A DNA stretch of 64,000 bases, taken from assembly GCA_937966555.1 (NCBI GenBank), contig CALCLY010000036.1, positions 122,116 through 186,115 of the forward strand, read 5' to 3'. The position numbers and the translations under genes were made by a program. The stretch is from an uncultured Clostridia bacterium. Its GTDB lineage: Bacteria > Bacillota > Clostridia > UMGS1883 > UMGS1540. The notes under the pieces are model-generated. The model made no database searches and was not told the DNA's origin. It worked only from the letters and a program-made list of their open reading frames with translations. Positions 1-64,000 of this stretch are shown one piece after another. How positions within the stretch are numbered: the stretch's first letter is position 1; every line of letters begins with the position of its first letter.

Positions 1-183
1 CATAATTTTCAATTAAATGCTTTTTATACTCCAAAACCTTTGCTTTTGAAAGCTCGCCCCCACAAAGCCACTCTGCAAAAGCTGTTAAATCACGAATATA
101 CTTTTCCGCCGTAGCTTTTGCTTTTTCCTCGCAAATAAGATACTCTTTGAATTTTTTTATTATTTTGTCTGTAATTTTTTTCA
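1..183 (-). CDS. Partial (N-terminal ~60 aa) tyrosine-type site-specific recombinase/integrase; the gene runs off the left edge of the window.
   Basis: Reverse-strand translation starting at 183 reads MKKITDKIIKKFKEYLICEEKAKATAEKYIRDLTAFAEWL..., which resembles the N-terminal SAM-like domain of phage-integrase-family recombinases. It is open to the window edge. Confidence 0.45.
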
Positions 184-351
184 TAGTCCGACAACTCCTT
201 TACTACTATTATTTTACCACTAACATAGTAATATCCCGTGAAGCTGTCAATAATTTGCCGTTTATAAATAAATTTCCGGTATAAAGTTTATTGAATAAGC
301 GGCAATTTGACAAATGTACGGATTTTCAGATATAAATTAATGTCTACTGAA

Positions 352-530
352 CAAATGGTTTTGCGAAACCATTTGTGTGAAACCTTCGGTTTCACACCTA
401 AAAACAGCATAAGAATGCCGTTTTTAGGTTCACAACATTGATTTAATTACTGTTTCAAGTCAACTGTCGGGGGACGACAGCCGACTTGAAAGTGCAAGAC
501 TTTTGGCAAAAAAGCACAAAATCCTTGCAC
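352..530. repeat. Cluster of five consecutive palindromes/stem-loops: 352-375, 375-397, 397-428, 453-491 and 492-530.
   Basis: The first two are perfect 10-bp inverted repeats (caaatggttt/aaaccatttg and gtgtgaaacc/ggtttcacac) and the third has 9-bp arms (cctaaaaac/gtttttagg). A nested imperfect hairpin and a gtgcaag/cttgcac hairpin follow. They sit in the intergenic region between the integrase and the sigma-like gene. Confidence 0.6.
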
Positions 531-658
531 TTGAACAATTACAAAATGCCGAAAAAATTAGTATATGAGTGCATTTTGTAATTGTTCAGCAGCCATTAAA
601 TTAAGCCCGAATATGCAAGCTGACATTTGCTTGTATATTCGGGCTTTTTCTGTTTGTG

Positions 659-1522
659 TCACCAATTACTTTTTATATATTTTCGCAATTTTTCATATGC
701 TCGGTTTACCTCATTTTCAGCAGTCTGTGCCGAGGTTAATTCGTTTTCAATTGCTATTTCCTGATATGTTTTCGACTTTTTCGTAAATCTCAGGCATTCC
801 GGGCATAAGCCGAGATGTGAATATATCATTTCCCGCTCTCTGTAACCGAGCTTTGCAAACGCTTCTTTCAGGAGCTTGTGTAATTCAATTCTCATAAGTA
901 TGTCAAGTGGTTCGGTGGTATAATCGGTAGTTACATCATCCTGTGTGTCATCATCTTCATCGGCATATTTTCTGTAAAAATCAACAATGTTTGTACTCTC
1001 AAGTCCTGCCGTAATAATTTCCGACACATATTGTTCCGAACGCTTGACTTCTTCTGTAATTTTAGATATTGCTTCATTACTGCTGCCGTACCGATAATAC
1101 AAATGCATTATTTTTCGTAAATTTCTGTATGTGGTTTGGCTGCTGCCCGAAAACCCGGTACGCATTGTGCGTATGTAATTATGCACCTCGTTCCACATTA
1201 TACGGACTTTATAGGTTATGAATTGCCCGTCTTTCGATTTATTATAGCTTTTTAGTGCTTTGTATATTCCGCTAACGCATTCCTGCTTTATATCCGCAAA
1301 ATGCCCGTACATAGCATATCTTTGAACAATGTCTGTTACAGTATCATTCAAAACTGGCTCATAATAATGCAAAAACCACATAAGATATTTTTCATCGTTT
1401 TCCGCAAAATATAAATCTATGTATTCCTGAAAATCATCTTTTTTCGGCGGTGCCGGACTCAAACGATAAATATATAGCTCTTTCTCCCATTCCTTCACGG
1501 CACTCACCTCTCTTTCAGCCAT
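659..1522 (-). CDS. Sigma-70 family (ECF-like) RNA polymerase sigma factor, as carried by conjugative/mobilizable transposons.
   Basis: 287 aa. The C-terminal region-4-like HTH reads REREMIYSHLG...YQEIAIENELTSAQTAENEVNRAYEKLRKY, and a region-2-like segment is present upstream. Confidence 0.55.
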   Translation of the reverse strand: MAEREVSAVKEWEKELYIYRLSPAPPKKDDFQEYIDLYFAENDEKYLMWFLHYYEPVLNDTVTDIVQRYAMYGHFADIKQECVSGIYKALKSYNKSKDGQFITYKVRIMWNEVHNYIRTMRTGFSGSSQTTYRNLRKIMHLYYRYGSSNEAISKITEEVKRSEQYVSEIITAGLESTNIVDFYRKYADEDDDTQDDVTTDYTTEPLDILMRIELHKLLKEAFAKLGYREREMIYSHLGLCPECLRFTKKSKTYQEIAIENELTSAQTAENEVNRAYEKLRKYIKSNW

Positions 1523-1524
1523 TT

Positions 1525-2748
1525 TTATACCGTAACACCTTTTTCGACCGCTTTATATAAATTGTGTTTCTCCATATCGTGCTCAAAATCTTCTGCCGTG
1601 TAATTATCGTCACGGCGAAATTTATGCTTTAAGTCCTTTGCCAGTCTTTTTGCTTTTTCCGCAAATTCCTCCGATATAACTCCCTGCGACTTTTCGGCAC
1701 GGATACAACTGCACCGCCTGTTATAAATATCCGTAATTTTATCATTTTTCGCAAGCTCCTTTTGGTTGTTCTTCGCCGCAAACTTTCTGCAAGTGATTCT
1801 TTCGCCGTCGGTAAGTTCAAGCGGCGCAAAACCCATACAATACTTTTGCTTTCTCGCATTTTCCATAAGGAAGTATGTTTCGCAAATTTCGCATTGCCTC
1901 GGATAATGTCCAAACAAAAGTCCTTCAAAGAAATCAGTTAGGATAAAGCTGTAAAATGTTTCAAAATGAAGCCTTTTTACCAACGCTTTCTTATTGCCCT
2001 TTGGAACGGCAATATATTCGGTTGTTATGTTAAATTGGGCTTTATCAAAAATTTTGTTTGCAAGTGTTAAAAGCTCACTTTCGTTGTAATGCTCCAAATC
2101 ATCCAAGCTCCAAACAAACTCCGTCAAATGTTCAAATGCTTTCATCATATCGTTACCGATATTTTCGTAAAATCTCAATATCCGTATTACAAATCCGATA
2201 AATTCGTTTGCCTTTTTTGAAAGCTCCGCATATCCGTCGGGTAGTATGTCAAGCAGCATTGCACCCTCATCTTGCGTGGATACCTTTGCTCTTTGCCTAT
2301 AATAGTCCAATATGAAGTCTGCATTTTCCTTTGTAAAGGTTTCGGATATTGTTTTTCTCTCGCTTTCAATATCCAGATAGCAGAACGGACTGAAATTTGG
2401 GAGTACATCAAGAATATACAAAATCTCTTTTCCAGTCCTTACAAATTCATAATCGTTTATATAACCTCTTTCCATTGAGGAGGACAATATGTGATTGTCA
2501 AAGGTCATTGCGGCTATCCTTGCACCGTTGTCATTTTCCTCATATCGGTTAAGAAAATCGACGGCAAAACTGCCGACAGTAAATTTATTTTTGTCTATGA
2601 AGGTAAACTTATCTCTGTAATCAACTGTGAAAAACTCTATTTTATCCGGCATATCGAACACCTCAAAACTTTTCAATTTTTTTTGCAAACTTTTATTGCG
2701 AAATATATTTCGTATATCTATTATACCATAACTTTGCTTGTATTTCAA
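1525..2748 (-). CDS. Hypothetical mobile-element protein with a C-terminal Cys cluster (CxxC...YC...C). A truncated homologue lies at 14373..15005.
   Basis: 407-aa ORF overlapping the sigma-like gene by one codon. The C-terminal motif HYPRQCEICETYF...QKYC...ITCRKF parallels KPCKCCGHYF...EYC...PCNEF in the 14373 ORF. Confidence 0.5.
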   Translation of the reverse strand: MKYKQSYGIIDIRNIFRNKSLQKKLKSFEVFDMPDKIEFFTVDYRDKFTFIDKNKFTVGSFAVDFLNRYEENDNGARIAAMTFDNHILSSSMERGYINDYEFVRTGKEILYILDVLPNFSPFCYLDIESERKTISETFTKENADFILDYYRQRAKVSTQDEGAMLLDILPDGYAELSKKANEFIGFVIRILRFYENIGNDMMKAFEHLTEFVWSLDDLEHYNESELLTLANKIFDKAQFNITTEYIAVPKGNKKALVKRLHFETFYSFILTDFFEGLLFGHYPRQCEICETYFLMENARKQKYCMGFAPLELTDGERITCRKFAAKNNQKELAKNDKITDIYNRRCSCIRAEKSQGVISEEFAEKAKRLAKDLKHKFRRDDNYTAEDFEHDMEKHNLYKAVEKGVTV

Positions 2749-2940
2749 GGGGTTTAGCTGATTGCGGTTTTTATTTTAATACACTTTCGCAATACTTACC
2801 TTTTTGTAAAATCCCTTACATTCTATATATCGGAAGGGGACAAGACAAGCCCTTTCAAATCTTTGAAATGAGATGTGATGCCTATGATTGTATCAATCTG
2901 ACACGAACAATACTAATATGAAAAACGGAGGAATTTAATT

Positions 2941-3237
2941 ATGGGAGCTTATTCAAAAAGGCAGTTTGCAAGGTCAGATTTTGACAGAACGGGATACGAA
3001 TTTAACGAAACAGAGGGAGTGTTTTCCGGAACACTCGTATGTAAAGCTTGGGGTAAAAAGTGTAACATTGTTTGTTATGCGGATTTAGATGACGGGAGAA
3101 AAATAATTTGCACCGCTTATCAAAAGCCGGGCAACTATTTTGGACTACCTGATATCGAGGTCGGTACAAGAATAATTCTTGAGTTCAAAAGAAGCAAACA
3201 AGGTAAAATGCGACTCAATTCAGTACGGGCAGAATAA
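2941..3237 (+). CDS. Hypothetical small protein (98 aa).
   Basis: ORF with a strong RBS (ACGGAGGAATTTAATT-ATG). No recognizable domain. Confidence 0.4.
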   Translation: MGAYSKRQFARSDFDRTGYEFNETEGVFSGTLVCKAWGKKCNIVCYADLDDGRKIICTAYQKPGNYFGLPDIEVGTRIILEFKRSKQGKMRLNSVRAE

Positions 3238-3284
3238 CTGTCCTGTACTGTAACGAGCAGGGAGCTTGTATTGCACAAACTCCG

Positions 3285-3345
3285 AAAACGGCGAGAGTTC
3301 TTAATGAACTCCCGCCGATGATTTTAGGGAGAACCCTAATACCCC
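3285..3345 (+). promoter_or_regulatory. Putative oriT: an inverted repeat immediately upstream of mobC-relaxase.
   Basis: IR ggcgagagttc (3290-3300) and gaactcccgcc (3306-3316) with a 5-nt loop. It sits just upstream of mobC, the canonical oriT position in MobC/MOB modules. Confidence 0.35.
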
Positions 3346-3376
3346 GAACAAAATTTTAATAGCAGGAGATGATTTT

Positions 3377-3664
3377 ATGAATGAGAGAACAACCGCAATT
3401 TATGTGCGTGTTACCGAAAAAGAAAAATCACGCATAAAACAAAAAGCAGACAAGTGCGGTTTATCGCAATCGGAGTATTTAAGAAAGAGAGCTTTGGGAT
3501 ATTCGCCCAAAGCTCTTTTGCCGGAAAGCTTTTATGAATTTTCGAGTAAGCTCGGCGAAGTGTATGAGCAAATCAACAAGGAATATAACACAGAAGTTGA
3601 GGAAAAACTTTTATCCCTGCTTGATGAAATTCAGCTAAAGCTACTGACACCCGAAAACGAATAA
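3377..3664 (+). CDS. mobC: Relaxosome accessory protein MobC (ribbon-helix-helix).
   Basis: 95 aa, AIYVRVTEKEKSRIKQKADKCGLSQSEYLRKRALG, which is MobC-like. It lies directly upstream of the relaxase with an RBS. Confidence 0.7.
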   Translation: MNERTTAIYVRVTEKEKSRIKQKADKCGLSQSEYLRKRALGYSPKALLPESFYEFSSKLGEVYEQINKEYNTEVEEKLLSLLDEIQLKLLTPENE

Positions 3665-3671
3665 AGGAGGT

Positions 3672-5048
3672 ATGCGTGACGTGGCTACAACAGGATTTTG
3701 GCCCGTTAAGGGCAGTTTGAAAGATGTTGTAAATTATGCGGATAACCCCGATAAAACCACCAATTCGAAATACCTCAATAAAGATTTGGCAAACGCACTT
3801 AAATATGTCGAAAACGATAGTAAAACGGATATGAAAATGTTTGTAAGCGGAATCAACTGCCCGACGGTTAGGGCTTATGAACAGATGATGGTAACAAAAC
3901 GCCGTTACGGAAAACTTGGTGGAAATGTTGCATATCACGGTTATCAAAGCTTTAAATCAGGCGAAGTCACTCCCAAAGAAGCACATAAAATCGGCATTGA
4001 AACCGCAAAGCGTATGTGGGGCGGAAACTACGAAATCGTTGTCACAACGCACCTCAATACCGAAAATATCCATAATCATTTTGTAGTCAATTCAGTATCG
4101 TTTAAGACGGGTCGGAAATTTGAAAATCATATTTCAGATCATATCCGTCTGCGTGAAATTTCTGACGTGGTATGCAAGGAATTTAACAAATCGGTAATTG
4201 AAAACGCAAAATTTTATAACAGCGATAAAAAATCATATTGGATACACAAGCAAGGCAAGAAAACACATCGGGATATTTTGCGTGACGATGTGGATTTTGC
4301 GGTTAAAACCTCCGGAAATCTTATGGAATTTGAGCGGATAATGATAAATATGGGATATTCGTTTAATCGAAATATTATGTCGGCACACCCGTCTGTTATT
4401 GCTAAAGGCTGGCAAAGACCTGTTCGCATTGATAGCTTGGGAGAAGAATATTCAACCGAAGGGCTTGTAAAACGAATTGCGGATAACAAGATTTTTGTAA
4501 GCTCTTTCGCCAAAAGCGAGCGAGTACACAAAACAAAGCCAAAGCATACGCCGTTTGCGGAAATGGAATATCAACTGCGGCGGGTAAAATATATGGACAC
4601 ATTAGAGGCTATGTTTTATCTACTCTTAGAGTTGTTAAAACCGTCAAATCCTACCACTAATTACAAGCCACCTTTATCTCCGTTTATGCGTGAGGAAATA
4701 AGAAAGTTTGAACAATACCAAAAGCAGTTCAAGCTCTTGCACGATGAAAAAATCAACACCGTGTCGGAGCTTGAATTTTTTATATCCGACCTATCCAAAC
4801 AGATTAACGATTTGGAAAAGGAACGCTCAAATGCCGATAACAAACGCAGACGAGCCACAACAGATGCGGACAAGAAAATGTATAAGTCTGAAATCAGGGA
4901 TATATCCGCAAAGATAAAACCTATAAGAGAAAAACTGAAAATTGCCAAATCCACATTAGAGTCTGTGCCAAAAGTACAAGAACTGCTTAATATTGAGCGA
5001 GATATGGAAAACAAAATTTTACACAAAGAGAGGAGCAAAATACGATGA
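3672..5048 (+). CDS. MOB-family relaxase/mobilization nuclease.
   Basis: 458 aa. It has the relaxase N-terminal domain with the histidine triad HLNTENIHNHFVVNSVSF and a coiled-coil C-terminus. It forms an operon with mobC. Confidence 0.8.
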   Translation: MRDVATTGFWPVKGSLKDVVNYADNPDKTTNSKYLNKDLANALKYVENDSKTDMKMFVSGINCPTVRAYEQMMVTKRRYGKLGGNVAYHGYQSFKSGEVTPKEAHKIGIETAKRMWGGNYEIVVTTHLNTENIHNHFVVNSVSFKTGRKFENHISDHIRLREISDVVCKEFNKSVIENAKFYNSDKKSYWIHKQGKKTHRDILRDDVDFAVKTSGNLMEFERIMINMGYSFNRNIMSAHPSVIAKGWQRPVRIDSLGEEYSTEGLVKRIADNKIFVSSFAKSERVHKTKPKHTPFAEMEYQLRRVKYMDTLEAMFYLLLELLKPSNPTTNYKPPLSPFMREEIRKFEQYQKQFKLLHDEKINTVSELEFFISDLSKQINDLEKERSNADNKRRRATTDADKKMYKSEIRDISAKIKPIREKLKIAKSTLESVPKVQELLNIERDMENKILHKERSKIR

Positions 5049-5890
5049 AAAATATTACATATATAGAAATTGAAAAATTGAAACCATTTGAAAATCATCC
5101 TTATAAGGTTGTGGAGAATGAAGAAATGAACAATTTAACGCAAAGCATTAAAGAAAACGGAATTTTATCACCGTTTATTGTGCGACCTATCGAAAATGGC
5201 GAATATGAAATAGTATCGGGGCATCGCAGACTATTTGCAGGCAAACAGGCAGGACTTACGAAAATTCCGGCAATAGTATGTGAAATGGATAGAGATACTG
5301 CCGCTATTACATTGGTTGACAGCAATCTTCATAGAGAAAATATTTTACCAAGCGAAAAAGCATTCGCATATAAGCTGAAGGCAGAGGCTTTATCTCATCA
5401 AGGCAAACGCACAGATTTAACTTTGGAGCAAGTTGCACCGAAGTTAAGTACGGAAACAATCGGCGAAAGCGAAAATATAAGTAAGGATACCGTAAAGCGA
5501 TACATACGCTTGACCAAGCTTTTGCCAAAATTGTTGGAACTCGTTGATGAGGCGCGAATTGCTTTCACTCCGGCAGTCGAGCTTTCCTATCTAAATGACA
5601 TCGAGCAACAGGATTTAATTGAAATAATCGAAAGCGAGGATTGCACTCCGTCATTATCACAGGCGGTGCGTATGAAAAAGTTAAGTCAACAAGGACTACT
5701 TACAGACGATAAAATCCTTGAAATTATGTCGGAGGAAAAGGCAAATCAAAAGGAACGAATAAAAATTCCAACAGAGCGAGTGCGAAAATTCTTTCCCCAA
5801 AGTTACAGCACATCGCAAATTGAAGAAGCAATTATTAAACTGTGCGAAACGCATTATCGCAAAAAACAGCGGCAGCAACAAGAAAGGTAA
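5045..5890 (+). CDS. ParB-like nuclease domain protein (ParB/Srx family).
   Basis: 281 aa with the ParB N-terminal motif IVSGHRRLFAGKQAGLTKIPAIV. Its start overlaps the relaxase stop. Confidence 0.75.
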   Translation: MKNITYIEIEKLKPFENHPYKVVENEEMNNLTQSIKENGILSPFIVRPIENGEYEIVSGHRRLFAGKQAGLTKIPAIVCEMDRDTAAITLVDSNLHRENILPSEKAFAYKLKAEALSHQGKRTDLTLEQVAPKLSTETIGESENISKDTVKRYIRLTKLLPKLLELVDEARIAFTPAVELSYLNDIEQQDLIEIIESEDCTPSLSQAVRMKKLSQQGLLTDDKILEIMSEEKANQKERIKIPTERVRKFFPQSYSTSQIEEAIIKLCETHYRKKQRQQQER

Positions 5891-5902
5891 GGTGAGTTTT
5901 AT

Positions 5903-6085
5903 ATGACAAAACAAGCTAACAGTCTATACGAGTTTTTTTCTCCGACTTTAGATAAGGACAATTTGGATTTTGAATTAAAAATCGGCGGTACAACCTACGA
6001 GATATGCACTCGCTTTAATATCAATGGCAAACAAAGCATATTGGAGCAGTTCAAAAACTTGATTTTATCAGAAAATTTGATTTAA
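5903..6085 (+). CDS. Small hypothetical protein (60 aa) between the ParB-like gene and the serine recombinase gene.
   Basis: ORF only, tightly packed in the operon. Confidence 0.3.
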   Translation: MTKQANSLYEFFSPTLDKDNLDFELKIGGTTYEICTRFNINGKQSILEQFKNLILSENLI

Positions 6086-6123
6086 TACATTCGACAATTT
6101 GTGTCGGGCATAGTAAAATAGCA

Positions 6124-7860
6124 ATGAAGCCTTTGCTATGCCCGGTTGTCGGAAAGGAGAAACGAATTATGACAACTCAAAATATTATAGGGCAAACAAC
6201 AGAAGAAATAACTGCATTGTACGGAAGATTATCACAAGATGACGGTTTGGAGGGCGAAAGCAACAGCATATTCAATCAAAAAGAAATTCTGATGAAATAT
6301 GCAAAAGAGCACAATCTGAAAAATCTGAGATTTTTTATTGATGACGGAATTTCAGGTACAACCTTTGAGCGAAGCGGCTTTAAGGAAATGCAAGCACTTG
6401 CAGAAGCCGGAATTGTAAAAACTATTGTGGTAAAAGATTTATCCCGTTTCGGCAGAAACTACATTGAAGTCGGCGAATATCTTGAAATCAAATATCCCAC
6501 TCTCGGCGTAAGGTTTATATCTATTCAGGAAAATGTTGACACAATGCAAAACACAGGTGCGGAAATGATGCCGTTTCATAATATATTTAATGAATGGTAC
6601 GCCGCACAGACAAGCAAGAAAATTCGTGCCGTATGGCAGATGAAAGCCTCAAGCGGAAAGCGTGTCGGCTCATCTGTCCCTTACGGATATATGAAATCTC
6701 CCGAAGATAAGGAAAAATGGATAATTGATGAAGAAGCCGCAGAGGTTGTCAGAAAGATATTTTCACTATCTCTCTCCGGGCGAGGTATTTCACAAATCGC
6801 CCGTCAATTAGAGCAAGAAAAAATACTTATTCCTACGGCATATAAAATAGAAAAAGGATTATCCGCATCGCACAAGTATCCCGAAAAACCCTATTATTGG
6901 GATTCATCAACCGTTGCAGGAATAATTGATAACAGACAGTATACGGGATGTACTGTAAATTTCAAAACAACAACAGTAAGCTACAAAGTTCATAGGGTTA
7001 TACGTAAATCCGAAGATGAGCAGCAAATAATTCCTAACACACAAGAACCGATTATAGATGAGGACTTGTGGTTACGAGTTCAAGAGCTTCGTCAGCATAA
7101 GAGAAGACCGACATCTACGGGAAGGACAAGCCTGTTTTCGGGTTTGGTTTATTGCCCCGATTGCGGAGCAAAATTGCATTTTGCCGCCGCTAAGAGTATG
7201 ACAAGACAGCAGGAGCATTTCAGATGTTCAAATTACAAGAGCGGTCGGGGTGAATGTCAAATACATTTCATAAGAGATGTAGTTCTTGAAAAAATAGTAT
7301 TTGAAGCCATAAGCAACTTATCTGATTTTGTCAGATGTTATGAATCGGTATTTTTGTACTTGATGGCAACAAAAAATCAAACGTCAAGAAAAAGTAAGCT
7401 TCAAAAACTGAAAAGCAAGGTGGAAAACGAAAAAAGACGAATATCCGAGCTTGATGTGATTATTTCACGCATTTACGAGGACAATATTTTAGGCAAGATA
7501 AGCGATGAAAGATATTCCCGAATGTCTGTTATGTACGAAAACGAGCAAAAAGAGCTTATAAAAACAGTTTCCGCCGAAGAAAAAGAATTGGAAACAGCCG
7601 AGCAAAAAAATGTTGATATGCGGCTGCTGCTAAAAACGCTGCGAGAATTGACCGATTTTAAGGAGCTTACTCCGACAATCGTTAATTCTTTGATACAACG
7701 GATAGAAGTTCACAACAACGATAAGTATGATGGTCATTGCCACGTAAAAGTCGATATTTACTTTACTGCCGTGGGAATGATTGATGTTCCTGATGAAAAA
7801 GAAATATTGGATATAATAAATAAAATCCAAGATAATCCACAGATGTACAAGGTTGGATAA
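6124..7860 (+). CDS. Large serine recombinase (TnpX/TndX-type integrase of the element).
   Basis: 578 aa. The N-terminal resolvase catalytic domain reads YGRLSQDD...VVKDLSRFGRN, and a recombinase/zinc-ribbon C-terminal domain (CPDCGAKLHF...CSNY) follows. The gene is at the terminus of the element. Confidence 0.85.
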   Translation: MKPLLCPVVGKEKRIMTTQNIIGQTTEEITALYGRLSQDDGLEGESNSIFNQKEILMKYAKEHNLKNLRFFIDDGISGTTFERSGFKEMQALAEAGIVKTIVVKDLSRFGRNYIEVGEYLEIKYPTLGVRFISIQENVDTMQNTGAEMMPFHNIFNEWYAAQTSKKIRAVWQMKASSGKRVGSSVPYGYMKSPEDKEKWIIDEEAAEVVRKIFSLSLSGRGISQIARQLEQEKILIPTAYKIEKGLSASHKYPEKPYYWDSSTVAGIIDNRQYTGCTVNFKTTTVSYKVHRVIRKSEDEQQIIPNTQEPIIDEDLWLRVQELRQHKRRPTSTGRTSLFSGLVYCPDCGAKLHFAAAKSMTRQQEHFRCSNYKSGRGECQIHFIRDVVLEKIVFEAISNLSDFVRCYESVFLYLMATKNQTSRKSKLQKLKSKVENEKRRISELDVIISRIYEDNILGKISDERYSRMSVMYENEQKELIKTVSAEEKELETAEQKNVDMRLLLKTLRELTDFKELTPTIVNSLIQRIEVHNNDKYDGHCHVKVDIYFTAVGMIDVPDEKEILDIINKIQDNPQMYKVG

Positions 7861-7870
7861 CAAGGAAAAT

Positions 7871-7900
7871 GGAGTAGCTCCTTGATTTTGGAACTACTCC
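7871..7900 (+). terminator. Hairpin 10 bp after the serine recombinase stop (an 11-bp stem with one mismatch and an 8-nt loop). It could be a terminator or part of the element-end recombination site.
   Basis: ggagtagctcc-ttgatttt-ggaactactcc. Confidence 0.4.
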
Positions 7901-7976
7901 ATAAAAAACTTCCTTATCTGGCGTTGGCAAACGTCAACCGACTTTTTAAACAGCCCCTTTTCGTTTTTTTTATTTA

Positions 7977-9194
7977 TTATTTATTTACTATTCTTAAAGT
8001 TTCCCTTGCTATGGCAAGCTCTTCGTTTGTGGGAAGGAGGAGAACTTTAACTTTCGAATCGGGTGCGGAAATTACGCGTCTTTCGCCTTTTACGTTATTT
8101 GCTTCGTCATCGATTTTAACACCGAGGTATCCGAGATAATCATCGCAAATAAGTTTGCGTGCTTTTATATCGTTTTCGCCGACACCTGCCGTAAATGCGA
8201 TAGCGTCAACACCATTCATTGCAGCGGCATATGCGCCGATGTATTTTGCAACTCTGTATCTGAAAGCTTCAAGAGCCGCTTCTGCCTGATGGTTACCAGC
8301 TGCCGCAGCTTTGTCAACATCGCGGAAGTCGGAAGAAATGCCGCCGCTCATGCCCAGGATACCGGACTTTTTGTTGAGTATATTGAGCATTTCGTTAATG
8401 TCGATTCCTTCATGATTGCAGATAAACTGAAGCGCAGCGGGGTCAATGTCGCCGGAGCGAGTTCCCATGATAAGTCCCTCCAAAGGAGTGAGACCCATTG
8501 ATGTGTCAACACATTTGCCGCCTATGGAAGCAGATATGCTCGCGCCGTTTCCGAGATGGCATACGATAACTTTAGCTTTGTCGGGATCAAGGTTTGCCAT
8601 TTTTATAGCTTCGCCCGAAACAAACATATGGCTTGTGCCATGGAAGCCATAGCGGCGGAGCTTGTATTTTTTATAATAATTATAGGGGATAGCATAAAGA
8701 TATGCTTTTTCTTCCATTGACATGCCGAACGCCGTGTCAAATACAGCAACGTTGGGCTTACCCGGCATTGCTGCTTCGCATGCTTCAATACCTATAAGGT
8801 TTGCGGGGTTGTGAAGCGGTCCCAAATCAAAACACTCACGGATGACTTTTTTAACGTCCTCGTCAACCTGAATTGATTCCGTATATGTATTTCCGCCGTG
8901 GAGTACACGGTGACCGATGGCATAAATATCGGAAGTGTCTGCGATAACACCGTGCTCTTTATCCGTGAGCGCATCAAGAACCAATTTTATTGCATCTTTG
9001 TGCGAGGGCATGGGTGTTTCGGTTTCGTATTTGTCCTTGCCTGTGGGCTTATGCGTGAGTTTCGAGCCGTTTATGCCGATTCTTTCGCAAAGACCTTTTG
9101 CAAGAACCTGTTCGCTTTCGCTGTCAATAAGCTGATACTTAAGCGAAGAACTTCCGCAGTTTACTATGAATATTTTCATGTTTTTCTCCTTCAA
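7977..9194 (-). CDS. ackA: Acetate kinase.
   Basis: 405 aa with the N-terminal MKIFIVNCGSSSLKYQLID motif and acetate kinase signatures throughout. Confidence 0.9.
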   Translation of the reverse strand: MKEKNMKIFIVNCGSSSLKYQLIDSESEQVLAKGLCERIGINGSKLTHKPTGKDKYETETPMPSHKDAIKLVLDALTDKEHGVIADTSDIYAIGHRVLHGGNTYTESIQVDEDVKKVIRECFDLGPLHNPANLIGIEACEAAMPGKPNVAVFDTAFGMSMEEKAYLYAIPYNYYKKYKLRRYGFHGTSHMFVSGEAIKMANLDPDKAKVIVCHLGNGASISASIGGKCVDTSMGLTPLEGLIMGTRSGDIDPAALQFICNHEGIDINEMLNILNKKSGILGMSGGISSDFRDVDKAAAAGNHQAEAALEAFRYRVAKYIGAYAAAMNGVDAIAFTAGVGENDIKARKLICDDYLGYLGVKIDDEANNVKGERRVISAPDSKVKVLLLPTNEELAIARETLRIVNK

Positions 9195-9197
9195 AAA

Positions 9198-10205
9198 TTA
9201 TTTTTGTATCATCTGAGCCTGTACGCATGTGATTGCAACAACGCCTGCGATATCATCGGCGTTACAGCCTCTTGAAAGGTCGTTTACGGGAGCTGCTATA
9301 CCCTGGAGAACAGGACCGTATGCCTCAGCCTTTGCAAGACGCTGAACAAGCTTGTAGCCTATGTTGCCGGCATCAAGATTCGGGAATATAAGAACGTTTG
9401 CATGACCTGCAATAGCACTATCGGGAGCTTTTGCTTTGCCTATCTCGGGAACGATTGCAGCGTCAAGCTGAAGCTCGCCGTCAAGCTTTAATTCAGGAGC
9501 TTTTTCTTTTGCAAGACGTGTAGCTTCAACAACTTTTTCAACAAGCGTATGCTTTGCGGAACCGTAGCTTGAGTGAGAAAGCATTGCAACTTTCGGTTCT
9601 GCACCGAAAAGGTTCTTGAAGGACTGAGCCGAGGAAATTGCAATTTCAGAAAGCTCGTCTGCTGTGGGATCCTGGTTAAGACCGCAGTCGGCGAATACAA
9701 ATGCGCCGTTTTCGCCGTATTCGCAGTCCGGAACTATCATGGCAAAAAATGCCGATACAAGCTTTGTGCCGGGAGCTGTTTTGAGAATTTGAAGTGCGGG
9801 GCGCAAAACATTTGCCGTGGCGTTTATAGCACCTGCAACCATGCCGTCAGCGTCGCCGGACTTAACCATCATTGTGCCGAAATAAAGAACATTGTCAAGA
9901 GTTTCCAAAGCCTTTTCGGGCGTCATGCCTTTTGCTTTGCGAAGCTCATAAAACTTATCGGCATAAGCGGCTTTGTCGGGCGAAGTTTTGGGATTTATAA
10001 GCTTTGCGGCGCTGATATCAAGATTTTCACTTTCAGCCATTTTTTTGATTTCGGATTCATCACCCAAAATGATAATGTTGGCTATTTCATCTTTCAAAAC
10101 TTTTGCCGCAGCGCGGATTGTACGCATATCACTGCCTTCGGCAAGAACAACGGTTTTCTTGTCGCTCTTGGCTTTTGCAATGATTCCGTCCATAAATTTA
10201 CTCAT
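9198..10205 (-). CDS. pta: Phosphate acetyltransferase (phosphotransacetylase).
   Basis: 335 aa, Pta-like throughout, immediately upstream of and co-directional with ackA. Confidence 0.9.
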   Translation of the reverse strand: MSKFMDGIIAKAKSDKKTVVLAEGSDMRTIRAAAKVLKDEIANIIILGDESEIKKMAESENLDISAAKLINPKTSPDKAAYADKFYELRKAKGMTPEKALETLDNVLYFGTMMVKSGDADGMVAGAINATANVLRPALQILKTAPGTKLVSAFFAMIVPDCEYGENGAFVFADCGLNQDPTADELSEIAISSAQSFKNLFGAEPKVAMLSHSSYGSAKHTLVEKVVEATRLAKEKAPELKLDGELQLDAAIVPEIGKAKAPDSAIAGHANVLIFPNLDAGNIGYKLVQRLAKAEAYGPVLQGIAAPVNDLSRGCNADDIAGVVAITCVQAQMIQK

Positions 10206-10246
10206 ATAAAATCATCTCCAAATATTTATTTTGCTTTAACAGTATA

Positions 10247-10275
10247 ATTATACAACACTTGTTTGCAAAATTCAA
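10247..10275 (-). promoter_or_regulatory. Sigma-A-type promoter for pta-ackA on the minus strand (TTGAAT-N17-TATAAT).
   Basis: The reverse complement of 10270-10275 is ttgaat and of 10247-10252 is tataat, with a 17-nt spacer. Confidence 0.5.
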
Positions 10276-10332
10276 GAGAAAAATGCATAATATGTCAAAA
10301 AATAAATTATTTTTTTATTTTTCAAAAAGGGG

Positions 10333-10361
10333 TTGACATAGCTTTGAGTATAGTGTAGAAT
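10333..10361 (+). promoter_or_regulatory. Sigma-A-type promoter for the ABC transporter operon (TTGACA-N17-TAGAAT).
   Basis: ttgaca at 10333-10338 and tagaat at 10356-10361. The RBS GGAGGA precedes the ATG at 10394. Confidence 0.6.
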
Positions 10362-10393
10362 GTGGTTTAAGTAATATATAGGAGGAAAAATTT

Positions 10394-12652
10394 ATGGACG
10401 ACGTACCCCTTATATCAAACAAAAAAGTAAATGAAAAGGTGCTATCTTCCGCATCACGTATTATGAACGGCAAAAAACCTCTTTTTGCCGTTGTGGGCGA
10501 TCTCAGCCGCAACGCAAAATATTCCGAAAGCTGTCTGCTTTTCTTTGAAAGCGGATTACTTTTGTTTGAAAATAGCGAGAGCGATGGGAGAGCCTTTTAT
10601 TATTCGGAAATTACGGATATTTATACCAAACGTATGTACGGGAATGCATGTATTTTTATCTCAACCGAAAGCGAAAAGGATATGCTTTTGTTCAGATATA
10701 CTTATTCGCTTGCCGCCATTTGTGACGCTGCGGTAAATTTTGCGGACAGAGTGTGCAGCGGTGTGAATATTAAAGAAGAACTTGCGGTGGTTGAGGCTAC
10801 ATACGAAAAAGCTTTGAGTGTCTGCCCCAAATGCGGCAGAAATCTTATTCGCCCGGGTGCGGAGTGCATAATGTGCCGCTCGAAAAAGAAGATTGCCGGA
10901 AAGCTTTTAGAATATATTGCGCCGCAGAAATATGTGCTGATTTTTTGCAGCATACTGTCTCTTATAACAACGGCAATGTCGCTTTTGCCGCCTTATGTTA
11001 CGAAAATAATGGTTGACAAAATAATTCCGTCGGGAAACGAAAAAATGCTTGCGGCGGTTATCGGGGCGCTGCTTCTGTCATATATTATTCAGTACGGCAT
11101 AGGCATAATACGCAGCTATTATATGCGTGCCGCGGGTGACAAAACCGTGGAACTTCTGCGAAACGATATATACAGAAAAGCACAGTATCTGCCCATGAAG
11201 TTTTACGACAAAACGTCAACGGGTTCGGTTATAAACAGAATTGCGAGCGATTCGGCAACGCTTCAGCAATTTATGCTGAGGATAACGCAGGAGGTTGTCG
11301 TTCAGTTTTTCCTGCTTATAGGCATTGTGGTTATAATGTTTGTTTTAAACTGGAAGCTTACGCTGCTTTCGCTTCTCCCCGTACCGTTCGTTGTTATAGG
11401 TTCAAAAATTTTCGGCAAGAAAATTGCGCCGTATTACAAAAGAATCTGGAGAAGATGGTCTGCCGTTACATCTATTTTGGCGGATTCAATTCCGTGCGTG
11501 AGAATAATAAAGTCTTTTGCCGGAGAGGACAGAGCCGTTAAAAAATTTGAAAAATACAATAAAGAGTGGCTCGGGGTTGACTTAAAATCCGCAAAAATTT
11601 CAACCGCTTTTCCAAACATTGTTTCATTTATTATTACTTGCGGCTCGCTTGCAATATGGGCAATAGGCGGCGGAAGTGCCATAAGAAATCCTAATGGTGC
11701 GGTGTCGGTTGGTATGCTTGTGTCATTTATCTCATATACTACCATGTTTTACGGCCCTGTAAACTTTTTTGCAAATCTTAACGATTCTTATCAGAGTGCG
11801 CTTTCTTCAACGGAAAGAATACTTGATATATTGGAAGCGGAGCCCGAAAACGATGTTTCGGAGGGGTTGAAACCGCCGATGCTCCGCGGGAAAATAGAAT
11901 TTAAAAACGTTAATTTTTCGTTTGACAGAACCAAAAAGGTTCTAAACGATATAAATCTCACAATAGAGCCCGGAGATATTGTCGGAATAGTGGGTACAAC
12001 GGGTTCGGGCAAATCCACCCTTATAAACCTTCTTATGAGATTTTATGATAATTATGAAGGAGATATTTTGGTAGACGGTCAGAATATAAAGAATTTTGAC
12101 ATAGGAGCGTACCGCGCAAAAATCGGATACGTTCAGCAGGAACCGATGATGTTCAGCGATACGATATTCAATAATATTTCTTACGGCGTTCCGGAAGCTT
12201 CAGTTGAAGAAGTGATTCACGCGGCAGATGTTGCCAATGCACACGGATTCATAGCACGCCTCCCCGATGCGTACGATACGGTTTTGGGGGAGAGGGGAGT
12301 GGGCGTCTCCGGCGGTGAAAAGCAGAGACTTTCAATTGCACGTGCCGTTCTTAAAAATCCGAGTATAATGATATTTGACGAGGCGACCGCTGCTGTGGAT
12401 TCCGAAACCGAGAATCTTATACAGCAGGCGATTGACAAGCTTATAAGCGGCAGAACAACACTCATGATAGCACACAGACTTTCAACTTTGCGCAAGGCTA
12501 ACAAAATTGTGGTTGTTGATAAAGGCAAAATAATAGAATTCGGCTCGCCCGAAGAGCTTATGGCGCTCAAAGGCAAATACTATAAGCTTATAAAAATACA
12601 ATCCATGTCCGATGAAGTTAACAGAGAAAGGCAGGCGGAAAATTTTGAGTAG
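10394..12652 (+). CDS. ABC exporter with fused permease and ATPase. It carries an unusual ~170-aa N-terminal cytoplasmic extension (a PH-like segment plus a CxxC...CxxC zinc ribbon).
   Basis: 752 aa. Six TM helices, Walker A GTTGSGKST, the ABC signature LSGGEKQRLSIARA and Walker B IMIFDEATAAVD are present. Upstream of the first TM helix is the motif CPKCGRNLIRPGAECIMCRS. Confidence 0.8.
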   Translation: MDDVPLISNKKVNEKVLSSASRIMNGKKPLFAVVGDLSRNAKYSESCLLFFESGLLLFENSESDGRAFYYSEITDIYTKRMYGNACIFISTESEKDMLLFRYTYSLAAICDAAVNFADRVCSGVNIKEELAVVEATYEKALSVCPKCGRNLIRPGAECIMCRSKKKIAGKLLEYIAPQKYVLIFCSILSLITTAMSLLPPYVTKIMVDKIIPSGNEKMLAAVIGALLLSYIIQYGIGIIRSYYMRAAGDKTVELLRNDIYRKAQYLPMKFYDKTSTGSVINRIASDSATLQQFMLRITQEVVVQFFLLIGIVVIMFVLNWKLTLLSLLPVPFVVIGSKIFGKKIAPYYKRIWRRWSAVTSILADSIPCVRIIKSFAGEDRAVKKFEKYNKEWLGVDLKSAKISTAFPNIVSFIITCGSLAIWAIGGGSAIRNPNGAVSVGMLVSFISYTTMFYGPVNFFANLNDSYQSALSSTERILDILEAEPENDVSEGLKPPMLRGKIEFKNVNFSFDRTKKVLNDINLTIEPGDIVGIVGTTGSGKSTLINLLMRFYDNYEGDILVDGQNIKNFDIGAYRAKIGYVQQEPMMFSDTIFNNISYGVPEASVEEVIHAADVANAHGFIARLPDAYDTVLGERGVGVSGGEKQRLSIARAVLKNPSIMIFDEATAAVDSETENLIQQAIDKLISGRTTLMIAHRLSTLRKANKIVVVDKGKIIEFGSPEELMALKGKYYKLIKIQSMSDEVNRERQAENFE

Positions 12653-13133
12653 AATATACATAAACAGCGATGAAGTCCGTTTTACAAAGAACGGTTTAAA
12701 CCATGTTGATGCGGAATTCTATGACGGAACACGCATGTATGACCTTGAACCGCGCAGACTTTTTCCCGTCAGCGGACTTGACAAATATATCACTTTACTC
12801 GATGAAAACGGAGACGAAAAAGCGGTTATCAGAAATGTTTCGCACTTAATGCCGGAGTCACGCGATGTAATTAACGATTGCCTGCGCGAATATTATCTTA
12901 TACCAAAAATCACAAGACTTCTTGACAGCGACGAAAAATATGGTATAATAAAATGGAAGGTCGAAACAGACAGAGGCATTAAAGCTTTTGATATCAGAAA
13001 CAGACACCACGATATAAAGGTGTTGTTTGACGGACGTGTGCTTGTGAGGGACAGCAATGATAACAGATATGAAATTCCCGATTATAAAAAGCTTGACAAG
13101 CACAGCAGAAAACTTCTGATTTCGGAGCTTTGA
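12612..13133 (+). CDS. DUF1854-like protein that commonly partners with this type of ABC exporter.
   Basis: 173 aa. The annotated ATG overlaps the ABC gene by 41 nt, so the true start may be TTG near 12643. Confidence 0.55.
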   Translation: MKLTEKGRRKILSRIYINSDEVRFTKNGLNHVDAEFYDGTRMYDLEPRRLFPVSGLDKYITLLDENGDEKAVIRNVSHLMPESRDVINDCLREYYLIPKITRLLDSDEKYGIIKWKVETDRGIKAFDIRNRHHDIKVLFDGRVLVRDSNDNRYEIPDYKKLDKHSRKLLISEL

Positions 13134-13189
13134 TAAATGTCGCAGGGCTCGTGCGATGAAAAGAATTACAGAGCAGAAAGGGTTTTTAA

Positions 13190-13516
13190 ATGAAACTTGT
13201 ATTGGCAATTGTAAGTAACGATGATACCGGGGCGGTTGTTCCTGAACTTATTAAAGAAGGATATTCGGTTACCACGCTTTCAACCACAGGCGGGTTTTTG
13301 AGAGTGGGAAATACAACGCTTTTGGTTGTGACTGAAGATGAAAAGGTAACTCAGCTTCGCGATCTTTTTGCTAAATATTGCTCGTCAAGAAAAAAGGTAA
13401 ACCCCTCAACATCTTCTTTTGGAAAGAATATGCTGTCGGACAGTCCGGCTGAGGAAGTTTCCGTAGGCGGCGCAACATTTTTTGTTTTAAATGTTGATAA
13501 AATGGAAAAATTCTGA
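13190..13516 (+). CDS. darA: Cyclic-di-AMP receptor DarA (YaaQ family, PII-like).
   Basis: 108 aa. MKLVLAIVSNDD...TTGGFLRVGNTTLLVV...VGGATFFVL matches the YaaQ/DarA pattern. Confidence 0.65.
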   Translation: MKLVLAIVSNDDTGAVVPELIKEGYSVTTLSTTGGFLRVGNTTLLVVTEDEKVTQLRDLFAKYCSSRKKVNPSTSSFGKNMLSDSPAEEVSVGGATFFVLNVDKMEKF

Positions 13517-13533
13517 TTTTTTCAAAAAAACAA

Positions 13534-13562
13534 TTGACTTAATTTGTTTTTTGTGATAAAAT
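13534..13562 (+). promoter_or_regulatory. Sigma-A-type promoter for tadA (TTGACT-N17-TAAAAT).
   Basis: ttgact at 13534-13539 and taaaat at 13557-13562. This implies the tadA start is the downstream ATG at 13592. Confidence 0.45.
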
Positions 13563-13591
13563 ATAAGGCAGTGATTTTGTTGAATCAGTTT

Positions 13592-14017
13592 ATGAAACTT
13601 GCAATTGAAGAAGCGCGGATTGCCATGTGCGGGGGAGAGGTTCCTGTAGGCGCGGTGGTTACGAAAAACGGCGTTGTTGTGGCAAAAGCGCATAATTTGG
13701 TTGAAAAGCTTCATGATTCCACCGCACATGCAGAGATTCTTGCCATACGCAAGGCGGGAGAGGCATTGGGCAATTGGAGACTTACTGAATGCAGTTTGTA
13801 TGTCACGCTTGAGCCTTGTGCGATGTGTGCAGCGGCACTGTTGCGCGCCCGAATCGCTGCCCTTTATTTCGGCTCTTTTGACAGTGAGTTCGGAGCAGTG
13901 GAAAGCAACAGGCTGATTGTTAATCCGCGTTTGTCTGTGTATTGCGGCATAGAAGAGGATGAATGCAATAAAATCATCAGATGTTTTTTTGATAAAAAAC
14001 GTTTGAAATGCGAATAA
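13592..14017 (+). CDS. tadA: tRNA-specific adenosine(34) deaminase.
   Basis: It has the CMP/dCMP deaminase zinc motifs HAEILAI and LEPCAMC. The start is trimmed from the ORF-track position 13544 to MKLAIEEAR because of the promoter position. Confidence 0.85.
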   Translation: MKLAIEEARIAMCGGEVPVGAVVTKNGVVVAKAHNLVEKLHDSTAHAEILAIRKAGEALGNWRLTECSLYVTLEPCAMCAAALLRARIAALYFGSFDSEFGAVESNRLIVNPRLSVYCGIEEDECNKIIRCFFDKKRLKCE

Positions 14018-14109
14018 GGACGGGTATCGAAGTGGTCATAACGGGGCTGACTCGAAATCAGTTTGTCGGTAATACCGGCACGTGGGTTCGAATCCCACCC
14101 CGTCCGCCA
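14018..14109 (+). tRNA. tRNA-Ser (anticodon CGA).
   Basis: 92 nt. The acceptor stem is GGACGGG/CCCGTCC with discriminator G and an encoded CCA. The anticodon loop is CTCGAAA, a long variable arm is present, and the T-arm is GGTTCGAATCC. Confidence 0.85.
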
Positions 14110-14112
14110 ATT

Positions 14113-14160
14113 ATGCGGGTTTGCTTAACTTTTGCGAACCCGCATTTACTTTATGTTTTT
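14113..14160 (+). terminator. Rho-independent terminator after the tRNA.
   Basis: Stem atgcgggtt/aacccgcat followed by a T-rich tract. Confidence 0.5.
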
Positions 14161-14372
14161 TGCCCAATTTTGCCTTAAACCTCACCATTATTCGTTACCG
14201 TACAGTAATTCAAGCGGCTTGAAATACGGTATAATTATACTGCACACATTGTCGCGATAGCCGCTGTATGTAGTAAGCTGAATACTCGGTTTGACGCGTT
14301 CAAGCCATTGCTGCATTTATCGAATACCTTGCCGAGGGAACAGATAAAGCTCTTGCGGAATTTACGGCGTTT

Positions 14373-15005
14373 ATGGGCAGTGATTTTGCAGCGCCTCAAA
14401 AAGATTCGGCGCATTATATGATGAATTTTATCAATGCTATGACGGCAAGTATTGAGCAGAAAAAAGCTGAAATCAAGTTTTATATAAATGATATTATGAA
14501 AGATAAAAACGGTTCCCTTAATCAGCGTTTTGTAAACTGCGGAAAAGAGAGCAAACTGTTTGATTTTCAATTTGATTCGCATTTTGATTTTGAAAACGAT
14601 GTAATTATCTATCCTCTCGAAACTATGGATGATGTAATTCGCTTTGATATTATGCAGATGCTTGCAAATAAGATTAAATTCAAGCCGTGCAAATGCTGCG
14701 GTCATTATTTTGTGCCCGGCGGGCGCACGAACAGCGAATACTGCGACAGAATTATGCCCGGCGAAACAAGACCTTGCAATGAGTTCGGCGCACTTAAAAC
14801 ATTTGATATCACTCATAAAAACGACGATATTCATAAAGCCTATATCACCGCTTACCGCCGTATGGACTCACGCCAGCGCGCAAAGCTCATCACTAAAGAT
14901 GAATTCAAGCAGTTCGGCAAAATTGCCCGTGCCGAGCGTAAAAAATGCTATAACGGCGAAATAACTCTTGATCAGTTCAAAACTTGGCTTGATGATTTTA
15001 GATAA
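14373..15005 (+). CDS. N-terminally truncated homologue (210 aa versus 407 aa) of the mobile-element protein at 1525..2748. It is probably a remnant of an element once integrated at the tRNA.
   Basis: It shares the C-terminal Cys-motif architecture, and there is an in-frame stop at 14292-14294 upstream with no earlier start. It is 264 bp downstream of the tRNA-Ser 3' end. Confidence 0.45.
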   Translation: MGSDFAAPQKDSAHYMMNFINAMTASIEQKKAEIKFYINDIMKDKNGSLNQRFVNCGKESKLFDFQFDSHFDFENDVIIYPLETMDDVIRFDIMQMLANKIKFKPCKCCGHYFVPGGRTNSEYCDRIMPGETRPCNEFGALKTFDITHKNDDIHKAYITAYRRMDSRQRAKLITKDEFKQFGKIARAERKKCYNGEITLDQFKTWLDDFR

Positions 15006-15016
15006 ATGTATAGCGA

Positions 15017-15046
15017 AAGCAGCAGATTGCGGTCTGCTGCTTTTGT
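15017..15046. terminator. Bidirectional hairpin terminator between convergent genes.
   Basis: Stem agcagcag/ctgctgct with an 8-nt loop and a flanking T-run. Confidence 0.5.
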
Positions 15047-15049
15047 GGA

Positions 15050-18000
15050 TTATACTCTGTTTGAAGTTCTATATGTTTCCTGTGCCAATGTAGCCATAAC
15101 CGTATCATAAAAGCGTTTATCCTCAAACAATTTTGAAAACGCCTTCATCTGTTCCATATAACAGTCCTGCGCAACCTGTTTGAACACTTCGGGAAATATT
15201 GACTTTGTATAAACTTCCTCATCATTTTTCTGTGCCTGACGGTTTAGTTTCTTATTTTCCTTTGCTCTGTTGTAAAGTGTTTCAACAATAACTCTGTCAC
15301 CCTCCGAAAAAATACCGTCAAACCGTTCATTTATTTTGCTGATAATTTCTTCAAGCAAAGCATCTTCTTCGGACATAAATCCGGCCGTTTTTAATGACTT
15401 CGGATTTTCGAGTGTTTTTGTTGCTTCCGTCGGTGCTAAACTAATATCTCCGTGAAAATCCTCTTGAATTTTATAGTATTCAAGTTTCAGCTTATCCTCC
15501 AAATCAACATTGCGTGTGTCGCTGACCGGCGGCAGCATTTTTTCAAGGTACTGCGTATATGTGTATTCCTCCTGCAAAGACCTGTCAAACATCCTGCTTA
15601 TCTGCGTAATATATGAATACCACTTATTAAAATTTTTAACCGTTTTCTTGACCTCAAATCTATCTTCCTCACTCATCGCCTCATATCTTGCCACAACGGG
15701 TTTTAAAAGGCTTGTGAGCTTTCCCAAATCGCTGTCATTTTGGTCTTTTTTTAAAAATATCTTTAAAAATTCCTGTATATCATTTTCGTCATATATTCCT
15801 TTTTGACGGAGAAGCTGTCTTGTATCGTAAATCATATTGACATTGATTTCTTCATCAAGATATGTAGCCTCGTAGTACGGCTCAAAGGCTTTTTGTATGT
15901 CCTCTGCTGTGTTTACAAAATCCAGTACAAATGTATCTGTTTTGCCCGGACAGGTTCGGTTAAGCCTTGAAAGGGTCTGCACGGCTTTGACATCTTTCAG
16001 TTTTTTATCGACAAACATTGTGTGCAGCAACGGCTCGTCAAATCCTGTCTGATATTTTTCCGCAACAACAAGCATTGCATATTCGTCTTTATTAAATTCG
16101 GACGGCAGCTGACTTTCTTTTATGGTCGTTCCGTCCTTTCGCTTGTTCAAGCCTTCTTCGGTGTACTCAAATTCGCCGTCTTTCACAACGCCCGAAAAGG
16201 CAACAAGAATTTCAACATCATCATATCCGTGACTTTCAATATAGCGTTTCATCTCGTGATAATATCTTATTGCGTGAAGCCGCGACGCCGTTACAACCAT
16301 TGCTTTTGCTCTGCCGTTTATTTTATTTTTTGTAACGCTTCTGTATGTTTCAATAATAATGGCGGTTTTCTGTGCAATGTTGTGAGGGTGCAGTTCCTTG
16401 TACCTCAAAACAGCCTTTACTGCTTTGTTTGCCGGCACTTCGGGGTTGTCCGGCGTTTGTTTTGCAATGCGATAACAGGTTTTATAGTGCATAAAATTTT
16501 TCAGTACATCTAAAATAAAGCCCTCTTCAATAGCTTGTTTCATAGAATAAATATGAAACGGTCTGAAACCTTTGCCATTTTCTCTTGGTGTGCCGAATAT
16601 TTCAAGCGTTTTTTCTTTCGGCGTGGCGGTGAAGGCAAAAAACGAAAGGTTTTTGTGTTTCCCGTGCGACAGCATTTCGTCAACAAGCTTGTCCTCTTGG
16701 TCTTTCACCTCATCTTCCGCAATACCTTCAAGCTCGGCATATTCTTTTAATGCGTCCTCTGTGTCGGCAAGAGCAGTTTTCAATTTTGCGGCATTTTTCC
16801 CTGTCTGCGAATTGTGAGCCTCATCAACTATAACTGCAAACCGCCTGTCTGTTGTGTCATCAATTTCATTGTATATATACGGAAATTTCTGAATTGTTGT
16901 TATAATAATTTTCTTTCCGTTGTTTATAGCCGCTTTTAAATCTGCTGAATGTTTGTCATCATCAATTTTTTCGACAACGCCTTTTGTATGGTCGAATCCG
17001 TAAATTGTGTTCTGTGTTTGGCGGTCAAGTACAGTACGATCATTGACAACTATAACAGATGTGAATATAGGTTTGTTGTCCTTATCGTGCAGTTCGGTAA
17101 GCTGATAGGCAAGCCAAGCAATGGAATTGCTCTTGCCGGAGCCGGCGGAGTGCTGAATAAGGTAATTATGCCCCGAACCGTTGTCCTTAACATCTGCGAC
17201 CAGCTTTGATACAACATCTAACTGATGAAATCGCGGAAATATCAGTTTAACCGATTTCTTTTTGACTTCTTTTCCGTTTGAATAGACAATCTTTTCTTCC
17301 TCAACTCTCTGCAAAAACCTTTGAAGTATATTTAAAAGACTGTCCTTTGTCAAAACCTTTTCCCAAAGGTAGCTTGTGGCGTACCCGTTTTTGTTTTCGG
17401 GGTTTCCTTTGCCGCCGACATTTCCGGCGCCGTTTGAGCCTTGATTAAACGGCAGAAAAAATGTTTTTTCTCCGTCGAGCTTTGTTGTCATTGCAACTTC
17501 GTATAAATCAACGGCGAAATATACAAGAAAACGGTTGTCAAAGCGAAAACAAAACTCTTTCGGATTTCTGTCCGTCATAAATTGCTTTTTTGCATTTGCA
17601 ACGCTTTGTCCCGTTAATTGGTCTTTCAGCTCCAAAGCAACAACAGGTATTCCGTTTACGGACAGCACCATATCAATAGAATTTTCATTTTCGGTTGAAT
17701 ATTTAAACTGCCTTGTGCAGGTTACAATGTTTGAATTGTAATCGGCAAGAACGGAATCGTTGAGCGTTGTGTTTTCTTTGAAAGAGACAATTTTTATTTT
17801 TGCACCCCTATCTTCAAAGCCGTGCTTTAAAACATAGGTCAATCCGAACGTGTCAACACATTCCTGAAAACGCTTGTATAATCTCTTTTCAGCGTCTGCA
17901 CCATAATTTCTTTCGTACTTTTGCCACTCTTTCGGCTGCGTTGCCTTTATGTATTGTATCAGTTTTGGCAGGTCAATGGAAGTTTCCCGGTTATATGTCG

Positions 18001-18082
18001 ATAAATCGCCCTTTGTATATCCGCCGCAGTTTAACATATAGCTTTCTATGTCCTGCTCAAAGCGTTTTTCTTTTATATTCAT
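15050..18082 (-). CDS. hsdR: Type I restriction enzyme R subunit.
   Basis: 1010 aa with an N-terminal HsdR nuclease region, helicase motifs including DEAH (AVIVDEAHNSQTG), and a C-terminal HsdR domain. Confidence 0.9.
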   Translation of the reverse strand: MNIKEKRFEQDIESYMLNCGGYTKGDLSTYNRETSIDLPKLIQYIKATQPKEWQKYERNYGADAEKRLYKRFQECVDTFGLTYVLKHGFEDRGAKIKIVSFKENTTLNDSVLADYNSNIVTCTRQFKYSTENENSIDMVLSVNGIPVVALELKDQLTGQSVANAKKQFMTDRNPKEFCFRFDNRFLVYFAVDLYEVAMTTKLDGEKTFFLPFNQGSNGAGNVGGKGNPENKNGYATSYLWEKVLTKDSLLNILQRFLQRVEEEKIVYSNGKEVKKKSVKLIFPRFHQLDVVSKLVADVKDNGSGHNYLIQHSAGSGKSNSIAWLAYQLTELHDKDNKPIFTSVIVVNDRTVLDRQTQNTIYGFDHTKGVVEKIDDDKHSADLKAAINNGKKIIITTIQKFPYIYNEIDDTTDRRFAVIVDEAHNSQTGKNAAKLKTALADTEDALKEYAELEGIAEDEVKDQEDKLVDEMLSHGKHKNLSFFAFTATPKEKTLEIFGTPRENGKGFRPFHIYSMKQAIEEGFILDVLKNFMHYKTCYRIAKQTPDNPEVPANKAVKAVLRYKELHPHNIAQKTAIIIETYRSVTKNKINGRAKAMVVTASRLHAIRYYHEMKRYIESHGYDDVEILVAFSGVVKDGEFEYTEEGLNKRKDGTTIKESQLPSEFNKDEYAMLVVAEKYQTGFDEPLLHTMFVDKKLKDVKAVQTLSRLNRTCPGKTDTFVLDFVNTAEDIQKAFEPYYEATYLDEEINVNMIYDTRQLLRQKGIYDENDIQEFLKIFLKKDQNDSDLGKLTSLLKPVVARYEAMSEEDRFEVKKTVKNFNKWYSYITQISRMFDRSLQEEYTYTQYLEKMLPPVSDTRNVDLEDKLKLEYYKIQEDFHGDISLAPTEATKTLENPKSLKTAGFMSEEDALLEEIISKINERFDGIFSEGDRVIVETLYNRAKENKKLNRQAQKNDEEVYTKSIFPEVFKQVAQDCYMEQMKAFSKLFEDKRFYDTVMATLAQETYRTSNRV

Positions 18083-18085
18083 AGG

Positions 18086-20026
18086 TTAGACCTCCTTAAT
18101 AACTGTCTTTTTACCATAGCCTTTCGGAACAAGATTAAGTGCTCGCATTTTATCTATAGCACGGAGCCATACATCTTTACTAAATCTCCTTTTACTTTTG
18201 TGCCAATTATTAAGAATGTCATTTATTACATCATCATCTGTAAATGTTTTTTTATCAATCAAGAAATCATTCCAAGCCCCATACAAAGTGGCAATAATCT
18301 CTGCTTGGTCTGTGTCAAAATTATCAAAAATGGCTATAATTCGCTCGATTTCCGTATTGTAATTAGCAAAGTAATCATTATAATACTTTTTATATTTATT
18401 TACATTCTTTGTGGCTTTATAAGATACACCATAATTACTTGAAATGATATTAAACCACTTATTATTTTTGCTTATTATTGCTTCACAGCTGTAAAGAGAT
18501 TTATCAAAAGGACCTGCCGCTTCTCTGGTATATTCTGTTTCAAAATTAAATCCAATATGCTGCTCTATCACATAAAGCGTTTTTTCAAGTTTTACCCTGC
18601 CTTTATTATTATTTGATGTAGCAAGAATTTTACTCATAAGAACTGCTTGTGCAAATCTTGATTTTTTTGCATTATAAACAGCAGGATATATAGGAATAAC
18701 ACTTATGATGATATTATCATTATTCTTTGACATCAAAGCATCCTTTTTTCCTGTCACATATTCATAGATAAGTGACTTTTTGTATTCTTCCAAATTTGTA
18801 ATAAGTTTTTCTTTTTCTAAAATGATATTGTCTATTTCAGCACATTTACTATCAAGAAAAGCAATTATTTCCTTTTGTGTTGATATAGATGTATATATTA
18901 TTGGAGAATTTTTTATTGCATCAGCACTCATACCCTCTCTGTTACCGCCTGTTTGATACAAATTGACAGACATTTTTCCCAATGAAGATAACCAATAATA
19001 GTGCATATACTCCGGAAACATTATATCCTGTTTTAATCTTATAATACTGACATGCTGATTTACATTTGCCTTGCCATAAGATTTATCATATATACAACAT
19101 CTTCCAATAGATCCTCCGGTTATGTTTAAAAGTACATCTTTATCCATAACTCTTGTATTTTTCATTTCTTCGTCTATTTCTTCTGAAATGTAAGTGGGGT
19201 CGTCTAATACAAGTCCTGTATCATAAACATTTTGACTTCGCAAGAACAATACACCTTCACTTGAATAAACATCTCCACCGCCTTTTGGCGTTTTTCCGCT
19301 TCCAACTTTTGTAACACAAGACTTGATTTTTCCTAACCGCCAATCAACAGGTATTTCACCTATCCACTCAATGCCGCTATCTTTCATTGGCACATTTTTA
19401 TCAAGTCCTTTTGTGACGGCTTCTGTTATAACCGACTGCTTATACTCCTTGTAATTTTCAATACTTGCCTTTGTTTCGGAAATGATTTTATCTATTTCTG
19501 TAACCTTGCTGTCAAGGAAATCGGCTATTCTTTTCTGTTCGGGTAACAGCGGAACAGGTATATAGTAATTCATCAGCGTTTCTGTCGATAAAGTCCAGCG
19601 GTTATCATAAGAAACCCCCTTGCCGTGCGCAAAAAAAACCATTGCCCAATATTGTGTTTTAAAATAATAATCATAAAATACAGGGTAATAATTTTTGTTT
19701 GCTTTTAAGTTTATGTAGGCAGGACTAATAACGCCATAGACTTTGGATATACTGCAATTTGCACCACTGTATAAGTCCATAGGGTTTAAAAGTAAATCAA
19801 AAGGTTCCACAGGGTTGTAATTATAATAACTTTCCGCAATCTGACCTTCTCCTGTTGATACATCTCTAACTTTAACACCGCTTCTTGCAAGCGAAAGAAT
19901 AGTAGGCTCTTCTTGCTGTGCTTTTTCGTTTTTTCTGGTAAAAGCATTTTTTACCCTGCCTATTTTCCACTCACTCGGAATATCGCCTATCCACTCAACG
20001 CCGCTGTTTTTCATTTCTCTTGTCAT
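18086..20026 (-). CDS. hsdS: Type I R-M specificity subunit: two TRDs plus a non-canonical ~220-aa C-terminal extension.
   Basis: 646 aa. The conserved HsdS central and distal helices are LPEQKRIADFLDSKVTEIDKII and IIAFLDSKCAEIDNIILEKEKLITNLEEYKKSL. An extra AT-rich C-terminal domain is encoded by 18086-18754. Confidence 0.85.
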   Translation of the reverse strand: MTREMKNSGVEWIGDIPSEWKIGRVKNAFTRKNEKAQQEEPTILSLARSGVKVRDVSTGEGQIAESYYNYNPVEPFDLLLNPMDLYSGANCSISKVYGVISPAYINLKANKNYYPVFYDYYFKTQYWAMVFFAHGKGVSYDNRWTLSTETLMNYYIPVPLLPEQKRIADFLDSKVTEIDKIISETKASIENYKEYKQSVITEAVTKGLDKNVPMKDSGIEWIGEIPVDWRLGKIKSCVTKVGSGKTPKGGGDVYSSEGVLFLRSQNVYDTGLVLDDPTYISEEIDEEMKNTRVMDKDVLLNITGGSIGRCCIYDKSYGKANVNQHVSIIRLKQDIMFPEYMHYYWLSSLGKMSVNLYQTGGNREGMSADAIKNSPIIYTSISTQKEIIAFLDSKCAEIDNIILEKEKLITNLEEYKKSLIYEYVTGKKDALMSKNNDNIIISVIPIYPAVYNAKKSRFAQAVLMSKILATSNNNKGRVKLEKTLYVIEQHIGFNFETEYTREAAGPFDKSLYSCEAIISKNNKWFNIISSNYGVSYKATKNVNKYKKYYNDYFANYNTEIERIIAIFDNFDTDQAEIIATLYGAWNDFLIDKKTFTDDDVINDILNNWHKSKRRFSKDVWLRAIDKMRALNLVPKGYGKKTVIKEV

Positions 20027-21795
20027 TTGCTTTCACGCTCCTCAAACAATGCTTTAAGCGAAGCAGTGATACTTGCCTCCTGCGAGCTTATAATTTCTGC
20101 GATTTCATCGGAACTTCTCGGAGCCTGATATTTATAAAAATATCTTGTAAAAGGTATTTCATAGCCAACCTTTGTTTTGCTTTTATCTATCCACGCCGCC
20201 GCATTATACGGTTTTACCTCTCTTGCAAAATAGCTGTCTATGTCCTCCACAAGCGGAACGTTTTCATAATCCCGTTTTGAAGTGTCGGGGACAGGCTGGT
20301 TTTTCTTGCCTTTGGTTACGATTTCTCCGTTTTCATCATACAGCGGGCTTTCAATTTGAATACGGTTAAAGCCGAAATCCTCATTATTGAAAATTTTGCT
20401 TTCACACACTTTTCCGTCAAAATCATATTCCTTTGTCCTGTAATCTCCGTAAACCTTAACGATAGCCTCACGGCATTTGTCGGTTATATCGTATCTTTTA
20501 TTTCCGATATTTTTTCTGCGCTGTTCCGCCATTTTGGACGCGTCTATAAGCTGAACCTTGCCCTGCCTATGCAGAGGTTTATTTTTTGAGATTATCCATA
20601 TATATGTTGTAATTCCCGTATTATAAAATACATCTGTTGAAAGCTGAATTATACAGTCGAGCCAGTCATTCTCTATCATATATCGGCGGATTTCGCTTTC
20701 GCCGCTTTCAGCCGCACCGGTAAAAAGCGACGAGCCGTTATGTATAATCGCCATTTTGCCGTCATCTTTCAATTTTGCAATTCCGTTTAAATCAAACAGC
20801 ATTTGCCCGTCGGATATTTTGGGCAAGCCGACGCCGAATCTGCCATTGTCGCCCAGAGCGTGCTCCGCTTCAACCTCTCTTTTTGCGGTTTTCCATTCGA
20901 TACCGAACGGCGGATTTGAGATGATATAATCAAATTTATAATTCGGAAATTTATCATCCGAAAGCGTATTGCCAAGCTTCATATTATCTGCATTGCTGCC
21001 ATGAATAAGCGCAGAGGACTTTGCAATAGCAAATGTTTCGGGATTTAACTCCTGCCCGAATGTTCTTACGTCAGCCTCGGAATCAAGAGCCTTTAACCGC
21101 TCCGTCATACAGGTGAGCATTTGAGAAGTACCCATTGTCATATCATAAACCGTCTTTGCAACGCCTTCTTCAATTAAAAGGTCTTTATCTTCGGAAATAA
21201 GAATATCGGTCATAAGATATATAATATCTCTCGATGTGAAATGCGCTCCGGCTTGTTCGTCATAACTTTCCGAAAATCTCTTTATCAAATCCTCAAAAAT
21301 ATATCCCATATCAACGGAAGTAATTTTATCTGCTCCCATATAGGCACTCGGTTTATTAAACGCCTCTATGACGAGGAATAAAAGACCGTTATTTGCAAGT
21401 TTTTTGATTTCGTTGTCAAATTCGTAATTTTCCAAAATGTCCTGCACATTTTCAGAATATCCCATTATATAATTGCGGAAATTATCTTCAATATGCGTTG
21501 CGTCTTCGGTCAGCTTCCCGAAATCATATTTGCTGATGTTGTAAAATGAGTAGCCGGCGGCACGCTCCAAAAAGCCGGATTTAACTTCAAGGTGTTTTAC
21601 ATTTTCGTATGTTTCCAAAACCTTATCCTTTGTCGGAATAAGGCAGTCGTTAAATCTTTTCAAGACGCAAAACGGCAAAATTACTTTTCCGTATTCGTGC
21701 GGTTTGTAATAATCACGCAACAGGTCAGCAACGCTCCAAATCAAGTTTGATTTTTCCTGTATATTTGTTGTGGTTTGTGTAAGTAATTCTGACAT
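20023..21795 (-). CDS. hsdM: Type I R-M N6-adenine DNA methyltransferase subunit.
   Basis: 590 aa with an HsdM N-terminal domain and the catalytic motif NPPFG (IISNPPFGIEW). Its stop overlaps the hsdS start by 4 bp. Confidence 0.9.
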   Translation of the reverse strand: MSELLTQTTTNIQEKSNLIWSVADLLRDYYKPHEYGKVILPFCVLKRFNDCLIPTKDKVLETYENVKHLEVKSGFLERAAGYSFYNISKYDFGKLTEDATHIEDNFRNYIMGYSENVQDILENYEFDNEIKKLANNGLLFLVIEAFNKPSAYMGADKITSVDMGYIFEDLIKRFSESYDEQAGAHFTSRDIIYLMTDILISEDKDLLIEEGVAKTVYDMTMGTSQMLTCMTERLKALDSEADVRTFGQELNPETFAIAKSSALIHGSNADNMKLGNTLSDDKFPNYKFDYIISNPPFGIEWKTAKREVEAEHALGDNGRFGVGLPKISDGQMLFDLNGIAKLKDDGKMAIIHNGSSLFTGAAESGESEIRRYMIENDWLDCIIQLSTDVFYNTGITTYIWIISKNKPLHRQGKVQLIDASKMAEQRRKNIGNKRYDITDKCREAIVKVYGDYRTKEYDFDGKVCESKIFNNEDFGFNRIQIESPLYDENGEIVTKGKKNQPVPDTSKRDYENVPLVEDIDSYFAREVKPYNAAAWIDKSKTKVGYEIPFTRYFYKYQAPRSSDEIAEIISSQEASITASLKALFEERESK

Positions 21796-21820
21796 TGTAA
21801 ATTTCTCCTTTATTTATAGT

Positions 21821-23209
21821 TTAACGTATCATATCTCCATACTCGACCAAACTAACATTACCCATCTCACTTGCCTTATCTTCACAGCCTTTTGTAAAGC
21901 CTGATTTTGAGAACAGATAATAATATTTAGTTTTGTAATTGAACAGTTCGCTTCGTTTAACAAGTGTTTCCAACACGCCGAGATCGACCTTTTCGTTTGT
22001 CCATTTACATTCCGCAAAAAGGGCAGTGTTTTTGTCCTGCTCGCCCATAATGTCGATTTCTTCCTGACGCTTTTCTTTCGGATTATTGCCCCACCAACGA
22101 CCGAGAGCCGTAAACTCAACAGGGCAGTTGCCGGAAAGGAGCTGTTTCCACAGATACTGTTTACAGATTTCCTCAAAAACCTTGCCCATATAGTCCGAAA
22201 GCTGCGGCTCAATACGCTTATATGCCAAATCTGCGGCGCCGCGGGCGATGATTGAATTATTTTCAAACACGAACCGATACCAAAAGCGGAACATATTATC
22301 TTCAATCGAATAAACCGACTTTCGAGAAGCTTTTTCGCCGTACGGTGTTTCTTTCTGCACAATTCCCAAATTGATCAAATTTTTGAGATACATTGCGCAA
22401 ACATTGGTATCTTCGCCGACCTTGCCCGAAATCTCCGACATTCTCGACGCTCCCGTTGCAATAGCGGCAATTATCGCCGTATAGATTGCCGGTTCTCTGA
22501 CTTCCTGTTTCAAGAGGTTTATCGGCTCTTCATACAAGAATGAAACGGGGTTCAAAAATGTATCTTTGATATTATCCTCAACGCTCAATGCGTCATTAAT
22601 CTGCAATAGATACTGCGGAGTACCGCCGACAACCCCATAGATAAGCGCTTTATCTTCGGCAGTGAAATTTTTGAAGTAGCGGCAGGTTTCCTCAAAGTCG
22701 AACGGCAAAAGTTTTATTTGCGCCGTTCTTCTGCCATAAAGAGGTGCTTTATAGGCGAGAACGTGATCTTCCATATACGACATTGACGAACCGCAGAGAA
22801 TCAGCATCAGCTTTGATTTATCCTTATATTTATCAATCAAAAGTTGCAGGGTAGAGGCAAGACTCTTTGACGAGCGTGCAACATACGGGTATTCGTCGAT
22901 TGCAAGAATGATGCGTTCTTTTTCGGCAAGTCGGAACACATATTCGAGTGCCGATTGAAACGACGAGAATATGCTGTCAATCTCCGTACCGCTGACATAC
23001 TCCATAATGCTCTTTGAAAAATTTTCGAGATTTTGCTTTGCATTACTCTCAACACCCATAAAATAAATAGCATTTTTATCATCAATAAATTTGTTGATAA
23101 GTGCGGTTTTACCCACACGGCGTCTGCCATAGATAACCGCAAATTCAAATTTATCCGATTTGTATAATCTTTCAAGAGCTGAAAGCTCTCGCTGTCTGCC
23201 TATAAACAT
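21821..23209 (-). CDS. AAA-type ATP-binding protein (ATPase + DUF234 architecture).
   Basis: 462 aa with Walker A GRRRVGKT and a Walker B-like ILAIDEYP. It is co-directional with the hsd operon and 25 bp upstream of it. Confidence 0.7.
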   Translation of the reverse strand: MFIGRQRELSALERLYKSDKFEFAVIYGRRRVGKTALINKFIDDKNAIYFMGVESNAKQNLENFSKSIMEYVSGTEIDSIFSSFQSALEYVFRLAEKERIILAIDEYPYVARSSKSLASTLQLLIDKYKDKSKLMLILCGSSMSYMEDHVLAYKAPLYGRRTAQIKLLPFDFEETCRYFKNFTAEDKALIYGVVGGTPQYLLQINDALSVEDNIKDTFLNPVSFLYEEPINLLKQEVREPAIYTAIIAAIATGASRMSEISGKVGEDTNVCAMYLKNLINLGIVQKETPYGEKASRKSVYSIEDNMFRFWYRFVFENNSIIARGAADLAYKRIEPQLSDYMGKVFEEICKQYLWKQLLSGNCPVEFTALGRWWGNNPKEKRQEEIDIMGEQDKNTALFAECKWTNEKVDLGVLETLVKRSELFNYKTKYYYLFSKSGFTKGCEDKASEMGNVSLVEYGDMIR

Positions 23210-23334
23210 AATTCAACCTCCAATTCGAGTTATTATCATTATATCATAATTTTTATAAATAGTCAAGTGTAATTGAGTAACTTATAATTTGATAAATGTG
23301 TTTTACTTATAACTCCGAACACATCTCCAAACAT

Positions 23335-23535
23335 CTATTCAATATGCTCGCTGTTGATTTTTAATAACTGCGACTTTACAACCTCTCTTGAGAAATCATT
23401 TCCGGCGATGCGTACCGTTTTGGAATTACCGCATATAGTTTCCGCCATAACACTCACAAGTTCATCAAGTATATCGCCGCTGTACCTCTCGCAAAGAATG
23501 TCATAATCAATATTTTCTTTTATCCGATTCGTCAT
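23335..23535 (-). CDS. Small hypothetical protein (66 aa).
   Basis: ORF only. Confidence 0.3.
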   Translation of the reverse strand: MTNRIKENIDYDILCERYSGDILDELVSVMAETICGNSKTVRIAGNDFSREVVKSQLLKINSEHIE

Positions 23536-23599
23536 CGCATCTATCTCGTTTTCTGTGATTGATAGATTGATGTTGTTAAAAGAATTATTAATATTTTTA

Positions 23600-23750
23600 T
23601 TTATATATTGATTGGGTGCACACTGTTCACTGCGTGGTGCAGATATTTCACTACCCGGTAGTGAAGGCTGTTCATCAGGTGGTGAATTATATTAATTACC
23701 CTGTGGTGCAGGCATTTCACCGGGCAGAGAAAAATCAGGTATTCCGATAA
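23600..23750. repeat. Iteron-like direct repeats GGTGCA-N4-(T/G)TTCAC (three copies) plus related half-sites. The position is typical of a replication origin or operator.
   Basis: The three copies are ggtgcacactgttcac, ggtgcagatatttcac and ggtgcaggcatttcac, with inverted gtgaa half-sites between them. They lie next to the Rep-like HTH gene. Confidence 0.4.
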
Positions 23751-24030
23751 GCACTTCATAGTCGTTAGCTGTATGATCACCCTTGCTGCTTCTTCGTTCA
23801 GTCTTTTTTATGCAGCCCAATGTCACAAGCTCGCTTATAATATCAATAACCTTTCGCCTGCTGATTCCGCTGTCATCAGCAATCGTCTGATAAGACGGAA
23901 AGGCAATATTACTGCTGTTTGAATAACTGCAAATTACGCTGAGAACCACCTTGTGCAGCGGCTTTAATGTATGGCTCCTCAAAATATTATTCGGCATTTG
24001 TGTAAATCCCGTATCGTATGTAATTTTCAT
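23692..24030 (-). CDS. Replication-initiator/replisome-organizer N-terminal-like HTH protein.
   Basis: 112 aa. FTQMPNNILRS...VLSVICSYSNSSNIAFPSYQTIADDSGISRRKVIDIISELVTLGCIKK is a pattern typical of plasmid/phage Rep N-terminal winged-helix domains. Confidence 0.5.
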   Translation of the reverse strand: MKITYDTGFTQMPNNILRSHTLKPLHKVVLSVICSYSNSSNIAFPSYQTIADDSGISRRKVIDIISELVTLGCIKKTERRSSKGDHTANDYEVLIGIPDFSLPGEMPAPQGN

Positions 24031-24245
24031 TCTCGCTCAACTCCTTCCGGGTAAACATATTCGGCAAGCACAAGTTCCTCCGCATAATGCCTTGCAAAAT
24101 TCATACGCCGAACCCATTCCATTTGGTCGGTGCAAGTCGAACCGATGCTTTTTCTGAATTTGCTTATGATGTCATCATAATAGTTTATGACTGCATAGTA
24201 CAGTCCTTTCTTCTCTCGTATAGTTCCTGTTACATTTTTGCTCAA
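24027..24245 (-). CDS. Small hypothetical protein (72 aa).
   Basis: ORF overlapping the downstream gene start by 4 bp. Confidence 0.3.
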   Translation of the reverse strand: MSKNVTGTIREKKGLYYAVINYYDDIISKFRKSIGSTCTDQMEWVRRMNFARHYAEELVLAEYVYPEGVERE

Positions 24246-24336
24246 TTTTTAGACCTCCTTTGTTTTTTGAGAGAAAAAACAAACACCTATCATTGACATT
24301 ACTATTATATCAACAATAGGTACCAAACGCAAAAAA

Positions 24337-24528
24337 TCACGATGTTGTTTTATTTTTTCTCATCAAGAAATCAACTACACTGATTTTTGTTATACAATAC
24401 TCTCGACCGACTTTTATACTTTCGATTTTGTTTTCACGAAGTAATTTATATCCTGTTTTTGTACTTATACCGCCGAGAACTTCGCACATATCTTTAATTT
24501 TCAGCACATCGGGATAATTTTTCATCAT
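24337..24528 (-). CDS. Excisionase-family (Xis/MerR-like) DNA-binding protein.
   Basis: 63 aa. LKIKDMCEVLGGISTKTGYKLLRENKIESIKVGREY is an excisionase-type HTH. Confidence 0.55.
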   Translation of the reverse strand: MMKNYPDVLKIKDMCEVLGGISTKTGYKLLRENKIESIKVGREYCITKISVVDFLMRKNKTTS

Positions 24529-24796
24529 TGAAAGAAGGATGAAGTAGAAGCAAAAACTATCGTCTTGGCGTATCTGCCGCTTGGCTCGTCCATACCGGAA
24601 TGTATCTGTTGCCGTTATACTGCACCGCCGTTATCTTGCGTGCTTTCTTTGTAAAAAATTATATTGCGGTTTTGGGCATTGAAAACTTATTGATGATGTT
24701 GCTCGCAATGTTTTTCTCCGGCTGGTCGAGAGTGTCTATAATTTCAGTAAGCACTCTTTCTTCATCATAGGATAAATACCGGAAAACTCTGTTGTG

Positions 24797-25003
24797 TTAA
24801 GCCTCCATCAAGAATATTCCGCCGTTTACACCGCTTTTTACACGGATGGGAGCGTAACGACCTAAAAAGGTAATATCGTTATATACCGTGTTTTTATGTA
24901 CGGAATACCTTTTTGATAATTCGGACAAAGTAACTTTTTTTGAACTTATTATAAAAAACAGGATTTCTATCCGTCTTTCAAAGGTAGACAATTTACCTGT
25001 CAC
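24797..25003 (-). CDS. Small HTH (HTH_11-like) DNA-binding protein. It probably starts at GTG and is translationally coupled to the upstream basic-protein ORF.
   Basis: GGAGG lies 9 nt upstream of GTG (MTGKLSTFERRIEILFFIISSKKVTLSELSKRYSVHKNTVYNDITFL). Confidence 0.45.
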   Translation of the reverse strand: MTGKLSTFERRIEILFFIISSKKVTLSELSKRYSVHKNTVYNDITFLGRYAPIRVKSGVNGGIFLMEA

Positions 25004-25235
25004 AGCCGTTACACCTCCTTCCAAAAAACATTCTAACATTTAATGTCACAAGCTCATTGTAACTTTCAAAAAATAATTTCATAATTTCACCCTTTTGTGT
25101 AAATTTTGTTGAATTTGCACAAGAGAGAGGCGGAGCACGGCTGTGATACGGTGGCGGTTTTCTGTGATGTTTTCCCGAAGATTTGCGGTTATGTCCTTTA
25201 GGCTTATGCTTTTTGCGCTTTGCTCTGTGCTTCAT
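24993..25235 (-). CDS. Small, highly basic (K/R/H-rich) protein of ~80 aa.
   Basis: MKHRAKRKKHKPKGHNRKSSGKHHRKPPPYH..., with a GGAGG RBS 8 nt upstream. It overlaps the downstream GTG start by 8 nt. Confidence 0.35.
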   Translation of the reverse strand: MKHRAKRKKHKPKGHNRKSSGKHHRKPPPYHSRAPPLSCANSTKFTQKGEIMKLFFESYNELVTLNVRMFFGRRCNGCDR

Positions 25236-25361
25236 AAAGTGTCCTCCGTGCCGCAGGGCATATCCGACAAAAAGCATAATTTTGTCCTATGCAGGGCAAT
25301 TTTTTGTTTATGCGGTAATCGCTTTCGCTTCCTTTGCTTTGTAATATCATATAAAAAGGCA

Positions 25362-25412
25362 CAAAAAAAGCCGCCCGGCAATAAAGGCGTTTTGCCTCTA
25401 TACCGGGCGGCC
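25362..25412 (-). terminator. Rho-independent terminator of the surface-protein gene.
   Basis: Stem gccgcccgg/ccgggcggc, followed on the minus strand by a T7 run. Confidence 0.55.
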
Positions 25413-25469
25413 TGCTGTGCCGTCGTTTGTCCTCATTTTAAGAGAACGGTTTTAATATTAAGCTTTGTT

Positions 25470-28400
25470 TTATTTTAGGTTTTCCAGCACACGCATAAAT
25501 ACCGCGGCTGCCTGCGCTCTTGTCGTATTGGCCTTTGGTGCAAAGCTCCCATCCGTATTACCTGTCATAATGGACTTTTCCGCCGCCCATGTTACAGCGT
25601 CCTTCGCATAGTCTGAAATGTCGCTGTTGTCCATATAGGCTGTGCTGCCGCTTGTCGTTATATCATATCCCTTGAATGTTGCATAGCGATAGATCATTAC
25701 TACCATCTGCTCTCTGGTTATATTATCATTCGGAGCAAATTGATTTTCGGAAATTCCGAAGATTATACCGTTATTGCTTGCCCACGCAACAGCCTTTTCA
25801 TAATAGCTTCCGCTTTCTATGTCAATAAAGGCGGCTGCAGCTGTCTGCGGCTCATTTTCCATTCTGTAAAGAATTGTAACAAACATTGCCCTTGTAATAT
25901 CGCTTTGGGGTGCAAATTCCGTATTTGATACGCCTTTCATCAGACCGTTTTCGTATGCGTATTTCACCGAATCATAAAACCAGTCGTTTTTGTGAATGTC
26001 TGTAAACGGATTTTCCCATTCTGTCGGTTTTGGTGGGTCAACCGGATCAACAGGCTTTTCGTTTTCGTTCCACTTTGCATAAAGCGTAAAGTCCTTTGTA
26101 ACCTTGCTTGCAAAATCATATTTTGCAGTCAATTTTTCATCTGTGTACCAGCCGTCAAAGGTAAAACCTTCTTTTGCAGGAGCAGTCGGCTCTTTAACAA
26201 CACTATTTTTTGTTACGGAAGATGATGTAATTGCGTTTCCGCCGTTTGTTTCAAACTTAACTGTGTAGCGTGTTGTTCCGCCGCCGCCACCGCCGCCGCC
26301 ACCGCCGCCGGACGAATTAACAGTAAAGCGGATTGTCTTATCAATCGTGGTCAAATTGGTGGCTGTTACACGAACTGTTGCGGTGTAAGTGCCTGCGGCC
26401 AAGCCTGTGTTGGGCTTGATGGTGAAAGTTGTGGTGCCGGATGTTGCCAGATTCGTATTAAAACCCGTCTTATCCAGCGTGAAGCTGTCGGCATTGGCTC
26501 CGGTCAGGGTCACATCCAGAGAAGCAAGAGCACCGGTGCCGGTATTGGTGATCGTAAAGGTCTCTGCGGTCTGCTCGCCGTAGCCTACGGTCCGTGCAGC
26601 AAAAGTTTTACCGTCCGGTGTGACTGTTGCCGTATAAGTCAGGGGCACATCGTCTGCCGGGACGGTGACCGTAGTGGTTGCACCTGCAAAGTGTGTATCA
26701 GTTTCCGCTATGCGGACATAGTAGGTGCCTGCGGTAAGTCCGGTGATCTCGGTGCCGGAGCATACAGTACCTGCGGGGCTGGCAAAGTTAGAGTCGGTGC
26801 TGTACTCCATAGCTGTGGTTGTACCGGTTATCTTACCGTCGGAGCCGCCCAAAGTGGTGGGATTCACTCCGTTCAAACCGGTAGGAGCACCGGGACTGTC
26901 AGCCTTTTTAACCGCAGCGGTTGCGGCGCTGGTAAGTGTGCCGGTTTCCTCGCTGCTGGAAATCTCCACGGTGATGGTCGAGCCGATGTCGGCCTTAACC
27001 AGCGTGTAGGTGCTGTTCATTGCGCCGGAGATGTCGGAGCCATCACGCTTCCACTGATAGGACAGCGTGCCGGTATTATTGCCGCTTTCAAGAGATGCTG
27101 TCAGGGTCTGACCGAACTTAGCCGTACCGGTGATCGTGGCTGTGCCGGTCAGGGCGGGGTTCTCCGTCCAGCGCGCGTAATATTCGCTACTTGAATCTGT
27201 ATAAACTGTGTCCAGACTCAACAAAGTGCCGCCGCTTTCTGCTGTATACCACCCGGCAAAGATGTAGTGCTCTTTTGTCGGTGTCGGCACCTGTTCCGCG
27301 GTCAACTTGCCGTCCGTACCGGTAACAAGTTCCACACGATAACTTTCATCTCCGATTTTTCCGCCCTGCGTATAGAAGCCAACGATATATTTTGTAACGC
27401 CGCCGAGAGGACTCATAGAAAACGGAACGCCGTAAGAATATTTCACTTCGTCTATCGTATAGTTAGTATACACAACCCCCGGGTTATTGCCTCCCAAGGT
27501 GACATCTGTTTCATTCAGCTCTGCCAGTGCCAACCCGTCCTGTGCCTTGAAGTATATCCACAGAGTGTATTTAATCCCCGAAATGAACTGTGCAGAAAGC
27601 TTTGTTGCGTCAGAATAACTTCCGCCGGAGTCTGAGTATTGCCACTTATACGTGAATTCTACACCCGCCGTATTGCAGGTGACAACCGCATCCGCAACAT
27701 TTTCTCCCTCCGTATATCCGGTATAGGAAAATGAAACGCTGTCAATCGCTCCCCACAAGGCATATACCGTGGTTGCCTCGCTGAAAACCGTTGTCTCCGT
27801 TATCTTCATTCCTCCGCTTGCTGCGGTATACCATCCGTCGAAGGTGTAGCCCTCCCTTGTCGGAACCGGAAGTGATGCCAATTTACCTTTATCCGCCGCC
27901 GGTATCGTTATTGTATCCGTATCCTTGCCGTTTACCTTGCCGCCGTTTGCATCAAATGTTACATCAATGTCAACGGCGGGCACCCAGCGCGCGTAAAATT
28001 GGTTTCTTGGATCTGTATAAACTGTGTCCAGACTCAACAAAGTGCCGCCGCTTTCTGCTGTATACCACCCGGCAAAGATGTAGTGCTCTTTTGTCGGTGT
28101 CGGCACCTGTTCCGCGGTCAACTTGCCGTCCGTACCGGTAACAAGTTCCACACGATAACTTTCATCTCCGATTTTTCCGCCCTGCGTATAGAAGCCAACG
28201 ATATATTTTGTAACGCCGCCGAGAGGACTCATAGAAAACGGAACGCCGTAAGAATATTTCACTTCGTCTATCGTATAGTTAGTATACACAACCCCCGGGT
28301 TATTGCCTCCCAAGGTGACATCTGTTTCATTCAGCTCTGCCAGTGCCAACCCGTCCTGTGCCTTGAAGTATATCCACAGAGTGTATTTAATCCCCGAAAT

Positions 28401-28664
28401 GAACTGTGCAGAAAGCTTTGTTGCGTCAGAATAACTTCCGCCGGAGTCTGAGTATTGCCACTTATACGTGAATTCTACACCCGCCGTATTGCAGGTGACA
28501 ACCGCATCCGCAACATTTTCTCCCTCCGTATATCCGGTATAGGAAAATGAAACTGCTTCTATCTCTGTTCCCGCCGCACTCGCCGTCACGCCCATGGCGG
28601 GCACGAGGGAAAGCAGCATTGCCAGTGTCAGTAAAACAGAAAAAAATTGTCTTGTCTTTTTCAC
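25470..28664 (-). CDS. Large S-layer-homology (SLH) anchored surface protein with duplicated ~272-aa modules, Flg_new (Listeria-Bacteroides) repeats and a poly-Gly linker.
   Basis: Three C-terminal SLH domains begin at FTDIHKNDWFYDSVKYAYENG, FIDIESGSYYEKAVAWASNNG and YMDNSDISDYAKDAVTWAAEKS. The true start is GTG at 28664 (RBS AAAGGAGGAT 8 nt upstream), giving the signal peptide MKKTRQFFSVLLTLAMLLSLVPAMGVTASA. Confidence 0.85.
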   Translation of the reverse strand: MKKTRQFFSVLLTLAMLLSLVPAMGVTASAAGTEIEAVSFSYTGYTEGENVADAVVTCNTAGVEFTYKWQYSDSGGSYSDATKLSAQFISGIKYTLWIYFKAQDGLALAELNETDVTLGGNNPGVVYTNYTIDEVKYSYGVPFSMSPLGGVTKYIVGFYTQGGKIGDESYRVELVTGTDGKLTAEQVPTPTKEHYIFAGWYTAESGGTLLSLDTVYTDPRNQFYARWVPAVDIDVTFDANGGKVNGKDTDTITIPAADKGKLASLPVPTREGYTFDGWYTAASGGMKITETTVFSEATTVYALWGAIDSVSFSYTGYTEGENVADAVVTCNTAGVEFTYKWQYSDSGGSYSDATKLSAQFISGIKYTLWIYFKAQDGLALAELNETDVTLGGNNPGVVYTNYTIDEVKYSYGVPFSMSPLGGVTKYIVGFYTQGGKIGDESYRVELVTGTDGKLTAEQVPTPTKEHYIFAGWYTAESGGTLLSLDTVYTDSSSEYYARWTENPALTGTATITGTAKFGQTLTASLESGNNTGTLSYQWKRDGSDISGAMNSTYTLVKADIGSTITVEISSSEETGTLTSAATAAVKKADSPGAPTGLNGVNPTTLGGSDGKITGTTTAMEYSTDSNFASPAGTVCSGTEITGLTAGTYYVRIAETDTHFAGATTTVTVPADDVPLTYTATVTPDGKTFAARTVGYGEQTAETFTITNTGTGALASLDVTLTGANADSFTLDKTGFNTNLATSGTTTFTIKPNTGLAAGTYTATVRVTATNLTTIDKTIRFTVNSSGGGGGGGGGGGTTRYTVKFETNGGNAITSSSVTKNSVVKEPTAPAKEGFTFDGWYTDEKLTAKYDFASKVTKDFTLYAKWNENEKPVDPVDPPKPTEWENPFTDIHKNDWFYDSVKYAYENGLMKGVSNTEFAPQSDITRAMFVTILYRMENEPQTAAAAFIDIESGSYYEKAVAWASNNGIIFGISENQFAPNDNITREQMVVMIYRYATFKGYDITTSGSTAYMDNSDISDYAKDAVTWAAEKSIMTGNTDGSFAPKANTTRAQAAAVFMRVLENLK
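26279..26311. repeat. GGC/GGT triplet-repeat tract encoding an 11-residue poly-Gly linker in the SLH protein.
   Basis: ccgccgccaccgccgccgccaccgccgccgg, which is codon GCC/ACC read on the minus strand. It is in-frame slippage-prone. Confidence 0.6.
27195..28553. repeat. Perfect tandem direct duplication inside the SLH gene: 543-bp identical blocks at 27195-27737 and 28011-28553, with a period of 816 bp.
   Basis: Identical 122-aa alternative-frame ORFs (27267..27635 and 27999..28451) and identical DNA were read at an offset of 816 bp. Confidence 0.8.
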
Positions 28665-28692
28665 ATTTATATCCTCCTTTTGATGTGATGTT

Positions 28693-29280
28693 CTACTTGC
28701 CTCCGATATTCCGGCTTGAAATTGCATTACCGCAATACTCGCATTTGCCGGAGCTTCCGGCGCGAATTCTTGTTGTTCCGCTGCATTTTTCACACACAAT
28801 GTTAACAAAGCTTGTTTTACTGCCTTCTCTGCCCGAAAGAATCACGCAGGGCATGCCCTGCTTTTGCAGAGTGCAGTCACAGAATACTCCTTTGCCGAAA
28901 AGCTTCTCAAGCTCGGAAAGTACCTTGAACGGCGGTTTCCCCGATTGCTTTGCAAGCTCGTCAATTGTCACCATGCCGTCAGCATCACACATAAAGATTG
29001 AGTTGTAGCGATATGCAAGACCTGCCCTTCTGCCGTTTTTAATCCCGTTTAACAAAAGCAATCCGGACGGAACAACCATGACTATATTGGTAATCAAGTT
29101 ATCGCGAAGCTCTTCGTTATACCCGGTAACCCCGGAAATAATTCCAAACAGAAAAACCGCCGTGAAGAATCCGCCTATAATCATTTGTATGTGCTTTTTT
29201 AATGTAAGCCTTGCAATTGCCACTTTTGAAATATATGTTCCGCCACCCGAAAAGATTGTTTGATTCGTCTTCATTTTCAC
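28693..29280 (-). CDS. Membrane protein (2-3 TM) with a C-terminal CxxC...CxxC zinc ribbon.
   Basis: 195 aa with C-terminal CEKCSGTTRIRAGSSGKCEYCG. It lies 29 bp upstream of the SLH gene start. Confidence 0.5.
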   Translation of the reverse strand: MKMKTNQTIFSGGGTYISKVAIARLTLKKHIQMIIGGFFTAVFLFGIISGVTGYNEELRDNLITNIVMVVPSGLLLLNGIKNGRRAGLAYRYNSIFMCDADGMVTIDELAKQSGKPPFKVLSELEKLFGKGVFCDCTLQKQGMPCVILSGREGSKTSFVNIVCEKCSGTTRIRAGSSGKCEYCGNAISSRNIGGK

Positions 29281-30125
29281 TGCCTCCGAAATGCCATCAT
29301 TCCCACTCCGATGATTGCAAGCAATATACCGGTTACTATGCCGAAAATCGAGCCGCCGCGCACTCCTTTTTTGTTCTCCCCGGCAAATTCTTCTGCTGTC
29401 ATAATTCCCTTAACGGTTGTAACCGAATCCACATCCTCGGCTTCTATCAGGGTATCGCCTTTTTGTACGCCGACAATCGTATATTCGAGCGGATCGTCGG
29501 GCGAAACGATGCCGTAGGATATTTTTTGAGATCCGTATCCCGTCGATGAGTACATACCTGTTGATTTTTTCGGCAGCCAATTTTCTTTTGAAACGCAGTA
29601 GCTGCTTTCTCTTCCGCCCGAAAGCACCTTCCAGCCCGCATTGAGGCTCTTCTCGTCATATTGCGTAAATTCGGTGTTTCTTATAAGCGGATTGAGCAGC
29701 TTGCTTTCCACCTTAAATTCTCCGAGTAGGGTAGGTGCGGCGAGCATGGTTGATGTAAGTATCTCGGCGTTTATTCCAAAATTCGCCTTTTCGCTGTAGT
29801 CTGTATTCTCCGGATACCAGTCCCACACTTTTTCATCACCGCTGCCGGTATCCTGTTTATAAGTCCAAACCGTTCTTTTCGCCGTTACTCCGGGAAGCTT
29901 AACGCCCGTTATGGGATCCTGAAGCTGTTCGGCAGGTTTAAGAGTTCCCGAAACAACCACAAGCTTTCCCTCGTTTTCGGGAGTAAGCTTGCCGTCTTTA
30001 ATCGTTGGCGCAGCTTTGATTTTCTCATAGGACTGCGGTGCTGACACAAGAGCTTTTATGGCAAGCGAAGCAAAGAGCAAGCCTCCTATAATCAGTATAA
30101 CGCCGATTATTTTTTTCATAGTCAT
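29277..30125 (-). CDS. Bitopic membrane protein with N- and C-terminal TM helices and a large extracytoplasmic domain.
   Basis: 282 aa. Its stop overlaps the downstream start by 4 bp. Confidence 0.5.
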   Translation of the reverse strand: MTMKKIIGVILIIGGLLFASLAIKALVSAPQSYEKIKAAPTIKDGKLTPENEGKLVVVSGTLKPAEQLQDPITGVKLPGVTAKRTVWTYKQDTGSGDEKVWDWYPENTDYSEKANFGINAEILTSTMLAAPTLLGEFKVESKLLNPLIRNTEFTQYDEKSLNAGWKVLSGGRESSYCVSKENWLPKKSTGMYSSTGYGSQKISYGIVSPDDPLEYTIVGVQKGDTLIEAEDVDSVTTVKGIMTAEEFAGENKKGVRGGSIFGIVTGILLAIIGVGMMAFRRQ

Positions 30126-30140
30126 TCCTCCGTTCTGTAG

Positions 30141-31313
30141 CTATTCAAGCTTATTCGCCTGATTTTTATATTCGTCCTGTATAAATTTCGCGTCCTTGTC
30201 GCTAAGTGCGTTTATAACCGTGCCGAGTGCGTCAAACTGCGCTCTTGTGCAGTGCACCGCAACAGGTTTGCAGGCATATCCGCGCGTCATACGTCCTAAA
30301 TTTTCGTTTTTTACAAGTCCGAGCATAACTTCATAAAGCTCATCCGTATTGAAATAGGTTGCTTTTGCCTTCCATGCGTCATAGTTCTCCTCGGATTTGT
30401 TGATAAAGCTTGTTACGGCTGCCCATGCGGGAACTTTGTCGCTGCCCGGTGTGGTTTTAAAGTAGTCCATCGTGGCTCTGTATGCCGCCTCGCTTGTGTT
30501 TTCGTGTGACGGATAATCATACCACAGCCAAACAAGACCTTTTACACCGCTTGAATGAAGGTCTGCGTCAGCCTCGTTTTTCAGCATTTCCGAGATAGGC
30601 GCAACCACCCTGTCATCACCGAGGAGACCGGCATACTCATACGCTGCCTTCCGAACATCGTTATCCGAATCTTTCATCAGCTCGATTTCCGCATCAACCG
30701 CTCCGTTAAGAGTCTTGTTCCATGTGCTTCCGAGAGCAACCGCCGCCTGCCTTCTTACAACTGCGTTTTCATTCTTTGCCGCATCAAGCAGGAATTTGCC
30801 GATTTCTGCATCCTTGCCGCCTTCATTTCCAAGAGCTTTTACCGCACATTTAATAACATAAGGCTCTTTTTCGGTTTTCAGAATCTCCTTTGCCGACGCT
30901 TTATGCGAATCACTTACCCCGAAAAATGTGGCGATGTTTGAAAAAGCATAGCCTCTTACCTGCGGTGCATCGCTTTTTAAAAGAGGCTCAACAAATTCCT
31001 TTGCCGCAGGGAGTGTTGCCTTGTTATCCTTAAGCTTTTTGATTGCTTTGTCTGTTATATTTTCATCAAGCTCAAGCTTATTGTTGATTGTTGCATATGA
31101 ATATGTGGAAGCAAGATTTACAAATTCGTCCAAGGTTATATTCTGCTCATCTTTAATAAACTCTTTTATCAGATCGTCCTCTGTCATATTTGCGTAGTCA
31201 ATCTTTTTGGTTTCCTGCTTTGTTTCGGTTTCTTTTCCGGTATTTTCACCGCCGCACGCAGCGAGCGAAAATACCATTCCTACAGCTAAAATGAACGCTA
31301 ATATTTTTTTCAT
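30141..31313 (-). CDS. Lipoprotein with HEAT-like (PBS-lyase-type) repeats.
   Basis: Lipobox LAACGG after the signal peptide. Repeats resemble PQVRGYAFSNIA, VRRQAAVALGS and NDVRKAAYEYAG. Confidence 0.55.
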   Translation of the reverse strand: MKKILAFILAVGMVFSLAACGGENTGKETETKQETKKIDYANMTEDDLIKEFIKDEQNITLDEFVNLASTYSYATINNKLELDENITDKAIKKLKDNKATLPAAKEFVEPLLKSDAPQVRGYAFSNIATFFGVSDSHKASAKEILKTEKEPYVIKCAVKALGNEGGKDAEIGKFLLDAAKNENAVVRRQAAVALGSTWNKTLNGAVDAEIELMKDSDNDVRKAAYEYAGLLGDDRVVAPISEMLKNEADADLHSSGVKGLVWLWYDYPSHENTSEAAYRATMDYFKTTPGSDKVPAWAAVTSFINKSEENYDAWKAKATYFNTDELYEVMLGLVKNENLGRMTRGYACKPVAVHCTRAQFDALGTVINALSDKDAKFIQDEYKNQANKLE

Positions 31314-31337
31314 AATATAAAATTCCTCCTGATTCTT

Positions 31338-32663
31338 TTATTGTTTATCATTATCGTCAAATATGTCGCCGCATTCAGGGCAGAATTTCGGCGGATTTTT
31401 GGGATCTTCAGGCTCCCAGCCGCATTTATCGCATTTATAGGTCGGTGCGCCCGCAGGTTTCGGATTCCCACAGTTTTGGCAGAACCTACCCTTGTTGACC
31501 GTTCCGCACGAACACGTCCAGCCGTCGGGCGATGCCTGCGGTTTTCCGCAATTCATACAGAATTTCCCGGTATTGCCCGTCTGACCGCATTCACAGCTCC
31601 AGCCTGCCGCTTGAGGCTGCTGTGCCTGCTGCTGAGACTGCTGTTGCTGCTGACCCATCGCAAAAAGATTGCCCGCATTCATACCGCCTGCATTCTGCGC
31701 CATACTCATTCCGAAAAAGCCGCCCATTGCGCCCATTCCGCCTTCGTTTGCCGCTGCCGTTCTCATAGCGTCTGTCTGCCCGCCGACTATGCGCGCCGCC
31801 GCAATATTCGGATTGGTTGTCATAACGTTTTCTTCCCATTCGGTAATCTTTTTTCTCTGGTCATCCGGGATAGATACACCGTTAATGCTTACGGCAAAGA
31901 GCTCGATTCCGCGCTTTTCCTTCCACTCAACTTTAAGCTCCTCGGAAAGAGCCTTTGTAACCTCTTTTGTATGTGCAGGAATTTCCGAATACATTATTTT
32001 CATTGCCGAAATCTGCGCAAATGCCGGTCTCAGAGCGTCCAAAAGCTCACTCTTTAACATTTCGTCAATTTCCGAACGGCTGTATACATATTCCACATTA
32101 CCGCTTACGTTTGTATAAAACATAACAGGGTCGGCTATTTTATAGGAATACACACCGTTACACCTTAAATCCACCGACAGCTTATAGTTCATCGATTCAT
32201 CTATAGTCACCCTGAATGGCACGGGAGAGGAGGTGCCGAATTTATTGCCGGTAATTTCCTTTGTGTTGAAATAATAAACCCTCTGATCCTTGCCCGGTTC
32301 GCCGCCGAAAGTAAAACGCTTGCCTACCTGCTGAAAGCTTTGTTTAATGCTTTCGCCTAAGTTGCCGCAAAAAATGCTCGGCTCGGTTGAATTATCATAA
32401 ACAAACTCACCCGCCTCGGCGCAAAATTCAACAATTTTGCCCGATTCCACGATAATCATGCTCTGTCCTTCGTTTACCGAAATGATAGAACCGTTTGAAA
32501 TAATGTTGTCGTCTCCCTTTTTGTTGGAGCTTCTTTTTCCCACTCGTTTTTCACCTTTTGCCACAAGTGTGTCGGCATCTAAACTTTCGCAGTAGAAAAA
32601 TTCTCTCCACTGGTCAGCCAAAACACCGCCAAGAGCGCCTGCGCCCGCTTTTAAAAGTCCCAT
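31338..32663 (-). CDS. SPFH/band-7 (flotillin-like, YdjI-type) protein with a Gln-rich linker and four C-terminal zinc-ribbon motifs.
   Basis: 441 aa. The four ribbons are WSCECGQTGNTGKFCMNCG, WTCSCGTVNKGRFCQNCG, YKCDKCGW and FCPECG. The body resembles the B. subtilis YdjI class. Confidence 0.65.
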   Translation of the reverse strand: MGLLKAGAGALGGVLADQWREFFYCESLDADTLVAKGEKRVGKRSSNKKGDDNIISNGSIISVNEGQSMIIVESGKIVEFCAEAGEFVYDNSTEPSIFCGNLGESIKQSFQQVGKRFTFGGEPGKDQRVYYFNTKEITGNKFGTSSPVPFRVTIDESMNYKLSVDLRCNGVYSYKIADPVMFYTNVSGNVEYVYSRSEIDEMLKSELLDALRPAFAQISAMKIMYSEIPAHTKEVTKALSEELKVEWKEKRGIELFAVSINGVSIPDDQRKKITEWEENVMTTNPNIAAARIVGGQTDAMRTAAANEGGMGAMGGFFGMSMAQNAGGMNAGNLFAMGQQQQQSQQQAQQPQAAGWSCECGQTGNTGKFCMNCGKPQASPDGWTCSCGTVNKGRFCQNCGNPKPAGAPTYKCDKCGWEPEDPKNPPKFCPECGDIFDDNDKQ

Positions 32664-32687
32664 AATTCTGTTCTCCTCTCAAAATTT

Positions 32688-33236
32688 TTATTCTTTATAG
32701 TCTGTTATATCCCATATATCGGGTGTACATATCAGCCTGCCGTTTTCATCCGTATCAAGCGTGATTTTGTGTCCGCCGCGTATGACGATATAAATTTCAA
32801 CATTGCCGCCGCAGTTTATTATATACGGTGTGCCGTCATCTGCTTTTTGCAAATTTTTCTTATCGCCGTTTTGAATCAGCTCGTTTTCCTCTCCGTACCG
32901 CGGAATAACAAGATACCATTTTTCTCCGCCGTAATCATAATGACTGATTGCCCGGCGTTTTTCCTCGGAAAGCTCCGAAAAAAGCTTTTCTATATATTCA
33001 TTTGCCGTATTTTTGCCGGTTTCTCCCTCTCCGAGATATGCGACCGCCCAATAGGGATAGTCCTCGATTTCATCGAACGGAAGAGTATTTGCGTATTCTG
33101 TACGATGCTCACTGTCAACATACACCATGCCCGGTCCGTCCAGTATAAAAGGGTTTTCTCCGGGAGCCCTGCATCCGAAAAGACCGGCAATAACCGTAAA
33201 TATCGCAATTGCTTTCATCAGCCTTACCTTAATCAC
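32688..33236 (-). CDS. Putative lipoprotein (182 aa).
   Basis: Signal peptide plus Cys (IAGLFGCRAPG). Confidence 0.5.
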   Translation of the reverse strand: MIKVRLMKAIAIFTVIAGLFGCRAPGENPFILDGPGMVYVDSEHRTEYANTLPFDEIEDYPYWAVAYLGEGETGKNTANEYIEKLFSELSEEKRRAISHYDYGGEKWYLVIPRYGEENELIQNGDKKNLQKADDGTPYIINCGGNVEIYIVIRGGHKITLDTDENGRLICTPDIWDITDYKE

Positions 33237-34426
33237 CCTTTCGGCAATTCAATTCGCATATCGTAGCAAAGAATTCTCGAAATAAGAGCCGCCGCTTCAC
33301 TGCGTTTTACCTGTGAATCCGGATAGAACGCCATGTATTCATTGCTTCCCACTGCGATCCCTTTATTATAAAGATCCAAAATTTCATATGCGAAGGGCGT
33401 TGTGTCATAAACGTCCGGAATATCGGTTATCGGAACATCGTTTATAAAATACGGATTGACGTCGCACCGTGAAAACAGATATGCCATCTGTGCACGCGTT
33501 GCGTTTTTCTCCCAATCGAAGATAATATGATCTTCAAGTATTGCTTTGTCATAGCAATAATCCACATAAACATCATACCAGTTTTCACCGGTCATTTGGA
33601 ATTCAACTTCCTCTCCTTCGTATTGGCTTTTCTTGTGAATTACCGCGGCAATTTTGGCTGCCTCCGCGCAGGTAAGCCCTGCATTCGGGTCAAATTCTCT
33701 TTTGTTTTTCCCGTTTAAGATGCCAAAGCTGTACGCCGTCTGCACATAAGAATAGTACCATGCGTCCGGCGATATGTCCGCAAACGGCAGAGAGGTATTC
33801 TCCAGATATTTGCTTCCTTTAAAACCACAGTCCTCGCAGTATATCATGTTTTCACCGAAAATACCCTTTTCCGTCATACTCTCAACAAGCGCAGTATGCA
33901 TAAGTGAAAAACTAAAATTCCCGTCACCCTTTGCATCGGATATTTTTTCGTACATCACATGCTCATCTGCCGTGCACGGGATATAAAATTGTATAAATCC
34001 GGTTCCGGCAAACACATCAAAATCAAACGTTATTTCCTCTGAATTCAATGTAACCTCATTAAGATTTGCGCAGTTGGCAAAAGCGCGCTCACCAATATTT
34101 TTCACACTTGACGGAATATATGCACTTTCGGCATTGCAGCCTTCAAATGCATTTGTGTTTATCAATTCAATTCCTTCAGCAACGGATATGGCTTCAAGTC
34201 CTAAGTCAAAACAAGCCATAACACCGATTTCATTGATTTTTGTTCCGTCTATTTCTGCCGGGAAAAAGGCAAATTCATCACCGTAATAAGCGGTAATTAC
34301 TCCATCCTTTGTGTATTCATACATACCGTCTGCCGATTTGAATGTTTCCCATTCCGCACTGACAACAGTGCTGCTTAAGATCAGCAGTGCTGCAAGCAAT
34401 AACGATAGTTTTTTCACGTTTTGCAC
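33233..34426 (-). CDS. Secreted protein with BspA-type leucine-rich repeats and SLH-like C-terminal domains.
   Basis: The LRR block reads NAFEGCNAESAYIPSSVKNIGERAFANCANLNEVTL. The SLH-like segment is SPDAWYYSYVQTAYSFGILNG...LTCAEAAKIAAVI. Confidence 0.6.
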   Translation of the reverse strand: MQNVKKLSLLLAALLILSSTVVSAEWETFKSADGMYEYTKDGVITAYYGDEFAFFPAEIDGTKINEIGVMACFDLGLEAISVAEGIELINTNAFEGCNAESAYIPSSVKNIGERAFANCANLNEVTLNSEEITFDFDVFAGTGFIQFYIPCTADEHVMYEKISDAKGDGNFSFSLMHTALVESMTEKGIFGENMIYCEDCGFKGSKYLENTSLPFADISPDAWYYSYVQTAYSFGILNGKNKREFDPNAGLTCAEAAKIAAVIHKKSQYEGEEVEFQMTGENWYDVYVDYCYDKAILEDHIIFDWEKNATRAQMAYLFSRCDVNPYFINDVPITDIPDVYDTTPFAYEILDLYNKGIAVGSNEYMAFYPDSQVKRSEAAALISRILCYDMRIELPKG

Positions 34427-34432
34427 CTCCCG

Positions 34433-35302
34433 CTACTTTATTTTGGCTTCCGCATCGTCCGCGCGTCTTGTGTAAACCGCCATGCCGCCGGTCGCTGCGT
34501 CATTCATAGCATTTATGCCTTCCTTCAGTTTTTCTTTGTCTGCCTCCGTTATGGCTTCCTCACCTTTTGTTGCAGCCTTAAAAGCCGTTCCGAATGCCGC
34601 CGCCATTCCAATCGCTGCCGCATCCTCTCTTTTTTCCGCCTTGCTTCTGCCGAAGCCGAATAACCCTCTTTCGTCATCGTGAACGCCGAAAATATAGTCA
34701 AAATGCTGCTTTGCATTGTGCGCATATTGTACGTCTGAACGATTGTTCTTGCTGAAGCAGATTTTAAGCTCCTGCTTAATATAAGGGTGAGGACGCAGTC
34801 CTTTTTTGTTATCCGTATTCACCCTGCTCATATTTCCGCCCAACAGTTTGATTTTCAAGCCGCAGCCCTTAAACTCGGGCTGTTTGCCCGGCTCGGTTGC
34901 GGGTGTTTCATCTACATATTCCTCATAGCTTGCCACCTGATCGTAGCGGAAAAGCTCTTTCATCTTGCCTCTGCTCGTGTCGCTTCTGTATACAATTCTG
35001 AACATTCCCAGCTCGTCGCAAAATTCAATGCCCATATCATTAAGCGTGGACGGATATGTGCTTTTTTTGCCCTCCTTTGAGTAAACCTCTTCAAACAGTC
35101 TGTTCTGGCGCTTCATGTACTCAATGTGTCCCTTGATTTCGTCAAGCGTAAGCTCGCTTAAACGAATGTATTTTGAACACAGGTTTCCGCATTCGCTGCA
35201 GATAAATTCCTTGTTCTTGATTTTCGAGCGGTGCATCACGCCACACTCTTTGCCGCATAGTGCGCAGGTTTTTTTACCGAAAATATTTTTAAAGAATCCC
35301 AT
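34433..35302 (-). CDS. Zinc-ribbon protein (N-terminal CxxC x2) of unknown function.
   Basis: 289 aa with the motif CALCGKECG...CSECGNLC. Confidence 0.5.
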   Translation of the reverse strand: MGFFKNIFGKKTCALCGKECGVMHRSKIKNKEFICSECGNLCSKYIRLSELTLDEIKGHIEYMKRQNRLFEEVYSKEGKKSTYPSTLNDMGIEFCDELGMFRIVYRSDTSRGKMKELFRYDQVASYEEYVDETPATEPGKQPEFKGCGLKIKLLGGNMSRVNTDNKKGLRPHPYIKQELKICFSKNNRSDVQYAHNAKQHFDYIFGVHDDERGLFGFGRSKAEKREDAAAIGMAAAFGTAFKAATKGEEAITEADKEKLKEGINAMNDAATGGMAVYTRRADDAEAKIK

Positions 35303-35320
35303 TTTTCAACCTCCAATGAT

Positions 35321-36100
35321 TTAATAGCTTCCGCCCCTGCCGCCGTGGGTTTCGCCCGACGACGATGTGTGGGTTCCGGAATTGTTTTTTTGTTTTTCCG
35401 TTTTTGTGACCGTACTGTAAAGAAATATATCCCTTGAATCATGCATATTCATGCTTCCGGGCTTCATGTAATCGGACGCATAATCCTGTTTTACGGCTGT
35501 TTTCATTTTTTCCAGCTGCTTTTTCGTCATGTAATACGCCAGAAGCAGCGGAAGGAGCAGCGCTCCGCCGATTACGCAAAGAAGGTAGCCTAAGGTATAC
35601 TGTTTTTCGTTAAAGATATTGCCGCTGCTTGCCATGCCCAGAAGCTTTTCCGATTGTTCGAAAAACGCCTCTGCCGCGGCATCGAAGTTATCCTCCTTGA
35701 GAAAGGGCAAAACTTGTTTTTCCATATACGCCAAGCCGTTTTTATTAAAATATTTGATACCCTTGCCGTGTGTTGAGAAATGATACGCTCTCGGCATTTC
35801 GGAAATGTAAAGAATAATACCGTCTTTTTCCGCGCCGCAGCCGTAGCCGCCGTAGTCGAAAATATCGTCTGCGCGGCTTTCCGCATCATCGCCCGACATG
35901 TATTCCTCCGTGTATATCGCTACGTCAAAATTGTATTTGCTTCTTATTGCGTCGGCTTTTTTCGAGAGCTTGTCAAATTCGCTTTCCGACAAAAGCTCCG
36001 CCTCGTCCGTAATCGACGGATTTGCAAAATCCGCAAGGGCTCCGAAAGCCGACGTAAGCAAAAGAATAGCCGCCAAAAACGATAAAAGTATTTTTTTCAT
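35321..36100 (-). CDS. TPM-domain (TLP18.3/Psb32/MOLO-1) protein with a C-terminal TM helix and Gly-rich tail. YdjH-like.
   Basis: TDEAELLSESEFDKLSKKADAIRSKYNFDVAIYTEEY...DGIILYIS. The start is trimmed to MKKILLSF (RBS GGAGGCGGCAGGC). Confidence 0.7.
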   Translation of the reverse strand: MKKILLSFLAAILLLTSAFGALADFANPSITDEAELLSESEFDKLSKKADAIRSKYNFDVAIYTEEYMSGDDAESRADDIFDYGGYGCGAEKDGIILYISEMPRAYHFSTHGKGIKYFNKNGLAYMEKQVLPFLKEDNFDAAAEAFFEQSEKLLGMASSGNIFNEKQYTLGYLLCVIGGALLLPLLLAYYMTKKQLEKMKTAVKQDYASDYMKPGSMNMHDSRDIFLYSTVTKTEKQKNNSGTHTSSSGETHGGRGGSY

Positions 36101-36113
36101 GCCTGCCGCCTCC

Positions 36114-37193
36114 TCAGTGTAACAGGAAATATGCAATTACCGCCGCAGCAACGTACGCGATGCCTGCAATTTTCGCAAAATATATGTTTTTCTTCTTTTT
36201 GTCAACGGGGTATTCTCCCACCACCTTGCCCGTCTGCCCGTTTATGGCGAATTTGTACATTGTATTCATGTACTTGATGTTGAGCATCCACACCGGAAGC
36301 AGCGAATATCTGATTTTACCGCCTGAAAAGCTTATTCTCGTGCTTTCGGGAATTACCGCCGCATAGCCGCCCGTGGTTTCACGAAATACCGAAACCGTCG
36401 ATGCCTTGACGCGCTCGTTTGCTCTTTCTATGCTATCCTCCGCCGTAACGTCGTATTTGTCCGCCAGATATCCCGAAAGATACGCTCCGTTAAAAACGAC
36501 GGCGTCCTCGTAATTGAAGGGCTCGACAGCCTCCATATATGCGTTGTCCGCCTTTTTCGAGCCGTCAACGGGGATATTGGCAAAGCCGACGCTGCCGCTT
36601 CTGAAAAGTCTGTAATAATCGGTTTTTGTATAATTGTAGCTCGAATCGCTCCAGCTTGTAACCCTCTGCGCGCTGTATGTAATCGCCGCGTTGCAGTCGC
36701 AGTCAAACATCCAGAACGGTACGTAAACACCTGCCATTTCTTCTATTTTCTTTTTTACCTTAAATTCGTCCGGCAGAAACGGCGCATTTTTAAAATCATC
36801 TTCAAACGCCGCCGTTGCCGCTTTTTTATCCTTTTTGAACGGAATGATGTAATCGGGGCGGAGCGTTCCCTCAAACTGTCCCTTGATTACCGCGGCGTCG
36901 CCGCAATAAGGGCATACGGTAGAGCCCATGGTGTCATCGCCCGTTATTTCAGCGCCGCATGAAGGGCAGGTGTAGCTTGCAAGATCAATTTCTCCGTCCG
37001 CTTCATAATTTCTCGGCTCGTAGCTCTCCCAGTCATATTTTGATTCACCCTGCATTTCGGCGTTCGCATCGTCGATTTGCCGCATAGCGTCAAGCTCAAA
37101 ATTGTTTCCGCAGGAATCGCAGTGCAGCGATTCGTTTTTGAAAACCAGCGCAGCTCCGCAGCAGGGACATTTATAGCTTTGTACAGTTTCCAT
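36114..37193 (-). CDS. Double zinc-ribbon protein with a C-terminal TM anchor. YdjG-like.
   Basis: 359 aa with CPCCGA...CDSCGN and CPSCGA...CPYCGD. Confidence 0.6.
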   Translation of the reverse strand: METVQSYKCPCCGAALVFKNESLHCDSCGNNFELDAMRQIDDANAEMQGESKYDWESYEPRNYEADGEIDLASYTCPSCGAEITGDDTMGSTVCPYCGDAAVIKGQFEGTLRPDYIIPFKKDKKAATAAFEDDFKNAPFLPDEFKVKKKIEEMAGVYVPFWMFDCDCNAAITYSAQRVTSWSDSSYNYTKTDYYRLFRSGSVGFANIPVDGSKKADNAYMEAVEPFNYEDAVVFNGAYLSGYLADKYDVTAEDSIERANERVKASTVSVFRETTGGYAAVIPESTRISFSGGKIRYSLLPVWMLNIKYMNTMYKFAINGQTGKVVGEYPVDKKKKNIYFAKIAGIAYVAAAVIAYFLLH

Positions 37194-37263
37194 TGTTTCC
37201 CTCCTTTTTGCCCGGCCGCTCCCCGTGTCCGTTTTCGGGCAGGGGAGCGGCTGACACTTTTGC

Positions 37264-37653
37264 CTATGCCTTGTTTTTTGCCGCTCCGATTATGTATAAA
37301 ATCGGAACAATCAAACCCGAGGCATAACTCATGATATTGAATTTGCTGCCGACTACGTTTGACATAACGTTTCCGGCTACGCTGAGCAGAGCCACAATAA
37401 CGCCCATAACAAGGCACGCCTGTGCCTTTTCCGGCTTCTCGCAGTTTTTCACGCCCATAATCCCCGCTATCAGCTGGAACACGGCGCCGGCGAGAATAAG
37501 AACACTTGCAAGCGTCAGAGTACCCGTGCTTGTGTCAAGCAGCGCCGCCATTGTTGCCACACTGACAAGAGCGACAATACCTCCGATGATACCGAACGCG
37601 CTGCCGATAATCATCAGAATTCCCGTGACCTTCAAAAATTGCTTTCCTTTCAT
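37264..37653 (-). CDS. Small polytopic membrane protein (4 TM).
   Basis: 129 aa, hydrophobic throughout. Confidence 0.5.
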   Translation of the reverse strand: MKGKQFLKVTGILMIIGSAFGIIGGIVALVSVATMAALLDTSTGTLTLASVLILAGAVFQLIAGIMGVKNCEKPEKAQACLVMGVIVALLSVAGNVMSNVVGSKFNIMSYASGLIVPILYIIGAAKNKA

Positions 37654-37712
37654 ACCGAACCTCCTTTAAAAAATATTTATATCTGTTTTTTCAAAAAGAT
37701 ATGACAAACGTG

Positions 37713-40700
37713 TTATTCCACCGTTACGACATCGCAGAGCGGCTGCATACCTTGGCTTTCGTGTCCCCAGAGCATAAGCTTGTAAACGTATCCGTCGCCG
37801 GGAGTGCCTTTTAAATAGTAATCCTCCCGATTAACATATTTTATAAGGTAATTTACAAGATTTCCGTTTGCGTCATACTTGGCGCTGTGAAGCCTTGCGC
37901 TGCTGTCAGGTGCAAAGCCGATTACGGTGTTAAGCTCTTTGTTGTAGCTGATAAAGGCTGCGTCCTCCGGCGCAATCAGCGCATACCATGCGTTCGGCAC
38001 ATCGCCGGGGTCTGACATGACATACGACAAATCGCTGCTGTTTTTTGCTCCTACGACTTTCATGGGAGAATATTCGCTTTGCGTAAACATCTGCGTAAAT
38101 GCCTTAAAGCTTGTGCCGTTGTAATTTCCCCAATAAATTTCCGTTATGCCGTAAGCAAGCATCGTTTTGCCGTCAAACGCGGTTTTGCAGTCCCTCACGC
38201 TCAGCTTTTCGGCAAGATTTTCGATTTTCGTGGCTTTTATGCCCTTGTCATACGTCAGCTTGCCCGCACCATTGATTGTGAGTGTTCCGCTGCCGTAAAA
38301 AGAAACCTTGCCTCCGCACAGAATACCCACGGCATCTATAGTGTCCGCTTCGATGATACTGTTTCCCATAAGCTCTATGTCAAGGTCGCCGTTTGCATAA
38401 ATTCCGACAGATTCCGCCGTGGCGTAAATCGGATGCGTATCAATATGCGCATTGTTCAGCGTCAGCTTTGCGGGAGACATTGATGTTTCCGGAGTAAAGC
38501 TTACCGCTCCTCCAAACAGCGCCTCGGCATTGTCCTGCGTGATGCTTTCGCCACCCACCGTTATTATAGGTTCGGCAAATACCGCATAAAGCGAAAGCCC
38601 CATAGGTACGAAAACCTCATCTCCCGGCAGATAATCCACCGTTTTGCCGTTTCTGTCGACAGTCCAGCCCAAAAAGCTGTATCCGTTTTTTATCGGACGA
38701 ACATTGGGCAGAATTACTTTATTATACATTTTCATCCGTATGGTTTTATACGGCTGGCTGCCGGCTTCTCTTTTATCGAACAGGAAGAGAACCGTGCTGC
38801 TCTGCATATCGCTTTTTGTAAACGAATTGACAGCAGACGGCTGATATCCGCACTTGGCGCAGGTTTTGCGATACAGCCCGTCTACGGTGTCGGTTGCTTC
38901 TCTTAAAAGCTCATATTTGTAGATGTGTTCTTCGTCCTTCTTGTACGTCACGGTATTTCCGCTCTCATCCTCGTAGCTGCAGCGGCTGCATATAAGGCTG
39001 TGGTTTGTACCGTCCTTCGGGGTGCACGAATCAAATATATGCCTTACAGAGTGACTGACAAGGTTGCCGTTTACCCCTTTTGTAACTTCTTCGCCGTTTA
39101 CCTTTACAACGCATCTGTATGTTTCGCTTTCCGGCATCCTGTTTGTTATGACAAATCCCGGCGTCTCATAGCCGACAAACATGCCGACGCCTACCCCATA
39201 ATCAACAAGCTGTTTTATGCTGATAAACGCCGAATCCTGTTTAAGCTGCCAGTCATATGTAACCGTTGCCCCCTCGGGCGCGCACACCTTGATGTGGAAT
39301 GCGGCGCTCCTGTCACACTCCGTAACAACCTTGTCTGTAAGGTTTTCGATAAAGGGCGCGGTTTCCGTTCTCCCGATATGCACCGGAAGATATTTGCTCT
39401 CGTCGCCCGACGTCACCGTCAGCGTAAAGCTTTTTTCCTCCGTTGCCGCGGACGGGTAAACGCCGGTGATATAACGATTGCCTGTGATTGAAAGCCCGTA
39501 AGCTGCAAATTCCGCATCGCCCGTCACCGTATAGCTGTCGGCACAGCTTATATAATTTTTCAAATCAACATTGATGGAAGATCCCGAAACACCTGCCGGA
39601 ATTTCGACGGGCTTCAGGTTATATACTTTAAACTCCGAAGCTTCCGCGCAAGTATATTCACGTCCGATGTATATGTCCCTTGAAGGCTTGGAAAGATGAT
39701 TCTCAACGGAGACATCGTTTATATACAGCTTTGTTTCCGCCGTAAACCAGGCGTCACCCGTGGCTTTTTCATAGGCGCCGTATTCGTATACGGTATTTTC
39801 GGTATATTCCTCCAATAAGCTGTATTCGGCTTCTCCCGCAAACAGCGCGTTTTGTGCCTCATTGTCCGAAATAATATTCCCGTCATCGTCTTCATAACTC
39901 TGCATTACGGTATACTCCGATGTTCCGAGAGGATAAAAAACGGGTTTTCTGCCCGGCATCGGCTCGATATTGTAAAGCCGCAGCTCTTTTATTATCGGCT
40001 TCCATTGCGCGTAGATTGTCGTATCCTTATTATATACCCTGCCGAGGTCAACCCGTTCGCCGCCTTCGGGCTCGGTATACCAACCCTCAAGATAAAACCC
40101 TTCTCTGTTGATAACGGTGTGGTCATAATGTAAACTCATAATCGTTCCGTCAATCCCCGTCTGCATCTCAAGCGTTGCGGCGCCGGCAGCGCCCACAAAG
40201 CTGCCGCCGTTTGTGTCAAGCGTTATCGTGTTTGGCTTCGGACTTTTGATTGTGTATTCGAACGTAACGCTCGGTTTGTTCACTCCCACGGTGCTTTTTC
40301 TTATCGCTCTCGGCGGCGCGCCGTCCGTCAGCAGTATCTGAGTATTCCGACTCATGCCGAAGCCTTCCTCAAAATCAAACGTCACCGTCAGCGTGCAGCG
40401 GGTTGTGTTTTTAAAACTCGTTGCATTGACATAGCTTTTTTTAATGGGGTCATATACCTTCCATTTAATCCCCCATATGCTGTAAGGTCTGCCGGCAGAC
40501 ACCTTTACCGCCTGCGTCAGCTCCTCTACCGAGCTGTTTGGCCCGGGCTGCTGCACGCCCATAAGCTCAAGCGAATCCAAATAATTCTTCCTAACTCCTT
40601 CGGTGCACAGATTTTTTGTTTTTATATACAGATACCCGGCATAATAGTCTATGTTTTCTTGCGGCACAGGCTCATCGTCAATATAAAACGCGGTACTGCT

Positions 40701-41033
40701 GTTTACCACATAATTTCCGTTTTTGATGATCACTTTAAAACGGTAATAATACTCTGTGCCGCTGTCAAACGGGTCATAATTTGAACTCAGCTTTGCATCG
40801 TCGCAAGCCCTGTACCACTTTCCCTCATCAATCTTTAATATCTCGTCGGAACCGGGACAGGTTAATTTAACAGGCGCTGCTTTGACGCCTTTCTTAATGC
40901 TTACCTCGCTCATCCCCTCAAACCTCACTTCGGGTATAACGGTTTGAGCCGCAAGCGTTGTCTGCGGCAAAACGCCCAAAAGCACTGCCGCGCAAAGAAC
41001 AGCCGAAAAAAGCCTGCCCTTTTTTATTTTCAT
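37713..41033 (-). CDS. Large secreted protein (1106 aa) with Flg_new-type repeats. Function unknown.
   Basis: The start is trimmed to MKIKKGRLFSAVLCAAVLLGVLPQTTLAAQT (RBS GGAGCT). Flg_new repeats read LEGWYTEPEGGERVDLGRVYNKDTTIYAQW and LGWTVDRNGKTVDYLPGDEVF. Confidence 0.7.
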   Translation of the reverse strand: MKIKKGRLFSAVLCAAVLLGVLPQTTLAAQTVIPEVRFEGMSEVSIKKGVKAAPVKLTCPGSDEILKIDEGKWYRACDDAKLSSNYDPFDSGTEYYYRFKVIIKNGNYVVNSSTAFYIDDEPVPQENIDYYAGYLYIKTKNLCTEGVRKNYLDSLELMGVQQPGPNSSVEELTQAVKVSAGRPYSIWGIKWKVYDPIKKSYVNATSFKNTTRCTLTVTFDFEEGFGMSRNTQILLTDGAPPRAIRKSTVGVNKPSVTFEYTIKSPKPNTITLDTNGGSFVGAAGAATLEMQTGIDGTIMSLHYDHTVINREGFYLEGWYTEPEGGERVDLGRVYNKDTTIYAQWKPIIKELRLYNIEPMPGRKPVFYPLGTSEYTVMQSYEDDDGNIISDNEAQNALFAGEAEYSLLEEYTENTVYEYGAYEKATGDAWFTAETKLYINDVSVENHLSKPSRDIYIGREYTCAEASEFKVYNLKPVEIPAGVSGSSINVDLKNYISCADSYTVTGDAEFAAYGLSITGNRYITGVYPSAATEEKSFTLTVTSGDESKYLPVHIGRTETAPFIENLTDKVVTECDRSAAFHIKVCAPEGATVTYDWQLKQDSAFISIKQLVDYGVGVGMFVGYETPGFVITNRMPESETYRCVVKVNGEEVTKGVNGNLVSHSVRHIFDSCTPKDGTNHSLICSRCSYEDESGNTVTYKKDEEHIYKYELLREATDTVDGLYRKTCAKCGYQPSAVNSFTKSDMQSSTVLFLFDKREAGSQPYKTIRMKMYNKVILPNVRPIKNGYSFLGWTVDRNGKTVDYLPGDEVFVPMGLSLYAVFAEPIITVGGESITQDNAEALFGGAVSFTPETSMSPAKLTLNNAHIDTHPIYATAESVGIYANGDLDIELMGNSIIEADTIDAVGILCGGKVSFYGSGTLTINGAGKLTYDKGIKATKIENLAEKLSVRDCKTAFDGKTMLAYGITEIYWGNYNGTSFKAFTQMFTQSEYSPMKVVGAKNSSDLSYVMSDPGDVPNAWYALIAPEDAAFISYNKELNTVIGFAPDSSARLHSAKYDANGNLVNYLIKYVNREDYYLKGTPGDGYVYKLMLWGHESQGMQPLCDVVTVE

Positions 41034-41154
41034 ACAATTCAGCTCCTTTTTTCTTTCGGCGCGCGGCAGCTGCCGCGCTCCTACTGCTTTTTTTATGATT
41101 GTTTCTCCGTCGGCCGGGCCGCAAAATGCCGTAAGCCCGACTTGCATATTGGTT

Positions 41155-44100
41155 TTATGAGCCTGTTATTTTCAGTCTTGCCGAAGGCAAAAGAGGTTTT
41201 ATGTTCTTGTCATAGTTAAACATAAACGCTCTTATCTCATCCGCATCCGAAATATTCAGCTCAAGGGTGCCGACGGAAGCGTCGAGTACCGGCATATCCA
41301 TTTGGCGGATAAATTCTCTTTTTATGTCAATCATCCGTCCGTTTTTGTAGCTTGCTATCCAAATATAGGCAGAGAGTCCGCCGTTGGAAGCGTGGATGCA
41401 ATACTCACCGTTTTTCTCGAACAGCTGCAAGACAGGTTTTTCGGTAAGCTTCGGAAGCGTTACATCCTCTTCGTAAAGGCATACGGAGCAGACATGATGG
41501 CCGATTCCTTCCTCGGTCAAAGTCGGTTTTTTGGGAAATACCATCTGATTGTAGCGGTGAGGAATCACGCGGAGCTTTTCGGAGCAGTCCGGACTCTCGC
41601 ATTCCAGCCAGTGACTTGTTTCGTCGTGCTCATATGAACTGTTGACAAAGGAACAGACATGCGTCAACGCTGCTATCGGCGCGGTTTGTTCGTTCCAGCA
41701 GCCGGCTTGCGAGCAGATGCGTTTCTTAAGGCCCGGCGCAGCTGCTGTCGGTGCCGTAACGGTCACCCAGTCGCTGTATGTATGGCGAACATAGGAGTTG
41801 TCGGAACGTCCGCAAGCTTCGTCGGAGCAAGTATTCCAGTGCGCAATGTTGTCATGCGCCACCACGGTGAAGCTGTGCGTATGCGGTGCGGAAAGCTTGG
41901 GAATGCTCTGCTTCTGCCTTGTTAAGCCGCAGTCGGCACAGTAATAGGTCTGCTCGCCCTCGGCGTCAACCGTAGGCTCCTTGGTGGTTTTCCAATAACC
42001 CGGTGTGTGCGACTGCAAATAAAATTCTTCGTAACAGTTTTTGCACAGTACCATATGTCTGTCTGTCCGACTGCCTGTATATGCCACACTATTTCTGTAC
42101 TCATAAGACGAGGTGTCATGCTGAGGAATAATGCGAATCGGATTGGACTGCGCCGTGCCGCCGTCGCCGGTAACAACGCAGACAAACATGAATTCATCCT
42201 CATATCGCAAAACCTCGCCGCACATGGCGTCATACAGCCCAACGGTCAGCGTATCGGTTTTTGTGCCCGCATGACCGTTTTCGGGGTGTTCCTCTATGTC
42301 GGGAACTTTATACAACTTAACATCTCCGTTGGCATCGTAATAAGCGTTGTACCACTGATAAGTAAGATTGTTGCCGCGCGCCTTGACCGAAAGCTTTACG
42401 AAGTTGTCGTCGCGTCCGTGTCTGTAGGTCGGCTTTATTTCGGCAGGCGACTGCCATGTGATGCGCACGGGGCGGATCCTTCCGCAGGCAACGCAGGAGT
42501 CGCCGTGGCGCCAGTCGTGTGCGCCGATATTCACGCGCTTGCCGCCGTCGGGGCAATCAGAATTGGAGCAGATCTTCCAATGCTGCGTTTCGTTCATCTG
42601 CCACTCATCCGTTTCGTGCGGCAGGTTGATAAAGAACCGCACGTCGCTGTTGTAGTATGCCTCATAATTTCCAAGCTCGTTATGTGCGCGCAGGATAAAT
42701 TCGTATCTGCCGCACTGACCGTACAAGTGCTTGAACAGACGTTGGCACTGCGGCTCCTGTAAATCCAAAATAACGCTGTCTTTGGTATAGGTTACCAGCT
42801 GCTGGGCATACATATTCCAAAACGGCGTGCTCTGCTGCGGATTTATCTTCATCCCCGTTTCGGGGTCGATAATCGACATCTTTACATTTTCGCCGCATAG
42901 CAGCGTATATGGAATTACCAGTTTTTCACCGAATATCGCCGTAAATTCGTCCGCAGCGTAATATTTTTCTTTGCCGTTGACATATGTAACGTAGTCCCAT
43001 TCAAGATCTTTGCCGCCGACCGTATCAATTGCCGGCGCGGCAATTTTCTTATAATAACAGTTCAAAGCGCCGCAGGCATAGGGGTTCTTCGAGAAATCGT
43101 GCGTTGTTTTTGTGCTGGCTTTTACATCGCCGCAAAGGCTGCATTGCCTCCAGTGATGCGTTGCGTTATACGCCAGCACTTCACTGCCTTCGCACGTTCC
43201 GTTTACGCAGGCGGACGAAACACTGCTTGTTTTTCTCAAAAAGTATCCGCAGTCAAGGCAGTTGGAATGTATGATTGCAATAGGTTTTCCGAAAACTTCG
43301 GAAAAGTTTTCACGAACCCATTCTCCGAATCTGTGTCTGTTTTGGTTCATCGCCATACCGCAAATGGTACAGGTCTGATAATGTCTGTTGACGTCCCCCT
43401 GTACATAGGTGCTTCCCGGCGTATGCGTATGTGCGCCGTGGGAGCATTTCGAGAAGCAGGTTCCGTGCGATGTGCAATAGTGGTCGACCCATTTCGGGTC
43501 GCTCGGACATATGTCGTTTCCGCAGGAGCAGGGCGTTGCCGCCTTGCAGCAGACAAGGCACTTGCCGCAGTATTGGCACATCTCGCCGGGCGCAAAGCAC
43601 TTATTGCACGTTTTGCAGAAATGCTTGCTCCAGCCCGAGGAGCCCGGGCAAACGTGTGTATGCGTGCATTGCTCCTCCTCGCGCATCTGATTGCAGCAGC
43701 CGGCACAGCCGCCGCAGATGTTACACAAAACCTCTACACAGCCGCCGTGTTCCTCGCAGTAATGGCTTCTCCATTCGCTTCCTTCTATACATATGCCGTG
43801 TTCGCAGCCCAGAAAATCTGCGTTGCTTAAACAGCAATTCAGACAGTAGCCGCAGTCAGGGCAAAACTCATTATCCTCAAAACAGTTGCCGCAGTTGCCG
43901 CAGCGGTGGGTATCCGCGTCCCACTCCGTGCTTTCAACGCATATGCCGTGGTCGCAGCCATTCCTCTGACTTTCGTTAAGGCAGCACTCTGCGCAAAGGC
44001 TGCAGTCATCACACATCTCATCTTCTTCAAAGCAGTTTTCGCAGGATTGGCAGCGGTGAGAATAATCGTCCCAGTCGCTGCTTTCCACGCATATATCGTG

Positions 44101-45135
44101 GTAGCAGCCGTTTTCTTCGCTGGTTCTGCGGCAGCATTCCTCGCATTTTTCGCATTCGTAGCAGAAATTTTCGCACGAGCTGCAGTAATCTCCGCAATCA
44201 GAGCAAAGTATGTAGCCTTCGTAGTTACACTGATTACAGTTTTCACAAATCCACTCCCAGCACTTGTCGCAGTGATCCCCGTCCTCGCAGCGTCTGCCAT
44301 ATTCTTCGGGGCAAGCGCCGCAGTTGGGGCAAATATCGCTCGGCTCCCAGTCGCAGCAAAAGCCGCAGCTGCCGCAGCTTTGGCAGATTCTGTCGTCTTT
44401 TTCGGCGCAATTTTCGCACATTTCGCAGGTATCGTGGTATTCATATGCACAGCTGTTACATTCCGTACAGTGATCATCCAGCCAGCAATCCCTACACCTA
44501 TCGCATTCCCGGCAGATGACGCCGTCCGTAACACAGTTGTTGCACTTTTCGCAACCTTTACAGAAATCGTCCTCCGATTTACATTGGTTGCAGGCTGACA
44601 AACAATCCTGGCAAACGATTTCCAGACAGCAGCCGAGAGTTGCGCGGCAGGTCTTGCACATATCCTCCTCCTCAAACCCTCCGCTCCCGTAAAGGCAGGT
44701 CAGACACTCGTCGCAGTACGGGCACATGGCGCCGTTCGTCCGGCGGCAGTCTTCGCATACATTACAGCCGCTGCAAATGTCTCTGCCGCATTCTCCGCAA
44801 TACCTGCAGTGGTCGTTTTCGCCGCATTCGATACAATTCCAGCATTCGGTGCAGTATTGGTTTTCGCTCAAATCGTTAAAGCATGCGCCGCAGCTGTGGC
44901 AATGAGTGATTTCAAAACAGTCGCTTCTGCAGTCCTCCGTACAGCGGCCGCAGTTTCCGCAGCAATAGCTGTCCCAATGATAGTGACCGCAGCTTCCGCA
45001 GTTCTGACCGTCGGAATAGTCTGCAAATGCCGTAAAGCTGAAAATGGCTGCTAAAAGGACAACGGCAAAAAGAATAACGGCAAAAAGAACAACGGCATGT
45101 TTCACATGATTTCTTTTCATAATCTTCATAATCAA
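41155..45135 (-). CDS. Giant cysteine-rich secreted/anchored protein (1326 aa). A ~550-aa N-terminal region is packed with CxxC/CxxCxxC(xxxC) clusters and ~50-aa GC-H-IC...W...H-C repeats. Then come HW-x2-C-x4-C motifs and Ig-like regions.
   Basis: N-terminal TM/signal HAVVLFAVILFAVVLLAAIFSFTAFA. The Cys clusters include CGNCGRCTEDC, CRYCGECGRDIC, CKGCEKCNNC and CRECDRCRDC. Four tandem ~50-aa repeats of the type NGC(Y/D)H(D/G)ICVES..W....H.C..C.NCF...E.C..C..C..CC are present. Confidence 0.75.
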   Translation of the reverse strand: MIMKIMKRNHVKHAVVLFAVILFAVVLLAAIFSFTAFADYSDGQNCGSCGHYHWDSYCCGNCGRCTEDCRSDCFEITHCHSCGACFNDLSENQYCTECWNCIECGENDHCRYCGECGRDICSGCNVCEDCRRTNGAMCPYCDECLTCLYGSGGFEEEDMCKTCRATLGCCLEIVCQDCLSACNQCKSEDDFCKGCEKCNNCVTDGVICRECDRCRDCWLDDHCTECNSCAYEYHDTCEMCENCAEKDDRICQSCGSCGFCCDWEPSDICPNCGACPEEYGRRCEDGDHCDKCWEWICENCNQCNYEGYILCSDCGDYCSSCENFCYECEKCEECCRRTSEENGCYHDICVESSDWDDYSHRCQSCENCFEEDEMCDDCSLCAECCLNESQRNGCDHGICVESTEWDADTHRCGNCGNCFEDNEFCPDCGYCLNCCLSNADFLGCEHGICIEGSEWRSHYCEEHGGCVEVLCNICGGCAGCCNQMREEEQCTHTHVCPGSSGWSKHFCKTCNKCFAPGEMCQYCGKCLVCCKAATPCSCGNDICPSDPKWVDHYCTSHGTCFSKCSHGAHTHTPGSTYVQGDVNRHYQTCTICGMAMNQNRHRFGEWVRENFSEVFGKPIAIIHSNCLDCGYFLRKTSSVSSACVNGTCEGSEVLAYNATHHWRQCSLCGDVKASTKTTHDFSKNPYACGALNCYYKKIAAPAIDTVGGKDLEWDYVTYVNGKEKYYAADEFTAIFGEKLVIPYTLLCGENVKMSIIDPETGMKINPQQSTPFWNMYAQQLVTYTKDSVILDLQEPQCQRLFKHLYGQCGRYEFILRAHNELGNYEAYYNSDVRFFINLPHETDEWQMNETQHWKICSNSDCPDGGKRVNIGAHDWRHGDSCVACGRIRPVRITWQSPAEIKPTYRHGRDDNFVKLSVKARGNNLTYQWYNAYYDANGDVKLYKVPDIEEHPENGHAGTKTDTLTVGLYDAMCGEVLRYEDEFMFVCVVTGDGGTAQSNPIRIIPQHDTSSYEYRNSVAYTGSRTDRHMVLCKNCYEEFYLQSHTPGYWKTTKEPTVDAEGEQTYYCADCGLTRQKQSIPKLSAPHTHSFTVVAHDNIAHWNTCSDEACGRSDNSYVRHTYSDWVTVTAPTAAAPGLKKRICSQAGCWNEQTAPIAALTHVCSFVNSSYEHDETSHWLECESPDCSEKLRVIPHRYNQMVFPKKPTLTEEGIGHHVCSVCLYEEDVTLPKLTEKPVLQLFEKNGEYCIHASNGGLSAYIWIASYKNGRMIDIKREFIRQMDMPVLDASVGTLELNISDADEIRAFMFNYDKNIKPLLPSARLKITGS

Positions 45136-45419
45136 ATCGCCTCTCTTTCATGAATTTGCTTTGCTCCGCACATGGGGCAATACTCCGCATCATTAGGGAG
45201 AACATTTTCACATTTGGTGCAGCAACGATGCTTTGCTCTGTAAATATCAAAAACTGTTTCCTCCGGCAGTTTTGTCTGACAAACTTTGCAAAACTTGTTT
45301 TTTGCAGCCTGCGCATTTCCGCAGCACGGGCAGATTTTAAACCTTTTCATATTTTGGGTGCCAAAACCGAAATGCTCCAAAACATCTTTTCTTAACGGTC
45401 TATATCTCGTCACTCTCAT
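45132..45419 (-). CDS. Small double zinc-ribbon protein.
   Basis: CPCCG...CKVC and CTKC...CPMCG. The start is trimmed to avoid a 56-nt overlap, so it is uncertain. Confidence 0.45.
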   Translation of the reverse strand: MRVTRYRPLRKDVLEHFGFGTQNMKRFKICPCCGNAQAAKNKFCKVCQTKLPEETVFDIYRAKHRCCTKCENVLPNDAEYCPMCGAKQIHEREAI

Positions 45420-45873
45420 CAGCTCCTCCATATAATAGTTTTTTGCCGCATACAAAGCAAATTATATCTCCGTTTTTTGCTTTTGCGCCGCAGTGCTTGC
45501 AATACTTTGCTTCTTCCTCAAGAGGAGCACAATTCACGCACATAAGCATATCCGGATTATATACAATCGAATCAACCCATCTGCCGCACAAGTGGCATAA
45601 ATTAAAATTTTTCTTGCCCTCCGCTTCCCATGCCGCCGAAAGCTCTGCCTCGAAATCGTCTGCATAATACTTTCCTGTGGTACAGACAAGCTTTCCCGAC
45701 AATTCACAGAAAAAGCTGTAACGGTTTCCGCCATGTGACGGAATAATTTTGTATGCAGCCGTTTTATGCTTCTCATTTATCATACGCCTCGCCTCCTCTC
45801 TGAAAAACTTATAAACCCGTTTCTTTTGCACAAACCTACGCAAATTATCCGCAAGCCGTTGACTAATTGCCAA
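45400..45873 (-). CDS. Zinc-ribbon protein (157 aa). It is the first gene of the co-directional envelope cluster.
   Basis: CHLCG...CVNC and CKHCG...CFVCG. Confidence 0.5.
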   Translation of the reverse strand: MAISQRLADNLRRFVQKKRVYKFFREEARRMINEKHKTAAYKIIPSHGGNRYSFFCELSGKLVCTTGKYYADDFEAELSAAWEAEGKKNFNLCHLCGRWVDSIVYNPDMLMCVNCAPLEEEAKYCKHCGAKAKNGDIICFVCGKKLLYGGADESDEI

Positions 45874-46086
45874 AAATGTGATATACTTGTGATGGATAAA
45901 TCTGCTAAAAAGGAACCCGTCTTTTTATTTAAGAAACTGCGATTACTTTATAATAGGTTGAAACACATACGTAAAAGAACGCCTCTTTATCTTTTTTTTG
46001 CAGATAATTCTTTCCGGTGCTGCAAATTGTTGTTTTTACATGTTTTCATTATACATAAAAATATCTTTTTGTCCCCATACTTTTTG

Positions 46087-46158
46087 CCAAAAGTATAGGA
46101 TGAATTTCAAAAAAATCAGGTTTTTTTAAAAAAGTAGGGGGAAAAGTATAGGAGAATT
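46087..46158 (+). promoter_or_regulatory. Direct repeat AAAAGTATAGGA (two copies 56 bp apart) in the promoter region of the SBP gene. It is a candidate operator.
   Basis: ccaaaagtataggatg at 46087-46102 and ggaaaagtataggaga at 46143-46158. Confidence 0.3.
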
Positions 46159-46235
46159 ACATTTATTGGTAATTTTTTGATGTAAAACCGAAGGACAGAA
46201 AAAATCATTAAAACATATTACGGAGGAATTTTTGT

Positions 46236-47558
46236 ATGCAACCTGTAAAAAAAATTTTTTTATTTTTACTCATTTTCAGCATATTGGTATGCTGTCTTTC
46301 CGGCTGCAAAAAATCGGAACTTGATAAAAACAAGCCCGTTACGCTTACAATGTGGCACGTTTACGGAGAACAAGCGGATTCGCCGATGAATCGGCTTATT
46401 GACGAATTTAACGAGACAGTTGGCATGGAAAAAGGCATTATTATCAATGTCACGGCAATGTCCAACGCCTCCAAAATAGGCGAAAAACTGCTTGACGCAC
46501 ATAATAAGATTCCCGGTTCCGCCGAAATGCCCGACCTTTTCTTTGCACACAAAAGCAACGCGCTGGAGCTTGGAACGGATTGTTTACTTGACTGGAACGA
46601 ATATTTTTCCGAAAAAGAGCTTTCGGCATACGTTCCGGGGTTTTTGGAGGACGGCACGGCAGACGGAAATCTGTCCGTGTTCCCGGTTTCCAAATCCACG
46701 CATCTTTTATTCATCGCCGGAGGTCAGTTTGAACGCTTTTCAGCCGATACGGGCGTTACATATGAAGCACTGTCCACATGGGATGGGTTTTTCGATGCTG
46801 CCGCGAAATATTATGACTGGTCGGGCGGAAAACCGTTCTGCGCTCTTGATTATCCGCTGCGCGCCATTGAGCTTGCGGCTACGGAAAGCGGCGCAGGAAA
46901 TATTTTTGCCGACAACGGATTCTATGACCCGTCAAACGTGATTTTTAAGCAAACCTTCATGAAATTTGCGGATTCGCTTGCAAAAGGGCATATTATGCTT
47001 TCAAATCTCTATTCAAACACACAGGTGATGACAGGCGATGTTGTAGCCGGCATAGGCTCGTCCGCCGCAATTCTTTACTATAATGATACCGTGACATATG
47101 AGGACGGAACGAGTGAGCCGATGGAGCTGGAGATACTGCCTCTGCCCGCTGAAAACGGAAAAAAGCCGTATATCACGCAAGCCGGAGTCGGTCTTTGCGC
47201 ATATAAAACATCAAGTCAAAAAGCAGAGGCTGCAGTGATTTTTGCCAAATGGCTCACCGAGCCGGAGAGAAATCTTGAGTTCGTATGCCAAACAGGTTAT
47301 ATGCCCGTTACAAACGGTGCATTTGACAAAATAGACGACTGCCATTTCAAGACAGCCGATTATGAAAAACTTTATGCAGCCCTAAAAAAAATTAAGGAAA
47401 GCTCGGAGGTTTTATCGGAACAGCAAAGTCCCGAATATTACAGCAGAGTTTACGCATTTTACGATTATTTAAGAAACGAACAGAAACAATTTATATTAAG
47501 CAACACGCCGCCCGAAGCACTTGCCAATGGACTTTGGCAAAAGCTCTGCGAAAAATAG
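46236..47558 (+). CDS. Extracellular solute-binding protein (ABC SBP family 1, lipoprotein). It is an orphan with no adjacent permease.
   Basis: 440 aa with lipobox LSGCKK and an SBP_bac_1-like fold (TLTMWHVYGEQ...). Confidence 0.8.
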   Translation: MQPVKKIFLFLLIFSILVCCLSGCKKSELDKNKPVTLTMWHVYGEQADSPMNRLIDEFNETVGMEKGIIINVTAMSNASKIGEKLLDAHNKIPGSAEMPDLFFAHKSNALELGTDCLLDWNEYFSEKELSAYVPGFLEDGTADGNLSVFPVSKSTHLLFIAGGQFERFSADTGVTYEALSTWDGFFDAAAKYYDWSGGKPFCALDYPLRAIELAATESGAGNIFADNGFYDPSNVIFKQTFMKFADSLAKGHIMLSNLYSNTQVMTGDVVAGIGSSAAILYYNDTVTYEDGTSEPMELEILPLPAENGKKPYITQAGVGLCAYKTSSQKAEAAVIFAKWLTEPERNLEFVCQTGYMPVTNGAFDKIDDCHFKTADYEKLYAALKKIKESSEVLSEQQSPEYYSRVYAFYDYLRNEQKQFILSNTPPEALANGLWQKLCEK

Positions 47559-47571
47559 ACGGGGGATTATT

Positions 47572-49176
47572 ATGCAAATATCGGTAAGAAACAAAAGACA
47601 ATCTATGCAAAAAAAGCTGTTTGGATATATGTTTATCCTGGCTATCGTTTTATTGCTTATATTTGCGGCTTTTCTTTTCCTGTTCGGACGTTTTTCGACA
47701 ACCGAGGATAAAATATCGGATATATTAAGCCTTCAGATTGAGTTTTTCGACCGTGAAATGACGGCTTACTACAATAATATTACCTTGCGCGGCGCACAGC
47801 TTTCCGAAAAAGCCGCGCAGCTTACCGAGCAATATCTCAATTCGGAAAATACAGATTTTGGCGGCGTTCAAAATTCTTCTTTGCATATCAACGCTCTTGA
47901 GGAACGCTATATTGATTTATTGAAGAACGAGCTTTTAAAGGCAAGCTGTTCCGGCGCTTTTATTCTGATTAACGCATCTCAAACCGGCGAAAGCGGTTCA
48001 AAAGCAGGCGTGTACCTTAATCAGGATCTGTTCGGAACAACGGACAAGGAAACAATGCTTCTTTACAGGGGAAATGTGAAGGCTGCAATAAACAAAGGCA
48101 TTATGCCTCACCGAAAATGGCATTTGGAATTTGACACCGGGGGATTCCCAAATTTTGAAGAAGTTCTTTCGGATACCGCCGAGCCGATTGAAAAAGCCTC
48201 TCACATTTGTAATATTATAATGCTTCCCGGAACGTCGGAGCATGTTATGCTTGTAGCGCTTCCTATCAGAGGCGACGGCGGCCGCGTTTACGGCATCTGC
48301 GGCTTTGAAGTAAACGAAAGCGTTTTTAAGTCCGCACACGCACAGCCGTCCACGCTTCCGCACATAACCTGCATATTCTCCCGCTCGGACGATAAAGAAA
48401 TCAATATCAAAGAGGGATTAAGCTGCGGAGCAAAAAACGGATATTTTCTTGCACCTAAGGATTCCCTCAAAATCAAGCCGCTGAAAAAGGGTCTTGTCGC
48501 TTTAAAAAATGAATACGGCGCATATATTGGCATGACGAGAAACACAACTCTTTATTCCGAAAACACACCTTATTCGATTACGGTTATGATGCCGTATGCG
48601 GATTATTCCGAGCTGGAAACGAAAAACACCATACAGCTTATACTCATAATTCTGATTTTGGGATTTGCTGTTTTAAGCCTTAGCCTGTATTTTTCAAAAC
48701 GATTTATCCTTCCGATAAAAAAATCGCTTGACAAAATAAAGCAATCCGAAAAGACATATTCCGACGAAAGTCAAAGCGGTATTATGGAAATTGACGACCT
48801 TTTTGCATTTCTTGCCGGAAAGGATAACGAATATCAAAAAATCTTCGATGAGCATTCCGAAAAAAACGAGAGTCTGCAAAGCGAGATTGAACGCATCAGA
48901 ACCGAAAACAAGCGTCTGATGAAAGAGCATAAAAATATCATCATACAGGATGATTATGATCATTTCTGTTCTGGTTTACGCAGCCTTACTCCCAAGGAGA
49001 GAACAATATTTGACCTCTATCTGGAGGGAAAAACCGTTCCTGAAATTTTACAGATTGCAAAAGTTAAAGAGAGTACACTTAAATACCATAACGGCAATAT
49101 TTACAGCAAGCTCGGCGTTTCCTCAAAAAAGCAGCTTCTTAATTTTGCGGCACTGTATGCACAGGAAAAAAAATAA
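47572..49176 (+). CDS. Membrane-anchored one-component regulator: TM1, a ~330-aa extracytoplasmic sensor domain, TM2, a coiled coil and a LuxR/GerE-type HTH.
   Basis: LuxR HTH at LTPKERTIFDLYLEGKTVPEILQIAKVKESTLKYHNGNIYSKLGV, with two hydrophobic helices. The start is trimmed to MQISVRNKRQ (RBS GGGGGA). Confidence 0.7.
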   Translation: MQISVRNKRQSMQKKLFGYMFILAIVLLLIFAAFLFLFGRFSTTEDKISDILSLQIEFFDREMTAYYNNITLRGAQLSEKAAQLTEQYLNSENTDFGGVQNSSLHINALEERYIDLLKNELLKASCSGAFILINASQTGESGSKAGVYLNQDLFGTTDKETMLLYRGNVKAAINKGIMPHRKWHLEFDTGGFPNFEEVLSDTAEPIEKASHICNIIMLPGTSEHVMLVALPIRGDGGRVYGICGFEVNESVFKSAHAQPSTLPHITCIFSRSDDKEINIKEGLSCGAKNGYFLAPKDSLKIKPLKKGLVALKNEYGAYIGMTRNTTLYSENTPYSITVMMPYADYSELETKNTIQLILIILILGFAVLSLSLYFSKRFILPIKKSLDKIKQSEKTYSDESQSGIMEIDDLFAFLAGKDNEYQKIFDEHSEKNESLQSEIERIRTENKRLMKEHKNIIIQDDYDHFCSGLRSLTPKERTIFDLYLEGKTVPEILQIAKVKESTLKYHNGNIYSKLGVSSKKQLLNFAALYAQEKK

Positions 49177-49181
49177 CAGAG

Positions 49182-49225
49182 CCACACAGCAGAGAATAAT
49201 TCTCGGTTGTGTGGTTCTTTCATAC
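49182..49225 (+). terminator. Hairpin terminator after the LuxR-type gene.
   Basis: ccacacagcagag...ctcggttgtgtgg stem. Confidence 0.4.
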
Positions 49226-49460
49226 AGACAGCGAAAGGCATATAGAAATGCTCCCCGCTGTCTTATGTTTTTAATAGCACCTCGGTCTTGCCGCAAAGCT
49301 CGCAAATACTGTTCGTTTCATTGAAATTCCTCTGTTTCAGTAGTTTATTTTCGGTATCTTTATTGTATCATCATATAAAAAGACCGTCAAAAAATTTTCT
49401 GAAACGAAAAAGACAACCCGTACAGGTTGCCTTAAAAGCCTGTTATAAAAACAGAAACTG

Positions 49461-49838
49461 TCAGCTTTTTTTCTTATGAGTTTTTAGTGCTGTTGCATCG
49501 TAACTCATATCCAAAAGCATTTTTATTGTATCATCATTTACACTTTTATCAAGTGCAACAGTAATCCAGCTTTCTTTATTCATATGATATGCAGGAAAAA
49601 ACCCTGCTTCCTTTAATAAAGAGCCAATCAGCAAAGGATCGCACTTGAAATTTACCACATCAATTATATCCGTTCCCGGCAATCCGAGTTTATTTTTAGG
49701 TATATCCATAATCAAAGCAAACCACTTACGGTTATTGCTATGCCGAAACACTTCGTAATTCGGATATTTAAGCCACGGATAATCTGATTCAGCGTTATAG
49801 TTTTCATTGATAAACTGTTCCAAATCATCACGGTTCAT
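49461..49838 (-). CDS. MmcQ/YjbR family DNA-binding protein.
   Basis: 125 aa. MNRDDLEQFINENY...YPWLKYPNYEVFRH...KWFALIMDIP is typical of the family. Confidence 0.75.
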   Translation of the reverse strand: MNRDDLEQFINENYNAESDYPWLKYPNYEVFRHSNNRKWFALIMDIPKNKLGLPGTDIIDVVNFKCDPLLIGSLLKEAGFFPAYHMNKESWITVALDKSVNDDTIKMLLDMSYDATALKTHKKKS

Positions 49839-50126
49839 ATTGTTTCACCTACATATTCACATTTATCTTGCAAATATTATACCACAGAAACAGCGAGAAA
49901 GCAATGTTTCCGACTGCTTTCTCCCATTTGCACAAAGGTTTATTTTACCCAAGTTTCAGTGTTGTTTGCCGTGTTTACGCGCGAATACGCCGACATGATA
50001 GGCGCCGATTGCTATGCGCCCGATGCGCTTGCAACGGTTAATTACGCAAAGAAAGTGTTCGGAAGGTAATTATATTGAGTGTTTTCTGATTGTCTTCTGC
50101 TTAAAACGCAAGGTCTTTTGATAGAT

Positions 50127-51110
50127 TTAACGCACATAACTGCCGTTGCAGATAAACTCGTATTTACATTCAATATTGCAGGTTGCAAAATCGCGGGGAC
50201 AATTTCTCACTTCCTTAACGGCTCTTTTAAATTCGGTAGGAGTCATATGTATATATTTTCTGAAAACATCCCGAAAATGTTTTATATCTGAATATCCGAC
50301 GCTTTCCGCCACCGATTCGAGATTCAGAGGCGTTTCGGAAAAAAGAATACAGCTTTGAAAAATGCGCAGTTTCTGAATGTATTCGTGAAACTGCACCCCC
50401 GTTTTATGTGCAAATTCGCGCGAAAGCGCGGAAACGCTTATATTTAATGAATTTGCAATGTCCGAGAGAGAAATATTTTCCGAATAATTCTCATTTACAT
50501 AGTGTATAACGTAATTTATATGGTCATTGTCATCCGTGGTGTGTCTGCCTAAATATGTTTTTAAAATTTTTATCAAAATCAACGATAAAATGCATTTTAT
50601 TGCTTTTTTTGAAGTCACATCGGCGTCTTCGAATTCTTTGAGCATTTCTTCAAACATATATAAAACAGTCTTGTTTTCGTTATCGTGATAAATATATTCA
50701 TCAGTTAAATTGTGAGATCCGACAGGGGTGTAAAAGCAGTTCTGCATAAGCTCCTTCAGCGATGTTTTATATGTTAATCGGCTGTCAAGAAAGCCGGAGT
50801 GAAATGTGCATATAATCATATCAAGCTTTTCTTTTACATTTTGGAAGCTGTGTCTGCTGTTGCTTATAATGAAAAAATCACCGGCTTTAATCTTAAATAC
50901 TTTATCGTTAATTATTTGTTCCGCCTCGCCGGATATAATATAAGACAGCTCATATACTTGATTGTGAACATGACAATTTGTATTGTAATGCGAAGCTCTG
51001 TAGACACGCAGTGTGGAATTTGTAATATTAAAAAAAGGCGATTTCAACTCAGGCACAACAAAATACCCCCCTAATTCTAAAAATGTTCCTTCTTGTAAAG
51101 ATTGTATCAT
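50127..51110 (-). CDS. AraC-family transcriptional regulator with an N-terminal cupin and a C-terminal double HTH.
   Basis: 327 aa. The HTH region reads ISLSDIANSLNISVSALSREFAHKTGVQFHEYIQKLRIFQSCILF...SVGYSDIKHFRDVFRKYIHMTPTEFK. Confidence 0.8.
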   Translation of the reverse strand: MIQSLQEGTFLELGGYFVVPELKSPFFNITNSTLRVYRASHYNTNCHVHNQVYELSYIISGEAEQIINDKVFKIKAGDFFIISNSRHSFQNVKEKLDMIICTFHSGFLDSRLTYKTSLKELMQNCFYTPVGSHNLTDEYIYHDNENKTVLYMFEEMLKEFEDADVTSKKAIKCILSLILIKILKTYLGRHTTDDNDHINYVIHYVNENYSENISLSDIANSLNISVSALSREFAHKTGVQFHEYIQKLRIFQSCILFSETPLNLESVAESVGYSDIKHFRDVFRKYIHMTPTEFKRAVKEVRNCPRDFATCNIECKYEFICNGSYVR

Positions 51111-51412
51111 AATGTTATAATTAAATCAAGATATATTTAATATATTGACATGGTTTTGGTTAAAAAATAAGTTTTTAATTATGATTACAATTACTTTTTG
51201 AGTATTTTAATACCGTGGATGATAATAAGCCGGTCTGCTTTAAAGACAAATTATTTATATTGTTTTCATTCTGCTGATTATTTTTCTGCAAATATATCCC
51301 CTGTTTTTTTAGAAGACGGCAGGGAATATGGGAGGTGCGGTATCAAATGGTTAATTTGTAAAAAACAAAAGAACTCGGTCGGTATTAATTTTTTTGAAAG
51401 GATGTATTTTTT

Positions 51413-52915
51413 ATGAAAAAGATTTTATTGGCAGTATTTACGGCGGTGATTTGCATAACAACATCGGTAACGCCGATATGCGCAGCCAAAAATGAGGGCG
51501 TGAATGTACACGCCGTACATTATTATCAGAATGAAAAAGAAATCACAAAGCTGACGGAAAGCGGAGAAATTAACTGCAAGGTGGAATTTACTCCCGGCAG
51601 AGAATGGAGGGACAATTCCTTATGTATTATTCACGCTGCATATCGCGGAAATGTTTTGTCGGATGTATCGTTTGATAAGCTGACGGCTTTTTCACCCGAT
51701 TACGGCGCGGTAGACTATTATCGGACCGCGACGTCGGGACTGCCCGTGTCCGACGAGACAACTGAAGTGGCATCTTTTGTGTGGAGCGCAGACTATAAAC
51801 CGTTTGTAAAGGCAAAAACAATAAAAAAAGCTGCTTCAAACGATACAAGGATTTATTCGGCAGTCGTAACAATAGGAGAAAAAACTTACGAAGCGGATAT
51901 TGACAACACAAATAAAACGGTTACATTCAATGTTGACAGAATAATATATGAATCAAGCAAAAGCGTTGTATACGAAGTAAGTGATGAAATCTATAACAGT
52001 AATATAACTGCCCTTGCGCCATCCTTTGTATTGGGAGAGGGCGCCGATATTGCCGACAGGGAAGTGCCGCGAGATTTTACGGCGCCGCAGACATATACCG
52101 TTACGGCCGAGGACGGCAGCTCCGAAGAATATTTAGTTCTGATTGAGACCGTAGGAGTATATTACGATTATTGTTTTGACGCAAAAGAGGGCGATCCAAA
52201 CACTGAAATAGGCATAAGAAGAGGTGTTCCCGGCAGTGCTTTTTCGGTAAGCGGAGCAGATGTGACAAAGCTTGCCGATGATCCCGATACCGCAAATCAC
52301 AGCGGCGAAAAGGCTTACAGAATAAGCAAAACGGGAAATGAAAGCTGCAATATTGCATACAGCGGCAATCCGAACCTTCCGAAATGGAGCCCTCTTAAAG
52401 TGATTTGCGACTATGATGTGTATTTTAACTCCATTGACGCGGCACAGTTTTTTGTAGCCTTCCCCGTCGATGCGACAAGAAACGTTAAACCGACCTTTTA
52501 TTTTGCGAAAAGCAATACGGAAGGCTATGTTGACATTATTCCCACAAGACATTCAAGAACAAATCTTCCGAATGCGGGCACGGCAAGAAACTGGGTAACG
52601 GTTTGCAAAATTCCTTTGAATACATGGACAAATATCAGAATGATTTTTACAAATACGCAGGACGGCACATATACGGACGCAAGCGGAGAAACCAAACCGA
52701 TTTACAAAAAAGGTTATTCGCTTTATATTAACAACGAGCATGTGTACAGCGGAATGCTTGATATTGATCCCGACATGACAAATTTTGATTCATGGCAGAA
52801 TGATGCGATAAGACAGCTTGGTTTTTCTTTAAACAGCAATTTTATGGGCTCGGGCTCGGCAAGCGCAAAATTTGACATTTACTTTAAAAACATGTCATTA
52901 CTGTTTACAAAATAA
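51413..52915 (+). CDS. Secreted hypothetical protein (500 aa). It is transcribed divergently from the AraC regulator.
   Basis: Signal peptide MKKILLAVFTAVICITTSVTPICAA. No recognized domain. Confidence 0.55.
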   Translation: MKKILLAVFTAVICITTSVTPICAAKNEGVNVHAVHYYQNEKEITKLTESGEINCKVEFTPGREWRDNSLCIIHAAYRGNVLSDVSFDKLTAFSPDYGAVDYYRTATSGLPVSDETTEVASFVWSADYKPFVKAKTIKKAASNDTRIYSAVVTIGEKTYEADIDNTNKTVTFNVDRIIYESSKSVVYEVSDEIYNSNITALAPSFVLGEGADIADREVPRDFTAPQTYTVTAEDGSSEEYLVLIETVGVYYDYCFDAKEGDPNTEIGIRRGVPGSAFSVSGADVTKLADDPDTANHSGEKAYRISKTGNESCNIAYSGNPNLPKWSPLKVICDYDVYFNSIDAAQFFVAFPVDATRNVKPTFYFAKSNTEGYVDIIPTRHSRTNLPNAGTARNWVTVCKIPLNTWTNIRMIFTNTQDGTYTDASGETKPIYKKGYSLYINNEHVYSGMLDIDPDMTNFDSWQNDAIRQLGFSLNSNFMGSGSASAKFDIYFKNMSLLFTK

Positions 52916-52930
52916 AAAGGGGGCATACCG

Positions 52931-55267
52931 ATGACCGGATTTTTAAAAAAATTATTGGTAATTTTATTATCGGCAGCATTATTTATTCCATTCGGAAGCG
53001 GAAACAAAGCATTTGCGGAGGATGACGTTTCCGTGTATATCGATTATGTAAAGCTTGAAACGGACCAGCCGGCGATTATACTTAATTCCCGGACGATGGT
53101 GCCTCTCCGCGGGATTTTTGAGGCAATTAAGGCAAAGGTTACGTGGGATGACGAAACAAGAACGGTAACGGCTGTACGACGTGATACAACGGTAAAGCTT
53201 GAAATAGGCAAGAATATCGCTTTTATAAACGATAATGAATGCGTACTTGATGCTGTGCCCGTTATCCAAAACGGCAGAACACTTGTTCCGCTTCGTTTTA
53301 TAAGCGAGGCATTCGGCTTTGATGTTGGCTGGGACGCGGAAAGCAAAAAAGCAACGGTATATTATAAGACCACAAAGGAAATTCAGGAGGCTCTGAATGA
53401 ATATACGGAGTATATGCACAGCTTTAAAAGACTGCAATGGCTTGCGTCGCTGTACGATACGGAATCGGGCGGGTTTTATTATGCGGTAAGCTCAAGAGAC
53501 AACTATCCTTTTCTGCCCGATTTGGAAAGCACTTATCAGGCCTGCAGTCTGCTTGTAAACATGGGAGTCTTTAAAGATTTTGAGGATATGAAGGCAAGGC
53601 TGCCCAAGGAATTTTCCGAAAAAATGGTAAATTTTGCACGTGAAATGCAAAGTGAGGATGACGGATACTTTTATCATCCGCAATGGGGTAAGGATATTTC
53701 CGTTTCCAGACAGGGGCGTGATTTGGGACACGCAAAGAATATAATAAAAAAATTCGGTAACGGTGAGTTCAAATATCCTCTTCCCGAAGAAAGAAAAAAC
53801 CCTCAGGAAGCAAATAAAGCCGCGGCAGATAATTTAAAGTCCGGCGCCGAAGAATTTCTCAAAAGCGAAGAAAACTTTAAAGATTGGCTTCAAAATACAC
53901 TTTTGTGGGATACGGCACAGCATTGCTATGAGTCGTCAAATACGCTTGCGGCAACATATCAAAATATAAAAGCCGCAGGCTACTCTGACATAGCAATTGA
54001 TTTTTTAAAGTCAATTCAGAATCAGCAAACAGGTCTTTGGGGATCGGAAACGGGCAAGGATCTCACGACAATTAACAGTGACGCGGCAATGAAGGCTTGT
54101 CTTTGTTTTTATTATGCAAAGGTGCCTGTTCCGTTTTTTGAGAAAATATTTGACAGTGTGATGTATATTATCGAAAACTGCTCGCCGCGTTCAACGTCAA
54201 GCATGTATAATACATGGACGACGCTGACTGTCGCAAGAATGTCTTTGAGCTCTGACAGTGACGACTATTTGAAAAATGAAACATTTAAAAGTGTTTTGAA
54301 AAAGGTTCCGAAGCTGATTAGAAGCACCATGGAAAAAAACGAGGTGTTTGTCAAAGACGACGGCGGCTGCTCATACCTGCCCGACAAATCCTCTGCAGCC
54401 AGCCAGCAAGCAAGCGTTGGACTCGGTCTTGCCGAAGGGGATGTAAACGGCACAGGAACATGGTACAACGGCAGGCTGCAGGTATTTTATTTCCTAAACA
54501 TGGACGGTATTGAAATTCCGCCTGTATATACAGAGGAAGACAGGGACGCGTTTATAGAGCTTATAAAAAATGCAAAGCCTGTTCAGAAGAAAGGCGGAGT
54601 TCCTGCGGAAAAAAGCCTTACCCTGTCAAACGGCAGAACAATTGATTTTGAAGCTTATAAAATAGGCGAAGCCATTGATGACAATGCGCTCTATTCTCCG
54701 CTTGTAGCAGACAAAAGCAGTCTTGTCGAAATAAGCAAGGACCCTTATAACAAGAAAAACAAATGCCTGAAAATTTCACGGGTTCCGTCGGCAAAAACAT
54801 CAATAGAATTTAAAATCAATAATAAAAGCACCGTTAAACAGATATCCTTGGAGTACGATTTGATGATAGACGAATACAGCAATAACGGCGGAAAACCATT
54901 CTGGCTGTATCTTTCACCGTGTCAAAACTGGATTTACGATGCGAGAAATGACGGATTTACCCTCATTCAAAGAAATTGCGTTTCTCCGGAAAAGCTTACC
55001 GAAAAATTCGGCTTGATGGATTTCAGCGATTGGACACATTTTAAAATAGTCTATGAAGAGACGGATGAAACGGAAAGCGGCACGTGGGTTACATATTACA
55101 TTAACGGCAAAGAGGTGTATAAATCCGACGGTTATTTGGCGGAAAGCGACACTTCAACTACCAAACGCCTGCCGTCAAAGGTTACGCGTTTTACGGTAAC
55201 GGCGTCACCTCAATCAAAGGATGATGCGGTTCTGTACTTAGACAATATAAAGATTGAAACAAAATAG
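52931..55267 (+). CDS. Secreted protein with an N-terminal copper-amine-oxidase-like (stalk) domain and a large uncharacterized catalytic-looking region.
   Basis: Signal peptide present. The CAO_N-like motif reads MVPLRGIFEAIKAKVTWDDETRTVT...TLVPLRFISEAFGFDVGWD. 778 aa. Confidence 0.55.
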   Translation: MTGFLKKLLVILLSAALFIPFGSGNKAFAEDDVSVYIDYVKLETDQPAIILNSRTMVPLRGIFEAIKAKVTWDDETRTVTAVRRDTTVKLEIGKNIAFINDNECVLDAVPVIQNGRTLVPLRFISEAFGFDVGWDAESKKATVYYKTTKEIQEALNEYTEYMHSFKRLQWLASLYDTESGGFYYAVSSRDNYPFLPDLESTYQACSLLVNMGVFKDFEDMKARLPKEFSEKMVNFAREMQSEDDGYFYHPQWGKDISVSRQGRDLGHAKNIIKKFGNGEFKYPLPEERKNPQEANKAAADNLKSGAEEFLKSEENFKDWLQNTLLWDTAQHCYESSNTLAATYQNIKAAGYSDIAIDFLKSIQNQQTGLWGSETGKDLTTINSDAAMKACLCFYYAKVPVPFFEKIFDSVMYIIENCSPRSTSSMYNTWTTLTVARMSLSSDSDDYLKNETFKSVLKKVPKLIRSTMEKNEVFVKDDGGCSYLPDKSSAASQQASVGLGLAEGDVNGTGTWYNGRLQVFYFLNMDGIEIPPVYTEEDRDAFIELIKNAKPVQKKGGVPAEKSLTLSNGRTIDFEAYKIGEAIDDNALYSPLVADKSSLVEISKDPYNKKNKCLKISRVPSAKTSIEFKINNKSTVKQISLEYDLMIDEYSNNGGKPFWLYLSPCQNWIYDARNDGFTLIQRNCVSPEKLTEKFGLMDFSDWTHFKIVYEETDETESGTWVTYYINGKEVYKSDGYLAESDTSTTKRLPSKVTRFTVTASPQSKDDAVLYLDNIKIETK

Positions 55268-55281
55268 AAGGGATACATAAA

Positions 55282-56340
55282 ATGAACAACAAGACAGTAA
55301 ATTTTGCCTTAATCGGCACAGGAGTAATAGGAAAAAATTATTTAAGATCGGTAAAAACTATCAATAATGCGGCAATCACAGCCGTTTGCGATACAAACGA
55401 GACTGCGCTGAAGGAGGCAATTTCAGGAACGCCCGGGATGTTCGGCACAACGGATTACAGAAAACTTTTAGAAAAAAGCGATATAGACGCTGTTATAGTT
55501 GCGACAAACGACCAGTCGCACAGAATGATTACGGTGGATGCATTAAAGGCGGGAAAACATGTGTTGTGCGAAAAACCCATGGCGTTGACGGACGAGGATT
55601 GCAGAGCGATGCTCGAGGCTGAGCGTAAAACAAAGGCAAAGCTTATGATAGGTCAGGTTTGCAGGTATACGCCGTCTTTTAAAAAAGCAAAGGAACTTGT
55701 TGAAAAAGGCGAAATCGGAGATTTGTTTTTTGTTGAAAGCGAATACGCACATGACTATTCCAAAATTCCCGGAATGAAGGGATGGAGAACGGATGAGGTG
55801 AATCTGAGAAATCCCGTCACGGGCGGCGGCTGTCATGCTGTTGATTTGCTGAGGTGGATTGCGGGAAACCCGACTGAGGTTTGCGCATATGCCAACAGAA
55901 AATCATTAACAGATTGGCCTGTGGACGATTGTACTGTTGCGATTATGAAATTCCCGAATAATGTTATAGGTAAGGTATTGACATCAATCGGCTGCCAGAG
56001 AGGCTATACTATGAGAACATGTCTTTACGGTACAAAAGGAACAATAATTGTCGAAAACCAGAAACCGCAGTTTACTGTTTTCAAAACAGAGTTTTGCGGC
56101 TGTGACCATGCATTTGACAGCAGTATGAAGGCTATTGAAATGAAGATTCCCGTGCAGGTTAACAATCACAATCTTGCGGCCGAGGTGAAAGAATTTGCCG
56201 AATGTATCGCAGAGGACAGACCTGTTGTAACGGACGGTGTGGAGGGAGCTACAACTGTTGCGGTCTGCAATGCTATTGTAAATTCGGCAAACAGCGGAGA
56301 AAAAGCGGAACCTGATTACTCCTTTTTTCAAAAAAAATAA
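55282..56340 (+). CDS. Gfo/Idh/MocA family NAD(P)-dependent oxidoreductase.
   Basis: Rossmann motif ALIGTGVIGKNY, the conserved EKP motif (VLCEKPMA) and a GFO_IDH_MocA C-terminal domain. Confidence 0.85.
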   Translation: MNNKTVNFALIGTGVIGKNYLRSVKTINNAAITAVCDTNETALKEAISGTPGMFGTTDYRKLLEKSDIDAVIVATNDQSHRMITVDALKAGKHVLCEKPMALTDEDCRAMLEAERKTKAKLMIGQVCRYTPSFKKAKELVEKGEIGDLFFVESEYAHDYSKIPGMKGWRTDEVNLRNPVTGGGCHAVDLLRWIAGNPTEVCAYANRKSLTDWPVDDCTVAIMKFPNNVIGKVLTSIGCQRGYTMRTCLYGTKGTIIVENQKPQFTVFKTEFCGCDHAFDSSMKAIEMKIPVQVNNHNLAAEVKEFAECIAEDRPVVTDGVEGATTVAVCNAIVNSANSGEKAEPDYSFFQKK

Positions 56341-56355
56341 TAATAATTAAAAAAA

Positions 56356-56400
56356 CAGCGGGTTTGTATCAATTTTTTTATTTGATACAAACCCGCTGTG
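56356..56400. terminator. Perfect 18-bp inverted repeat hairpin (acagcgggtttgtatcaa / ttgatacaaacccgctgt). It is a candidate terminator between operon genes.
   Basis: Read directly in the sequence. The loop is T-rich. Confidence 0.5.
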
Positions 56401-56412
56401 AGGACTGAGTAA

Positions 56413-58755
56413 ATGTTTGATATTGTCTTTAAACAAATGACAAATGAATATGAGCCATGCTATACATGGCTTTGGAATACAAAAATCACTCGATACGGAA
56501 TAAAAAAAAGAATTGATGAAATGCATGAAACAGGCATAAAATCATTTTACGTGTTGGGGGAACCGAAAAATTTCCGACCGCAAAAAAGAAAAACCTTCCT
56601 TGAGCCGGACTATTTGTCGGATGAATACATAGAATTGCTGCGCTATGCCATCGGGTATGCGAAGAAAAAAGGTATGCGCTGCTGGCTTTACAACGAAGGA
56701 GGATTCCCTTCGGGCATGGCGGCGGGGAAAATAGTCTCAACAGATCCAAGCCTGCGGAAAAAGGGGATTTCGGTACGGGAAACAAATGTAAGCAAGGGCG
56801 AAAAATACAAACCGCATGAAAGGCTTATCAGCGCTTTTTTTGAAAATTCAAGGATAAAGGAAGATTTTGTTTTTCCGCGCGACGGAGCCGTTTGTGAATA
56901 TACAGCCTGCGAAAAGCGAGAAATATCGGCATGGTGCGATGAGAAGCAGGCAGATATTGCAGATGAGAAAACAACCGCGCTGTTTTTGAAGGTCACGCAC
57001 GAAAGGCTTTTAAAGGGCTTGGGCGATGAGAATATGCGCCGCTGCCTTTATCTGTTTGACGATGAATCAAACATGGGCGGCTGGTCGGAGGGCTTTGAAG
57101 TCTTGTTTATGAACAAATACGGATATGACATTGCCGGTTTCATGCCATATATATGCGGAAAAAAGAAAAAAGGAAACGAAAATGATAAAAAGGCAAAAGC
57201 GGATTACGAAATGCTTTGCGGAGAGCTGCAAAACGTCAATTATTTCCTCAAAATGAAGCGGTGGCTCAATAAACACGGCATGAAAAGCGTCGGACACCTT
57301 GATAAGGATAACGAAACAGACGGCTTTATGCAGCTGCATTACGGCAATTCTCTTAAAATACTGAGAAGCTTTGATGTGCCCGGAATAGATGTTATATGGG
57401 GGCAGATAACATATCCGAAGGATGAAAAATGCTGCTTTGAAGGGTATGAATTCTTTCCGCTTATTGCGTCCTCGGCATCAAGGCAAAACGGAAGCAATGA
57501 AGCGCTGTCTGAAACCTTTGCGGTATACGGCTCGCAGCTTAATGCCGAGGAAATGCGCTTTGTTATTAATTATCAGGCGGTAAGAGGAATCAATATTTTT
57601 AATTTTATGACCATGTCATACGAAAAGAAGGGCATTTTGCCGTTTCAGTACAGACCGAGCTTTATCCCCGAAAACCCGGGCTGCGAATGCCTTTCGGAAA
57701 TAAACGGGTATACCGCAAGACTTTCATATCTCATGAGAAGCGGAAATGCCGTAATCGATACGGCGCTTTACTATCCCTTCAGAACAATATGCGCAGGGGG
57801 AGAAGAAGCCGAAAAAGCAAAAGAAAGCTTTGAAAAAAAGGGGCTTATGCTGGAAAGAGCGGGGATATGCTTTGACCTGGTCGACGAGGAATATCTTAAA
57901 AGCCCTAAAAAGCCCGTAGAATACAAAAATATATATGTTCCGTTTGCTCCGCTTGAAACAGATGAAACGAAGGCCTTGCTTTCAAAGTATAAGGCGTGTG
58001 CCGAGCCGCTGATAAAGTGCGAAAACTTCGTCAGATGCAGAGCGGTGGAAAACGGAGGCGAGAGACTTTATTTTGTCACAAACGAGAGCGGCGTGAGAAA
58101 GAAAACGGAAATTGTACTGCCCGAGAACAGAAACGTATACGAGATTAATTTGCGTGACGGCAAAATTTACGGCGTGAAGTGCAAAGCTGCGGATAACGGT
58201 GTAAAAATTACGATTGATGCTTACAGGGGAGAGGGAAAGATGTTTCTTTGTACCGACAGAAGCATAGATGCGGTGAATGTAAAAACAGAAGAACCCGTAA
58301 CCCTTATTTGCGGCAGCGCCCATATTTTAAGAAGATACACGGTTGAAAACGGAGCCGTAAACAAAAAAGTAAACGAAAAAACGGTATTGGGCTATGCTCC
58401 GAAGGATTTTTCGGGAGAAATAAAATATTCGCTTAAACTGCCCGGTGAAATTGAGGAGGGAGAGTATTATATAGAGCTTGATGAGCCGAGATATTTTGTT
58501 AAAGCATATAAAAACGGCGGAAAAATCGCAGAGGTAACAATGCCTCCTTATATAATTAAAACATTCTTAAAGCCGGGAGACGAGCTTGATTTCCTTGTAT
58601 CAAATACGGCTGCAAACGCCTGTGCGGCTACGGATTTTTTTGATAATATCCCGCCCGATAAGCTTGGCAGCTACAGTGCGGATATGATAAAGCGCGAAAG
58701 AAAAGCCCTGTGCGGAGGGTTTGGCGGCAGAGTTATGCTGTACAAAATCATTTAA
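56413..58755 (+). CDS. Large cytoplasmic glycoside-hydrolase-like protein of unassigned family (780 aa).
   Basis: There is no signal peptide. N-terminal YTWLWNT...SFYVLGEP...CWLYNEGGFPSG resembles TIM-barrel glycosidase-like DUFs. The assignment is tentative. Confidence 0.4.
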   Translation: MFDIVFKQMTNEYEPCYTWLWNTKITRYGIKKRIDEMHETGIKSFYVLGEPKNFRPQKRKTFLEPDYLSDEYIELLRYAIGYAKKKGMRCWLYNEGGFPSGMAAGKIVSTDPSLRKKGISVRETNVSKGEKYKPHERLISAFFENSRIKEDFVFPRDGAVCEYTACEKREISAWCDEKQADIADEKTTALFLKVTHERLLKGLGDENMRRCLYLFDDESNMGGWSEGFEVLFMNKYGYDIAGFMPYICGKKKKGNENDKKAKADYEMLCGELQNVNYFLKMKRWLNKHGMKSVGHLDKDNETDGFMQLHYGNSLKILRSFDVPGIDVIWGQITYPKDEKCCFEGYEFFPLIASSASRQNGSNEALSETFAVYGSQLNAEEMRFVINYQAVRGINIFNFMTMSYEKKGILPFQYRPSFIPENPGCECLSEINGYTARLSYLMRSGNAVIDTALYYPFRTICAGGEEAEKAKESFEKKGLMLERAGICFDLVDEEYLKSPKKPVEYKNIYVPFAPLETDETKALLSKYKACAEPLIKCENFVRCRAVENGGERLYFVTNESGVRKKTEIVLPENRNVYEINLRDGKIYGVKCKAADNGVKITIDAYRGEGKMFLCTDRSIDAVNVKTEEPVTLICGSAHILRRYTVENGAVNKKVNEKTVLGYAPKDFSGEIKYSLKLPGEIEEGEYYIELDEPRYFVKAYKNGGKIAEVTMPPYIIKTFLKPGDELDFLVSNTAANACAATDFFDNIPPDKLGSYSADMIKRERKALCGGFGGRVMLYKII

Positions 58756-58852
58756 ATACAGAAATTTCATTTTTAGCTTTAAATTAAAAGCATAAAGAGA
58801 GGGTGGTGCAAAACGAAATTGCAATCACCCTCTTTAATATATTTATTATTTT

Positions 58853-58930
58853 TCGCTGACGATTCTTAAAGTTTCTCTTGCTATGGCAAGCTCCTCTTTT
58901 GTCAGAGAAAGAAGGAAAACGAATGGCTGC
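58853..58930 (-). pseudogene. Remnant 3' end (last ~25 codons) of a second acetate kinase gene.
   Basis: The reverse translation ...VFLLSLTKEELAIARETLRIVSEK* compares with the intact ackA C-terminus ...VLLLPTNEELAIARETLRIVNK*. DNA 58862-58902 matches 7990-8030 at 38 of 41 positions. Confidence 0.6.
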
Positions 58931-59008
58931 AAAAATACAGACTTGCGCATCAAGCGTATGCCCCCTCGGGCAGGGGCGGGCAAACGAGATGTTCAAAACT
59001 GTATATCT

Positions 59009-59176
59009 GTAATCCTGAAATCAGTACACTCCGACAGAATAAAGGAAAATATTGATATTTTCGATTTTGTTCTTACAGATGAAGAAATGAGCGCACTTTT
59101 GGCGCTTGATACCGCAAAACCGATGATTGGAAAAGCCGAAAACTCCGAAACAACTGAATTTGCAATGACATGGTAA
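59009..59176 (+). pseudogene. Remnant C-terminal fragment of an aldo/keto reductase.
   Basis: ...VILKSVHSDRIKENIDIFDFVLTDEEMSALLALD... is the canonical AKR C-terminal motif. No upstream AKR body is present. Confidence 0.55.
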
Positions 59177-59411
59177 AATCTTTCTTTACTCTAAAACAAC
59201 TTGCCGATTGATAGCTTATCGTTTTTCGGCAGGTTACACGAGTTTTCTGTTCCAGGCGAAAAAGAAGTATGTTTGAATATTGTTATTGACTTAAAGATTC
59301 CCGGGTATGCCCCAAGTATGCTTTACAGTTCAAGCAAGACTTGAAAAACAGAGAAAAGGAAGATAAAAAGAAAAATACGAACAATCATAAAAATGAAAGT
59401 TCGTATTTAGA

Positions 59412-59503
59412 TGGCGGAGAAGGAGAGATTCGAACTCTCGCACCGGTTTCCCAGCCTACTCCCTTAGCAGGGGAGCCCCTTCGACCTACTTGGGTACTTC
59501 TCC
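59412..59503 (-). tRNA. tRNA-Ser (anticodon GCU).
   Basis: 92 nt on the minus strand. The acceptor stem is GGAGAAG/CTTCTCC with discriminator G and CCA, the anticodon loop is CTGCTAA, and there is a long variable arm. Confidence 0.85.
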
Positions 59504-59532
59504 GTATGTGTTAAGTTTTAAAAGAGAATGTT

Positions 59533-59619
59533 TGGCGGAGAAGGTGGGATTCGAACCCACGGCTCTTTCGAGTCACTGGTTTTCAAGACCAGCTCCTTAA
59601 ACCGCTCGGACACCTCTCC
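59533..59619 (-). tRNA. tRNA-Ser (anticodon UGA).
   Basis: 87 nt on the minus strand. The D-arm is GTGTCCGAGCGGTTTAAGGAG, the anticodon loop is CTTGAAA, and the T-arm is GGTTCGAATCC followed by CCA. Confidence 0.85.
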
Positions 59620-59768
59620 GCGTTGAGTTTAACAGCATATATTATTATAACAAAACGAAAACAGTTTGTCAAGAGTTTTTTAGAAAAAAATGCATTTTTC
59701 AAAAAAATAATATAAAAGAGTGTCATATACGCTTTACTTGCATATAATAAAAAAGGCGGTGATTAAAC

Positions 59769-60446
59769 ATGCGCAGGTACATACACAGACGGCGCAGATT
59801 GCGCACGGCGTTAATTTGCGCCGTGCTGTGCGTTTCGGTATTTGGGGTTTTGACGCTTTTTGAATTTCGTGTGAGACCCATAATAACTGAGGTAGCAGTT
59901 TCGCGTGCCAAAAATACGGCGGTGCGCGTTATATCGGACGTTGTTAACGATACAATGAGCAAGATTTCCGTAAATTATACCGACCTTGTACAATTCCAAA
60001 AAAACGGCTCGGAAAACATAACGGCGGTTACGGCAAATATTGTTGAAATCAACAAGCTTAAATCAACTTTGACATCTAAAATCGAGGAAAAAATATCCGA
60101 TATCGATTCCATGACGGCGAGAATTCCGCTCGGAAATCTTTTGGGGCAAAGCGCTCTTACAGGATTGGGGCCGAAAATAAAAATTAAGATGATTCCGGTC
60201 GGATATGCCGTGGTTAACATTCAAAATGAGTTCACGGAGGCAGGAATTAATCAGACAAAACATAAAATTTTTCTGAAAGCCGGCTGTACAATATCTGTGC
60301 TGCTTCCGATTTCGTCTTGTTCGGCATTTGTTGAAACCGAAATTCCGATTGCCGAAACAATAATTGTGGGAGCGGTTCCGGATACGTATACGCATGTTAC
60401 GGGGCAGGAGGATCCAAATGATTCCGTACTTAATATGCTGCCTTAA
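59769..60446 (+). CDS. yunB: Sporulation protein YunB.
   Basis: 225 aa with an N-terminal TM segment and a YunB-like body. Confidence 0.65.
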   Translation: MRRYIHRRRRLRTALICAVLCVSVFGVLTLFEFRVRPIITEVAVSRAKNTAVRVISDVVNDTMSKISVNYTDLVQFQKNGSENITAVTANIVEINKLKSTLTSKIEEKISDIDSMTARIPLGNLLGQSALTGLGPKIKIKMIPVGYAVVNIQNEFTEAGINQTKHKIFLKAGCTISVLLPISSCSAFVETEIPIAETIIVGAVPDTYTHVTGQEDPNDSVLNMLP

Positions 60447-60638
60447 TTAAAGACCCGCTAAAATGAACGCTGCAACAAGAGGATGGCTGACCGTCTTTGA
60501 TACGGACGTGGATAGTCCAAGAAAGGAGTCGTCAGACCAATTACTCCTCTTATTGTAGCTTAGGCAAGAGACGGAGTAAAGCATATCCGGCTGATATGCT
60601 TTACCCACAAATATATTGTAACAGAAAAGGAGATATTT

Positions 60639-61910
60639 ATGCAGGAACTGAAACGAGGCGACAGAGGAGCATATGTGTATATGCTTCAGCTTGCACTGCA
60701 AAGAAGCGGATATTTAAGCGCGCGCAAGGACGGGATTTTCGGGCCTGTGACGGAAAATGCGCTGCGCGGATTTCAAAGCGCGTTTATGATTCCCGTAACG
60801 GGAACGGCGGACGAAAAAACATGGAGATATTTAAACGACTTTATTCGAGGTTATGTAAAATACCGCGTAAAGCCGGGAGATACTCTTTTTAAAATTGCGG
60901 AGAAAAACTTTACAACAGTAAAAAGCATTGTCACGGCAAATTCACTGAAAAATCCGGATATGATAGAGGCAGGACAAACGCTTGTCGTGCCGTTCCGTTT
61001 CGACGTTGTGCCGTTTGACGTACCGTATACTTATGAACTTACAAACCTTTTGTGCGAGGGAATCTCTGGGCGTTACTCGTTTGTTGAGCTGAAGGAAAGC
61101 GGAAGGAGCGTTGAGGGGAAGCGGCTTAATCTTTTTGAAATGGGCAAAAAGGGGAGAAGTGTGTTTGTTAACGCTTCGCACCATGCCAATGAGTGGATTA
61201 CAACGCCGCTGGTGCTGAAGTTTTTGGAAAGATATGCCGCTTCATATGCAAACAGTGACAGCATAGAAGGTTTTAATGCGTCGCGGCTTTTCGAAAACAG
61301 CCGCCTTTACATGATGCCGCTTGTAAATCCGGACGGGGTAGACCTTGTAAACGGCGTGGCGGATGGTACGTATTTGGCAAATGCATGCAAAATAGCCGAG
61401 GCTTATCCGAACATACGTTTTCCCGAAGGGTGGAAAGCCAATATAGAAGGGACGGATTTAAATCTGAATTATCCGGCAGAGTGGGAAAAAGCAAAGAGAA
61501 TAAAATACGGACTGGGCTTTAAAACGCCGGCGCCGCGTGATTTTGTGGGGGAAAACCCACTTTCTGCGCCCGAAAGCCGCAGCGTTTATAATCTCACAAA
61601 ATCGGAAAATTTTGTATTTACAATTTCATATCATACGCAGGGTGAGGAAATTTATTACACATTTCAGGGTCAAACACCGCCGGGCGGACGTTTTTATGGG
61701 GAAGAATTTGCACGCCTGAGCGGCTACCTACTGGCAGACGCTCCGTATAACTCTTCTTTTGCCGGATATAAGGACTGGGTGATTCAGGACTACAATGTGC
61801 CCTCTTATACGATTGAAGCCGGAAAGGGCGAAAATCCGCTTCCGCTTTCGGAACTTCCGCTTATGTATCGTGATAATGCGGGGATAATGGCATATGCATT
61901 GTCGCTTTGA
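60639..61910 (+). CDS. M14-family zinc carboxypeptidase (gamma-D-glutamyl-L-diamino acid endopeptidase-like) with N-terminal peptidoglycan-binding and LysM domains.
   Basis: PG_binding_1 segment YVYMLQLALQRSGYL...GIFGPVTENALRGFQ. LysM segment YRVKPGDTLFKIAEKNF. M14 zinc motif SHHANEW. Confidence 0.75.
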   Translation: MQELKRGDRGAYVYMLQLALQRSGYLSARKDGIFGPVTENALRGFQSAFMIPVTGTADEKTWRYLNDFIRGYVKYRVKPGDTLFKIAEKNFTTVKSIVTANSLKNPDMIEAGQTLVVPFRFDVVPFDVPYTYELTNLLCEGISGRYSFVELKESGRSVEGKRLNLFEMGKKGRSVFVNASHHANEWITTPLVLKFLERYAASYANSDSIEGFNASRLFENSRLYMMPLVNPDGVDLVNGVADGTYLANACKIAEAYPNIRFPEGWKANIEGTDLNLNYPAEWEKAKRIKYGLGFKTPAPRDFVGENPLSAPESRSVYNLTKSENFVFTISYHTQGEEIYYTFQGQTPPGGRFYGEEFARLSGYLLADAPYNSSFAGYKDWVIQDYNVPSYTIEAGKGENPLPLSELPLMYRDNAGIMAYALSL

Positions 61911-61940
61911 TTTTGGGTTATAATATCTGCGGAGGTAGGT

Positions 61941-62096
61941 ATGGCTGAAATAAAAAAACACAAAAAGATACTGAAGGAAAACGAAACGCTTGCGCTTGCC
62001 GAGAGAAAGCATACGGACAAACGAAGCAAGGCTTCGCGCCCGTCGGAAGAAAATGTTGAAAATATGCGCGAGTGGTCAATAGAAAAAAAGCTGTGA
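61941..62096 (+). CDS. Small ORF of 51 aa (MAEIKKHKKILKENETLALAERKH...). Below the ORF-track cut-off.
   Basis: ORF only. Confidence 0.25.
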   Translation: MAEIKKHKKILKENETLALAERKHTDKRSKASRPSEENVENMREWSIEKKL

Positions 62097-62237
62097 AAAA
62101 AGGGGATGTTAAAAAACTCCGGAACGCAAGCAAATTTCTCCTCTCGACGTACCCATGTACGCCTTCGGGTATCCCAAACTTTAGTTTTGGCTCAGTTTGC
62201 CGATTCCAAAGCTTTTTTCCTATCCCCTTGAAAAAAT

Positions 62238-62275
62238 GGGCTGCTTAAAAAGTCAACCGACTTTTTAAACAGCCC
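62238..62275. terminator. Bidirectional terminator palindrome with 17-bp arms and one mismatch. It has flanking T-runs on both strands.
   Basis: gggctgcttaaaaagtc-aacc-gactttttaaacagccc. The right arm plus spacer is identical to 7933-7956. Confidence 0.55.
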
Positions 62276-62714
62276 GCTTTTTTATAAACTTGGATATTAT
62301 AAGATTAAATACAAGTTTTGAAACGACAAGACCTACGGCAATCGCGCCGCCTATTTTTACTGTATAAAGCAAATTGCTTAAAAAACTTGCGTTTTCACCG
62401 CGGAGAAAATCCTCCATGGTATAAAATATTCTTGCTCCCGGTACGAGCGGCACCATACCGATTATAAGATACAGCGTTACGGGAACTTTGCGCAGGCGCG
62501 CAAGTATTTCTGCCTGAAGACCGAGGGCCGCCGCAGCAAAAAGATATTGCATTATATCGGTTTCGAACATTCCGCCGAAAAGCAGATATACAAGCCACGA
62601 GAGCATTCCGCAAAGCCCGGAAAGAAATACATCAGCTCCTCTCACGTTAAAAAGAAAGCAAAAGCCGCATGAGCCGAAAAAAGCATAAAGACACGGCAAA
62701 ACAAATTCCTGCAT
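62265..62714 (-). CDS. Threonine/serine exporter family protein, small subunit (ThrE_2/DUF3815-like).
   Basis: 149 aa with four TM helices. It is adjacent to the ThrE-like gene. Confidence 0.65.
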   Translation of the reverse strand: MQEFVLPCLYAFFGSCGFCFLFNVRGADVFLSGLCGMLSWLVYLLFGGMFETDIMQYLFAAAALGLQAEILARLRKVPVTLYLIIGMVPLVPGARIFYTMEDFLRGENASFLSNLLYTVKIGGAIAVGLVVSKLVFNLIISKFIKKRAV

Positions 62715-62726
62715 AAAAAATCACCT

Positions 62727-63494
62727 CTACATAATAACGATTGCCGCCGCAACGCCCACAGCGATTGCGGTTGCGGTGACGAGTGCTTCCGTAAGCCGCA
62801 GAAAACCCGAGAGATAGTCCTTGGCAAGAAAATCGCGCATACTGTTTGTTATGGCGATGCCGGGCACCAGCGTCATCAAAACACCGATTATAATTTTTGT
62901 CCCGTCTATATAAGGAACACGCATTTCAACGGAAAACGATATAAGAGCCGTTACGGCGCTGCACACAATAATTCCTGTAAAGACTCCGCCGCCGATTCGC
63001 CGCAGAAGTATATCTATAATGCAAGTCAGAATTCCGACAAAGAATGCAACCACACCGGCAGGTGCATTTCCGCCGAAAAACATTGCAAACGAGGCGGAAA
63101 TTATTCCGTATCCGAATATGCGCATATACTGTGGATAAACGGGGCTTGTTTTTATTTTTTTGATTTCCTCTTCCACTTCCGCACGGGATGGGGTGCATAC
63201 GCATATTCGGCGTGAAAGTGAATTAAGCATGCATATTTTGTCGAAATCATAGCTGTAGCCTTTCACACGCCATGTTTCGGTACGGCTTTGCCCCGCTGTA
63301 TTGTATACGGTCACGGTTATATTTGAACCTATGGCAAAAACATGTGAGCCGTGAACGCCGTCATACGAAGCGCATATTCTTGAAATGGTGTCCTCAACGC
63401 GCTGAATTTCGGCACCGCAGCGAAGGAGATTAAATCCGACGCTCATGGCAATATAAAGCACATCATCGAGAACGGTAAGCTTTGTTTGTTCCAT
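62727..63494 (-). CDS. Threonine/serine exporter family protein (ThrE/DUF1212-like).
   Basis: The start is trimmed to MEQTKLTVLDD (RBS GGGAG 8 nt upstream). YIAMSVGFNLLRCGAEIQRVEDTISRI is typical of the family. Confidence 0.7.
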   Translation of the reverse strand: MEQTKLTVLDDVLYIAMSVGFNLLRCGAEIQRVEDTISRICASYDGVHGSHVFAIGSNITVTVYNTAGQSRTETWRVKGYSYDFDKICMLNSLSRRICVCTPSRAEVEEEIKKIKTSPVYPQYMRIFGYGIISASFAMFFGGNAPAGVVAFFVGILTCIIDILLRRIGGGVFTGIIVCSAVTALISFSVEMRVPYIDGTKIIIGVLMTLVPGIAITNSMRDFLAKDYLSGFLRLTEALVTATAIAVGVAAAIVIM

Positions 63495-63599
63495 TTTTTT
63501 CTCCCAAATATAAATCTTTTTATATTTTAGCACATTAAAGTGATTTTGGCAACATGTTTAAAATAAATTGAATAAAAAATTTATGTTTGGCTATACTTA

Positions 63600-63806
63600 T
63601 TGACAGAAAGGAAGGTGAAGAGAATGACACCAAAAGAGCTTTTGTACGTGGAAGATTCTCTTAATATGGAAAGCCAGCTTGCAACAAAATGTAATGACTA
63701 TGCAAGCAAGGTCAGTGATACGGTATTAAAAACAACGCTTACGGAATTGGCGGCACAGCATGCACAGCATTATAATTTGCTGCTTTCGCAGCTTGGAAAA
63801 TGGTAG
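63600..63806 (+). CDS. Spore coat protein F (CotF)-like small protein.
   Basis: 68 aa, helical, YVEDSLNMESQLATKCNDYASK-like. Assigned at low stringency. Confidence 0.45.
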   Translation: MTERKVKRMTPKELLYVEDSLNMESQLATKCNDYASKVSDTVLKTTLTELAAQHAQHYNLLLSQLGKW

Positions 63807-63820
63807 AAAGGGGTAAATTA

Positions 63821-64000
63821 TGAACGAAATAAAGCAGAATATGAGCGACAGGGAGTATATGGATGATATTCTTCTGACAAGTAAAACACTTTCGGCAATG
63901 TATCATTATGCAGTGCAGGAATCATCTACAAACGATGTACACACAAACTTTAAAAATATACTGAATGATTCTTTGGATATGCAGCACAGGATTTTTTCAC
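63821..64000 (+). CDS. CotF-like protein, partial (runs off the right edge).
   Basis: MNEIKQNMSDREYMDDILLTSKTLSAMYHYAVQESS.... The RBS is AAAGGGG. Confidence 0.45.

What the first reader, a model, noticed from the sequence alone, without database searches (positions are those of the whole stretch)
1..7976. Mobilizable element that carries both a tyrosine recombinase (partial) and a terminal large serine recombinase alongside a MobC-relaxase-ParB-like module and a sigma-like gene
The set of sigma-70-like protein, conserved DUF, MobC, MOB relaxase, ParB-like nuclease and a TnpX/TndX-type serine recombinase at the end matches Clostridial mobilizable or conjugative transposons. An additional tyrosine recombinase reading off the left edge suggests either a composite or nested element or a second recombinase for another function.

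The element abuts the 3' end of ackA (40-120 bp away). This is relevant because a second ackA 3' end copy exists at 58862.
Basis: partly seen in the sequence, partly recalled or inferred. Interest (0 to 1): 0.5.

Follow-up and report, generated by a model that had tools for sequence, protein, structure and literature searches.

The report
Mobilizable transposon with promoter-flipping recombinase
The window's left end is the last 7.9 kb of a 21.3-kb mobilizable transposon that its serine recombinase inserted into the transcription terminator behind the acetate kinase gene. The second (tyrosine) recombinase is not an integrase: it flips a promoter in front of the element's cargo genes.

Summary
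Window 1-7928 holds, in order:
- the first 61 codons of a tyrosine recombinase
- a sigma-70-like gene
- DUF6076
- MobC
- a MOBP relaxase
- ParB
- a TnpW-like ORF
- a TnpX-type large serine recombinase (LSR)

A metagenome contig 100% identical to the window supplied the missing left part. The element is 21,317 bp (window -13,388 to 7,928). It has imperfect terminal inverted repeats, TnpV at the far end and AA at both junctions. It splits the ackA terminator hairpin between ackA and mreB. Removing it in silico restores the empty site seen in sister strains.

Near-identical copies sit in at least ten other chromosomal contexts, mostly terminator-like GGGCTGT...AA sites, so it has moved recently.

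The tyrosine recombinase is an internal, conserved, Xer-like 279-aa enzyme. Directly 3' of it, two inverted dif-like repeats flank a 234-bp segment that carries a perfect sigma-70 promoter. This segment occurs in both orientations in natural assemblies: 1 ON, 21 OFF and 4 deleted in this family, and 2 ON, 6 OFF in a 75%-identical family. It is a phase-variation switch for the cargo operon.

The ackA 3' copy at 58.8 kb is real but unrelated to the element.

Verdict: a Tn4451/Tn6104-type element with an added inverton. Interest is moderate.

The parts
2..184 (-). First 61 codons of the 279-aa Xer-like tyrosine recombinase. The rest of the gene, and the invertible promoter it serves, lie off the left edge at window-equivalent about -655 to 184.
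   Evidence: Translation. Phage_int_SAM hits. The full gene is L001 11339-12178 on a contig 100% identical to the window. Catalytic R, HxxR, H and Y are present in the alignment to XerA/XerC-like structures.
341..596 (.). 256-nt hairpin-rich insertion (MITE-like) in the recombinase-sigma spacer, flanked by the 8-nt direct repeat TAAATTAA (333-340 and 597-604). A passenger, absent from sister copies.
   Evidence: L108/L110 and others lack it at otherwise 99% identity. Sequence read. No Rfam family reaches threshold.
659..1522 (-). Sigma-70-family protein (287 aa).
   Evidence: Pfam Sigma70_r2. NCBIfam sigma70-ECF superfamily above cut-off.
1525..2652 (-). DUF6076 protein (375 aa as called in public assemblies).
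   Evidence: Pfam PF19553, E=5e-45. Called length.
2941..3237 (+). 98-aa ORF of unknown function, conserved in all copies. First gene of the rightward transfer/recombination block.
   Evidence: ORF list. Called in every related contig. No Pfam or NCBIfam hit.
3289..3317 (.). 12-nt inverted repeat CGGCGAGAGTTC / GAACTCCCGCCG, 60 nt upstream of mobC. Candidate oriT by inference only.
   Evidence: Repeat found. In MOBP7 IMEs a putative oriT lies upstream of mobC (PMC12084326). Not tested here.
3377..3664 (+). MobC/NikA-like relaxosome accessory protein (95 aa).
   Evidence: Pfam NikA-like, E=4e-17.
3681..5048 (+). MOBP-type relaxase (455 aa, MobA/VirD2 nuclease domain).
   Evidence: Pfam PF03432, E=4e-37. 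NCBIfam TraI/MobA(P) and SAG1250 hits below cut-off.
5045..5890 (+). ParB/Noc/Spo0J-family protein (281 aa).
   Evidence: Pfam ParB_N and HTH_ParB. NCBIfam parB_part above cut-off.
5903..6085 (+). 60-aa TnpW-like ORF directly upstream of the LSR.
   Evidence: Pfam TnpW, E=0.007, below cut-off. An annotated TnpW occupies the same position in the Tn4451-type element of pD610-HI2.
6169..7860 (+). TnpX-type large serine recombinase (563 aa). This is the integrase/excisionase of the element.
   Evidence: Resolvase, Recombinase, Zn_ribbon_recom and DUF4368 domains. Best PDB hit is the TnpX N-terminal domain 2mhc, E=2.9e-34. The identical protein occurs in three different chromosomal contexts.
7869..7902 (-). 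13-bp hairpin followed by a T-run on the ackA strand, 26 nt inside the element end. It probably replaces the ackA terminator that the insertion destroyed.
   Evidence: Terminator scan. RNA fold of the ackA 3' region.
7908..7928 (.). Right terminal inverted repeat, ACTTCCTTATCTGGCGTTGGC. Its partner at the left end is AGGCGAGACCAGATAAGGAAGT, off-window.
   Evidence: Sequence shared by all insertion contexts ends here. Left end read.
7929..7930 (.). AA crossover dinucleotide, present at both junctions. Position is uncertain by 1-2 nt.
   Evidence: Junctions ...GGCTAA|AGGCGAG... and ...GTTGGC|AAACGTC.... In-silico excision restores the empty site except for one extra G.
7931..7966 (-). Remaining ackA-proximal part of the ackA intrinsic terminator hairpin (the target site). 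The other part lies next to mreB, 21.3 kb to the left.
   Evidence: Empty sites in L008, L012, L015 and L016. The intact hairpin has a 23-bp stem, -35.7 kcal/mol.
7977..9179 (-). ackA (acetate kinase, 400 aa). Host flank, intact.
   Evidence: Pfam Acetate_kinase, E=7e-147. The identical protein is listed in 232 blocks of the contig index, and the 24 longest contigs read include both filled and empty sites.

Best explanation
Window 1-7928 is the right 37% of a 21,317-bp integrative mobilizable element (mobilizable transposon) of the Tn4451/Tn6104 type.

Insertion (boundaries shown; recombination chemistry inferred). Its TnpX-like large serine recombinase, encoded at the extreme right end, inserted the circular form by a 2-bp (AA) crossover into the intrinsic terminator hairpin between ackA and mreB. 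The ends are imperfect inverted repeats with core CCAGATAAGGAAGT. Their outer parts resemble the GGGCTGTGGCT / AGCCACAGCCC arms of the target hairpins. The element therefore hops between terminator-like sites and leaves coding sequences intact. It brings its own hairpin plus T-run, which can terminate ackA.

Transfer (inferred from gene content). After excision, transfer depends on the element's MobC plus MOBP relaxase and on a helper conjugative element. The element has no T4SS genes.

The tyrosine recombinase (inversion shown; expression effect inferred). The gene that runs off the left edge is not an integrase. It is a 279-aa Xer-like invertase. Directly 3' of its stop codon lie two inverted dif-like sites, ACCACATAAT-TCAA-ATTATGTGGT and ACCACATAAT-TTGA-ATTATGTGGT. 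They flank 234 bp that carry a consensus promoter, TTGACA-17-TGnTATAAT.
- In the orientation found in this strain (OFF), the promoter points back at the recombinase gene, and its transcript meets the first repeat plus a T-run, which reads as a terminator.
- After inversion (ON), the promoter reads through the second repeat into the cargo operon: an HTH regulator, two Zn-ribbon proteins, an SPFH/Band_7-GYF protein, DUF6591 and a small membrane protein. It may also reach the AbiE, methyltransferase and DndB-like genes beyond.

The element thus carries a phase-variable cargo module.
For: Gene content: Pfam, NCBIfam and PDB searches.

Boundaries:
- L001, L133 and L138 come from one contig that is 100% identical to the window over 27.4 kb. 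Together they give the whole element, 21,317 bp.
- Left junction: mreB...GGGGCTGTGGCTAA|AGGCGAGACCAGATAAGGAAGT.
- Right junction: ACTTCCTTATCTGGCGTTGGC|AAACGTC...ackA.
- Sister strains with the identical AckA protein have ackA-terminator-mreB and no element.
- Deleting the element plus one TT gives a sequence collinear with those empty sites.

Mobility:
- The identical LSR protein, within 99.1%-identical element DNA, occurs after ackA, after pheT and after an AraC/dCache gene.
- LSR variants of 94-96% identity occur in four more contexts.
- Left ends adjoin at least six different host genes.
- Many flanks are terminator arms of the form GGGCTGT...AA.

Family:
- TnpV sits at the far end and a TnpW-like ORF next to the LSR. 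This is the order annotated in a Tn4451-type element on pD610-HI2.
- C. difficile Tn6104-6106 have the same parts list (PMC3158075).

Inverton:
- Repeats and spacing.
- A 12/12 promoter with extended -10 inside the segment, and a terminator-like first repeat on the promoter strand.
- Three recombinase families share the arms CACATAAT/ATTATGTG but have different central tetranucleotides: TCAA/TTGA, TGTG/CACA and CAGA/TCTG. In each, the tetranucleotide in one repeat is the reverse complement of that in the other.
- In the 75%-identical family, L127 and L128 show a clean inversion with 100% identical flanks and swapped inner repeat halves.
- In the window's own family, L155 is inverted relative to L156, with 100% identical flanks and Tyr recombinase 271/279 identical to the window's.
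- The catalytic residues are intact.
Against: - No read-level or experimental evidence for a circular intermediate, excision or transfer.
- The AA crossover is inferred from junction comparison. One extra G remains after in-silico excision.
- In this strain and in 20 other assemblies the switch is in the OFF orientation. Only one assembly of the window-type family shows ON.
- Four assemblies lack the segment altogether. That could equally be ordinary deletion between two 24-nt near-identical repeats.
- No expression data. The function of the gated operon is unknown (no PADLOC hits).
- A weak hairpin plus T-run lies between the second repeat and the first cargo gene.
- The TnpW assignment is below threshold.
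- oriT and the helper element are not identified.
- An IS256-family insertion and a 256-nt insertion show that this copy is accumulating passengers.
Confidence: 0.8

Rival explanations
1. Composite or nested element. The tyrosine recombinase is the integrase of a second integrative island (recombinase plus Zn-ribbon/Band_7, AbiE, methyltransferase and DndB cargo) that inserted into, or accreted next to, a short LSR element.
For: - The cargo downstream of the recombinase is the variable part. L002 is 99.9% identical to L001 up to the first repeat but only 92.8% beyond it.
- Cargo sets differ between relatives.
- L115 shows that a roughly 9-kb core lacking this region exists.
Against: - No second pair of end-like or att-like repeats lies inside the 21.3 kb.
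- The recombinase is 279 aa with no arm-binding domain.
- Its position between the sigma gene and the cargo is conserved in divergent relatives.
- TnpV, the partner of the LSR end, lies beyond the cargo at the outer boundary.
- The deletion in L115 starts inside the recombinase gene, not at a recombination site.
- The only sites next to the gene are two inverted repeats 234 bp apart, and they demonstrably invert.
Confidence: 0.04
2. The tyrosine recombinase is a Xer-like resolvase or maintenance enzyme. It would act at a single dif-like site to resolve multimers of the excised circular element, or it would provide an alternative Xer/dif-type integration route.
For: - Best matches are XerA, XerD and XerC (NCBIfam sub-threshold; PDB).
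- The repeats look like dif sites: palindromic arms ...CATAAT / ATTATG... around a short spacer.
- Four assemblies carry a single site.
- A ParB homologue on the element hints at a stage outside the chromosome.
Against: - Two sites in inverted orientation flanking a consensus promoter are conserved in three divergent families, with reverse-complementary central spacers in each pair.
- Inversion is directly observed.
- Resolution needs directly repeated sites on a dimer and gives no reason for a promoter-bearing segment between two sites.
Confidence: 0.06
3. Cassette exchange. The dif-like repeats are insertion and excision points for small modules (as with pdif modules or integron cassettes), and the recombinase shuffles cargo rather than switching a promoter.
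For: - The 258-nt unit is present or absent exactly at the repeats.
- The cargo next to the module varies.
- The same recombinase-plus-repeat module sits in unrelated element backbones.
Against: - No further copies of the site bound the variable cargo.
- The tet block in L118 is inserted inside the segment, not at a repeat.
- The segment's content (promoter plus hairpin) is conserved across families, which is unlike exchangeable cassettes.
- Both orientations occur with identical flanks.
Confidence: 0.07
4. A decaying, immobile relic. The gene set is real, but the copy in this genome no longer moves and the arrangement has no current function.
For: This copy carries a frameshifted IS256-family transposase in the 185-aa gene next to TnpV and a 256-nt insertion.
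Against: - The LSR, relaxase, MobC, ParB, TnpV and tyrosine recombinase ORFs are all intact.
- Copies carrying the same IS occur in at least four different host contexts.
- Element DNA is 99.1% identical across three contexts.

Together these show that movement post-dates these insertions.
Confidence: 0.03

Closest known systems
Tn4451/Tn4453 family of integrative mobilizable elements (C. perfringens, C. difficile; TnpX, TnpV, TnpW, TnpZ)
   Same: - A TnpX-type LSR (with DUF4368) at one extreme end, preceded by a small TnpW-like ORF; TnpV at the other end; cargo in between. This is the same order as the annotated Tn4451-type element on pD610-HI2.
- The LSR N-terminal domain matches the TnpX structure 2mhc at E=2.9e-34.
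- 2-bp crossover and low site specificity (review PMC5704250).
[quoted passage not shown]
- Mobilizable, with no T4SS.
   Different: - The relaxase is MOBP-type (PF03432) with MobC, not the MOBV/Pre-type TnpZ.
- The LSR is only about 41% identical to the pD610-HI2 enzyme.
- 21.3 kb, against about 6 kb for Tn4451 (own knowledge).
- The junction dinucleotide appears to be AA, against GA for Tn4451 (own knowledge).
- It also carries ParB, sigma, DUF6076, defence genes and a recombinase-inverton module.
C. difficile mobilizable transposons Tn6104, Tn6105 and Tn6106 (Brouwer et al. 2011, PMC3158075)
   Same: TnpX-related LSR, a TnpV homologue, a mobA/mobL-type mobilisation gene, sigma-factor-like genes, a toxin-antitoxin/accessory module, 11-16 kb in size, a 2-bp direct repeat, and excision to a circle shown for Tn6104.
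   Different: - No tyrosine recombinase or invertible promoter is reported there.
- Those elements sit inside an ICE (Tn6103), not in chromosomal terminators.
- Sequence relatedness to them was not measured here.
MOBP7 IMEs of gut Firmicutes (Faecalibacterium; PMC12084326)
   Same: PF03432 relaxase with a conserved MobC gene immediately upstream, no coupling protein or T4SS, and abundant in human-gut Clostridia.
   Different: That paper's integrase types and target sites were not compared with this element. Nothing in the passages read mentions inverton-gated cargo.
Invertible promoters (invertons) with a cognate tyrosine invertase: E. coli fimS with FimB/FimE, C. difficile RecV switches (cwpV and others), Bacteroidales invertible promoters including those on ICEs and in front of resistance genes (PMC8748976)
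   Same: - A short promoter-bearing segment between inverted repeats, with the recombinase gene directly adjacent.
- Both orientations coexist in natural populations.
- The downstream genes encode envelope or surface-type proteins.
- Location on a mobile element has a precedent in Bacteroidales.
   Different: - The recombinase is Xer-like (279 aa). It gives only weak sub-threshold hits to the FimB/E-type invertase models.
- The repeats are dif-like palindromes.
- The host is a Clostridial LSR-driven mobilizable transposon or ICE.
- The gated operon (HTH, Zn-ribbon, SPFH, DUF6591) has no known function.
Xer/dif and pdif-module systems
   Same: The recombinase is closest to XerA/XerD/XerC. The sites have ...CATAAT / ATTATG... 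arms around a short asymmetric centre.
   Different: The recombinase is a single protein, not a XerC/XerD pair. Two inverted sites lie 234 bp apart around a promoter. The observed reaction is inversion, not dimer resolution or module exchange.

Membership tests
Tn4451/Tn4453-type (TnpX-driven) mobilizable transposon | Large serine recombinase of the TnpX type encoded at one end of the element | tested here: met
   Resolvase, Recombinase, Zn_ribbon_recom and DUF4368 domains. Best PDB hit is TnpX 2mhc, E=2.9e-34. The gene ends 68 nt before the element end.
Tn4451/Tn4453-type (TnpX-driven) mobilizable transposon | TnpV homologue at the opposite end | tested here: met
   A PF14198 TnpV (128 aa) is the first gene inside the left end on the contig identical to the window (L138 3525-3911) and in relatives.
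Tn4451/Tn4453-type (TnpX-driven) mobilizable transposon | TnpW homologue next to the recombinase | tested here: inconclusive
   The 60-aa ORF at 5903-6085 hits Pfam TnpW at only E=0.007, 16.5 bits against a cut-off of 25. Its position matches the annotated TnpW in pD610-HI2.
Tn4451/Tn4453-type (TnpX-driven) mobilizable transposon | TnpZ, a Mob/Pre (MOBV) relaxase | tested here: not met
   The relaxase here is PF03432 (MOBP) with MobC. Tn4451 relatives encode MOBV relaxases (PMC5704250; 'plasmid recombination protein'). The element works like Tn4451 but is not a close member. It resembles Tn6104 (mobA/mobL) more closely.
Tn4451/Tn4453-type (TnpX-driven) mobilizable transposon | 2-bp crossover, precise excision to a circle, and several target sites | tested here: inconclusive
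   AA is present at both junctions, and in-silico excision restores the empty site except for one G. At least ten insertion contexts were found. No circular joint could be searched for, because there is no read-level access.
Integrative mobilizable element (IME) | Own integrase and own relaxase, no T4SS or coupling protein, defined ends in a host replicon | tested here: met
   The complete gene list of the 21.3 kb has an LSR, MobC and a relaxase, and no VirB4/VirD4-type genes. Ends and empty sites are. oriT was not identified.
Invertible promoter (inverton) with cognate tyrosine invertase | Catalytically intact tyrosine recombinase adjacent to a pair of inverted repeats that flank a short segment | tested here: met
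   R, HxxR, H and Y align to XerA/XerC-like structures. The 24-nt repeats are 100% complementary, lie 234 nt apart and start 10 nt after the stop codon.
Invertible promoter (inverton) with cognate tyrosine invertase | Promoter inside the invertible segment | tested here: met
   TTGACA-17-TATAAT with a TG extension, 12 of 12 matches. It is conserved in the two other recombinase families. This is a consensus match only, with no transcript data.
Invertible promoter (inverton) with cognate tyrosine invertase | Both orientations present in natural populations, with breakpoints in the repeats | tested here: met
   Window-type family: L155 is inverted relative to L156, with 100% identical flanks. The 75%-identical family: L127 and L128 against L124, with the inner halves of the repeats swapped. 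The window's own strain is in the OFF orientation.
Invertible promoter (inverton) with cognate tyrosine invertase | Orientation changes expression of the downstream genes, and inversion depends on the adjacent recombinase | not testable with these tools
   Needs reporter, RNA or genetic experiments.
Tyrosine integrase of a nested integrative element or prophage | Integrase at the edge of its own element, direct att repeats bounding that element, and usually an arm-binding N-terminal domain | tested here: not met
   The gene lies 8.5 kb from one end and 12.7 kb from the other of a single TIR-bounded insertion. There are no internal end or att repeats. The protein is 279 aa with only SAM-like and catalytic domains. 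No phage genes are present.
Xer/dif chromosome or plasmid dimer resolution | A single dif-type site resolved by XerC/XerD (or a single Xer) when directly repeated on a dimer | tested here: not met
   NCBIfam XerA/XerD/XerC scores are far below the equivalog cut-offs: 138 against 220, and 124 against 330. Two inverted sites flank a promoter, and the observed product is an inversion.

The most novel reading that the evidence does not exclude
The 279-aa Xer-like recombinase, its two dif-like inverted repeats and a consensus promoter may form a portable 'expression-gating cassette' that has spread among mobile elements of gut Clostridia.
- It occurs in LSR-driven mobilizable transposons, in front of a Zn-ribbon/SPFH membrane operon and defence genes.
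- It occurs in ICE-like elements, in front of dockerin/SLH/fn3 surface proteins.
- In one case a tet ribosomal-protection gene has been captured behind its promoter.

The cassette would let the element, rather than the host, phase-vary its cargo. Thousands of uniformly 279-aa homologues in metagenomes suggest a large family. I found no description of it in the literature I could search.
Probability: 0.45. Interest if true: 0.55.

Novelty: new variant of a known kind. Interest (0 to 1): 0.42.

Why it matters
- It settles what the two recombinases do. One moves the element. The other switches its cargo on and off.
- It gives exact ends, a target motif (terminator arms GGGCTGT...AA) and natural empty, filled and miniature versions. 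These make the LSR reaction directly testable and could be useful as a terminator-targeting integrase.
- It shows that gut Clostridial mobile elements can carry their own phase-variation module in front of accessory and defence genes. This affects how cargo expression, fitness cost and phage resistance should be read from metagenomes.
- It is nevertheless built from known kinds of parts. It refines current understanding rather than overturning it.

Tried and rejected
Routes that failed or led nowhere:
2. The one genome-contig scan, run with MreB, found no genome of this species; the best hit was 74%.
3. The one metagenome-contig scan, run with the DndB-like fragment, hit a contig that ends 1.7 kb further on, at the IS.
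4. Viral-contig scans gave only two distant LSR relatives and no tyrosine-recombinase relative. Neither the ON-specific nor the OFF-specific switch junction was present, so that negative result says nothing.

The route that worked: the listing of cluster members gave protein ids that the look-up of encoding contigs accepted.

Ideas considered and dropped:
- The ackA 3' copy at 58.8 kb as an att duplicate. It has its own terminator and lies beside a glycan-utilisation cluster. Strain L017 has an intact ackA followed by a similar terminator and a glycan cluster with a 68%-identical GFO_IDH gene.
- The 62.2-kb match as the element's missing left junction, or as a sign of rearrangement. It is a paralogous intergenic repeat between a peptidase gene and ThrE genes.
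- A structured RNA in the 256-nt insertion at 341-596. No Rfam family reached threshold.
- The odd inverted junction in L006. It rests on an 8-nt microhomology at a contig end and is probably an assembly chimera.
- My early estimate of about 19.8 kb. It was superseded by the measured 21,317 bp once the IS256-family insertion was seen.

Full report
**1. Observation**

- A 61-codon N-terminus of a tyrosine recombinase runs off the left edge (2-184, minus strand).
- On the minus strand: a sigma-70-family gene (659-1522) and a DUF6076 gene (1525-2652).
- On the plus strand: a 98-aa ORF, a NikA/MobC gene (3377-3664), a PF03432 relaxase (3681-5048), a ParB-family gene (5045-5890), a 60-aa ORF with a sub-threshold TnpW hit (5903-6085), and a large serine recombinase (LSR) with Resolvase, Recombinase, Zn_ribbon_recom and DUF4368 domains (6169-7860).

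ackA follows on the minus strand (7977-9179). The best solved-structure match of the LSR is the N-terminal domain of TnpX (2mhc, E=2.9e-34). The 'second ackA 3' end' is also real: 58846-58902 is 84% identical over 57 nt.

**2. Extending the window and finding the ends**

Exact-protein look-ups found a 122-kb human-gut metagenome contig (ERZ918356 k127_179552). It is 100% identical to the window over the 27.4 kb they share and continues to the left. Three overlapping pieces of it (L001, L133, L138) give the complete element.

Contigs that encode the identical AckA protein include several with no element. In these, ackA is followed by a perfect 23-bp-stem terminator and then by mreB, DUF2344 and a radical-SAM gene.

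On the filled contig the junctions are as follows:
- Left: mreB is followed by ...GGGGCTGTGGCTAA|AGGCGAGACCAGATAAGGAAGT..., and TnpV is the first gene inside.
- Right, inside the window...ACTTCCTTATCTGGCGTTGGC|AAACGTCAACCGAC..., 48 nt from the ackA stop codon.

The element is 21,317 bp, spanning window-equivalent -13,388 to 7,928. Its ends are imperfect inverted repeats with the core CCAGATAAGGAAGT. AA occurs at both junctions. Deleting the element plus one TT in silico gives a sequence collinear with the L008/L012 empty sites except for a single extra G.

The order of the whole element, in window orientation, is:
- left inverted repeat
- TnpV
- a 185-aa gene split by a frameshifted IS256-family transposase
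- a 73-aa ORF
- on the minus strand: DndB/DpdB-like DGQHR protein, type II methyltransferase, AbiEii, AbiEi, a 137-aa membrane protein, DUF6591, SPFH/Band_7-GYF, two Zn-ribbon proteins and an HTH_26 regulator
- the invertible segment
- tyrosine recombinase
- a 256-nt passenger insertion
- sigma, DUF6076
- on the plus strand: the 98-aa ORF, MobC, relaxase, ParB, TnpW-like ORF, LSR
- right inverted repeat

The element has no T4SS or coupling-protein gene.

**3. How it inserts**

The target is an intrinsic terminator. The insertion splits the ackA hairpin, which folds at -35.7 kcal/mol when intact. The element supplies a 13-bp hairpin plus T-run on the ackA strand, 26 nt inside its end. That hairpin can replace the lost terminator.

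Evidence for recent movement:
- The identical LSR protein, in element DNA 99.1% identical to the window, is found after ackA, after pheT and after an AraC/dCache gene.
- LSR variants of 94-96% identity lie in four more contexts.
- Left ends abut at least six different host genes.
- For the pheT site, a left junction (L103) and a right junction (L108), from contigs of two different samples, have flanks that fit together as GGGCTGTGGCT-AA[element]AA-AGCCACAACCCC. That places the insertion in the loop of a terminator hairpin.

The recurring host half-site is (A/T)GGGCTGT...AA. The outer parts of the element's ends resemble these hairpin arms. The element therefore behaves as Tn4451-type elements are described to: an LSR, a 2-bp crossover and several targets (PMC5704250).

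Excision, circularisation and transfer are inferred, not shown.

**4. What the tyrosine recombinase does**

The properties of the protein:
- It is 279 aa and Xer-like. NCBIfam XerA/XerD/XerC hits are far below the equivalog cut-offs, and the best structures are XerC-like 4a8e and XerA 5hxy.
- It has all the catalytic residues and no arm-binding domain.

Ten nucleotides after its stop codon lie two 24-nt sites, ACCACATAATTCAAATTATGTGGT and ACCACATAATTTGAATTATGTGGT. They are 100% complementary to each other and 234 nt apart. The segment between them carries a 12/12 sigma-70 promoter with an extended -10, and a conserved hairpin.

In the window's strain the promoter points back at the recombinase gene. 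There the first repeat plus TTTTTATTTT reads as a terminator. The second repeat has no T-run on the strand that leads to the cargo.

The same architecture occurs in two other recombinase families:
- a divergent allele in related LSR elements (L102)
- a 75%-identical enzyme in ICE-like elements, where it sits between MobC-relaxase and a dockerin/fn3/SLH surface-protein operon

All three families share the arms CACATAAT/ATTATGTG. Their central tetranucleotides differ: TCAA/TTGA, TGTG/CACA and CAGA/TCTG. In each pair, the tetranucleotide in one repeat is the reverse complement of that in the other.

Inversion is directly visible in public assemblies:
- In the 75%-identical family, L127 and L128 carry the 290-nt stretch exactly reversed relative to L124, with 100% identical flanks. 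A polymorphism in the repeats has swapped sides, which places the crossover in the central tetranucleotide.
- In the window's own family (recombinase 271/279 identical), L155 is inverted relative to L156 with 100% identical flanks.

Across the window-type family I counted 21 OFF assemblies, 1 ON, and 4 in which the segment is missing and a single repeat remains.

The recombinase is therefore best read as the invertase of a promoter switch that gates the cargo operon. That operon encodes an HTH regulator and membrane-associated Zn-ribbon, SPFH and DUF6591 proteins of unknown function. Whether the ON transcript reaches the AbiE, methyltransferase and DndB-like genes is unknown.

**5. The ackA copies**

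The 58.8-kb fragment has the last roughly 19 codons of an ackA allele followed by its own, different terminator. It sits beside a GH106/GFO_IDH glycan cluster. Strain L017 has its intact ackA followed by a similar terminator and a glycan cluster with a GFO_IDH gene 68% identical in DNA to the window's. The fragment is a relic of an alternative junction and not a product of the element.

A separate repeat at 62098-62282 copies the ackA-mreB intergenic sequence, including an intact hairpin. It is an unoccupied look-alike target, not the element's left junction.

**6. Comparison with known systems**

The transposition module (LSR, TnpW-like ORF, TnpV, inverted-repeat ends, 2-bp crossover, several targets) works like Tn4451/Tn4453. 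It has the same gene order as an annotated Tn4451-type element on a Klebsiella plasmid.

It fails one defining feature of that family. Its relaxase is MOBP with MobC rather than the MOBV TnpZ. On gene content it is closer to the C. difficile mobilizable transposons Tn6104-6106, which have a TnpX-like LSR, TnpV, mobA/mobL, sigma-like genes and a 2-bp repeat (PMC3158075). It also resembles the MOBP7 IMEs of gut Firmicutes (PMC12084326).

The switch works like fimS with FimB/E, the C. difficile RecV switches and the Bacteroidales invertible promoters, some of which also ride on ICEs (PMC8748976). It differs in using a Xer-like enzyme and dif-like repeats. In the literature searches I could run, I found no description of this recombinase-inverton module or of an LSR-driven mobilizable transposon carrying one. 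That is absence of evidence only.

**7. Verdict**

'Mobilizable element with terminal LSR' and 'second recombinase for another function' are right. 'Composite or nested element' and the relevance of the ackA copy are wrong.
- The element is a new variant of a known kind: a Tn4451/Tn6104-type IME that targets terminators and carries a self-contained phase-variation cassette in front of its cargo.
- Interest is moderate (0.42). The parts are familiar, but the combination is tidy, widespread in gut metagenomes and directly testable.

Noticed in passing
window 341-596 (direct repeats at 333-340 and 597-604): A 256-nt, strongly hairpinned insertion flanked by the 8-nt duplication TAAATTAA. It is absent from otherwise 99%-identical copies of the element. 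It looks like a MITE. No Rfam family matches, and there is no second copy in the window.
   Followed up: partly
L009 11230-11530, L013, L014 (one orientation); L011 11237-11520 (other hairpin arm, opposite orientation): A non-coding mini-element of about 280 bp sits in the ackA terminator of other strains. Its 27-nt terminal inverted repeats, AGCCACA(G/A)CCCG..AAGGAAGTATTG, resemble the ends of LSR-element variants (L132, L135). It is probably a non-autonomous derivative moved in trans. The L008/L012 'empty' sites may retain 11 nt of it.
   Followed up: partly
window 62098-62282: A second copy (86-95% identical) of the ackA-mreB intergenic repeat lies between an M14/LysM peptidase gene and ThrE genes. 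It includes an intact hairpin, GGGCTGCTTAAAAAGTCAACCGACTTTTTAAACAGCCC. It is a dispersed intergenic repeat and a potential unoccupied target for the element.
   Followed up: partly
window 58790-58914: A fragment of an ackA 3' end (84% identical) with its own terminator lies next to a GH106 / GFO_IDH / Cu_amine_oxidN1 glycan cluster (51.4-58.8 kb). Strain L017 has its real ackA followed by a similar cluster. This suggests the cluster arrived, or moved, together with a flank of ackA.
   Followed up: partly
window 14018-21795 (tRNA-Ser(cga) 14018-14109; DUF6076 fragment 14373-15005; type I R-M genes 15050-21795): The tRNA-Ser(cga) gene is an integration hot spot. This strain has a DUF6076 remnant plus a type I restriction-modification system and no integrase there. 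Sister strains carry different integrase-bearing islands at the same place (L008, L009, L013).
   Followed up: no
L118 10852-14343: In an ICE-like relative, a 3.2-kb block with a tet(W/O/32)-like ribosomal-protection gene is inserted inside the invertible segment. It lies downstream of the consensus promoter and on the same strand. The resistance gene would therefore be driven by the switch promoter in either orientation.
   Followed up: partly
L132, L134, L135, L136 (17.7-20.8 kb of each locus) compared with L133: Near-identical elements carry different defence cargo after AbiE. The window type has a type II methyltransferase plus a DndB-like protein. Others have a type I R-M-like N6_Mtase plus Methylase_S, with OLD/AAA_15 genes. 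This points to modular exchange of defence genes.
   Followed up: no
L138 4407-5632 (window-equivalent about -12,314 to -11,089): A frameshifted IS256-family transposase splits the 185-aa gene next to TnpV in the window-type element. In the P0122-type relatives a similar IS sits instead between the DndB-like gene and the 73-aa ORF.
   Followed up: no
L115 1-3400: A roughly 9-kb deletion derivative of the element. It runs from the LSR to sigma, followed by a 142-aa N-terminal fragment of the tyrosine recombinase, then TnpV, with an IS3-family insertion beyond.
   Followed up: partly
window 27168-27467 and 27984-28283: A 300-nt direct repeat (98% identical) inside the 1112-aa ORF at 25470-28808. 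This indicates a repeat-domain protein.
   Followed up: no

What the first reader, a model, noticed from the sequence alone, without database searches (positions are those of the whole stretch)
14110..25400. Probable genomic island at the 3' end of tRNA-Ser(CGA): truncated mobile-element gene, type I R-M operon, AAA ATPase and a decayed replication/excision module
Immediately downstream of the tRNA is a 210-aa N-terminally truncated homologue (14373..15005) of the 407-aa element protein at 1525..2748. It shares the same C-terminal Cys motif.

The hsdM-S-R operon and the DUF234 ATPase follow. After them come a Rep-N-like HTH protein flanked by iteron-like repeats, an excisionase-family HTH, a small HTH protein and a highly basic mini-protein. 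No integrase remains, and a 270-bp ORF-free stretch at 24529-24796 may be its decayed remnant. The composition shifts toward AT. The whole reads as a defence island built on a degraded integrative element.
Basis: partly seen in the sequence, partly recalled or inferred. Interest (0 to 1): 0.5.

Follow-up and report, generated by a model that had tools for sequence, protein, structure and literature searches.

The report
Fossil mobile element hosting swappable restriction genes
Next to a serine tRNA gene of a human-gut Oscillospiraceae bacterium lies the dead remnant of an integrating mobile element; it still carries a working-looking type I restriction system, and sister strains hold other defence cassettes in exactly the same slot, so this is a fairly ordinary defence island with an instructive history.

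Summary
tRNA-Ser(CGA) at 14018-14109 is followed by about 11 kb of strain-variable, AT-shifted DNA. It holds a 5'-truncated DUF6076 gene, a complete hsdM-S-R operon, an ATPase_2/DUF234 ATPase (PADLOC candidate PDC-S27) and a decayed Rep/HTH module.

- The integrase relic is a 42-codon ORF at 14188-14316, right beside the tRNA, not at 24529-24796.
- That ORF-free stretch is the dead 3' part of an HTH_11 gene plus intergenic DNA.
- The "Rep HTH" and DUF6017 ORFs are one 231-codon gene broken by a TAA. The "iterons" lie inside its linker.
- The 210-aa protein is residues 108-317 of 317-aa relatives. It shares only the Pfam family with the 407-aa protein at 1525-2748.

An intact 8.9-kb relative (L025/L048) has the same gene order with attL and attR. 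The window has neither an attR nor an intact integrase, so the island is immobile.

At least eight other assemblies carry the same fossil scaffold. Their cargo differs exactly between 15047 and 21827: other type I systems, type III, and type III plus a Hachiman-like helicase. Divergence is highest next to the slot, which points to cassette import by homologous recombination.

In passing: intact relatives split the host tRNA at its anticodon loop and carry a complete replacement tRNA.

The parts
14018..14109 (+). tRNA-Ser(CGA). This is the integration target and the left border of the island.
   Evidence: ARAGORN and Rfam tRNA at 53 bits. Homology to the empty-site strain L004 stops at 14113.
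14110..14187 (+). Integrase-proximal arm of the old attachment site. It holds a hairpin at 14113-14145 (about -20 kcal/mol) and a tandem arm-type-like repeat, TTTTGCCCAATTTTGCCTTAA, at 14158-14178.
   Evidence: About 99% identical to the DNA between the tRNA and the integrase gene in L002/L006. Similar repeats flank the tRNA in L021 and L025.
14188..14316 (-). Tyrosine-integrase relic, a 42-codon ORF. It consists of integrase residues about 82-118 (numbering of the 394-aa L021 integrase) fused to the last few codons.
   Evidence: tblastn: 37 aa are 100% identical to the L002 integrase (aa 167-203), 97% to L021, and 59-65% to L007 and L025. The nucleotide alignment shows an internal deletion of about 806 bp relative to L002.
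14307..15005 (+). 5'-truncated DUF6076 gene. The ORF is 14373-15005 (210 aa) and homology begins at 14307. The deletion junction with the integrase relic is at about 14318.
   Evidence: Pfam PF19553. The ORF corresponds to residues 108-317 of 317-aa relatives. tblastn with L021/L007 aa 86-317 matches 14307-15002. The same breakpoint occurs in L037-L039.
15013..15046 (.). Hairpin (-22.7 kcal/mol) between the convergent DUF6076' and hsdR genes. It marks the left edge of the variable cargo slot.
   Evidence: Fold. Strain homology stops at 15043-15047.
15048..21826 (-). Cargo slot, here holding a type I restriction-modification operon: hsdM 20023-21795, hsdS 18086-20026 and hsdR 15050-18082.
   Evidence: Pfam. 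PADLOC hits MTase_I (E=2e-224), Specificity_I (E=2e-105) and REase_I (E=4e-34). Other cassettes occupy this slot in L031, L032, L035, L037, L038 and L039.
18086..18741 (-). About 215 extra C-terminal codons of HsdS (30% GC). L031 has a PIN gene and a 208-aa gene in this place.
   Evidence: HsdS residues 1-428 are 98% identical to the 431-aa L031 HsdS. PADLOC profile PDLC03088 covers residues 468-639. No Pfam family matches.
21821..23209 (-). ATPase_2 + DUF234 ATPase (PADLOC candidate defence gene PDC-S27). It is the conserved right flank of the cargo slot.
   Evidence: Pfam. PADLOC PDC-S27, E=8e-67. 87% aa identity to the gene at the same position in the intact element L025/L048.
23238..23266 (-). 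Strong sigma-70-like promoter (TTGACT, 17 nt, TG, TATAAT) upstream of the ATPase-hsdMSR gene string.
   Evidence: Best hit of the promoter scan, 11 of 12 matches. This is a consensus match only.
23335..24030 (-). Rep-like gene (HTH_36 + DUF6017), a pseudogene. It is one 231-codon frame with a TAA at 23692-23694. Imperfect repeats at 23626-23686 encode its proline-rich linker.
   Evidence: Translation. L025 Rep aa 1-223 aligns in one frame at 59% identity. The gene is intact at 231 aa in L031-L033, L035-L037 and L039. PHROG replication initiator, E=6e-21.
24027..24245 (-). 72-aa ORF with a weak match to the TnpV C-terminus. It has its own ribosome-binding site.
   Evidence: Pfam TnpV scores 24.7 bits, below the cut-off of 27. 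The protein is identical in about 23 contigs. No nonsynonymous differences occur between strains.
24337..24528 (-). HTH_17 / excisionase-family DNA-binding protein, 63 aa. L033 and L035 carry a 92-aa form because of a homopolymer difference at 24358.
   Evidence: Pfam and NCBIfam TIGR01764. 57-59% aa identity to the integrase-adjacent Xis of L005. The indel is shown.
24674..25003 (-). HTH_11 regulator gene, truncated by a TAA at 24797-24799.
   Evidence: The 112-aa L005 homologue aligns over 25003-24674 in one frame at 40% identity. The N-terminal HTH resembles that of WYL regulators.
24993..25235 (-). 80-aa, very basic ORF of no known family. It is probably not under purifying selection.
   Evidence: pI 10.9. 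No family hit. pN/pS is 0.2-2.3 between strains.

Best explanation
The island is the immobilised fossil of a small tyrosine-integrase element that targeted tRNA-Ser(CGA).

Intact family members, such as the 8.9-kb L025/L048 element, have this gene order:
- tRNA, then integrase, Xis and DUF6076 (divergently transcribed);
- a variable defence cargo;
- the DUF234 ATPase, then small genes and MobC;
- a Rep-like HTH_36-DUF6017 protein, TnpV and an HTH_17 protein;
- attR.

In the window's lineage two deletions removed most of the integrase, the whole Xis gene and the first 107 codons of DUF6076. The att sites are gone. The Rep-like and HTH_11 genes carry nonsense codons. The element can therefore no longer excise, replicate or transfer.

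What still looks functional is one gene string on the minus strand: the DUF234 ATPase (candidate defence gene PDC-S27) followed by hsdM, hsdS and hsdR. It lies behind a strong promoter-like site at 23238-23266 and ends at a hairpin at 15013-15046. By established type I R-M biology, the HsdM2S complex methylates the bipartite site read by the two HsdS target-recognition domains. With HsdR, the complex translocates and cuts unmodified incoming DNA.

The fossil also serves as a docking site. The truncated DUF6076 gene on one side and the ATPase/Rep genes on the other act as homology arms. Cassettes carried by mobile relatives are swapped in through these arms by homologous recombination.

Shown: anatomy, decay, strain polymorphism and the divergence gradient. 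Inferred: expression, R-M activity, and recombination as the swapping mechanism.
For: Island status:
- The empty site in L004 and different integrase elements at the same tRNA in L001, L002 and L005-L009.

Family membership:
- The integrase relic is 97-100% identical to the L021/L002 integrases.
- DUF6076' is 98% identical to the 317-aa P0001.
- The ATPase is 87% and the Rep-like protein 59-68% identical to the L025 proteins, in the same order.
- L025 has attR, a 72-nt tRNA repeat at 17151-17222.
- The tRNA-Ser/integrase/Xis/DUF6076 module is present in seven further Clostridia MAG loci. The ATPase lies 2-10 kb beyond DUF6076 in L043, L044, L045 and L048, and about 8 kb beyond it in the DUF6076 fragment L049.

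Decay:
- Searches show the deletions and nonsense codons.
- No tRNA-derived repeat lies elsewhere in the 64 kb.
- No arm-type repeat lies at the right end.

Intact cargo:
-.
- Copies identical over the retrieved span occur in contigs from several independent assemblies.

Cassette swapping:
- L031-L039 match the window at 96-98% up to 15043-15047 and from 21827-21839 onward, but hold different cargo between those points.
- The L039 cargo is 79-85% identical at the nucleotide level to the cargo of the mobile elements L007 and L023.
- Divergence is 0-1% far from the slot and 4-11% next to it, on both sides.
- DUF6076' alleles differ by pS 0.12-0.20 while pN/pS is 0.05-0.09. Neighbouring core DNA is only about 1% divergent.
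Against: - The right border is not defined by any att site. No strain in hand joins the tRNA directly to the SLH gene cluster, so the island's right-hand extent (about 25235-25424) is inferred.
- In strains without the island, the tRNA and the SLH cluster have different neighbours: GatD/MurT in L004, and IS200/KhpA/rpsP in L015 and L016. A larger rearrangement is therefore involved and remains unexplained.
- The HTH_17 and HTH_11 genes resemble the integrase-proximal module of a different element (L005) more than they resemble the right end of L025. The right end may thus come from a second element.
- The low pN/pS of the truncated DUF6076 gene could mean it is still functional, rather than reflecting imported alleles.
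- Expression and restriction activity were not tested.
Confidence: 0.8

Rival explanations
1. The island is a tandem composite. An L025-like element (14110 to about 24300) is followed by the stump of a second, L005-like element (about 24300-25300). A deletion removed the first element's right end, the att site between the two, and the second element's integrase.
For: - The window's HTH_17 is 57-59% identical to the L005 Xis, and its HTH_11 is 40% identical to the next L005 gene. Order, orientation and the intervening gap all match L005.
- The L025 right-end genes (TnpV of 116 aa, HTH_17 of 91 aa) find no match in the window.
- Nested and tandem elements are common at this tRNA.
Against: - The 72-aa ORF has its own ribosome-binding site and promoter-like sequence and is perfectly conserved. 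It therefore does not look like a deletion stump.
- In L033 and L035 a 92-aa HTH_17 abuts the 72-aa ORF, just as HTH_17 abuts TnpV in L025.
- No tRNA fragment lies between the parts.
- This rival changes only the history of the right end, not the main reading.
Confidence: 0.3
2. The island is still mobile. It would be excised and transferred in trans by an integrase and conjugation machinery from co-resident elements, as a cis-mobilisable element.
For: - Other tyrosine-integrase elements use the same tRNA in this species.
- The relaxase/serine-recombinase element at 1-7905 lies only 6 kb away.
- The integrase-proximal arm repeats survive at 14158-14178.
Against: - There is no attR, no second arm and no tRNA-derived repeat anywhere in the window.
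- The MobC gene seen in L025 is absent.
- The same deletion junction is fixed in all island-bearing contigs.
- The only other context found is L046, which has its own separate decay.
Confidence: 0.05
3. The region is not a horizontally acquired island. It would be an ancestral chromosomal region whose restriction genes happen to vary between strains.
For: - The scaffold is shared by many strains and always lies next to the same SLH gene cluster.
- The GC shift is modest.
Against: - Strain L004 has an empty site and is 98.7% identical to the window up to the tRNA.
- The region holds an integrase relic and Xis-, Rep- and DUF6076-type genes.
- Near-identical modules in other species lie between tRNA-derived repeats.
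Confidence: 0.03

Closest known systems
Defence hotspots of P4-like satellites and P2-like prophages in E. coli (Rousset et al. 2022, PMC9122126; Moura de Sousa et al. 2026, PMC13586616)
   Same: - A small tRNA-integrated element carries one slot, bounded by conserved element genes.
- Unrelated anti-phage systems are swapped in that slot between otherwise near-identical elements.
- Homologous cassettes also occur in other mobile elements and in cryptic chromosomal remnants (abstract read).
   Different: - The host is a different phylum, and the element shares no genes with P4 or P2. Its flanks are DUF6076 and the DUF234 ATPase.
- There are no phage or satellite genes, and the family is almost absent from viral contigs.
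- Here the platform itself is dead, with no integrase or att sites, yet its cargo still varies.
Classical tRNA-associated genomic islands with tyrosine integrases (Islander database concept, PMC4383910)
   Same: - It lies at a tRNA gene, with the integrase next to the tRNA.
- Presence or absence varies between strains.
- Intact relatives are bounded by a tRNA-derived direct repeat.
   Different: - In the window the integrase is a 42-codon relic and the displaced tRNA fragment is missing. Island-finding methods that rely on those marks would not call it.
- In intact relatives the regenerated tRNA is not a hybrid. It is a whole element-borne gene.
tRNA-dependent lysogeny of actinobacteriophages (Guerrero-Bustamante and Hatfull 2024, PMC10865867)
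   Same: In relatives of the island, the host tRNA-Ser(CGA) is cut at the anticodon loop and only about 7-8 bp (CTCGAAA) are shared at the junction. The host gene is not rebuilt. The element brings a complete tRNA of the same isotype 27-200 bp inside its end.
   Different: - These are not phages. They are small integrative elements carrying defence cargo in gut Clostridia.
- Dependence on the tRNA was not tested.
- The window's own fossil no longer shows the orphan half.
Cassette-like variation of restriction genes in the E. coli Immigration Control Region (Sibley and Raleigh 2004; recalled from memory, not read here)
   Same: A fixed chromosomal locus where alternative hsd and other restriction cassettes replace one another between conserved flanks by homologous recombination.
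   Different: Here the flanks are remnants of a mobile element rather than core genes, and mobile relatives with the same flanks are identifiable as likely donors.

Membership tests
tRNA-targeting integrative element / genomic island (tyrosine-integrase type) | Located directly at a tRNA gene, and absent from that site in some strains of the same species | tested here: met
   tRNA at 14018-14109. In L004 the site is empty and homology ends at 14113.
tRNA-targeting integrative element / genomic island (tyrosine-integrase type) | Intact tyrosine integrase gene | tested here: not met
   Only 37 integrase residues plus the last codons survive, at 14188-14316. There is no other integrase-like sequence in the island.
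tRNA-targeting integrative element / genomic island (tyrosine-integrase type) | Direct repeat of part of the tRNA at the far end (attR) | tested here: not met
   No copy was found in the 64 kb with up to 3 mismatches or by short-word BLAST with four tRNA alleles. The feature is present in the intact relative L025.
tRNA-Ser / int / xis / DUF6076 / cargo / DUF234 ATPase / Rep(HTH_36-DUF6017) element family (defined here from L025/L048) | Same genes in the same order and orientation | tested here: met
   The integrase relic, DUF6076', the ATPase (87% aa) and the Rep-like gene (59-68% aa) are collinear with L025. Xis, MobC, TnpV (116 aa) and HTH_17 (91 aa) have no match.
Type I restriction-modification system | Full-length HsdM, HsdS (two target-recognition domains) and HsdR encoded together | tested here: met
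   Pfam, PADLOC and NCBIfam hits cover all three proteins. The genes abut or overlap.
Type I restriction-modification system | Sequence-specific methylation and ATP-dependent cleavage of unmodified DNA | not testable with these tools
   Needs a methylome or restriction assays.
PDC-S27 (PADLOC candidate single-gene defence system) | Match to the PDC-S27 profile over most of its length | tested here: met
   E=7.7e-67, residues 2-429 against profile positions 4-440 of 474. According to PMC12988326, most such candidates lack experimental validation.
Defence hotspot inside a mobile element (P4/P2 type) | Conserved flanks with unrelated defence systems between them in closely related copies | tested here: met
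   At least five distinct cassettes lie between window positions 15047 and 21827: type I (at least two versions), type III, type III plus a HamB-like helicase, and type III plus unknown genes.
Integrative mobilisable element | Own integration module plus an oriT/relaxase or relaxase-accessory gene | tested here: not met
   The window has no integrase and no relaxase or MobC. L025 has a NikA/MobC-like gene.
tRNA-dependent integration (as in tRNA-dependent lysogeny) | Host tRNA split without reconstruction, and the element carries a complete tRNA of the same isotype | tested here: inconclusive
   By sequence this is met in L001, L005, L007-L009, L021, L025, L041-L044, L047 and L071. It is not visible in the window, where the tRNA sits at the native position with no orphan half. 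Functional dependence on the tRNA cannot be tested here.

The most novel reading that the evidence does not exclude
The island would be the fossil of an undescribed family of Clostridial integrative elements. No paper in the searchable library mentions DUF6076 or DUF6017.

These elements insert into the anticodon loop of tRNA-Ser(CGA). They orphan the host gene's 5' half and supply a complete replacement tRNA with its own promoter. That would make host survival depend on the element, as in the 'tRNA-dependent lysogeny' so far shown only for actinobacteriophages.

They also carry a defence-cassette slot between DUF6076 and a PDC-S27 ATPase. After losing integrase and att sites, the fossil would be kept by the species as a recombination dock that continues to sample defence cassettes from mobile relatives. 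Repeated insertions at the element-borne tRNA would pile up orphan tRNA halves, three in L008.
Probability: 0.5. Interest if true: 0.6.

Novelty: new member of a known kind. Interest (0 to 1): 0.4.

Why it matters
- It gives a worked example, in an uncultured human-gut Oscillospiraceae species, of how restriction and other defence genes end up fixed in a chromosome. A small mobile element delivers them and then loses its mobility genes. The stump remains as homology arms through which strains keep exchanging defence cassettes.
- It shows that integrase- and att-based island finders would miss such loci.
- It points to a compact element family with a well-defined cargo slot. Seen so far in that slot are type I and type III R-M, an OLD-like nuclease, SIR2-pAgo and a Hachiman-like helicase. 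The slot could be mined for new defence genes.
- The family may extend tRNA-dependent integration beyond phages.

Tried and rejected
- Search for an attR: the last 25 nt of the tRNA with up to 3 mismatches, and short-word BLAST of whole tRNAs and halves from four alleles. Only the tRNA itself and the unrelated tRNA-Ser genes at 59.4-59.6 kb matched.
- Arm-type repeat TTTTGCCC at the right end: none found.
- Integrase relic in 24529-24796: tblastn with seven integrases at E<=1 found nothing there.
- Iterons: Tandem Repeats Finder found nothing in 23300-24100. The imperfect repeats seen by the repeat finder lie in the coding linker of the Rep-like gene. L025 has comparable 21-24-nt repeats in the same linker. 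They could still act as an internal origin, as in RepA_N plasmids (from memory), but they do not flank the gene.
- TnpV fragment next to KhpA in L016 as the possible other end of an inversion: no similarity to the island at E<=1e-4 in tblastx or E<=1e-5 in blastn.
- Phage or satellite nature: only two distant hits in 2.9 million viral contigs.
- Other RNA genes: Rfam finds only the tRNA.
- One context look-up failed because the start codon was guessed wrongly.
- Literature searches for DUF6076 and DUF6017 returned nothing.
Full report
**Observation**

ARAGORN and Rfam place tRNA-Ser(CGA) at 14018-14109.
- a 210-aa DUF6076 protein (14373-15005, + strand);
- hsdR (15050-18082), hsdS (18086-20026) and hsdM (20023-21795), all on the minus strand;
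- an ATPase_2+DUF234 protein (21821-23209);
- a DUF6017 fragment (23335-23535) and an HTH_36 protein (23692-24030);
- a 72-aa ORF with a weak TnpV match (24027-24245);
- an HTH_17 excisionase-family protein (24337-24528) and an HTH_11 protein (24797-25003);
- an 80-aa ORF with pI 10.9 (24993-25235).

The island has 38.5% GC, against 42.8% for the core genes to its left and about 48-50% to its right. The 407-aa protein at 1525-2748 is also DUF6076. It aligns with the 210-aa protein only at 29% over 59 residues, with the four Cys in register. It belongs to a separate element at 1-7905 that encodes a relaxase, a ParB-like protein and a large serine recombinase.

**It is an island**

Contigs that encode the identical cyclic-di-AMP receptor gene (13190-13516) come from the same species. 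That species is an uncultured human-gut Oscillospiraceae, and the contigs are 98-99.5% identical to the window from ackA to the tRNA. They differ sharply after the tRNA.
- L004 has no mobile genes. Homology to the window ends at 14113 and the tRNA has its own terminator.
- L001, L002 and L005-L009 carry various tyrosine-integrase elements.
- L003, L011 and L012 are identical to the window.

**Left end**

Window 14110-14208 equals the DNA between the tRNA and the integrase stop codon in L002. Window 14209-14318 equals an internal piece of that integrase gene.
- The 42-codon ORF at 14188-14316 (minus strand) encodes 37 residues that are 100% identical to the L002 integrase and 97% identical to the L021 integrase.
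- At 14318 this piece is joined directly to DUF6076 codon 86 or so of the full-length 317-aa genes.
- The nearest homologues are all 317 aa, and the window ORF starts at their Met108.
- In intact modules (L007, L021, L023, L025, L040) the order is tRNA, integrase, a 63-66-aa Xis, then divergently DUF6076.

Two deletions account for the window's left end. One of about 0.8 kb lies inside the integrase gene. One of about 0.9 kb spans the integrase 5' end, Xis and the DUF6076 5' end.

**Right-hand module**

The HTH_36 and DUF6017 ORFs are one reading frame of 231 codons, interrupted by a TAA at 23692-23694.
- The 269-aa Rep-like protein of L025 aligns across the stop in a single frame at 59% identity.
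- The gene is intact at 231 aa in seven sister contigs.
- The intact form matches phage replication-initiator families at E=6e-21.
- The "iteron-like" repeats at 23626-23686 encode its proline-rich linker. L025 has 21-24-nt repeats in the same place.

The 270-bp "ORF-free stretch" contains no integrase-like sequence. The 112-aa HTH_11 protein of L005 aligns over 25003-24674 in one frame, through a TAA at 24797-24799. About half of the gap is therefore the dead 3' part of that gene. Strains also differ there by homopolymer indels.

**Intact relative and family**

L025/L048 (Clostridia MAGs) carry an 8.9-kb element at tRNA-Ser(CGA) downstream of a tadA-like deaminase gene (as in the window). Its gene order is:
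- integrase, Xis, DUF6076 (+ strand);
- an OLD-like ATPase-nuclease;
- the DUF234 ATPase (87% aa identity to the window's);
- small genes and a NikA/MobC-like gene;
- Rep (HTH_36-DUF6017), TnpV and HTH_17;
- a 72-nt repeat of the tRNA 3' portion at 17151-17222.

A scan of 185,579 species genomes found the tRNA-Ser/integrase/Xis/DUF6076 module in seven further Clostridia MAG loci from human and ruminant guts. In L043, L044, L045 and L048 the ATPase lies 2-10 kb beyond DUF6076. In the DUF6076 fragment L049 it lies about 8 kb beyond. In L046, from another genome, the module has decayed independently with a different junction. The window has no tRNA-derived repeat or arm-type repeat at its right end. 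It therefore cannot excise.

**The cargo slot**

Contigs that encode the identical 72-aa ORF show the same fossil scaffold next to the same SLH gene cluster in many samples. They match the window at 96-98% up to 15043-15047 and again from 21827-21839. Between those points the cargo differs:
- the window's type I system;
- the same type I system with PIN and 208-aa genes in place of the HsdS C-terminal extension (L031);
- another type I system (L037);
- type III R-M (L032, L039);
- type III R-M plus a Hachiman HamB-like helicase (L035);
- type III R-M plus unknown genes (L038).

The DUF6076 truncation point is the same in all of them, so truncation preceded cargo diversification. The L039 cargo is 79-85% identical at the nucleotide level to the cargo beside full-length DUF6076 in the mobile elements L007 and L023.

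Divergence from the window is 0-1% in the tRNA-proximal part of the left flank and beyond 24027 on the right. It rises to 4-11% next to the slot on both sides. DUF6076' alleles differ by pS 0.12-0.20 with pN/pS 0.05-0.09, whereas neighbouring core DNA differs by about 1%. This pattern is what import of cassettes with adjoining flank DNA from diverged donors would produce.

**Function**

PADLOC calls a complete type I system and assigns the ATPase to PDC-S27, a candidate defence gene without published validation. A near-consensus promoter-like site at 23238-23266 precedes the ATPase-hsdM-hsdS-hsdR string. A hairpin at 15013-15046 follows it. Expression and activity are inferred.

**Unresolved**

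In strains without the island, the tRNA is followed by GatD/MurT (L004). The SLH cluster is followed by a different surface-protein gene, IS200, a TnpV fragment and KhpA/rpsP/ffh (L015, L016). The SLH gene at 25470-28664 is itself missing in L031 and L036. The island thus sits at a rearrangement junction, and its right border is inferred rather than mapped. The HTH_17 and HTH_11 genes resemble the integrase-proximal module of L005, so the right end may derive from a second element.

**Side finding**

In at least 13 loci from several species, the host's tRNA-Ser(CGA) position holds only the first 40 nt, ending at the anticodon loop CTCGAAA. After it comes a 27-200-bp spacer with arm-type-like repeats and a promoter-like AAAATTTAATAT. 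A complete tRNA-Ser(CGA) of a different allele follows, and then the integrase.
- L008 has three orphan halves in a row.
- In L039 another element has split the island's own tRNA, leaving its 3' half in front of the integrase relic.
- This matches "tRNA-dependent lysogeny" (PMC10865867), here in non-phage elements.
- The window, L002, L006 and L046 lack the orphan half. Recombination between the two 5' halves could have removed it.

**Verdict**

The finding is real and its interpretation is essentially right. The kind of object is known: a decayed tRNA-associated integrative element that acts as a defence hotspot. The element family appears to be undescribed.

Noticed in passing
L001 10829-11119; L007 6138-6426; L008 10861-11402; L021 8019-8309; L025 7999-8288; also L041-L044, L047, L071: Elements at tRNA-Ser(CGA) leave an orphan host 5' half (40 nt, ending at the anticodon loop CTCGAAA). 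They bring a complete tRNA-Ser(CGA) of another allele, with a promoter-like spacer, just inside their end. L008 has three orphan halves in a row, suggesting successive nested insertions. This resembles the tRNA-dependent lysogeny of actinobacteriophages (PMC10865867).
   Followed up: partly
window 1-7905: A second, unrelated mobile element is inserted beside ackA. It encodes a sigma-70-like protein (659-1522), a 407-aa DUF6076 protein (1525-2748), a MobA/VirD2 relaxase (3672-5048), a ParB-like protein (5045-5890) and a large serine recombinase with DUF4368 (6124-7860). It is absent in L001, L002 and L004, where homology starts at 7905-7929. Its left end lies outside the window.
   Followed up: partly
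window 25424-28654 and 28571: The 1064-aa SLH / Listeria-Bacteroides-repeat surface protein gene (25470-28664) is itself variable. It is missing in L031 and L036 and replaced by a Cu_amine_oxidN1 gene in L015 and L016. In L015 and L016 the SLH cluster neighbours IS200, KhpA, rpsP and ffh instead of tRNA-Ser, which implies a large rearrangement between strains.
   Followed up: partly
window 18086-18741 (HsdS residues about 432-646): HsdS carries a 215-aa, 30%-GC C-terminal extension with no Pfam family. A PADLOC 649-aa Specificity_I profile covers it. In L031 the same HsdS ends at 431 aa and is followed by a PIN-domain gene and a 208-aa gene instead.
   Followed up: partly
L046 9465-10642: In another Clostridia genome the same tRNA/integrase/Xis/DUF6076 module has decayed independently. 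The integrase is in pieces, only a fragment of Xis remains, and the junction is 12 nt upstream of the same internal Met. Both decays keep the C-terminal 210 residues of DUF6076. Together with pN/pS of about 0.06, this raises the possibility that the C-terminal zinc-ribbon domain works on its own.
   Followed up: no
L023 11029-20954 and L024: In a relative with the same integrase/Xis/DUF6076 module, the cargo is a type III R-M system followed by a SIR2-domain gene and a Piwi-domain (short pAgo-like) gene. L025 carries an OLD-like AAA_15/TOPRIM nuclease instead.
   Followed up: no
window 59412-59619: Two further tRNA-Ser genes (GCT and TGA anticodons) lie in tandem on the minus strand. Their 3' ends match the element-borne tRNA-Ser(CGA) alleles of L005 and L007 exactly over 29-30 nt.
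   Followed up: no

What the first reader, a model, noticed from the sequence alone, without database searches (positions are those of the whole stretch)
25470..45873. 20-kb co-directional 15-gene envelope cluster that merges a YdjG/YdjH/YdjI-like membrane-integrity module with giant surface proteins and seven zinc-ribbon proteins
All 15 genes are on the minus strand with 0-30-bp gaps or 4-bp overlaps, which suggests one or a few transcripts. The cluster contains a double-zinc-ribbon TM protein (36114..37193), a TPM-domain protein (35321..36100) and an SPFH/flotillin-like protein with four C-terminal zinc ribbons (31338..32663). Together these mirror the B. subtilis pspA-ydjGHI architecture, but without PspA.

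Interleaved with them are SLH-, LRR- and Flg_new-containing surface proteins, a HEAT-repeat lipoprotein and the giant Cys-rich protein. Seven of the 15 products carry CxxC...CxxC ribbons. The arrangement points to an uncharacterized system that couples cell-surface protein display or metal handling to a membrane microdomain (SPFH) scaffold.
Basis: partly seen in the sequence, partly recalled or inferred. Interest (0 to 1): 0.7.

Follow-up and report, generated by a model that had tools for sequence, protein, structure and literature searches.

The report
PspA-less SamGHI envelope operon, expanded
The cluster is built around true homologues of the Bacillus subtilis membrane-stress proteins YdjG/H/I (SamG/H/I), here without PspA; gut Oscillospiraceae have added about nine envelope and zinc-ribbon genes to this trio, while the three giant surface-protein genes are interchangeable cargo.

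Summary
The SPFH protein has three zinc ribbons, not four, and two gaps are 59 and 70 nt.

The triad is homologous to B. subtilis YdjG, YdjH and YdjI over full length (BLASTP E = 1e-69, 6e-12, 5e-7) and has the same architectures. No PspA lies within ±10 kb in about 100 related loci, nor in the window.

The 15 genes are not one conserved unit:
- The trio sits together in 59 of 65 informative species-level loci of Clostridia, mostly with nothing else.
- A backbone (g15, g14, g11, YdjG, TPM, DUF4428, SLH protein, lipoprotein, SPFH, ± HEAT, TMEM43-like, g02) recurs in at least 16-22 species. It recurs in two more distant lineages at the same chromosomal site, once with rearranged order.
- The Cys-rich giant and the 1144-aa Flg_new protein come and go independently between species. 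The 1112-aa Flg_new/SLH gene is a 3.2-kb strain-specific insertion.

Structure models suggest two candidate adaptors: DUF4428 zinc ribbon plus PH-like domain, and a two-TM winged-helix plus zinc-ribbon protein. Verdict: a new variant of a known system. Interest 0.45.

The parts
36114..37193 (-). g10: YdjG/SamG homologue. Two N-terminal zinc ribbons, a central domain and a C-terminal TM anchor.
   Evidence: BLASTP against B. subtilis-type YdjG: 32% identity over the full length, E = 1e-69. CxxC at 9, 25, 76, 94. TM at 340-358. Adjacent to the SPFH gene in 59 of 65 informative loci.
35321..36100 (-). g09: YdjH/SamH homologue. Signal/TM segment, extracytoplasmic TPM domain, second TM and a Gly-rich cytoplasmic tail.
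   Evidence: Pfam TPM_phosphatase, E = 8e-21. BLASTP against YdjH: 24% identity over the full length, including the GGRGGSY/GSRGSF tail, E = 6e-12. TM at 4-22 and 170-188.
31338..32663 (-). g05: YdjI/SamI homologue. Soluble SPFH (Band_7_1) domain, a G/M/Q-rich linker and three Cys4 zinc ribbons.
   Evidence: Pfam PF13421, E = 1.4e-17. B. subtilis YdjI is in the same family and also has a C-terminal ribbon. BLASTP against YdjI: E = 5e-7 across SPFH, linker and ribbon. No TM. 12 invariant Cys.
34433..35302 (-). g08: cytoplasmic DUF4428 zinc ribbon, PH-like beta domain and C-terminal helical bundle. Candidate peripheral-membrane adaptor. Backbone gene.
33233..34426 (-). g07: secreted LRR_5 + SLH wall-anchored protein. 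Backbone gene; the SLH slot is conserved but its occupant varies.
   Evidence: Pfam LRR_5 and SLH. Orthologues lie between TPM and SPFH in L035, L042 and L043 and after SPFH in L053; other SLH proteins are adjacent in L046, L054 and L058. L097/L100 carry two other SLH proteins at this position.
32688..33236 (-). g06: small lipoprotein (LFGC lipobox) with no known family. Backbone gene directly upstream of SPFH.
   Evidence: No Pfam or NCBIfam match. Homologues directly upstream of SPFH in the EXT loci, in L097/L100 (38% identity) and in Ructibacterium L102 (59% identity).
30141..31313 (-). g04: HEAT-repeat lipoprotein. Present only in the window's clade.
   Evidence: Pfam HEAT_2, E = 1e-15. 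Lipobox LAAC at residue 17. Present in the EXT clade and L005 (77% identity); absent from L100 and L102.
29277..30125 (-). g03: TMEM43-like protein with N- and C-terminal TM segments and an extracytoplasmic middle.
   Evidence: Pfam TMEM43, 23.7 bits, just above the cut-off. TM at 9-27 and 260-278. 89% identical in Ructibacterium, where it lies between TPM and DUF4428.
28693..29280 (-). g02: two-TM hairpin, cytoplasmic winged-helix domain and C4 zinc ribbon. Candidate membrane-tethered adaptor or regulator.
37264..37653 (-). g11: small four-TM membrane protein upstream of the YdjG homologue.
   Evidence: Four hydrophobic segments. No family match. Conserved upstream of YdjG in the EXT loci, L005 (72% identity) and L102 (62% identity).
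45132..45455 (-). g14: small soluble double-zinc-ribbon protein (start uncertain). Backbone gene at the 5' end.
   Evidence: Pfam DZR, E = 2.7e-8. Homologues directly upstream of YdjG in L097/L100, and present in L017, L028, L029 and L031.
45400..45873 (-). g15: small soluble zinc-ribbon protein, first gene of the cluster (start uncertain).
   Evidence: Pfam DZR and Zn_ribbon_3. Homologues in L017, L022, L028, L029 and L097/L100 (46% identity).
41155..45135 (-). g13: giant Cys-rich (149 Cys) surface protein with an N-terminal signal anchor. Variable cargo.
   Evidence: No family match. Present in L001-4, L026, L028 and L029; absent in L005-7, L017, L031, L034 and L067. Only 144 representatives among 1.84 billion proteins.
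37713..41147 (-). g12: 1144-aa Flg_new-containing surface protein. Variable cargo.
   Evidence: Pfam Flg_new. Present only in conspecific contigs L001-4 and in L031. Absent in L017 and L029, where g14 or g13 abuts g11 or g10.
25470..28664 (-). g01: Flg_new x4 + SLH x3 surface protein. Strain-specific insertion, not part of the conserved cluster.
   Evidence: Conspecific contigs L001-L003 (97-99% nucleotide identity) align up to 25424 and resume at 28654, so 25425..28653 is extra in the window. Only weak domain-level hits elsewhere. Contains an internal 570-nt duplication at 99.1% identity.
45874..46235 (.). Divergent intergenic region between the cluster and the SBP_bac_8/GerE pair. Probable cluster promoter.
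   Evidence: Promoter-like sites on the minus strand at 46075-46048 and 46172-46145 (consensus match only). The same SBP_bac_8 + GerE pair flanks the cluster start in L005, L097/L100 and L102.

Best explanation
The core of the region is a PspA-less paralogue of the Bacillus subtilis YdjG/YdjH/YdjI (SamG/SamH/SamI) membrane-stress module.

Shown here:
- g10, g09 and g05 are full-length homologues of YdjG, YdjH and YdjI.
- The trio is the conserved unit across Clostridia.
- In one family-level group of gut Oscillospiraceae, a copy at a fixed chromosomal site next to a divergent SBP/GerE pair carries a recurring set of envelope and zinc-ribbon genes. These are two small zinc-ribbon proteins, a four-TM protein, a DUF4428 zinc ribbon/PH-like protein, an SLH wall protein, a small lipoprotein, and, depending on lineage, a HEAT lipoprotein, a TMEM43-like protein and a two-TM winged-helix/zinc-ribbon protein.
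- The giant surface-protein genes g13 and g12 vary between species. g01 is a strain-level insertion.

Inferred by analogy with B. subtilis:
- The tail-anchored SamG-like protein and the SamH-like protein, whose TPM domain faces the wall, form a membrane sensor.
- The soluble SPFH oligomer docks on them and restrains or scaffolds their activity.
- With no ESCRT-III/PspA effector in cis, the output probably runs through the cytoplasmic zinc-ribbon adaptors encoded alongside (g08, g02, g14, g15).
- The extracytoplasmic partners (SLH/LRR protein, lipoproteins, TMEM43-like protein) connect the module to the cell wall or S-layer.
For: Homology to YdjG/H/I:
- BLASTP E = 1e-69, 6e-12 and 5e-7, full-length, with matching architectures.
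- Same Pfam families as the B. subtilis proteins.
- Architectures match those described in PMC11237479.

Trio as the conserved unit:
- 59 of 65 informative species-representative loci have G and H next to I, in G-H-I or I-G-H order.

No PspA:
- phmmer with B. subtilis PspA at E <= 10 finds nothing in any locus (±10 kb) or in the 64-kb window.
- No PspA_IM30 appears in any Pfam-annotated context.

Backbone:
- 16 species-level loci, plus 6 short contigs, share the extended set.
- L097/L100 share g15-g14-G-H-SLH-DUF4428-...-g06-I and the same GerE/SBP flank.
- Cultured Ructibacterium gallinarum has the same gene content in a different order. This argues for selection on content rather than simple inheritance of order.

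Paralogy:
- Five MAGs carry both an extended and a minimal locus.

Independent associations:
- An SLH gene directly abuts the trio on the same strand in 7 of 47 minimal loci. A DUF4428 gene does so in 5.

Variable cargo:
-.

Adaptor folds:
-.

PspA-independent function of SamGHI as a sensor with an SPFH brake:
- bioRxiv 10.64898/2026.02.06.704340.
- Membrane recruitment network: PMC8581546.
Against: - Everything beyond homology and synteny is inferred. There are no expression, interaction or phenotype data for this lineage.
- PspA could be encoded elsewhere in the genome; I could not test this.
- Accessory content varies between lineages: HEAT only in one clade, DUF3298 or DUF6935 in others.
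- One variant (L025) has lost G, H, g07 and g06.
- One g08 homologue (L101) lies far from any triad.
- SLH genes are common in these genomes. The adjacency enrichment is modest (roughly 3-4 fold) and not phylogenetically independent.
- Winged-helix domains can bind protein as well as DNA.
- The 3' end of the cluster abuts a variable island (type I R-M, toxin-antitoxin genes). Some accretion could therefore be neutral.
Confidence: 0.6

Rival explanations
1. One reading: all 15 genes form one dedicated system that couples display of giant surface proteins, or metal handling, to an SPFH microdomain scaffold.
For: - Co-directional, tightly spaced genes with no clear internal terminators.
- Large SLH or Flg_new proteins recur at the edges of related clusters: L098 ends with a Flg_new+SLH gene, L100 with an SLH gene, and L005 has a 1911-aa SLH protein nearby.
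- In B. subtilis, loss of SamI blocks secretion of the surface protein BslA.
Against: - g01 is absent from conspecific contigs.
- g12 and g13 are independently present or absent between close species, and absent from most extended loci.
- Most species have the bare trio.
- No metal-transport or metallochaperone domain was found in any product.
- The BslA effect in B. subtilis is attributed to a global starvation-like state, not to direct secretion.
Confidence: 0.12
2. Only the trio is functional as a unit. The other genes are unrelated envelope genes that accumulated neutrally at a permissive insertion site and were inherited vertically.
For: - Content varies between lineages, and insertions or deletions are frequent: g01, g12, g13 and DUF6935 are each present in some contigs and absent from others.
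- The downstream flank is a variable island with R-M, toxin-antitoxin and recombinase genes.
- The extended loci in the top-80 set form one clade in the SPFH tree.
Against: - The same accessory families (g15, g14, g08, an SLH protein, g06) recur at 35-57% identity in a distant lineage.
- In Ructibacterium, g03 and g02 sit between H and I rather than after I, yet remain in the operon.
- DUF4428 and SLH genes have joined the trio independently in I-G-H-type loci.
- The narrowly distributed g02 family (119 proteins) was inside such a cluster in every locus examined.
- Gaps are mostly under 30 nt.
Confidence: 0.22
3. An anti-phage defence or surface-variation island, in which SPFH and zinc-ribbon proteins act in abortive infection and variable surface proteins alter phage receptors.
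For: - A type I R-M system and an ATPase_2/DUF234/Mrr_cat gene lie immediately downstream.
- Surface-protein cargo is hypervariable.
- DUF4428 occurs at the N-terminus of some SNIPE defence nucleases.
Against: - PADLOC finds no defence-family match apart from generic HEAT hits.
- No nuclease, ATPase or other effector domain is present in the backbone.
- The cluster start lies at a stable chromosomal site shared across lineages.
- The trio is orthologous to a characterised envelope-stress module.
Confidence: 0.04

Closest known systems
Bacillus subtilis pspA-ydjGHI (renamed pspA-samGHI) operon
   Same: - All three non-PspA proteins have full-length homologues here with the same architecture. 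YdjG has two zinc ribbons, a central domain and a C-terminal TM. YdjH has a signal/TM segment, a TPM domain, a TM and a Gly-rich tail. YdjI has a PF13421 SPFH domain, a G/M/Q-rich linker and a C-terminal zinc ribbon.
- Close relatives of the window keep the contiguous G-H-I order.
   Different: - No pspA in cis.
- In the window, three genes separate H from I.
- The SPFH protein has three ribbons instead of one.
- Up to nine further envelope or zinc-ribbon genes are co-oriented with the trio.
- The regulation cannot be the Bacillus sigma-W promoter and is unknown.
- The genome probably carries a second, minimal copy, as five related MAGs do.
PspA / band-7 / TPM / zinc-ribbon gene context of Firmicutes (Ravi et al. 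2024, PMC11237479)
   Same: Same domain triad and the same predicted sub-membrane assembly role.
   Different: That context was defined starting from PspA. In what I read of the paper, the section on PspA-free variants covers PspC and Toastrack contexts, not this triad. The PspA-free trio, its wide spread in Oscillospiraceae and Clostridia, and its expansion with SLH, DUF4428 and winged-helix proteins are not described there.
Classical bacterial SPFH operons (flotillin FloA/FloT with NfeD-type YqeZ/YuaF, HflK/C-FtsH, QmcA-YbbJ)
   Same: An SPFH scaffold encoded next to its membrane partner or partners. The proposed role is organising or restraining a membrane complex.
   Different: The SPFH protein here belongs to the Band_7_1 (YdjI) family and has no TM or hairpin. 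Its partners are zinc-ribbon and TPM proteins, not NfeD or FtsH. No NfeD domain was found in the cluster.
S-layer-associated (SLH) surface-protein gene clusters of Clostridia
   Same: SLH-anchored LRR_5 and Flg_new proteins with signal peptides, highly variable between strains.
   Different: Here the SLH gene sits inside an operon between the SamH and SamI homologues, and this slot is conserved while its occupant changes. No S-layer structural protein or secondary cell-wall polymer biosynthesis genes are in the window.

Membership tests
YdjGHI / SamGHI membrane-stress module | YdjG-type protein: two N-terminal zinc ribbons, conserved central domain, single C-terminal TM | tested here: met
   BLASTP against B. 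subtilis-type YdjG (L013): 32% identity over 356 columns, E = 1e-69. CxxC pairs and TM confirmed.
YdjGHI / SamGHI membrane-stress module | YdjH-type protein: signal/TM segment, TPM domain, TM and low-complexity tail | tested here: met
   Pfam TPM in both proteins. BLASTP: 24% identity end to end, E = 6e-12. Two hydrophobic segments.
YdjGHI / SamGHI membrane-stress module | YdjI-type protein: soluble PF13421 SPFH domain with a C-terminal zinc ribbon | tested here: met
   PF13421 in both proteins. BLASTP E = 5e-7 over SPFH, linker and ribbon. No TM. Three ribbons here against one in B. subtilis.
YdjGHI / SamGHI membrane-stress module | The three genes are contiguous in one operon | tested here: inconclusive
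   All are co-directional in the window, but H and I are separated by three genes. They are contiguous in 43 related loci. Operon status was not tested experimentally.
YdjGHI / SamGHI membrane-stress module | pspA as the first gene of the operon | tested here: not met
   phmmer with B. subtilis PspA at E <= 10 gives no hit in the window or in any locus. No PspA_IM30 in Pfam-annotated neighbourhoods. PspA elsewhere in the genome could not be checked.
YdjGHI / SamGHI membrane-stress module | SamG/SamH recruit SamI to the membrane, and SamI restrains SamGH signalling | not testable with these tools
   Known only from B. subtilis genetics, microscopy and two-hybrid work (PMC8581546; bioRxiv 10.64898/2026.02.06.704340).
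Psp (phage-shock) system | PspA/IM30 ESCRT-III-like effector present | tested here: not met
   No PspC, PspB or Toastrack domains in the Pfam results either.
Flotillin/NfeD-type SPFH operon | SPFH protein with a membrane anchor, paired with an NfeD-family partner | tested here: not met
   The SPFH protein has no hydrophobic segment. No NfeD domain in any of the 15 products.
Known anti-phage defence systems (PADLOC) | Match of cluster proteins to a defence-system model | tested here: not met
   Only generic HEAT hits for g04 and a non-significant hit for g10.

The most novel reading that the evidence does not exclude
The backbone is a kinase-free and sigma-factor-free trans-envelope signalling device. 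In this reading, wall-anchored SLH/LRR proteins and lipoproteins report the state of the wall or S-layer to the TPM domain of the SamH homologue. The SamG/SamH sensor is held in check by the SPFH oligomer. The signal leaves through zinc-ribbon contacts to a membrane-tethered winged-helix/zinc-ribbon protein (g02) and a zinc-ribbon/PH-like adaptor (g08). If so, these would be the first identified outputs of SamGHI-type signalling, which are unknown even in B. subtilis.
Probability: 0.15. Interest if true: 0.7.

Novelty: new variant of a known kind. Interest (0 to 1): 0.45.

Why it matters
SamGHI/YdjGHI has been studied only in B. subtilis, where its downstream output is unknown and PspA turns out to be dispensable for part of its function.

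The trio is widespread and PspA-free in gut Clostridia. One paralogue has recruited a recurring set of wall-facing proteins and cytoplasmic zinc-ribbon adaptors. That gives concrete candidate partners to test. A cultured host, Ructibacterium gallinarum, carries the cluster.

The result also marks the giant Cys-rich, Flg_new and SLH proteins as exchangeable cargo. They should be analysed separately, not as parts of the module.

Tried and rejected
- NCBIfam gave no informative names for ten of the proteins.
- PADLOC gave no defence match.
- Sequence searches of the PDB with the SPFH and YdjG-like proteins found nothing significant.
- Rfam found only three tRNAs and no leader RNA in the cluster.
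- Tandem Repeats Finder found nothing, because the g01 duplication has a period of 816 nt. The repeat finder and blastn did find it.
- The terminator and promoter scans were uninformative about operon structure.
- Clustering all neighbouring ORFs for a further universally conserved partner of the minimal trio found none. It found only occasional DUF6935, DUF4428 and SLH genes plus shadow ORFs.
- I considered horizontal acquisition because the cluster's GC is higher (0.44-0.52 against 0.37-0.42). I rejected it for the backbone. The locus is syntenic with the same SBP/GerE flank in three lineages. The highest GC is confined to the giant cargo genes. The low-GC flank is itself a mobile R-M island.
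- I considered a metal-handling role and rejected it. No transporter, chaperone or redox domain is present.

Full report
**Observation**

Fifteen ORFs lie head to tail on the minus strand between 25470 and 45873. I number them g01 (25470-28808) to g15 (45400-45873).

With the likeliest start codons, most junctions are 4-nt overlaps or gaps of 2-28 nt. The two exceptions flank the small membrane protein g11 (59 and 70 nt).

- Flg_new + SLH (g01)
- HEAT lipoprotein (g04)
- Band_7_1 SPFH (g05)
- LRR_5 + SLH (g07)
- DUF4428 (g08)
- TPM (g09)
- double zinc ribbon + TM (g10)
- Flg_new (g12)
- DZR (g14, g15)

g13 has 149 Cys and no family match.

Paired CxxC motifs occur in 7-8 of the 15 products but in about 1 of 35 other ORFs of the window (p about 1e-4). 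One detail is wrong: the SPFH protein has 12 invariant Cys that make three ribbons, not four. Terminator-like sites inside the cluster do not exceed the shuffle expectation, and no Rfam element is present.

**Is the triad YdjG/H/I?**

I recovered a B. subtilis-type pspA-ydjGHI locus by scanning metagenomes for the ydjG primer printed in PMC8581546. Direct BLASTP gives:
- g10 against YdjG: 32% identity over the full length, E = 1e-69.
- g09 against YdjH: 24% identity end to end, including the Gly-rich tail, E = 6e-12.
- g05 against YdjI: 22% identity through the SPFH domain, the G/M/Q-rich linker and a ribbon, E = 5e-7.

The Bacillus proteins fall in the same Pfam families. The architectures match those described by Ravi et al. 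(PMC11237479).

PspA is absent. A permissive phmmer search with B. subtilis PspA finds nothing in the 64-kb window or within ±10 kb in about 100 related loci. No annotated context shows PspA_IM30.

**How far is the arrangement conserved?**

A scan of one genome per species with an SPFH alignment returned 80 loci, all from Clostridia and mostly uncultured Oscillospiraceae. Their neighbourhoods were scored with phmmer:

| Arrangement | Loci |
|---|---|
| G-H-(x)-I | 24 |
| I-(x)-G-H | 19 |
| Extended gene set | 16 (plus 6 short contigs showing parts of it) |
| G only | 5 |
| SPFH truly alone | 1 |
| Uninformative | 9 |

The trio is therefore the conserved unit: 59 of 65 informative loci have it.

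Extended loci in this set form one clade nested among minimal trios in an SPFH tree. Five MAGs carry both an extended and a minimal locus. The window's cluster is thus an elaborated paralogue.

**What is backbone and what is cargo?**

- Conspecific contigs (97-99% nucleotide identity) lack 25425..28653, which is exactly g01. It is a strain-level insertion.
- g12 and g13 are independently present or absent between g14 and g11 in close species. L017 has neither, L029 has only g13 and L031 has only g12.
- A relative with 88% identical SPFH lacks g12-g15 and g03 but keeps g11-g10-g09-g08-g07-g05-g04-g02 and the same divergent SBP_bac_8/GerE flank.
- Searching from g08 revealed more distant versions. 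L097/L098/L100 (SPFH 57%, YdjG 73% identical) have g15-g14-G-H-SLH-SLH-DUF4428-x-x-DUF3298-g06-I-x-DUF6935-SLH next to the same GerE/SBP pair.
- L095/L099 have a different expansion around I-DUF4428-G-G-H.
- Cultured Ructibacterium gallinarum has g11-G-H-lipoprotein-SLH-g03-g02-g08-lipoprotein-g07-g06-I. The content is the same, but g03 and g02 have moved between H and I.
- Among minimal loci, an SLH gene directly abuts the trio on the same strand in 7 of 47, and a DUF4428 gene in 5.
- One g08 homologue lies away from any trio.

Content that survives rearrangement, together with independent recruitment of the same families, argues for a functional link of the backbone genes. The enrichment is modest, however, and it is not phylogenetically independent.

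**Accessory proteins**

- **Predicted topology.** g05, g08, g14, g15 and most of g10 are cytoplasmic. The TPM domain, g03, g04, g06 and g07 are outside.
- PADLOC, NCBIfam and PDB sequence searches add nothing.

**Mechanism**

In B. subtilis, YdjG and YdjH anchor YdjI, and through it PspA, at the membrane. A 2026 preprint recasts SamG/SamH as a stress sensor restrained by the SPFH protein SamI, with PspA dispensable for the developmental phenotype.

By homology, I propose the same sensor-plus-brake core here, without an ESCRT-III effector in cis. The output and clients would be supplied by the co-encoded zinc-ribbon adaptors and wall-facing proteins. Only the homology, the predicted topology and the synteny are shown here. 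The interactions and signalling are inferred.

**Verdict**

The region is a new variant of a known system: a PspA-less, duplicated and expanded SamGHI module.

It is not a 15-gene unit. The giant surface proteins are cargo, and nothing supports metal handling. The lead is useful to envelope-stress specialists because it names testable partners and a cultured host, but it is not startling. Interest 0.45.

Noticed in passing
window 27168-27737 and 27984-28553: g01 contains an internal direct duplication of 570 nt at 99.1% identity, spaced 816 nt apart. About 272 aa of the protein, including a Flg_new repeat, is present twice. It looks like a very recent tandem duplication.
   Followed up: partly
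window 25425-28653: The whole g01 gene is a 3.2-kb insertion relative to conspecific metagenome contigs (L001-L003), which have about 210 bp at this position. It lies at the junction between the cluster and a variable island.
   Followed up: yes
window 15050-25277: Downstream of the cluster lie a type I restriction-modification system (hsdR 15050-18082, hsdS 18086-20026, hsdM 20023-21795), an ATPase_2/DUF234/Mrr_cat gene (21821-23209) and small HTH genes. Other strains and species carry toxin-antitoxin genes, recombinases or glycoside hydrolases here, so this is a variable or mobile island.
   Followed up: partly
window 46236-49176 (+ strand): An SBP_bac_8 solute-binding protein and a 551-aa GerE/LuxR-type regulator are transcribed divergently from the cluster start. 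The same pair flanks the cluster in L005, L097/L100 and Ructibacterium L102. It may be the cluster's regulator; I did not test this.
   Followed up: partly
window 41155-45135 (g13): The giant protein has about four 50-aa Cys-rich repeats (C..C..C..CC type) after a signal anchor. Further on it has repeated H-W-x2-C...C...H mini-motifs that also occur in g12. Its N-terminal half has only 144 relatives among 1.84 billion representative proteins, mostly 1000-3600-aa proteins. Function unknown.
   Followed up: partly
L001, L003, L004 (about 11377-11865); also L026, L085, L095, L097 and others: A DUF6935 gene (about 160-200 aa) sits between the SPFH and HEAT genes in some conspecific contigs but is absent from the window. 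DUF6935 genes recur next to SamGHI-type loci in 12 of the 80 species loci and in both distant expanded types.
   Followed up: partly
L021/L030, L022/L035, L017/L045, L028/L056, L025/L062: Five MAGs carry two SamGHI-type loci, one extended and one minimal. The SPFH and YdjG of the minimal locus L030 are closer to the window's (85% and 76%) than those of the syntenic extended loci L100 and L102 (57-68% and 73-77%). This suggests recent duplication or recombination between paralogous loci; it is unresolved.
   Followed up: partly
L025 and L017: L025 keeps g11-g08-g05-g04-g03-g02 but has lost the YdjG, TPM, SLH and lipoprotein genes. L017 appears to lack most of the YdjG gene. Both genomes have a second, minimal trio that could supply these functions in trans.
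   Followed up: no
L008/L009, 11723-19893: A minimal G-H-I trio (SPFH about 80% identical by BLASTP; tblastn gave 76%) lies directly upstream of a polysaccharide cluster with Bac_transf, a pyruvyl-transferase-like gene (PS_pyruv_trans, weak hit), glycosyltransferases and Wzy. Pyruvylated wall polymers are the ligands of SLH domains. This may be coincidence.
   Followed up: no
window 14018-14109 and 59412-59619: Three tRNA-Ser genes (anticodons CGA, GCT, TGA). One lies next to the R-M island and could be an integration site.
   Followed up: no
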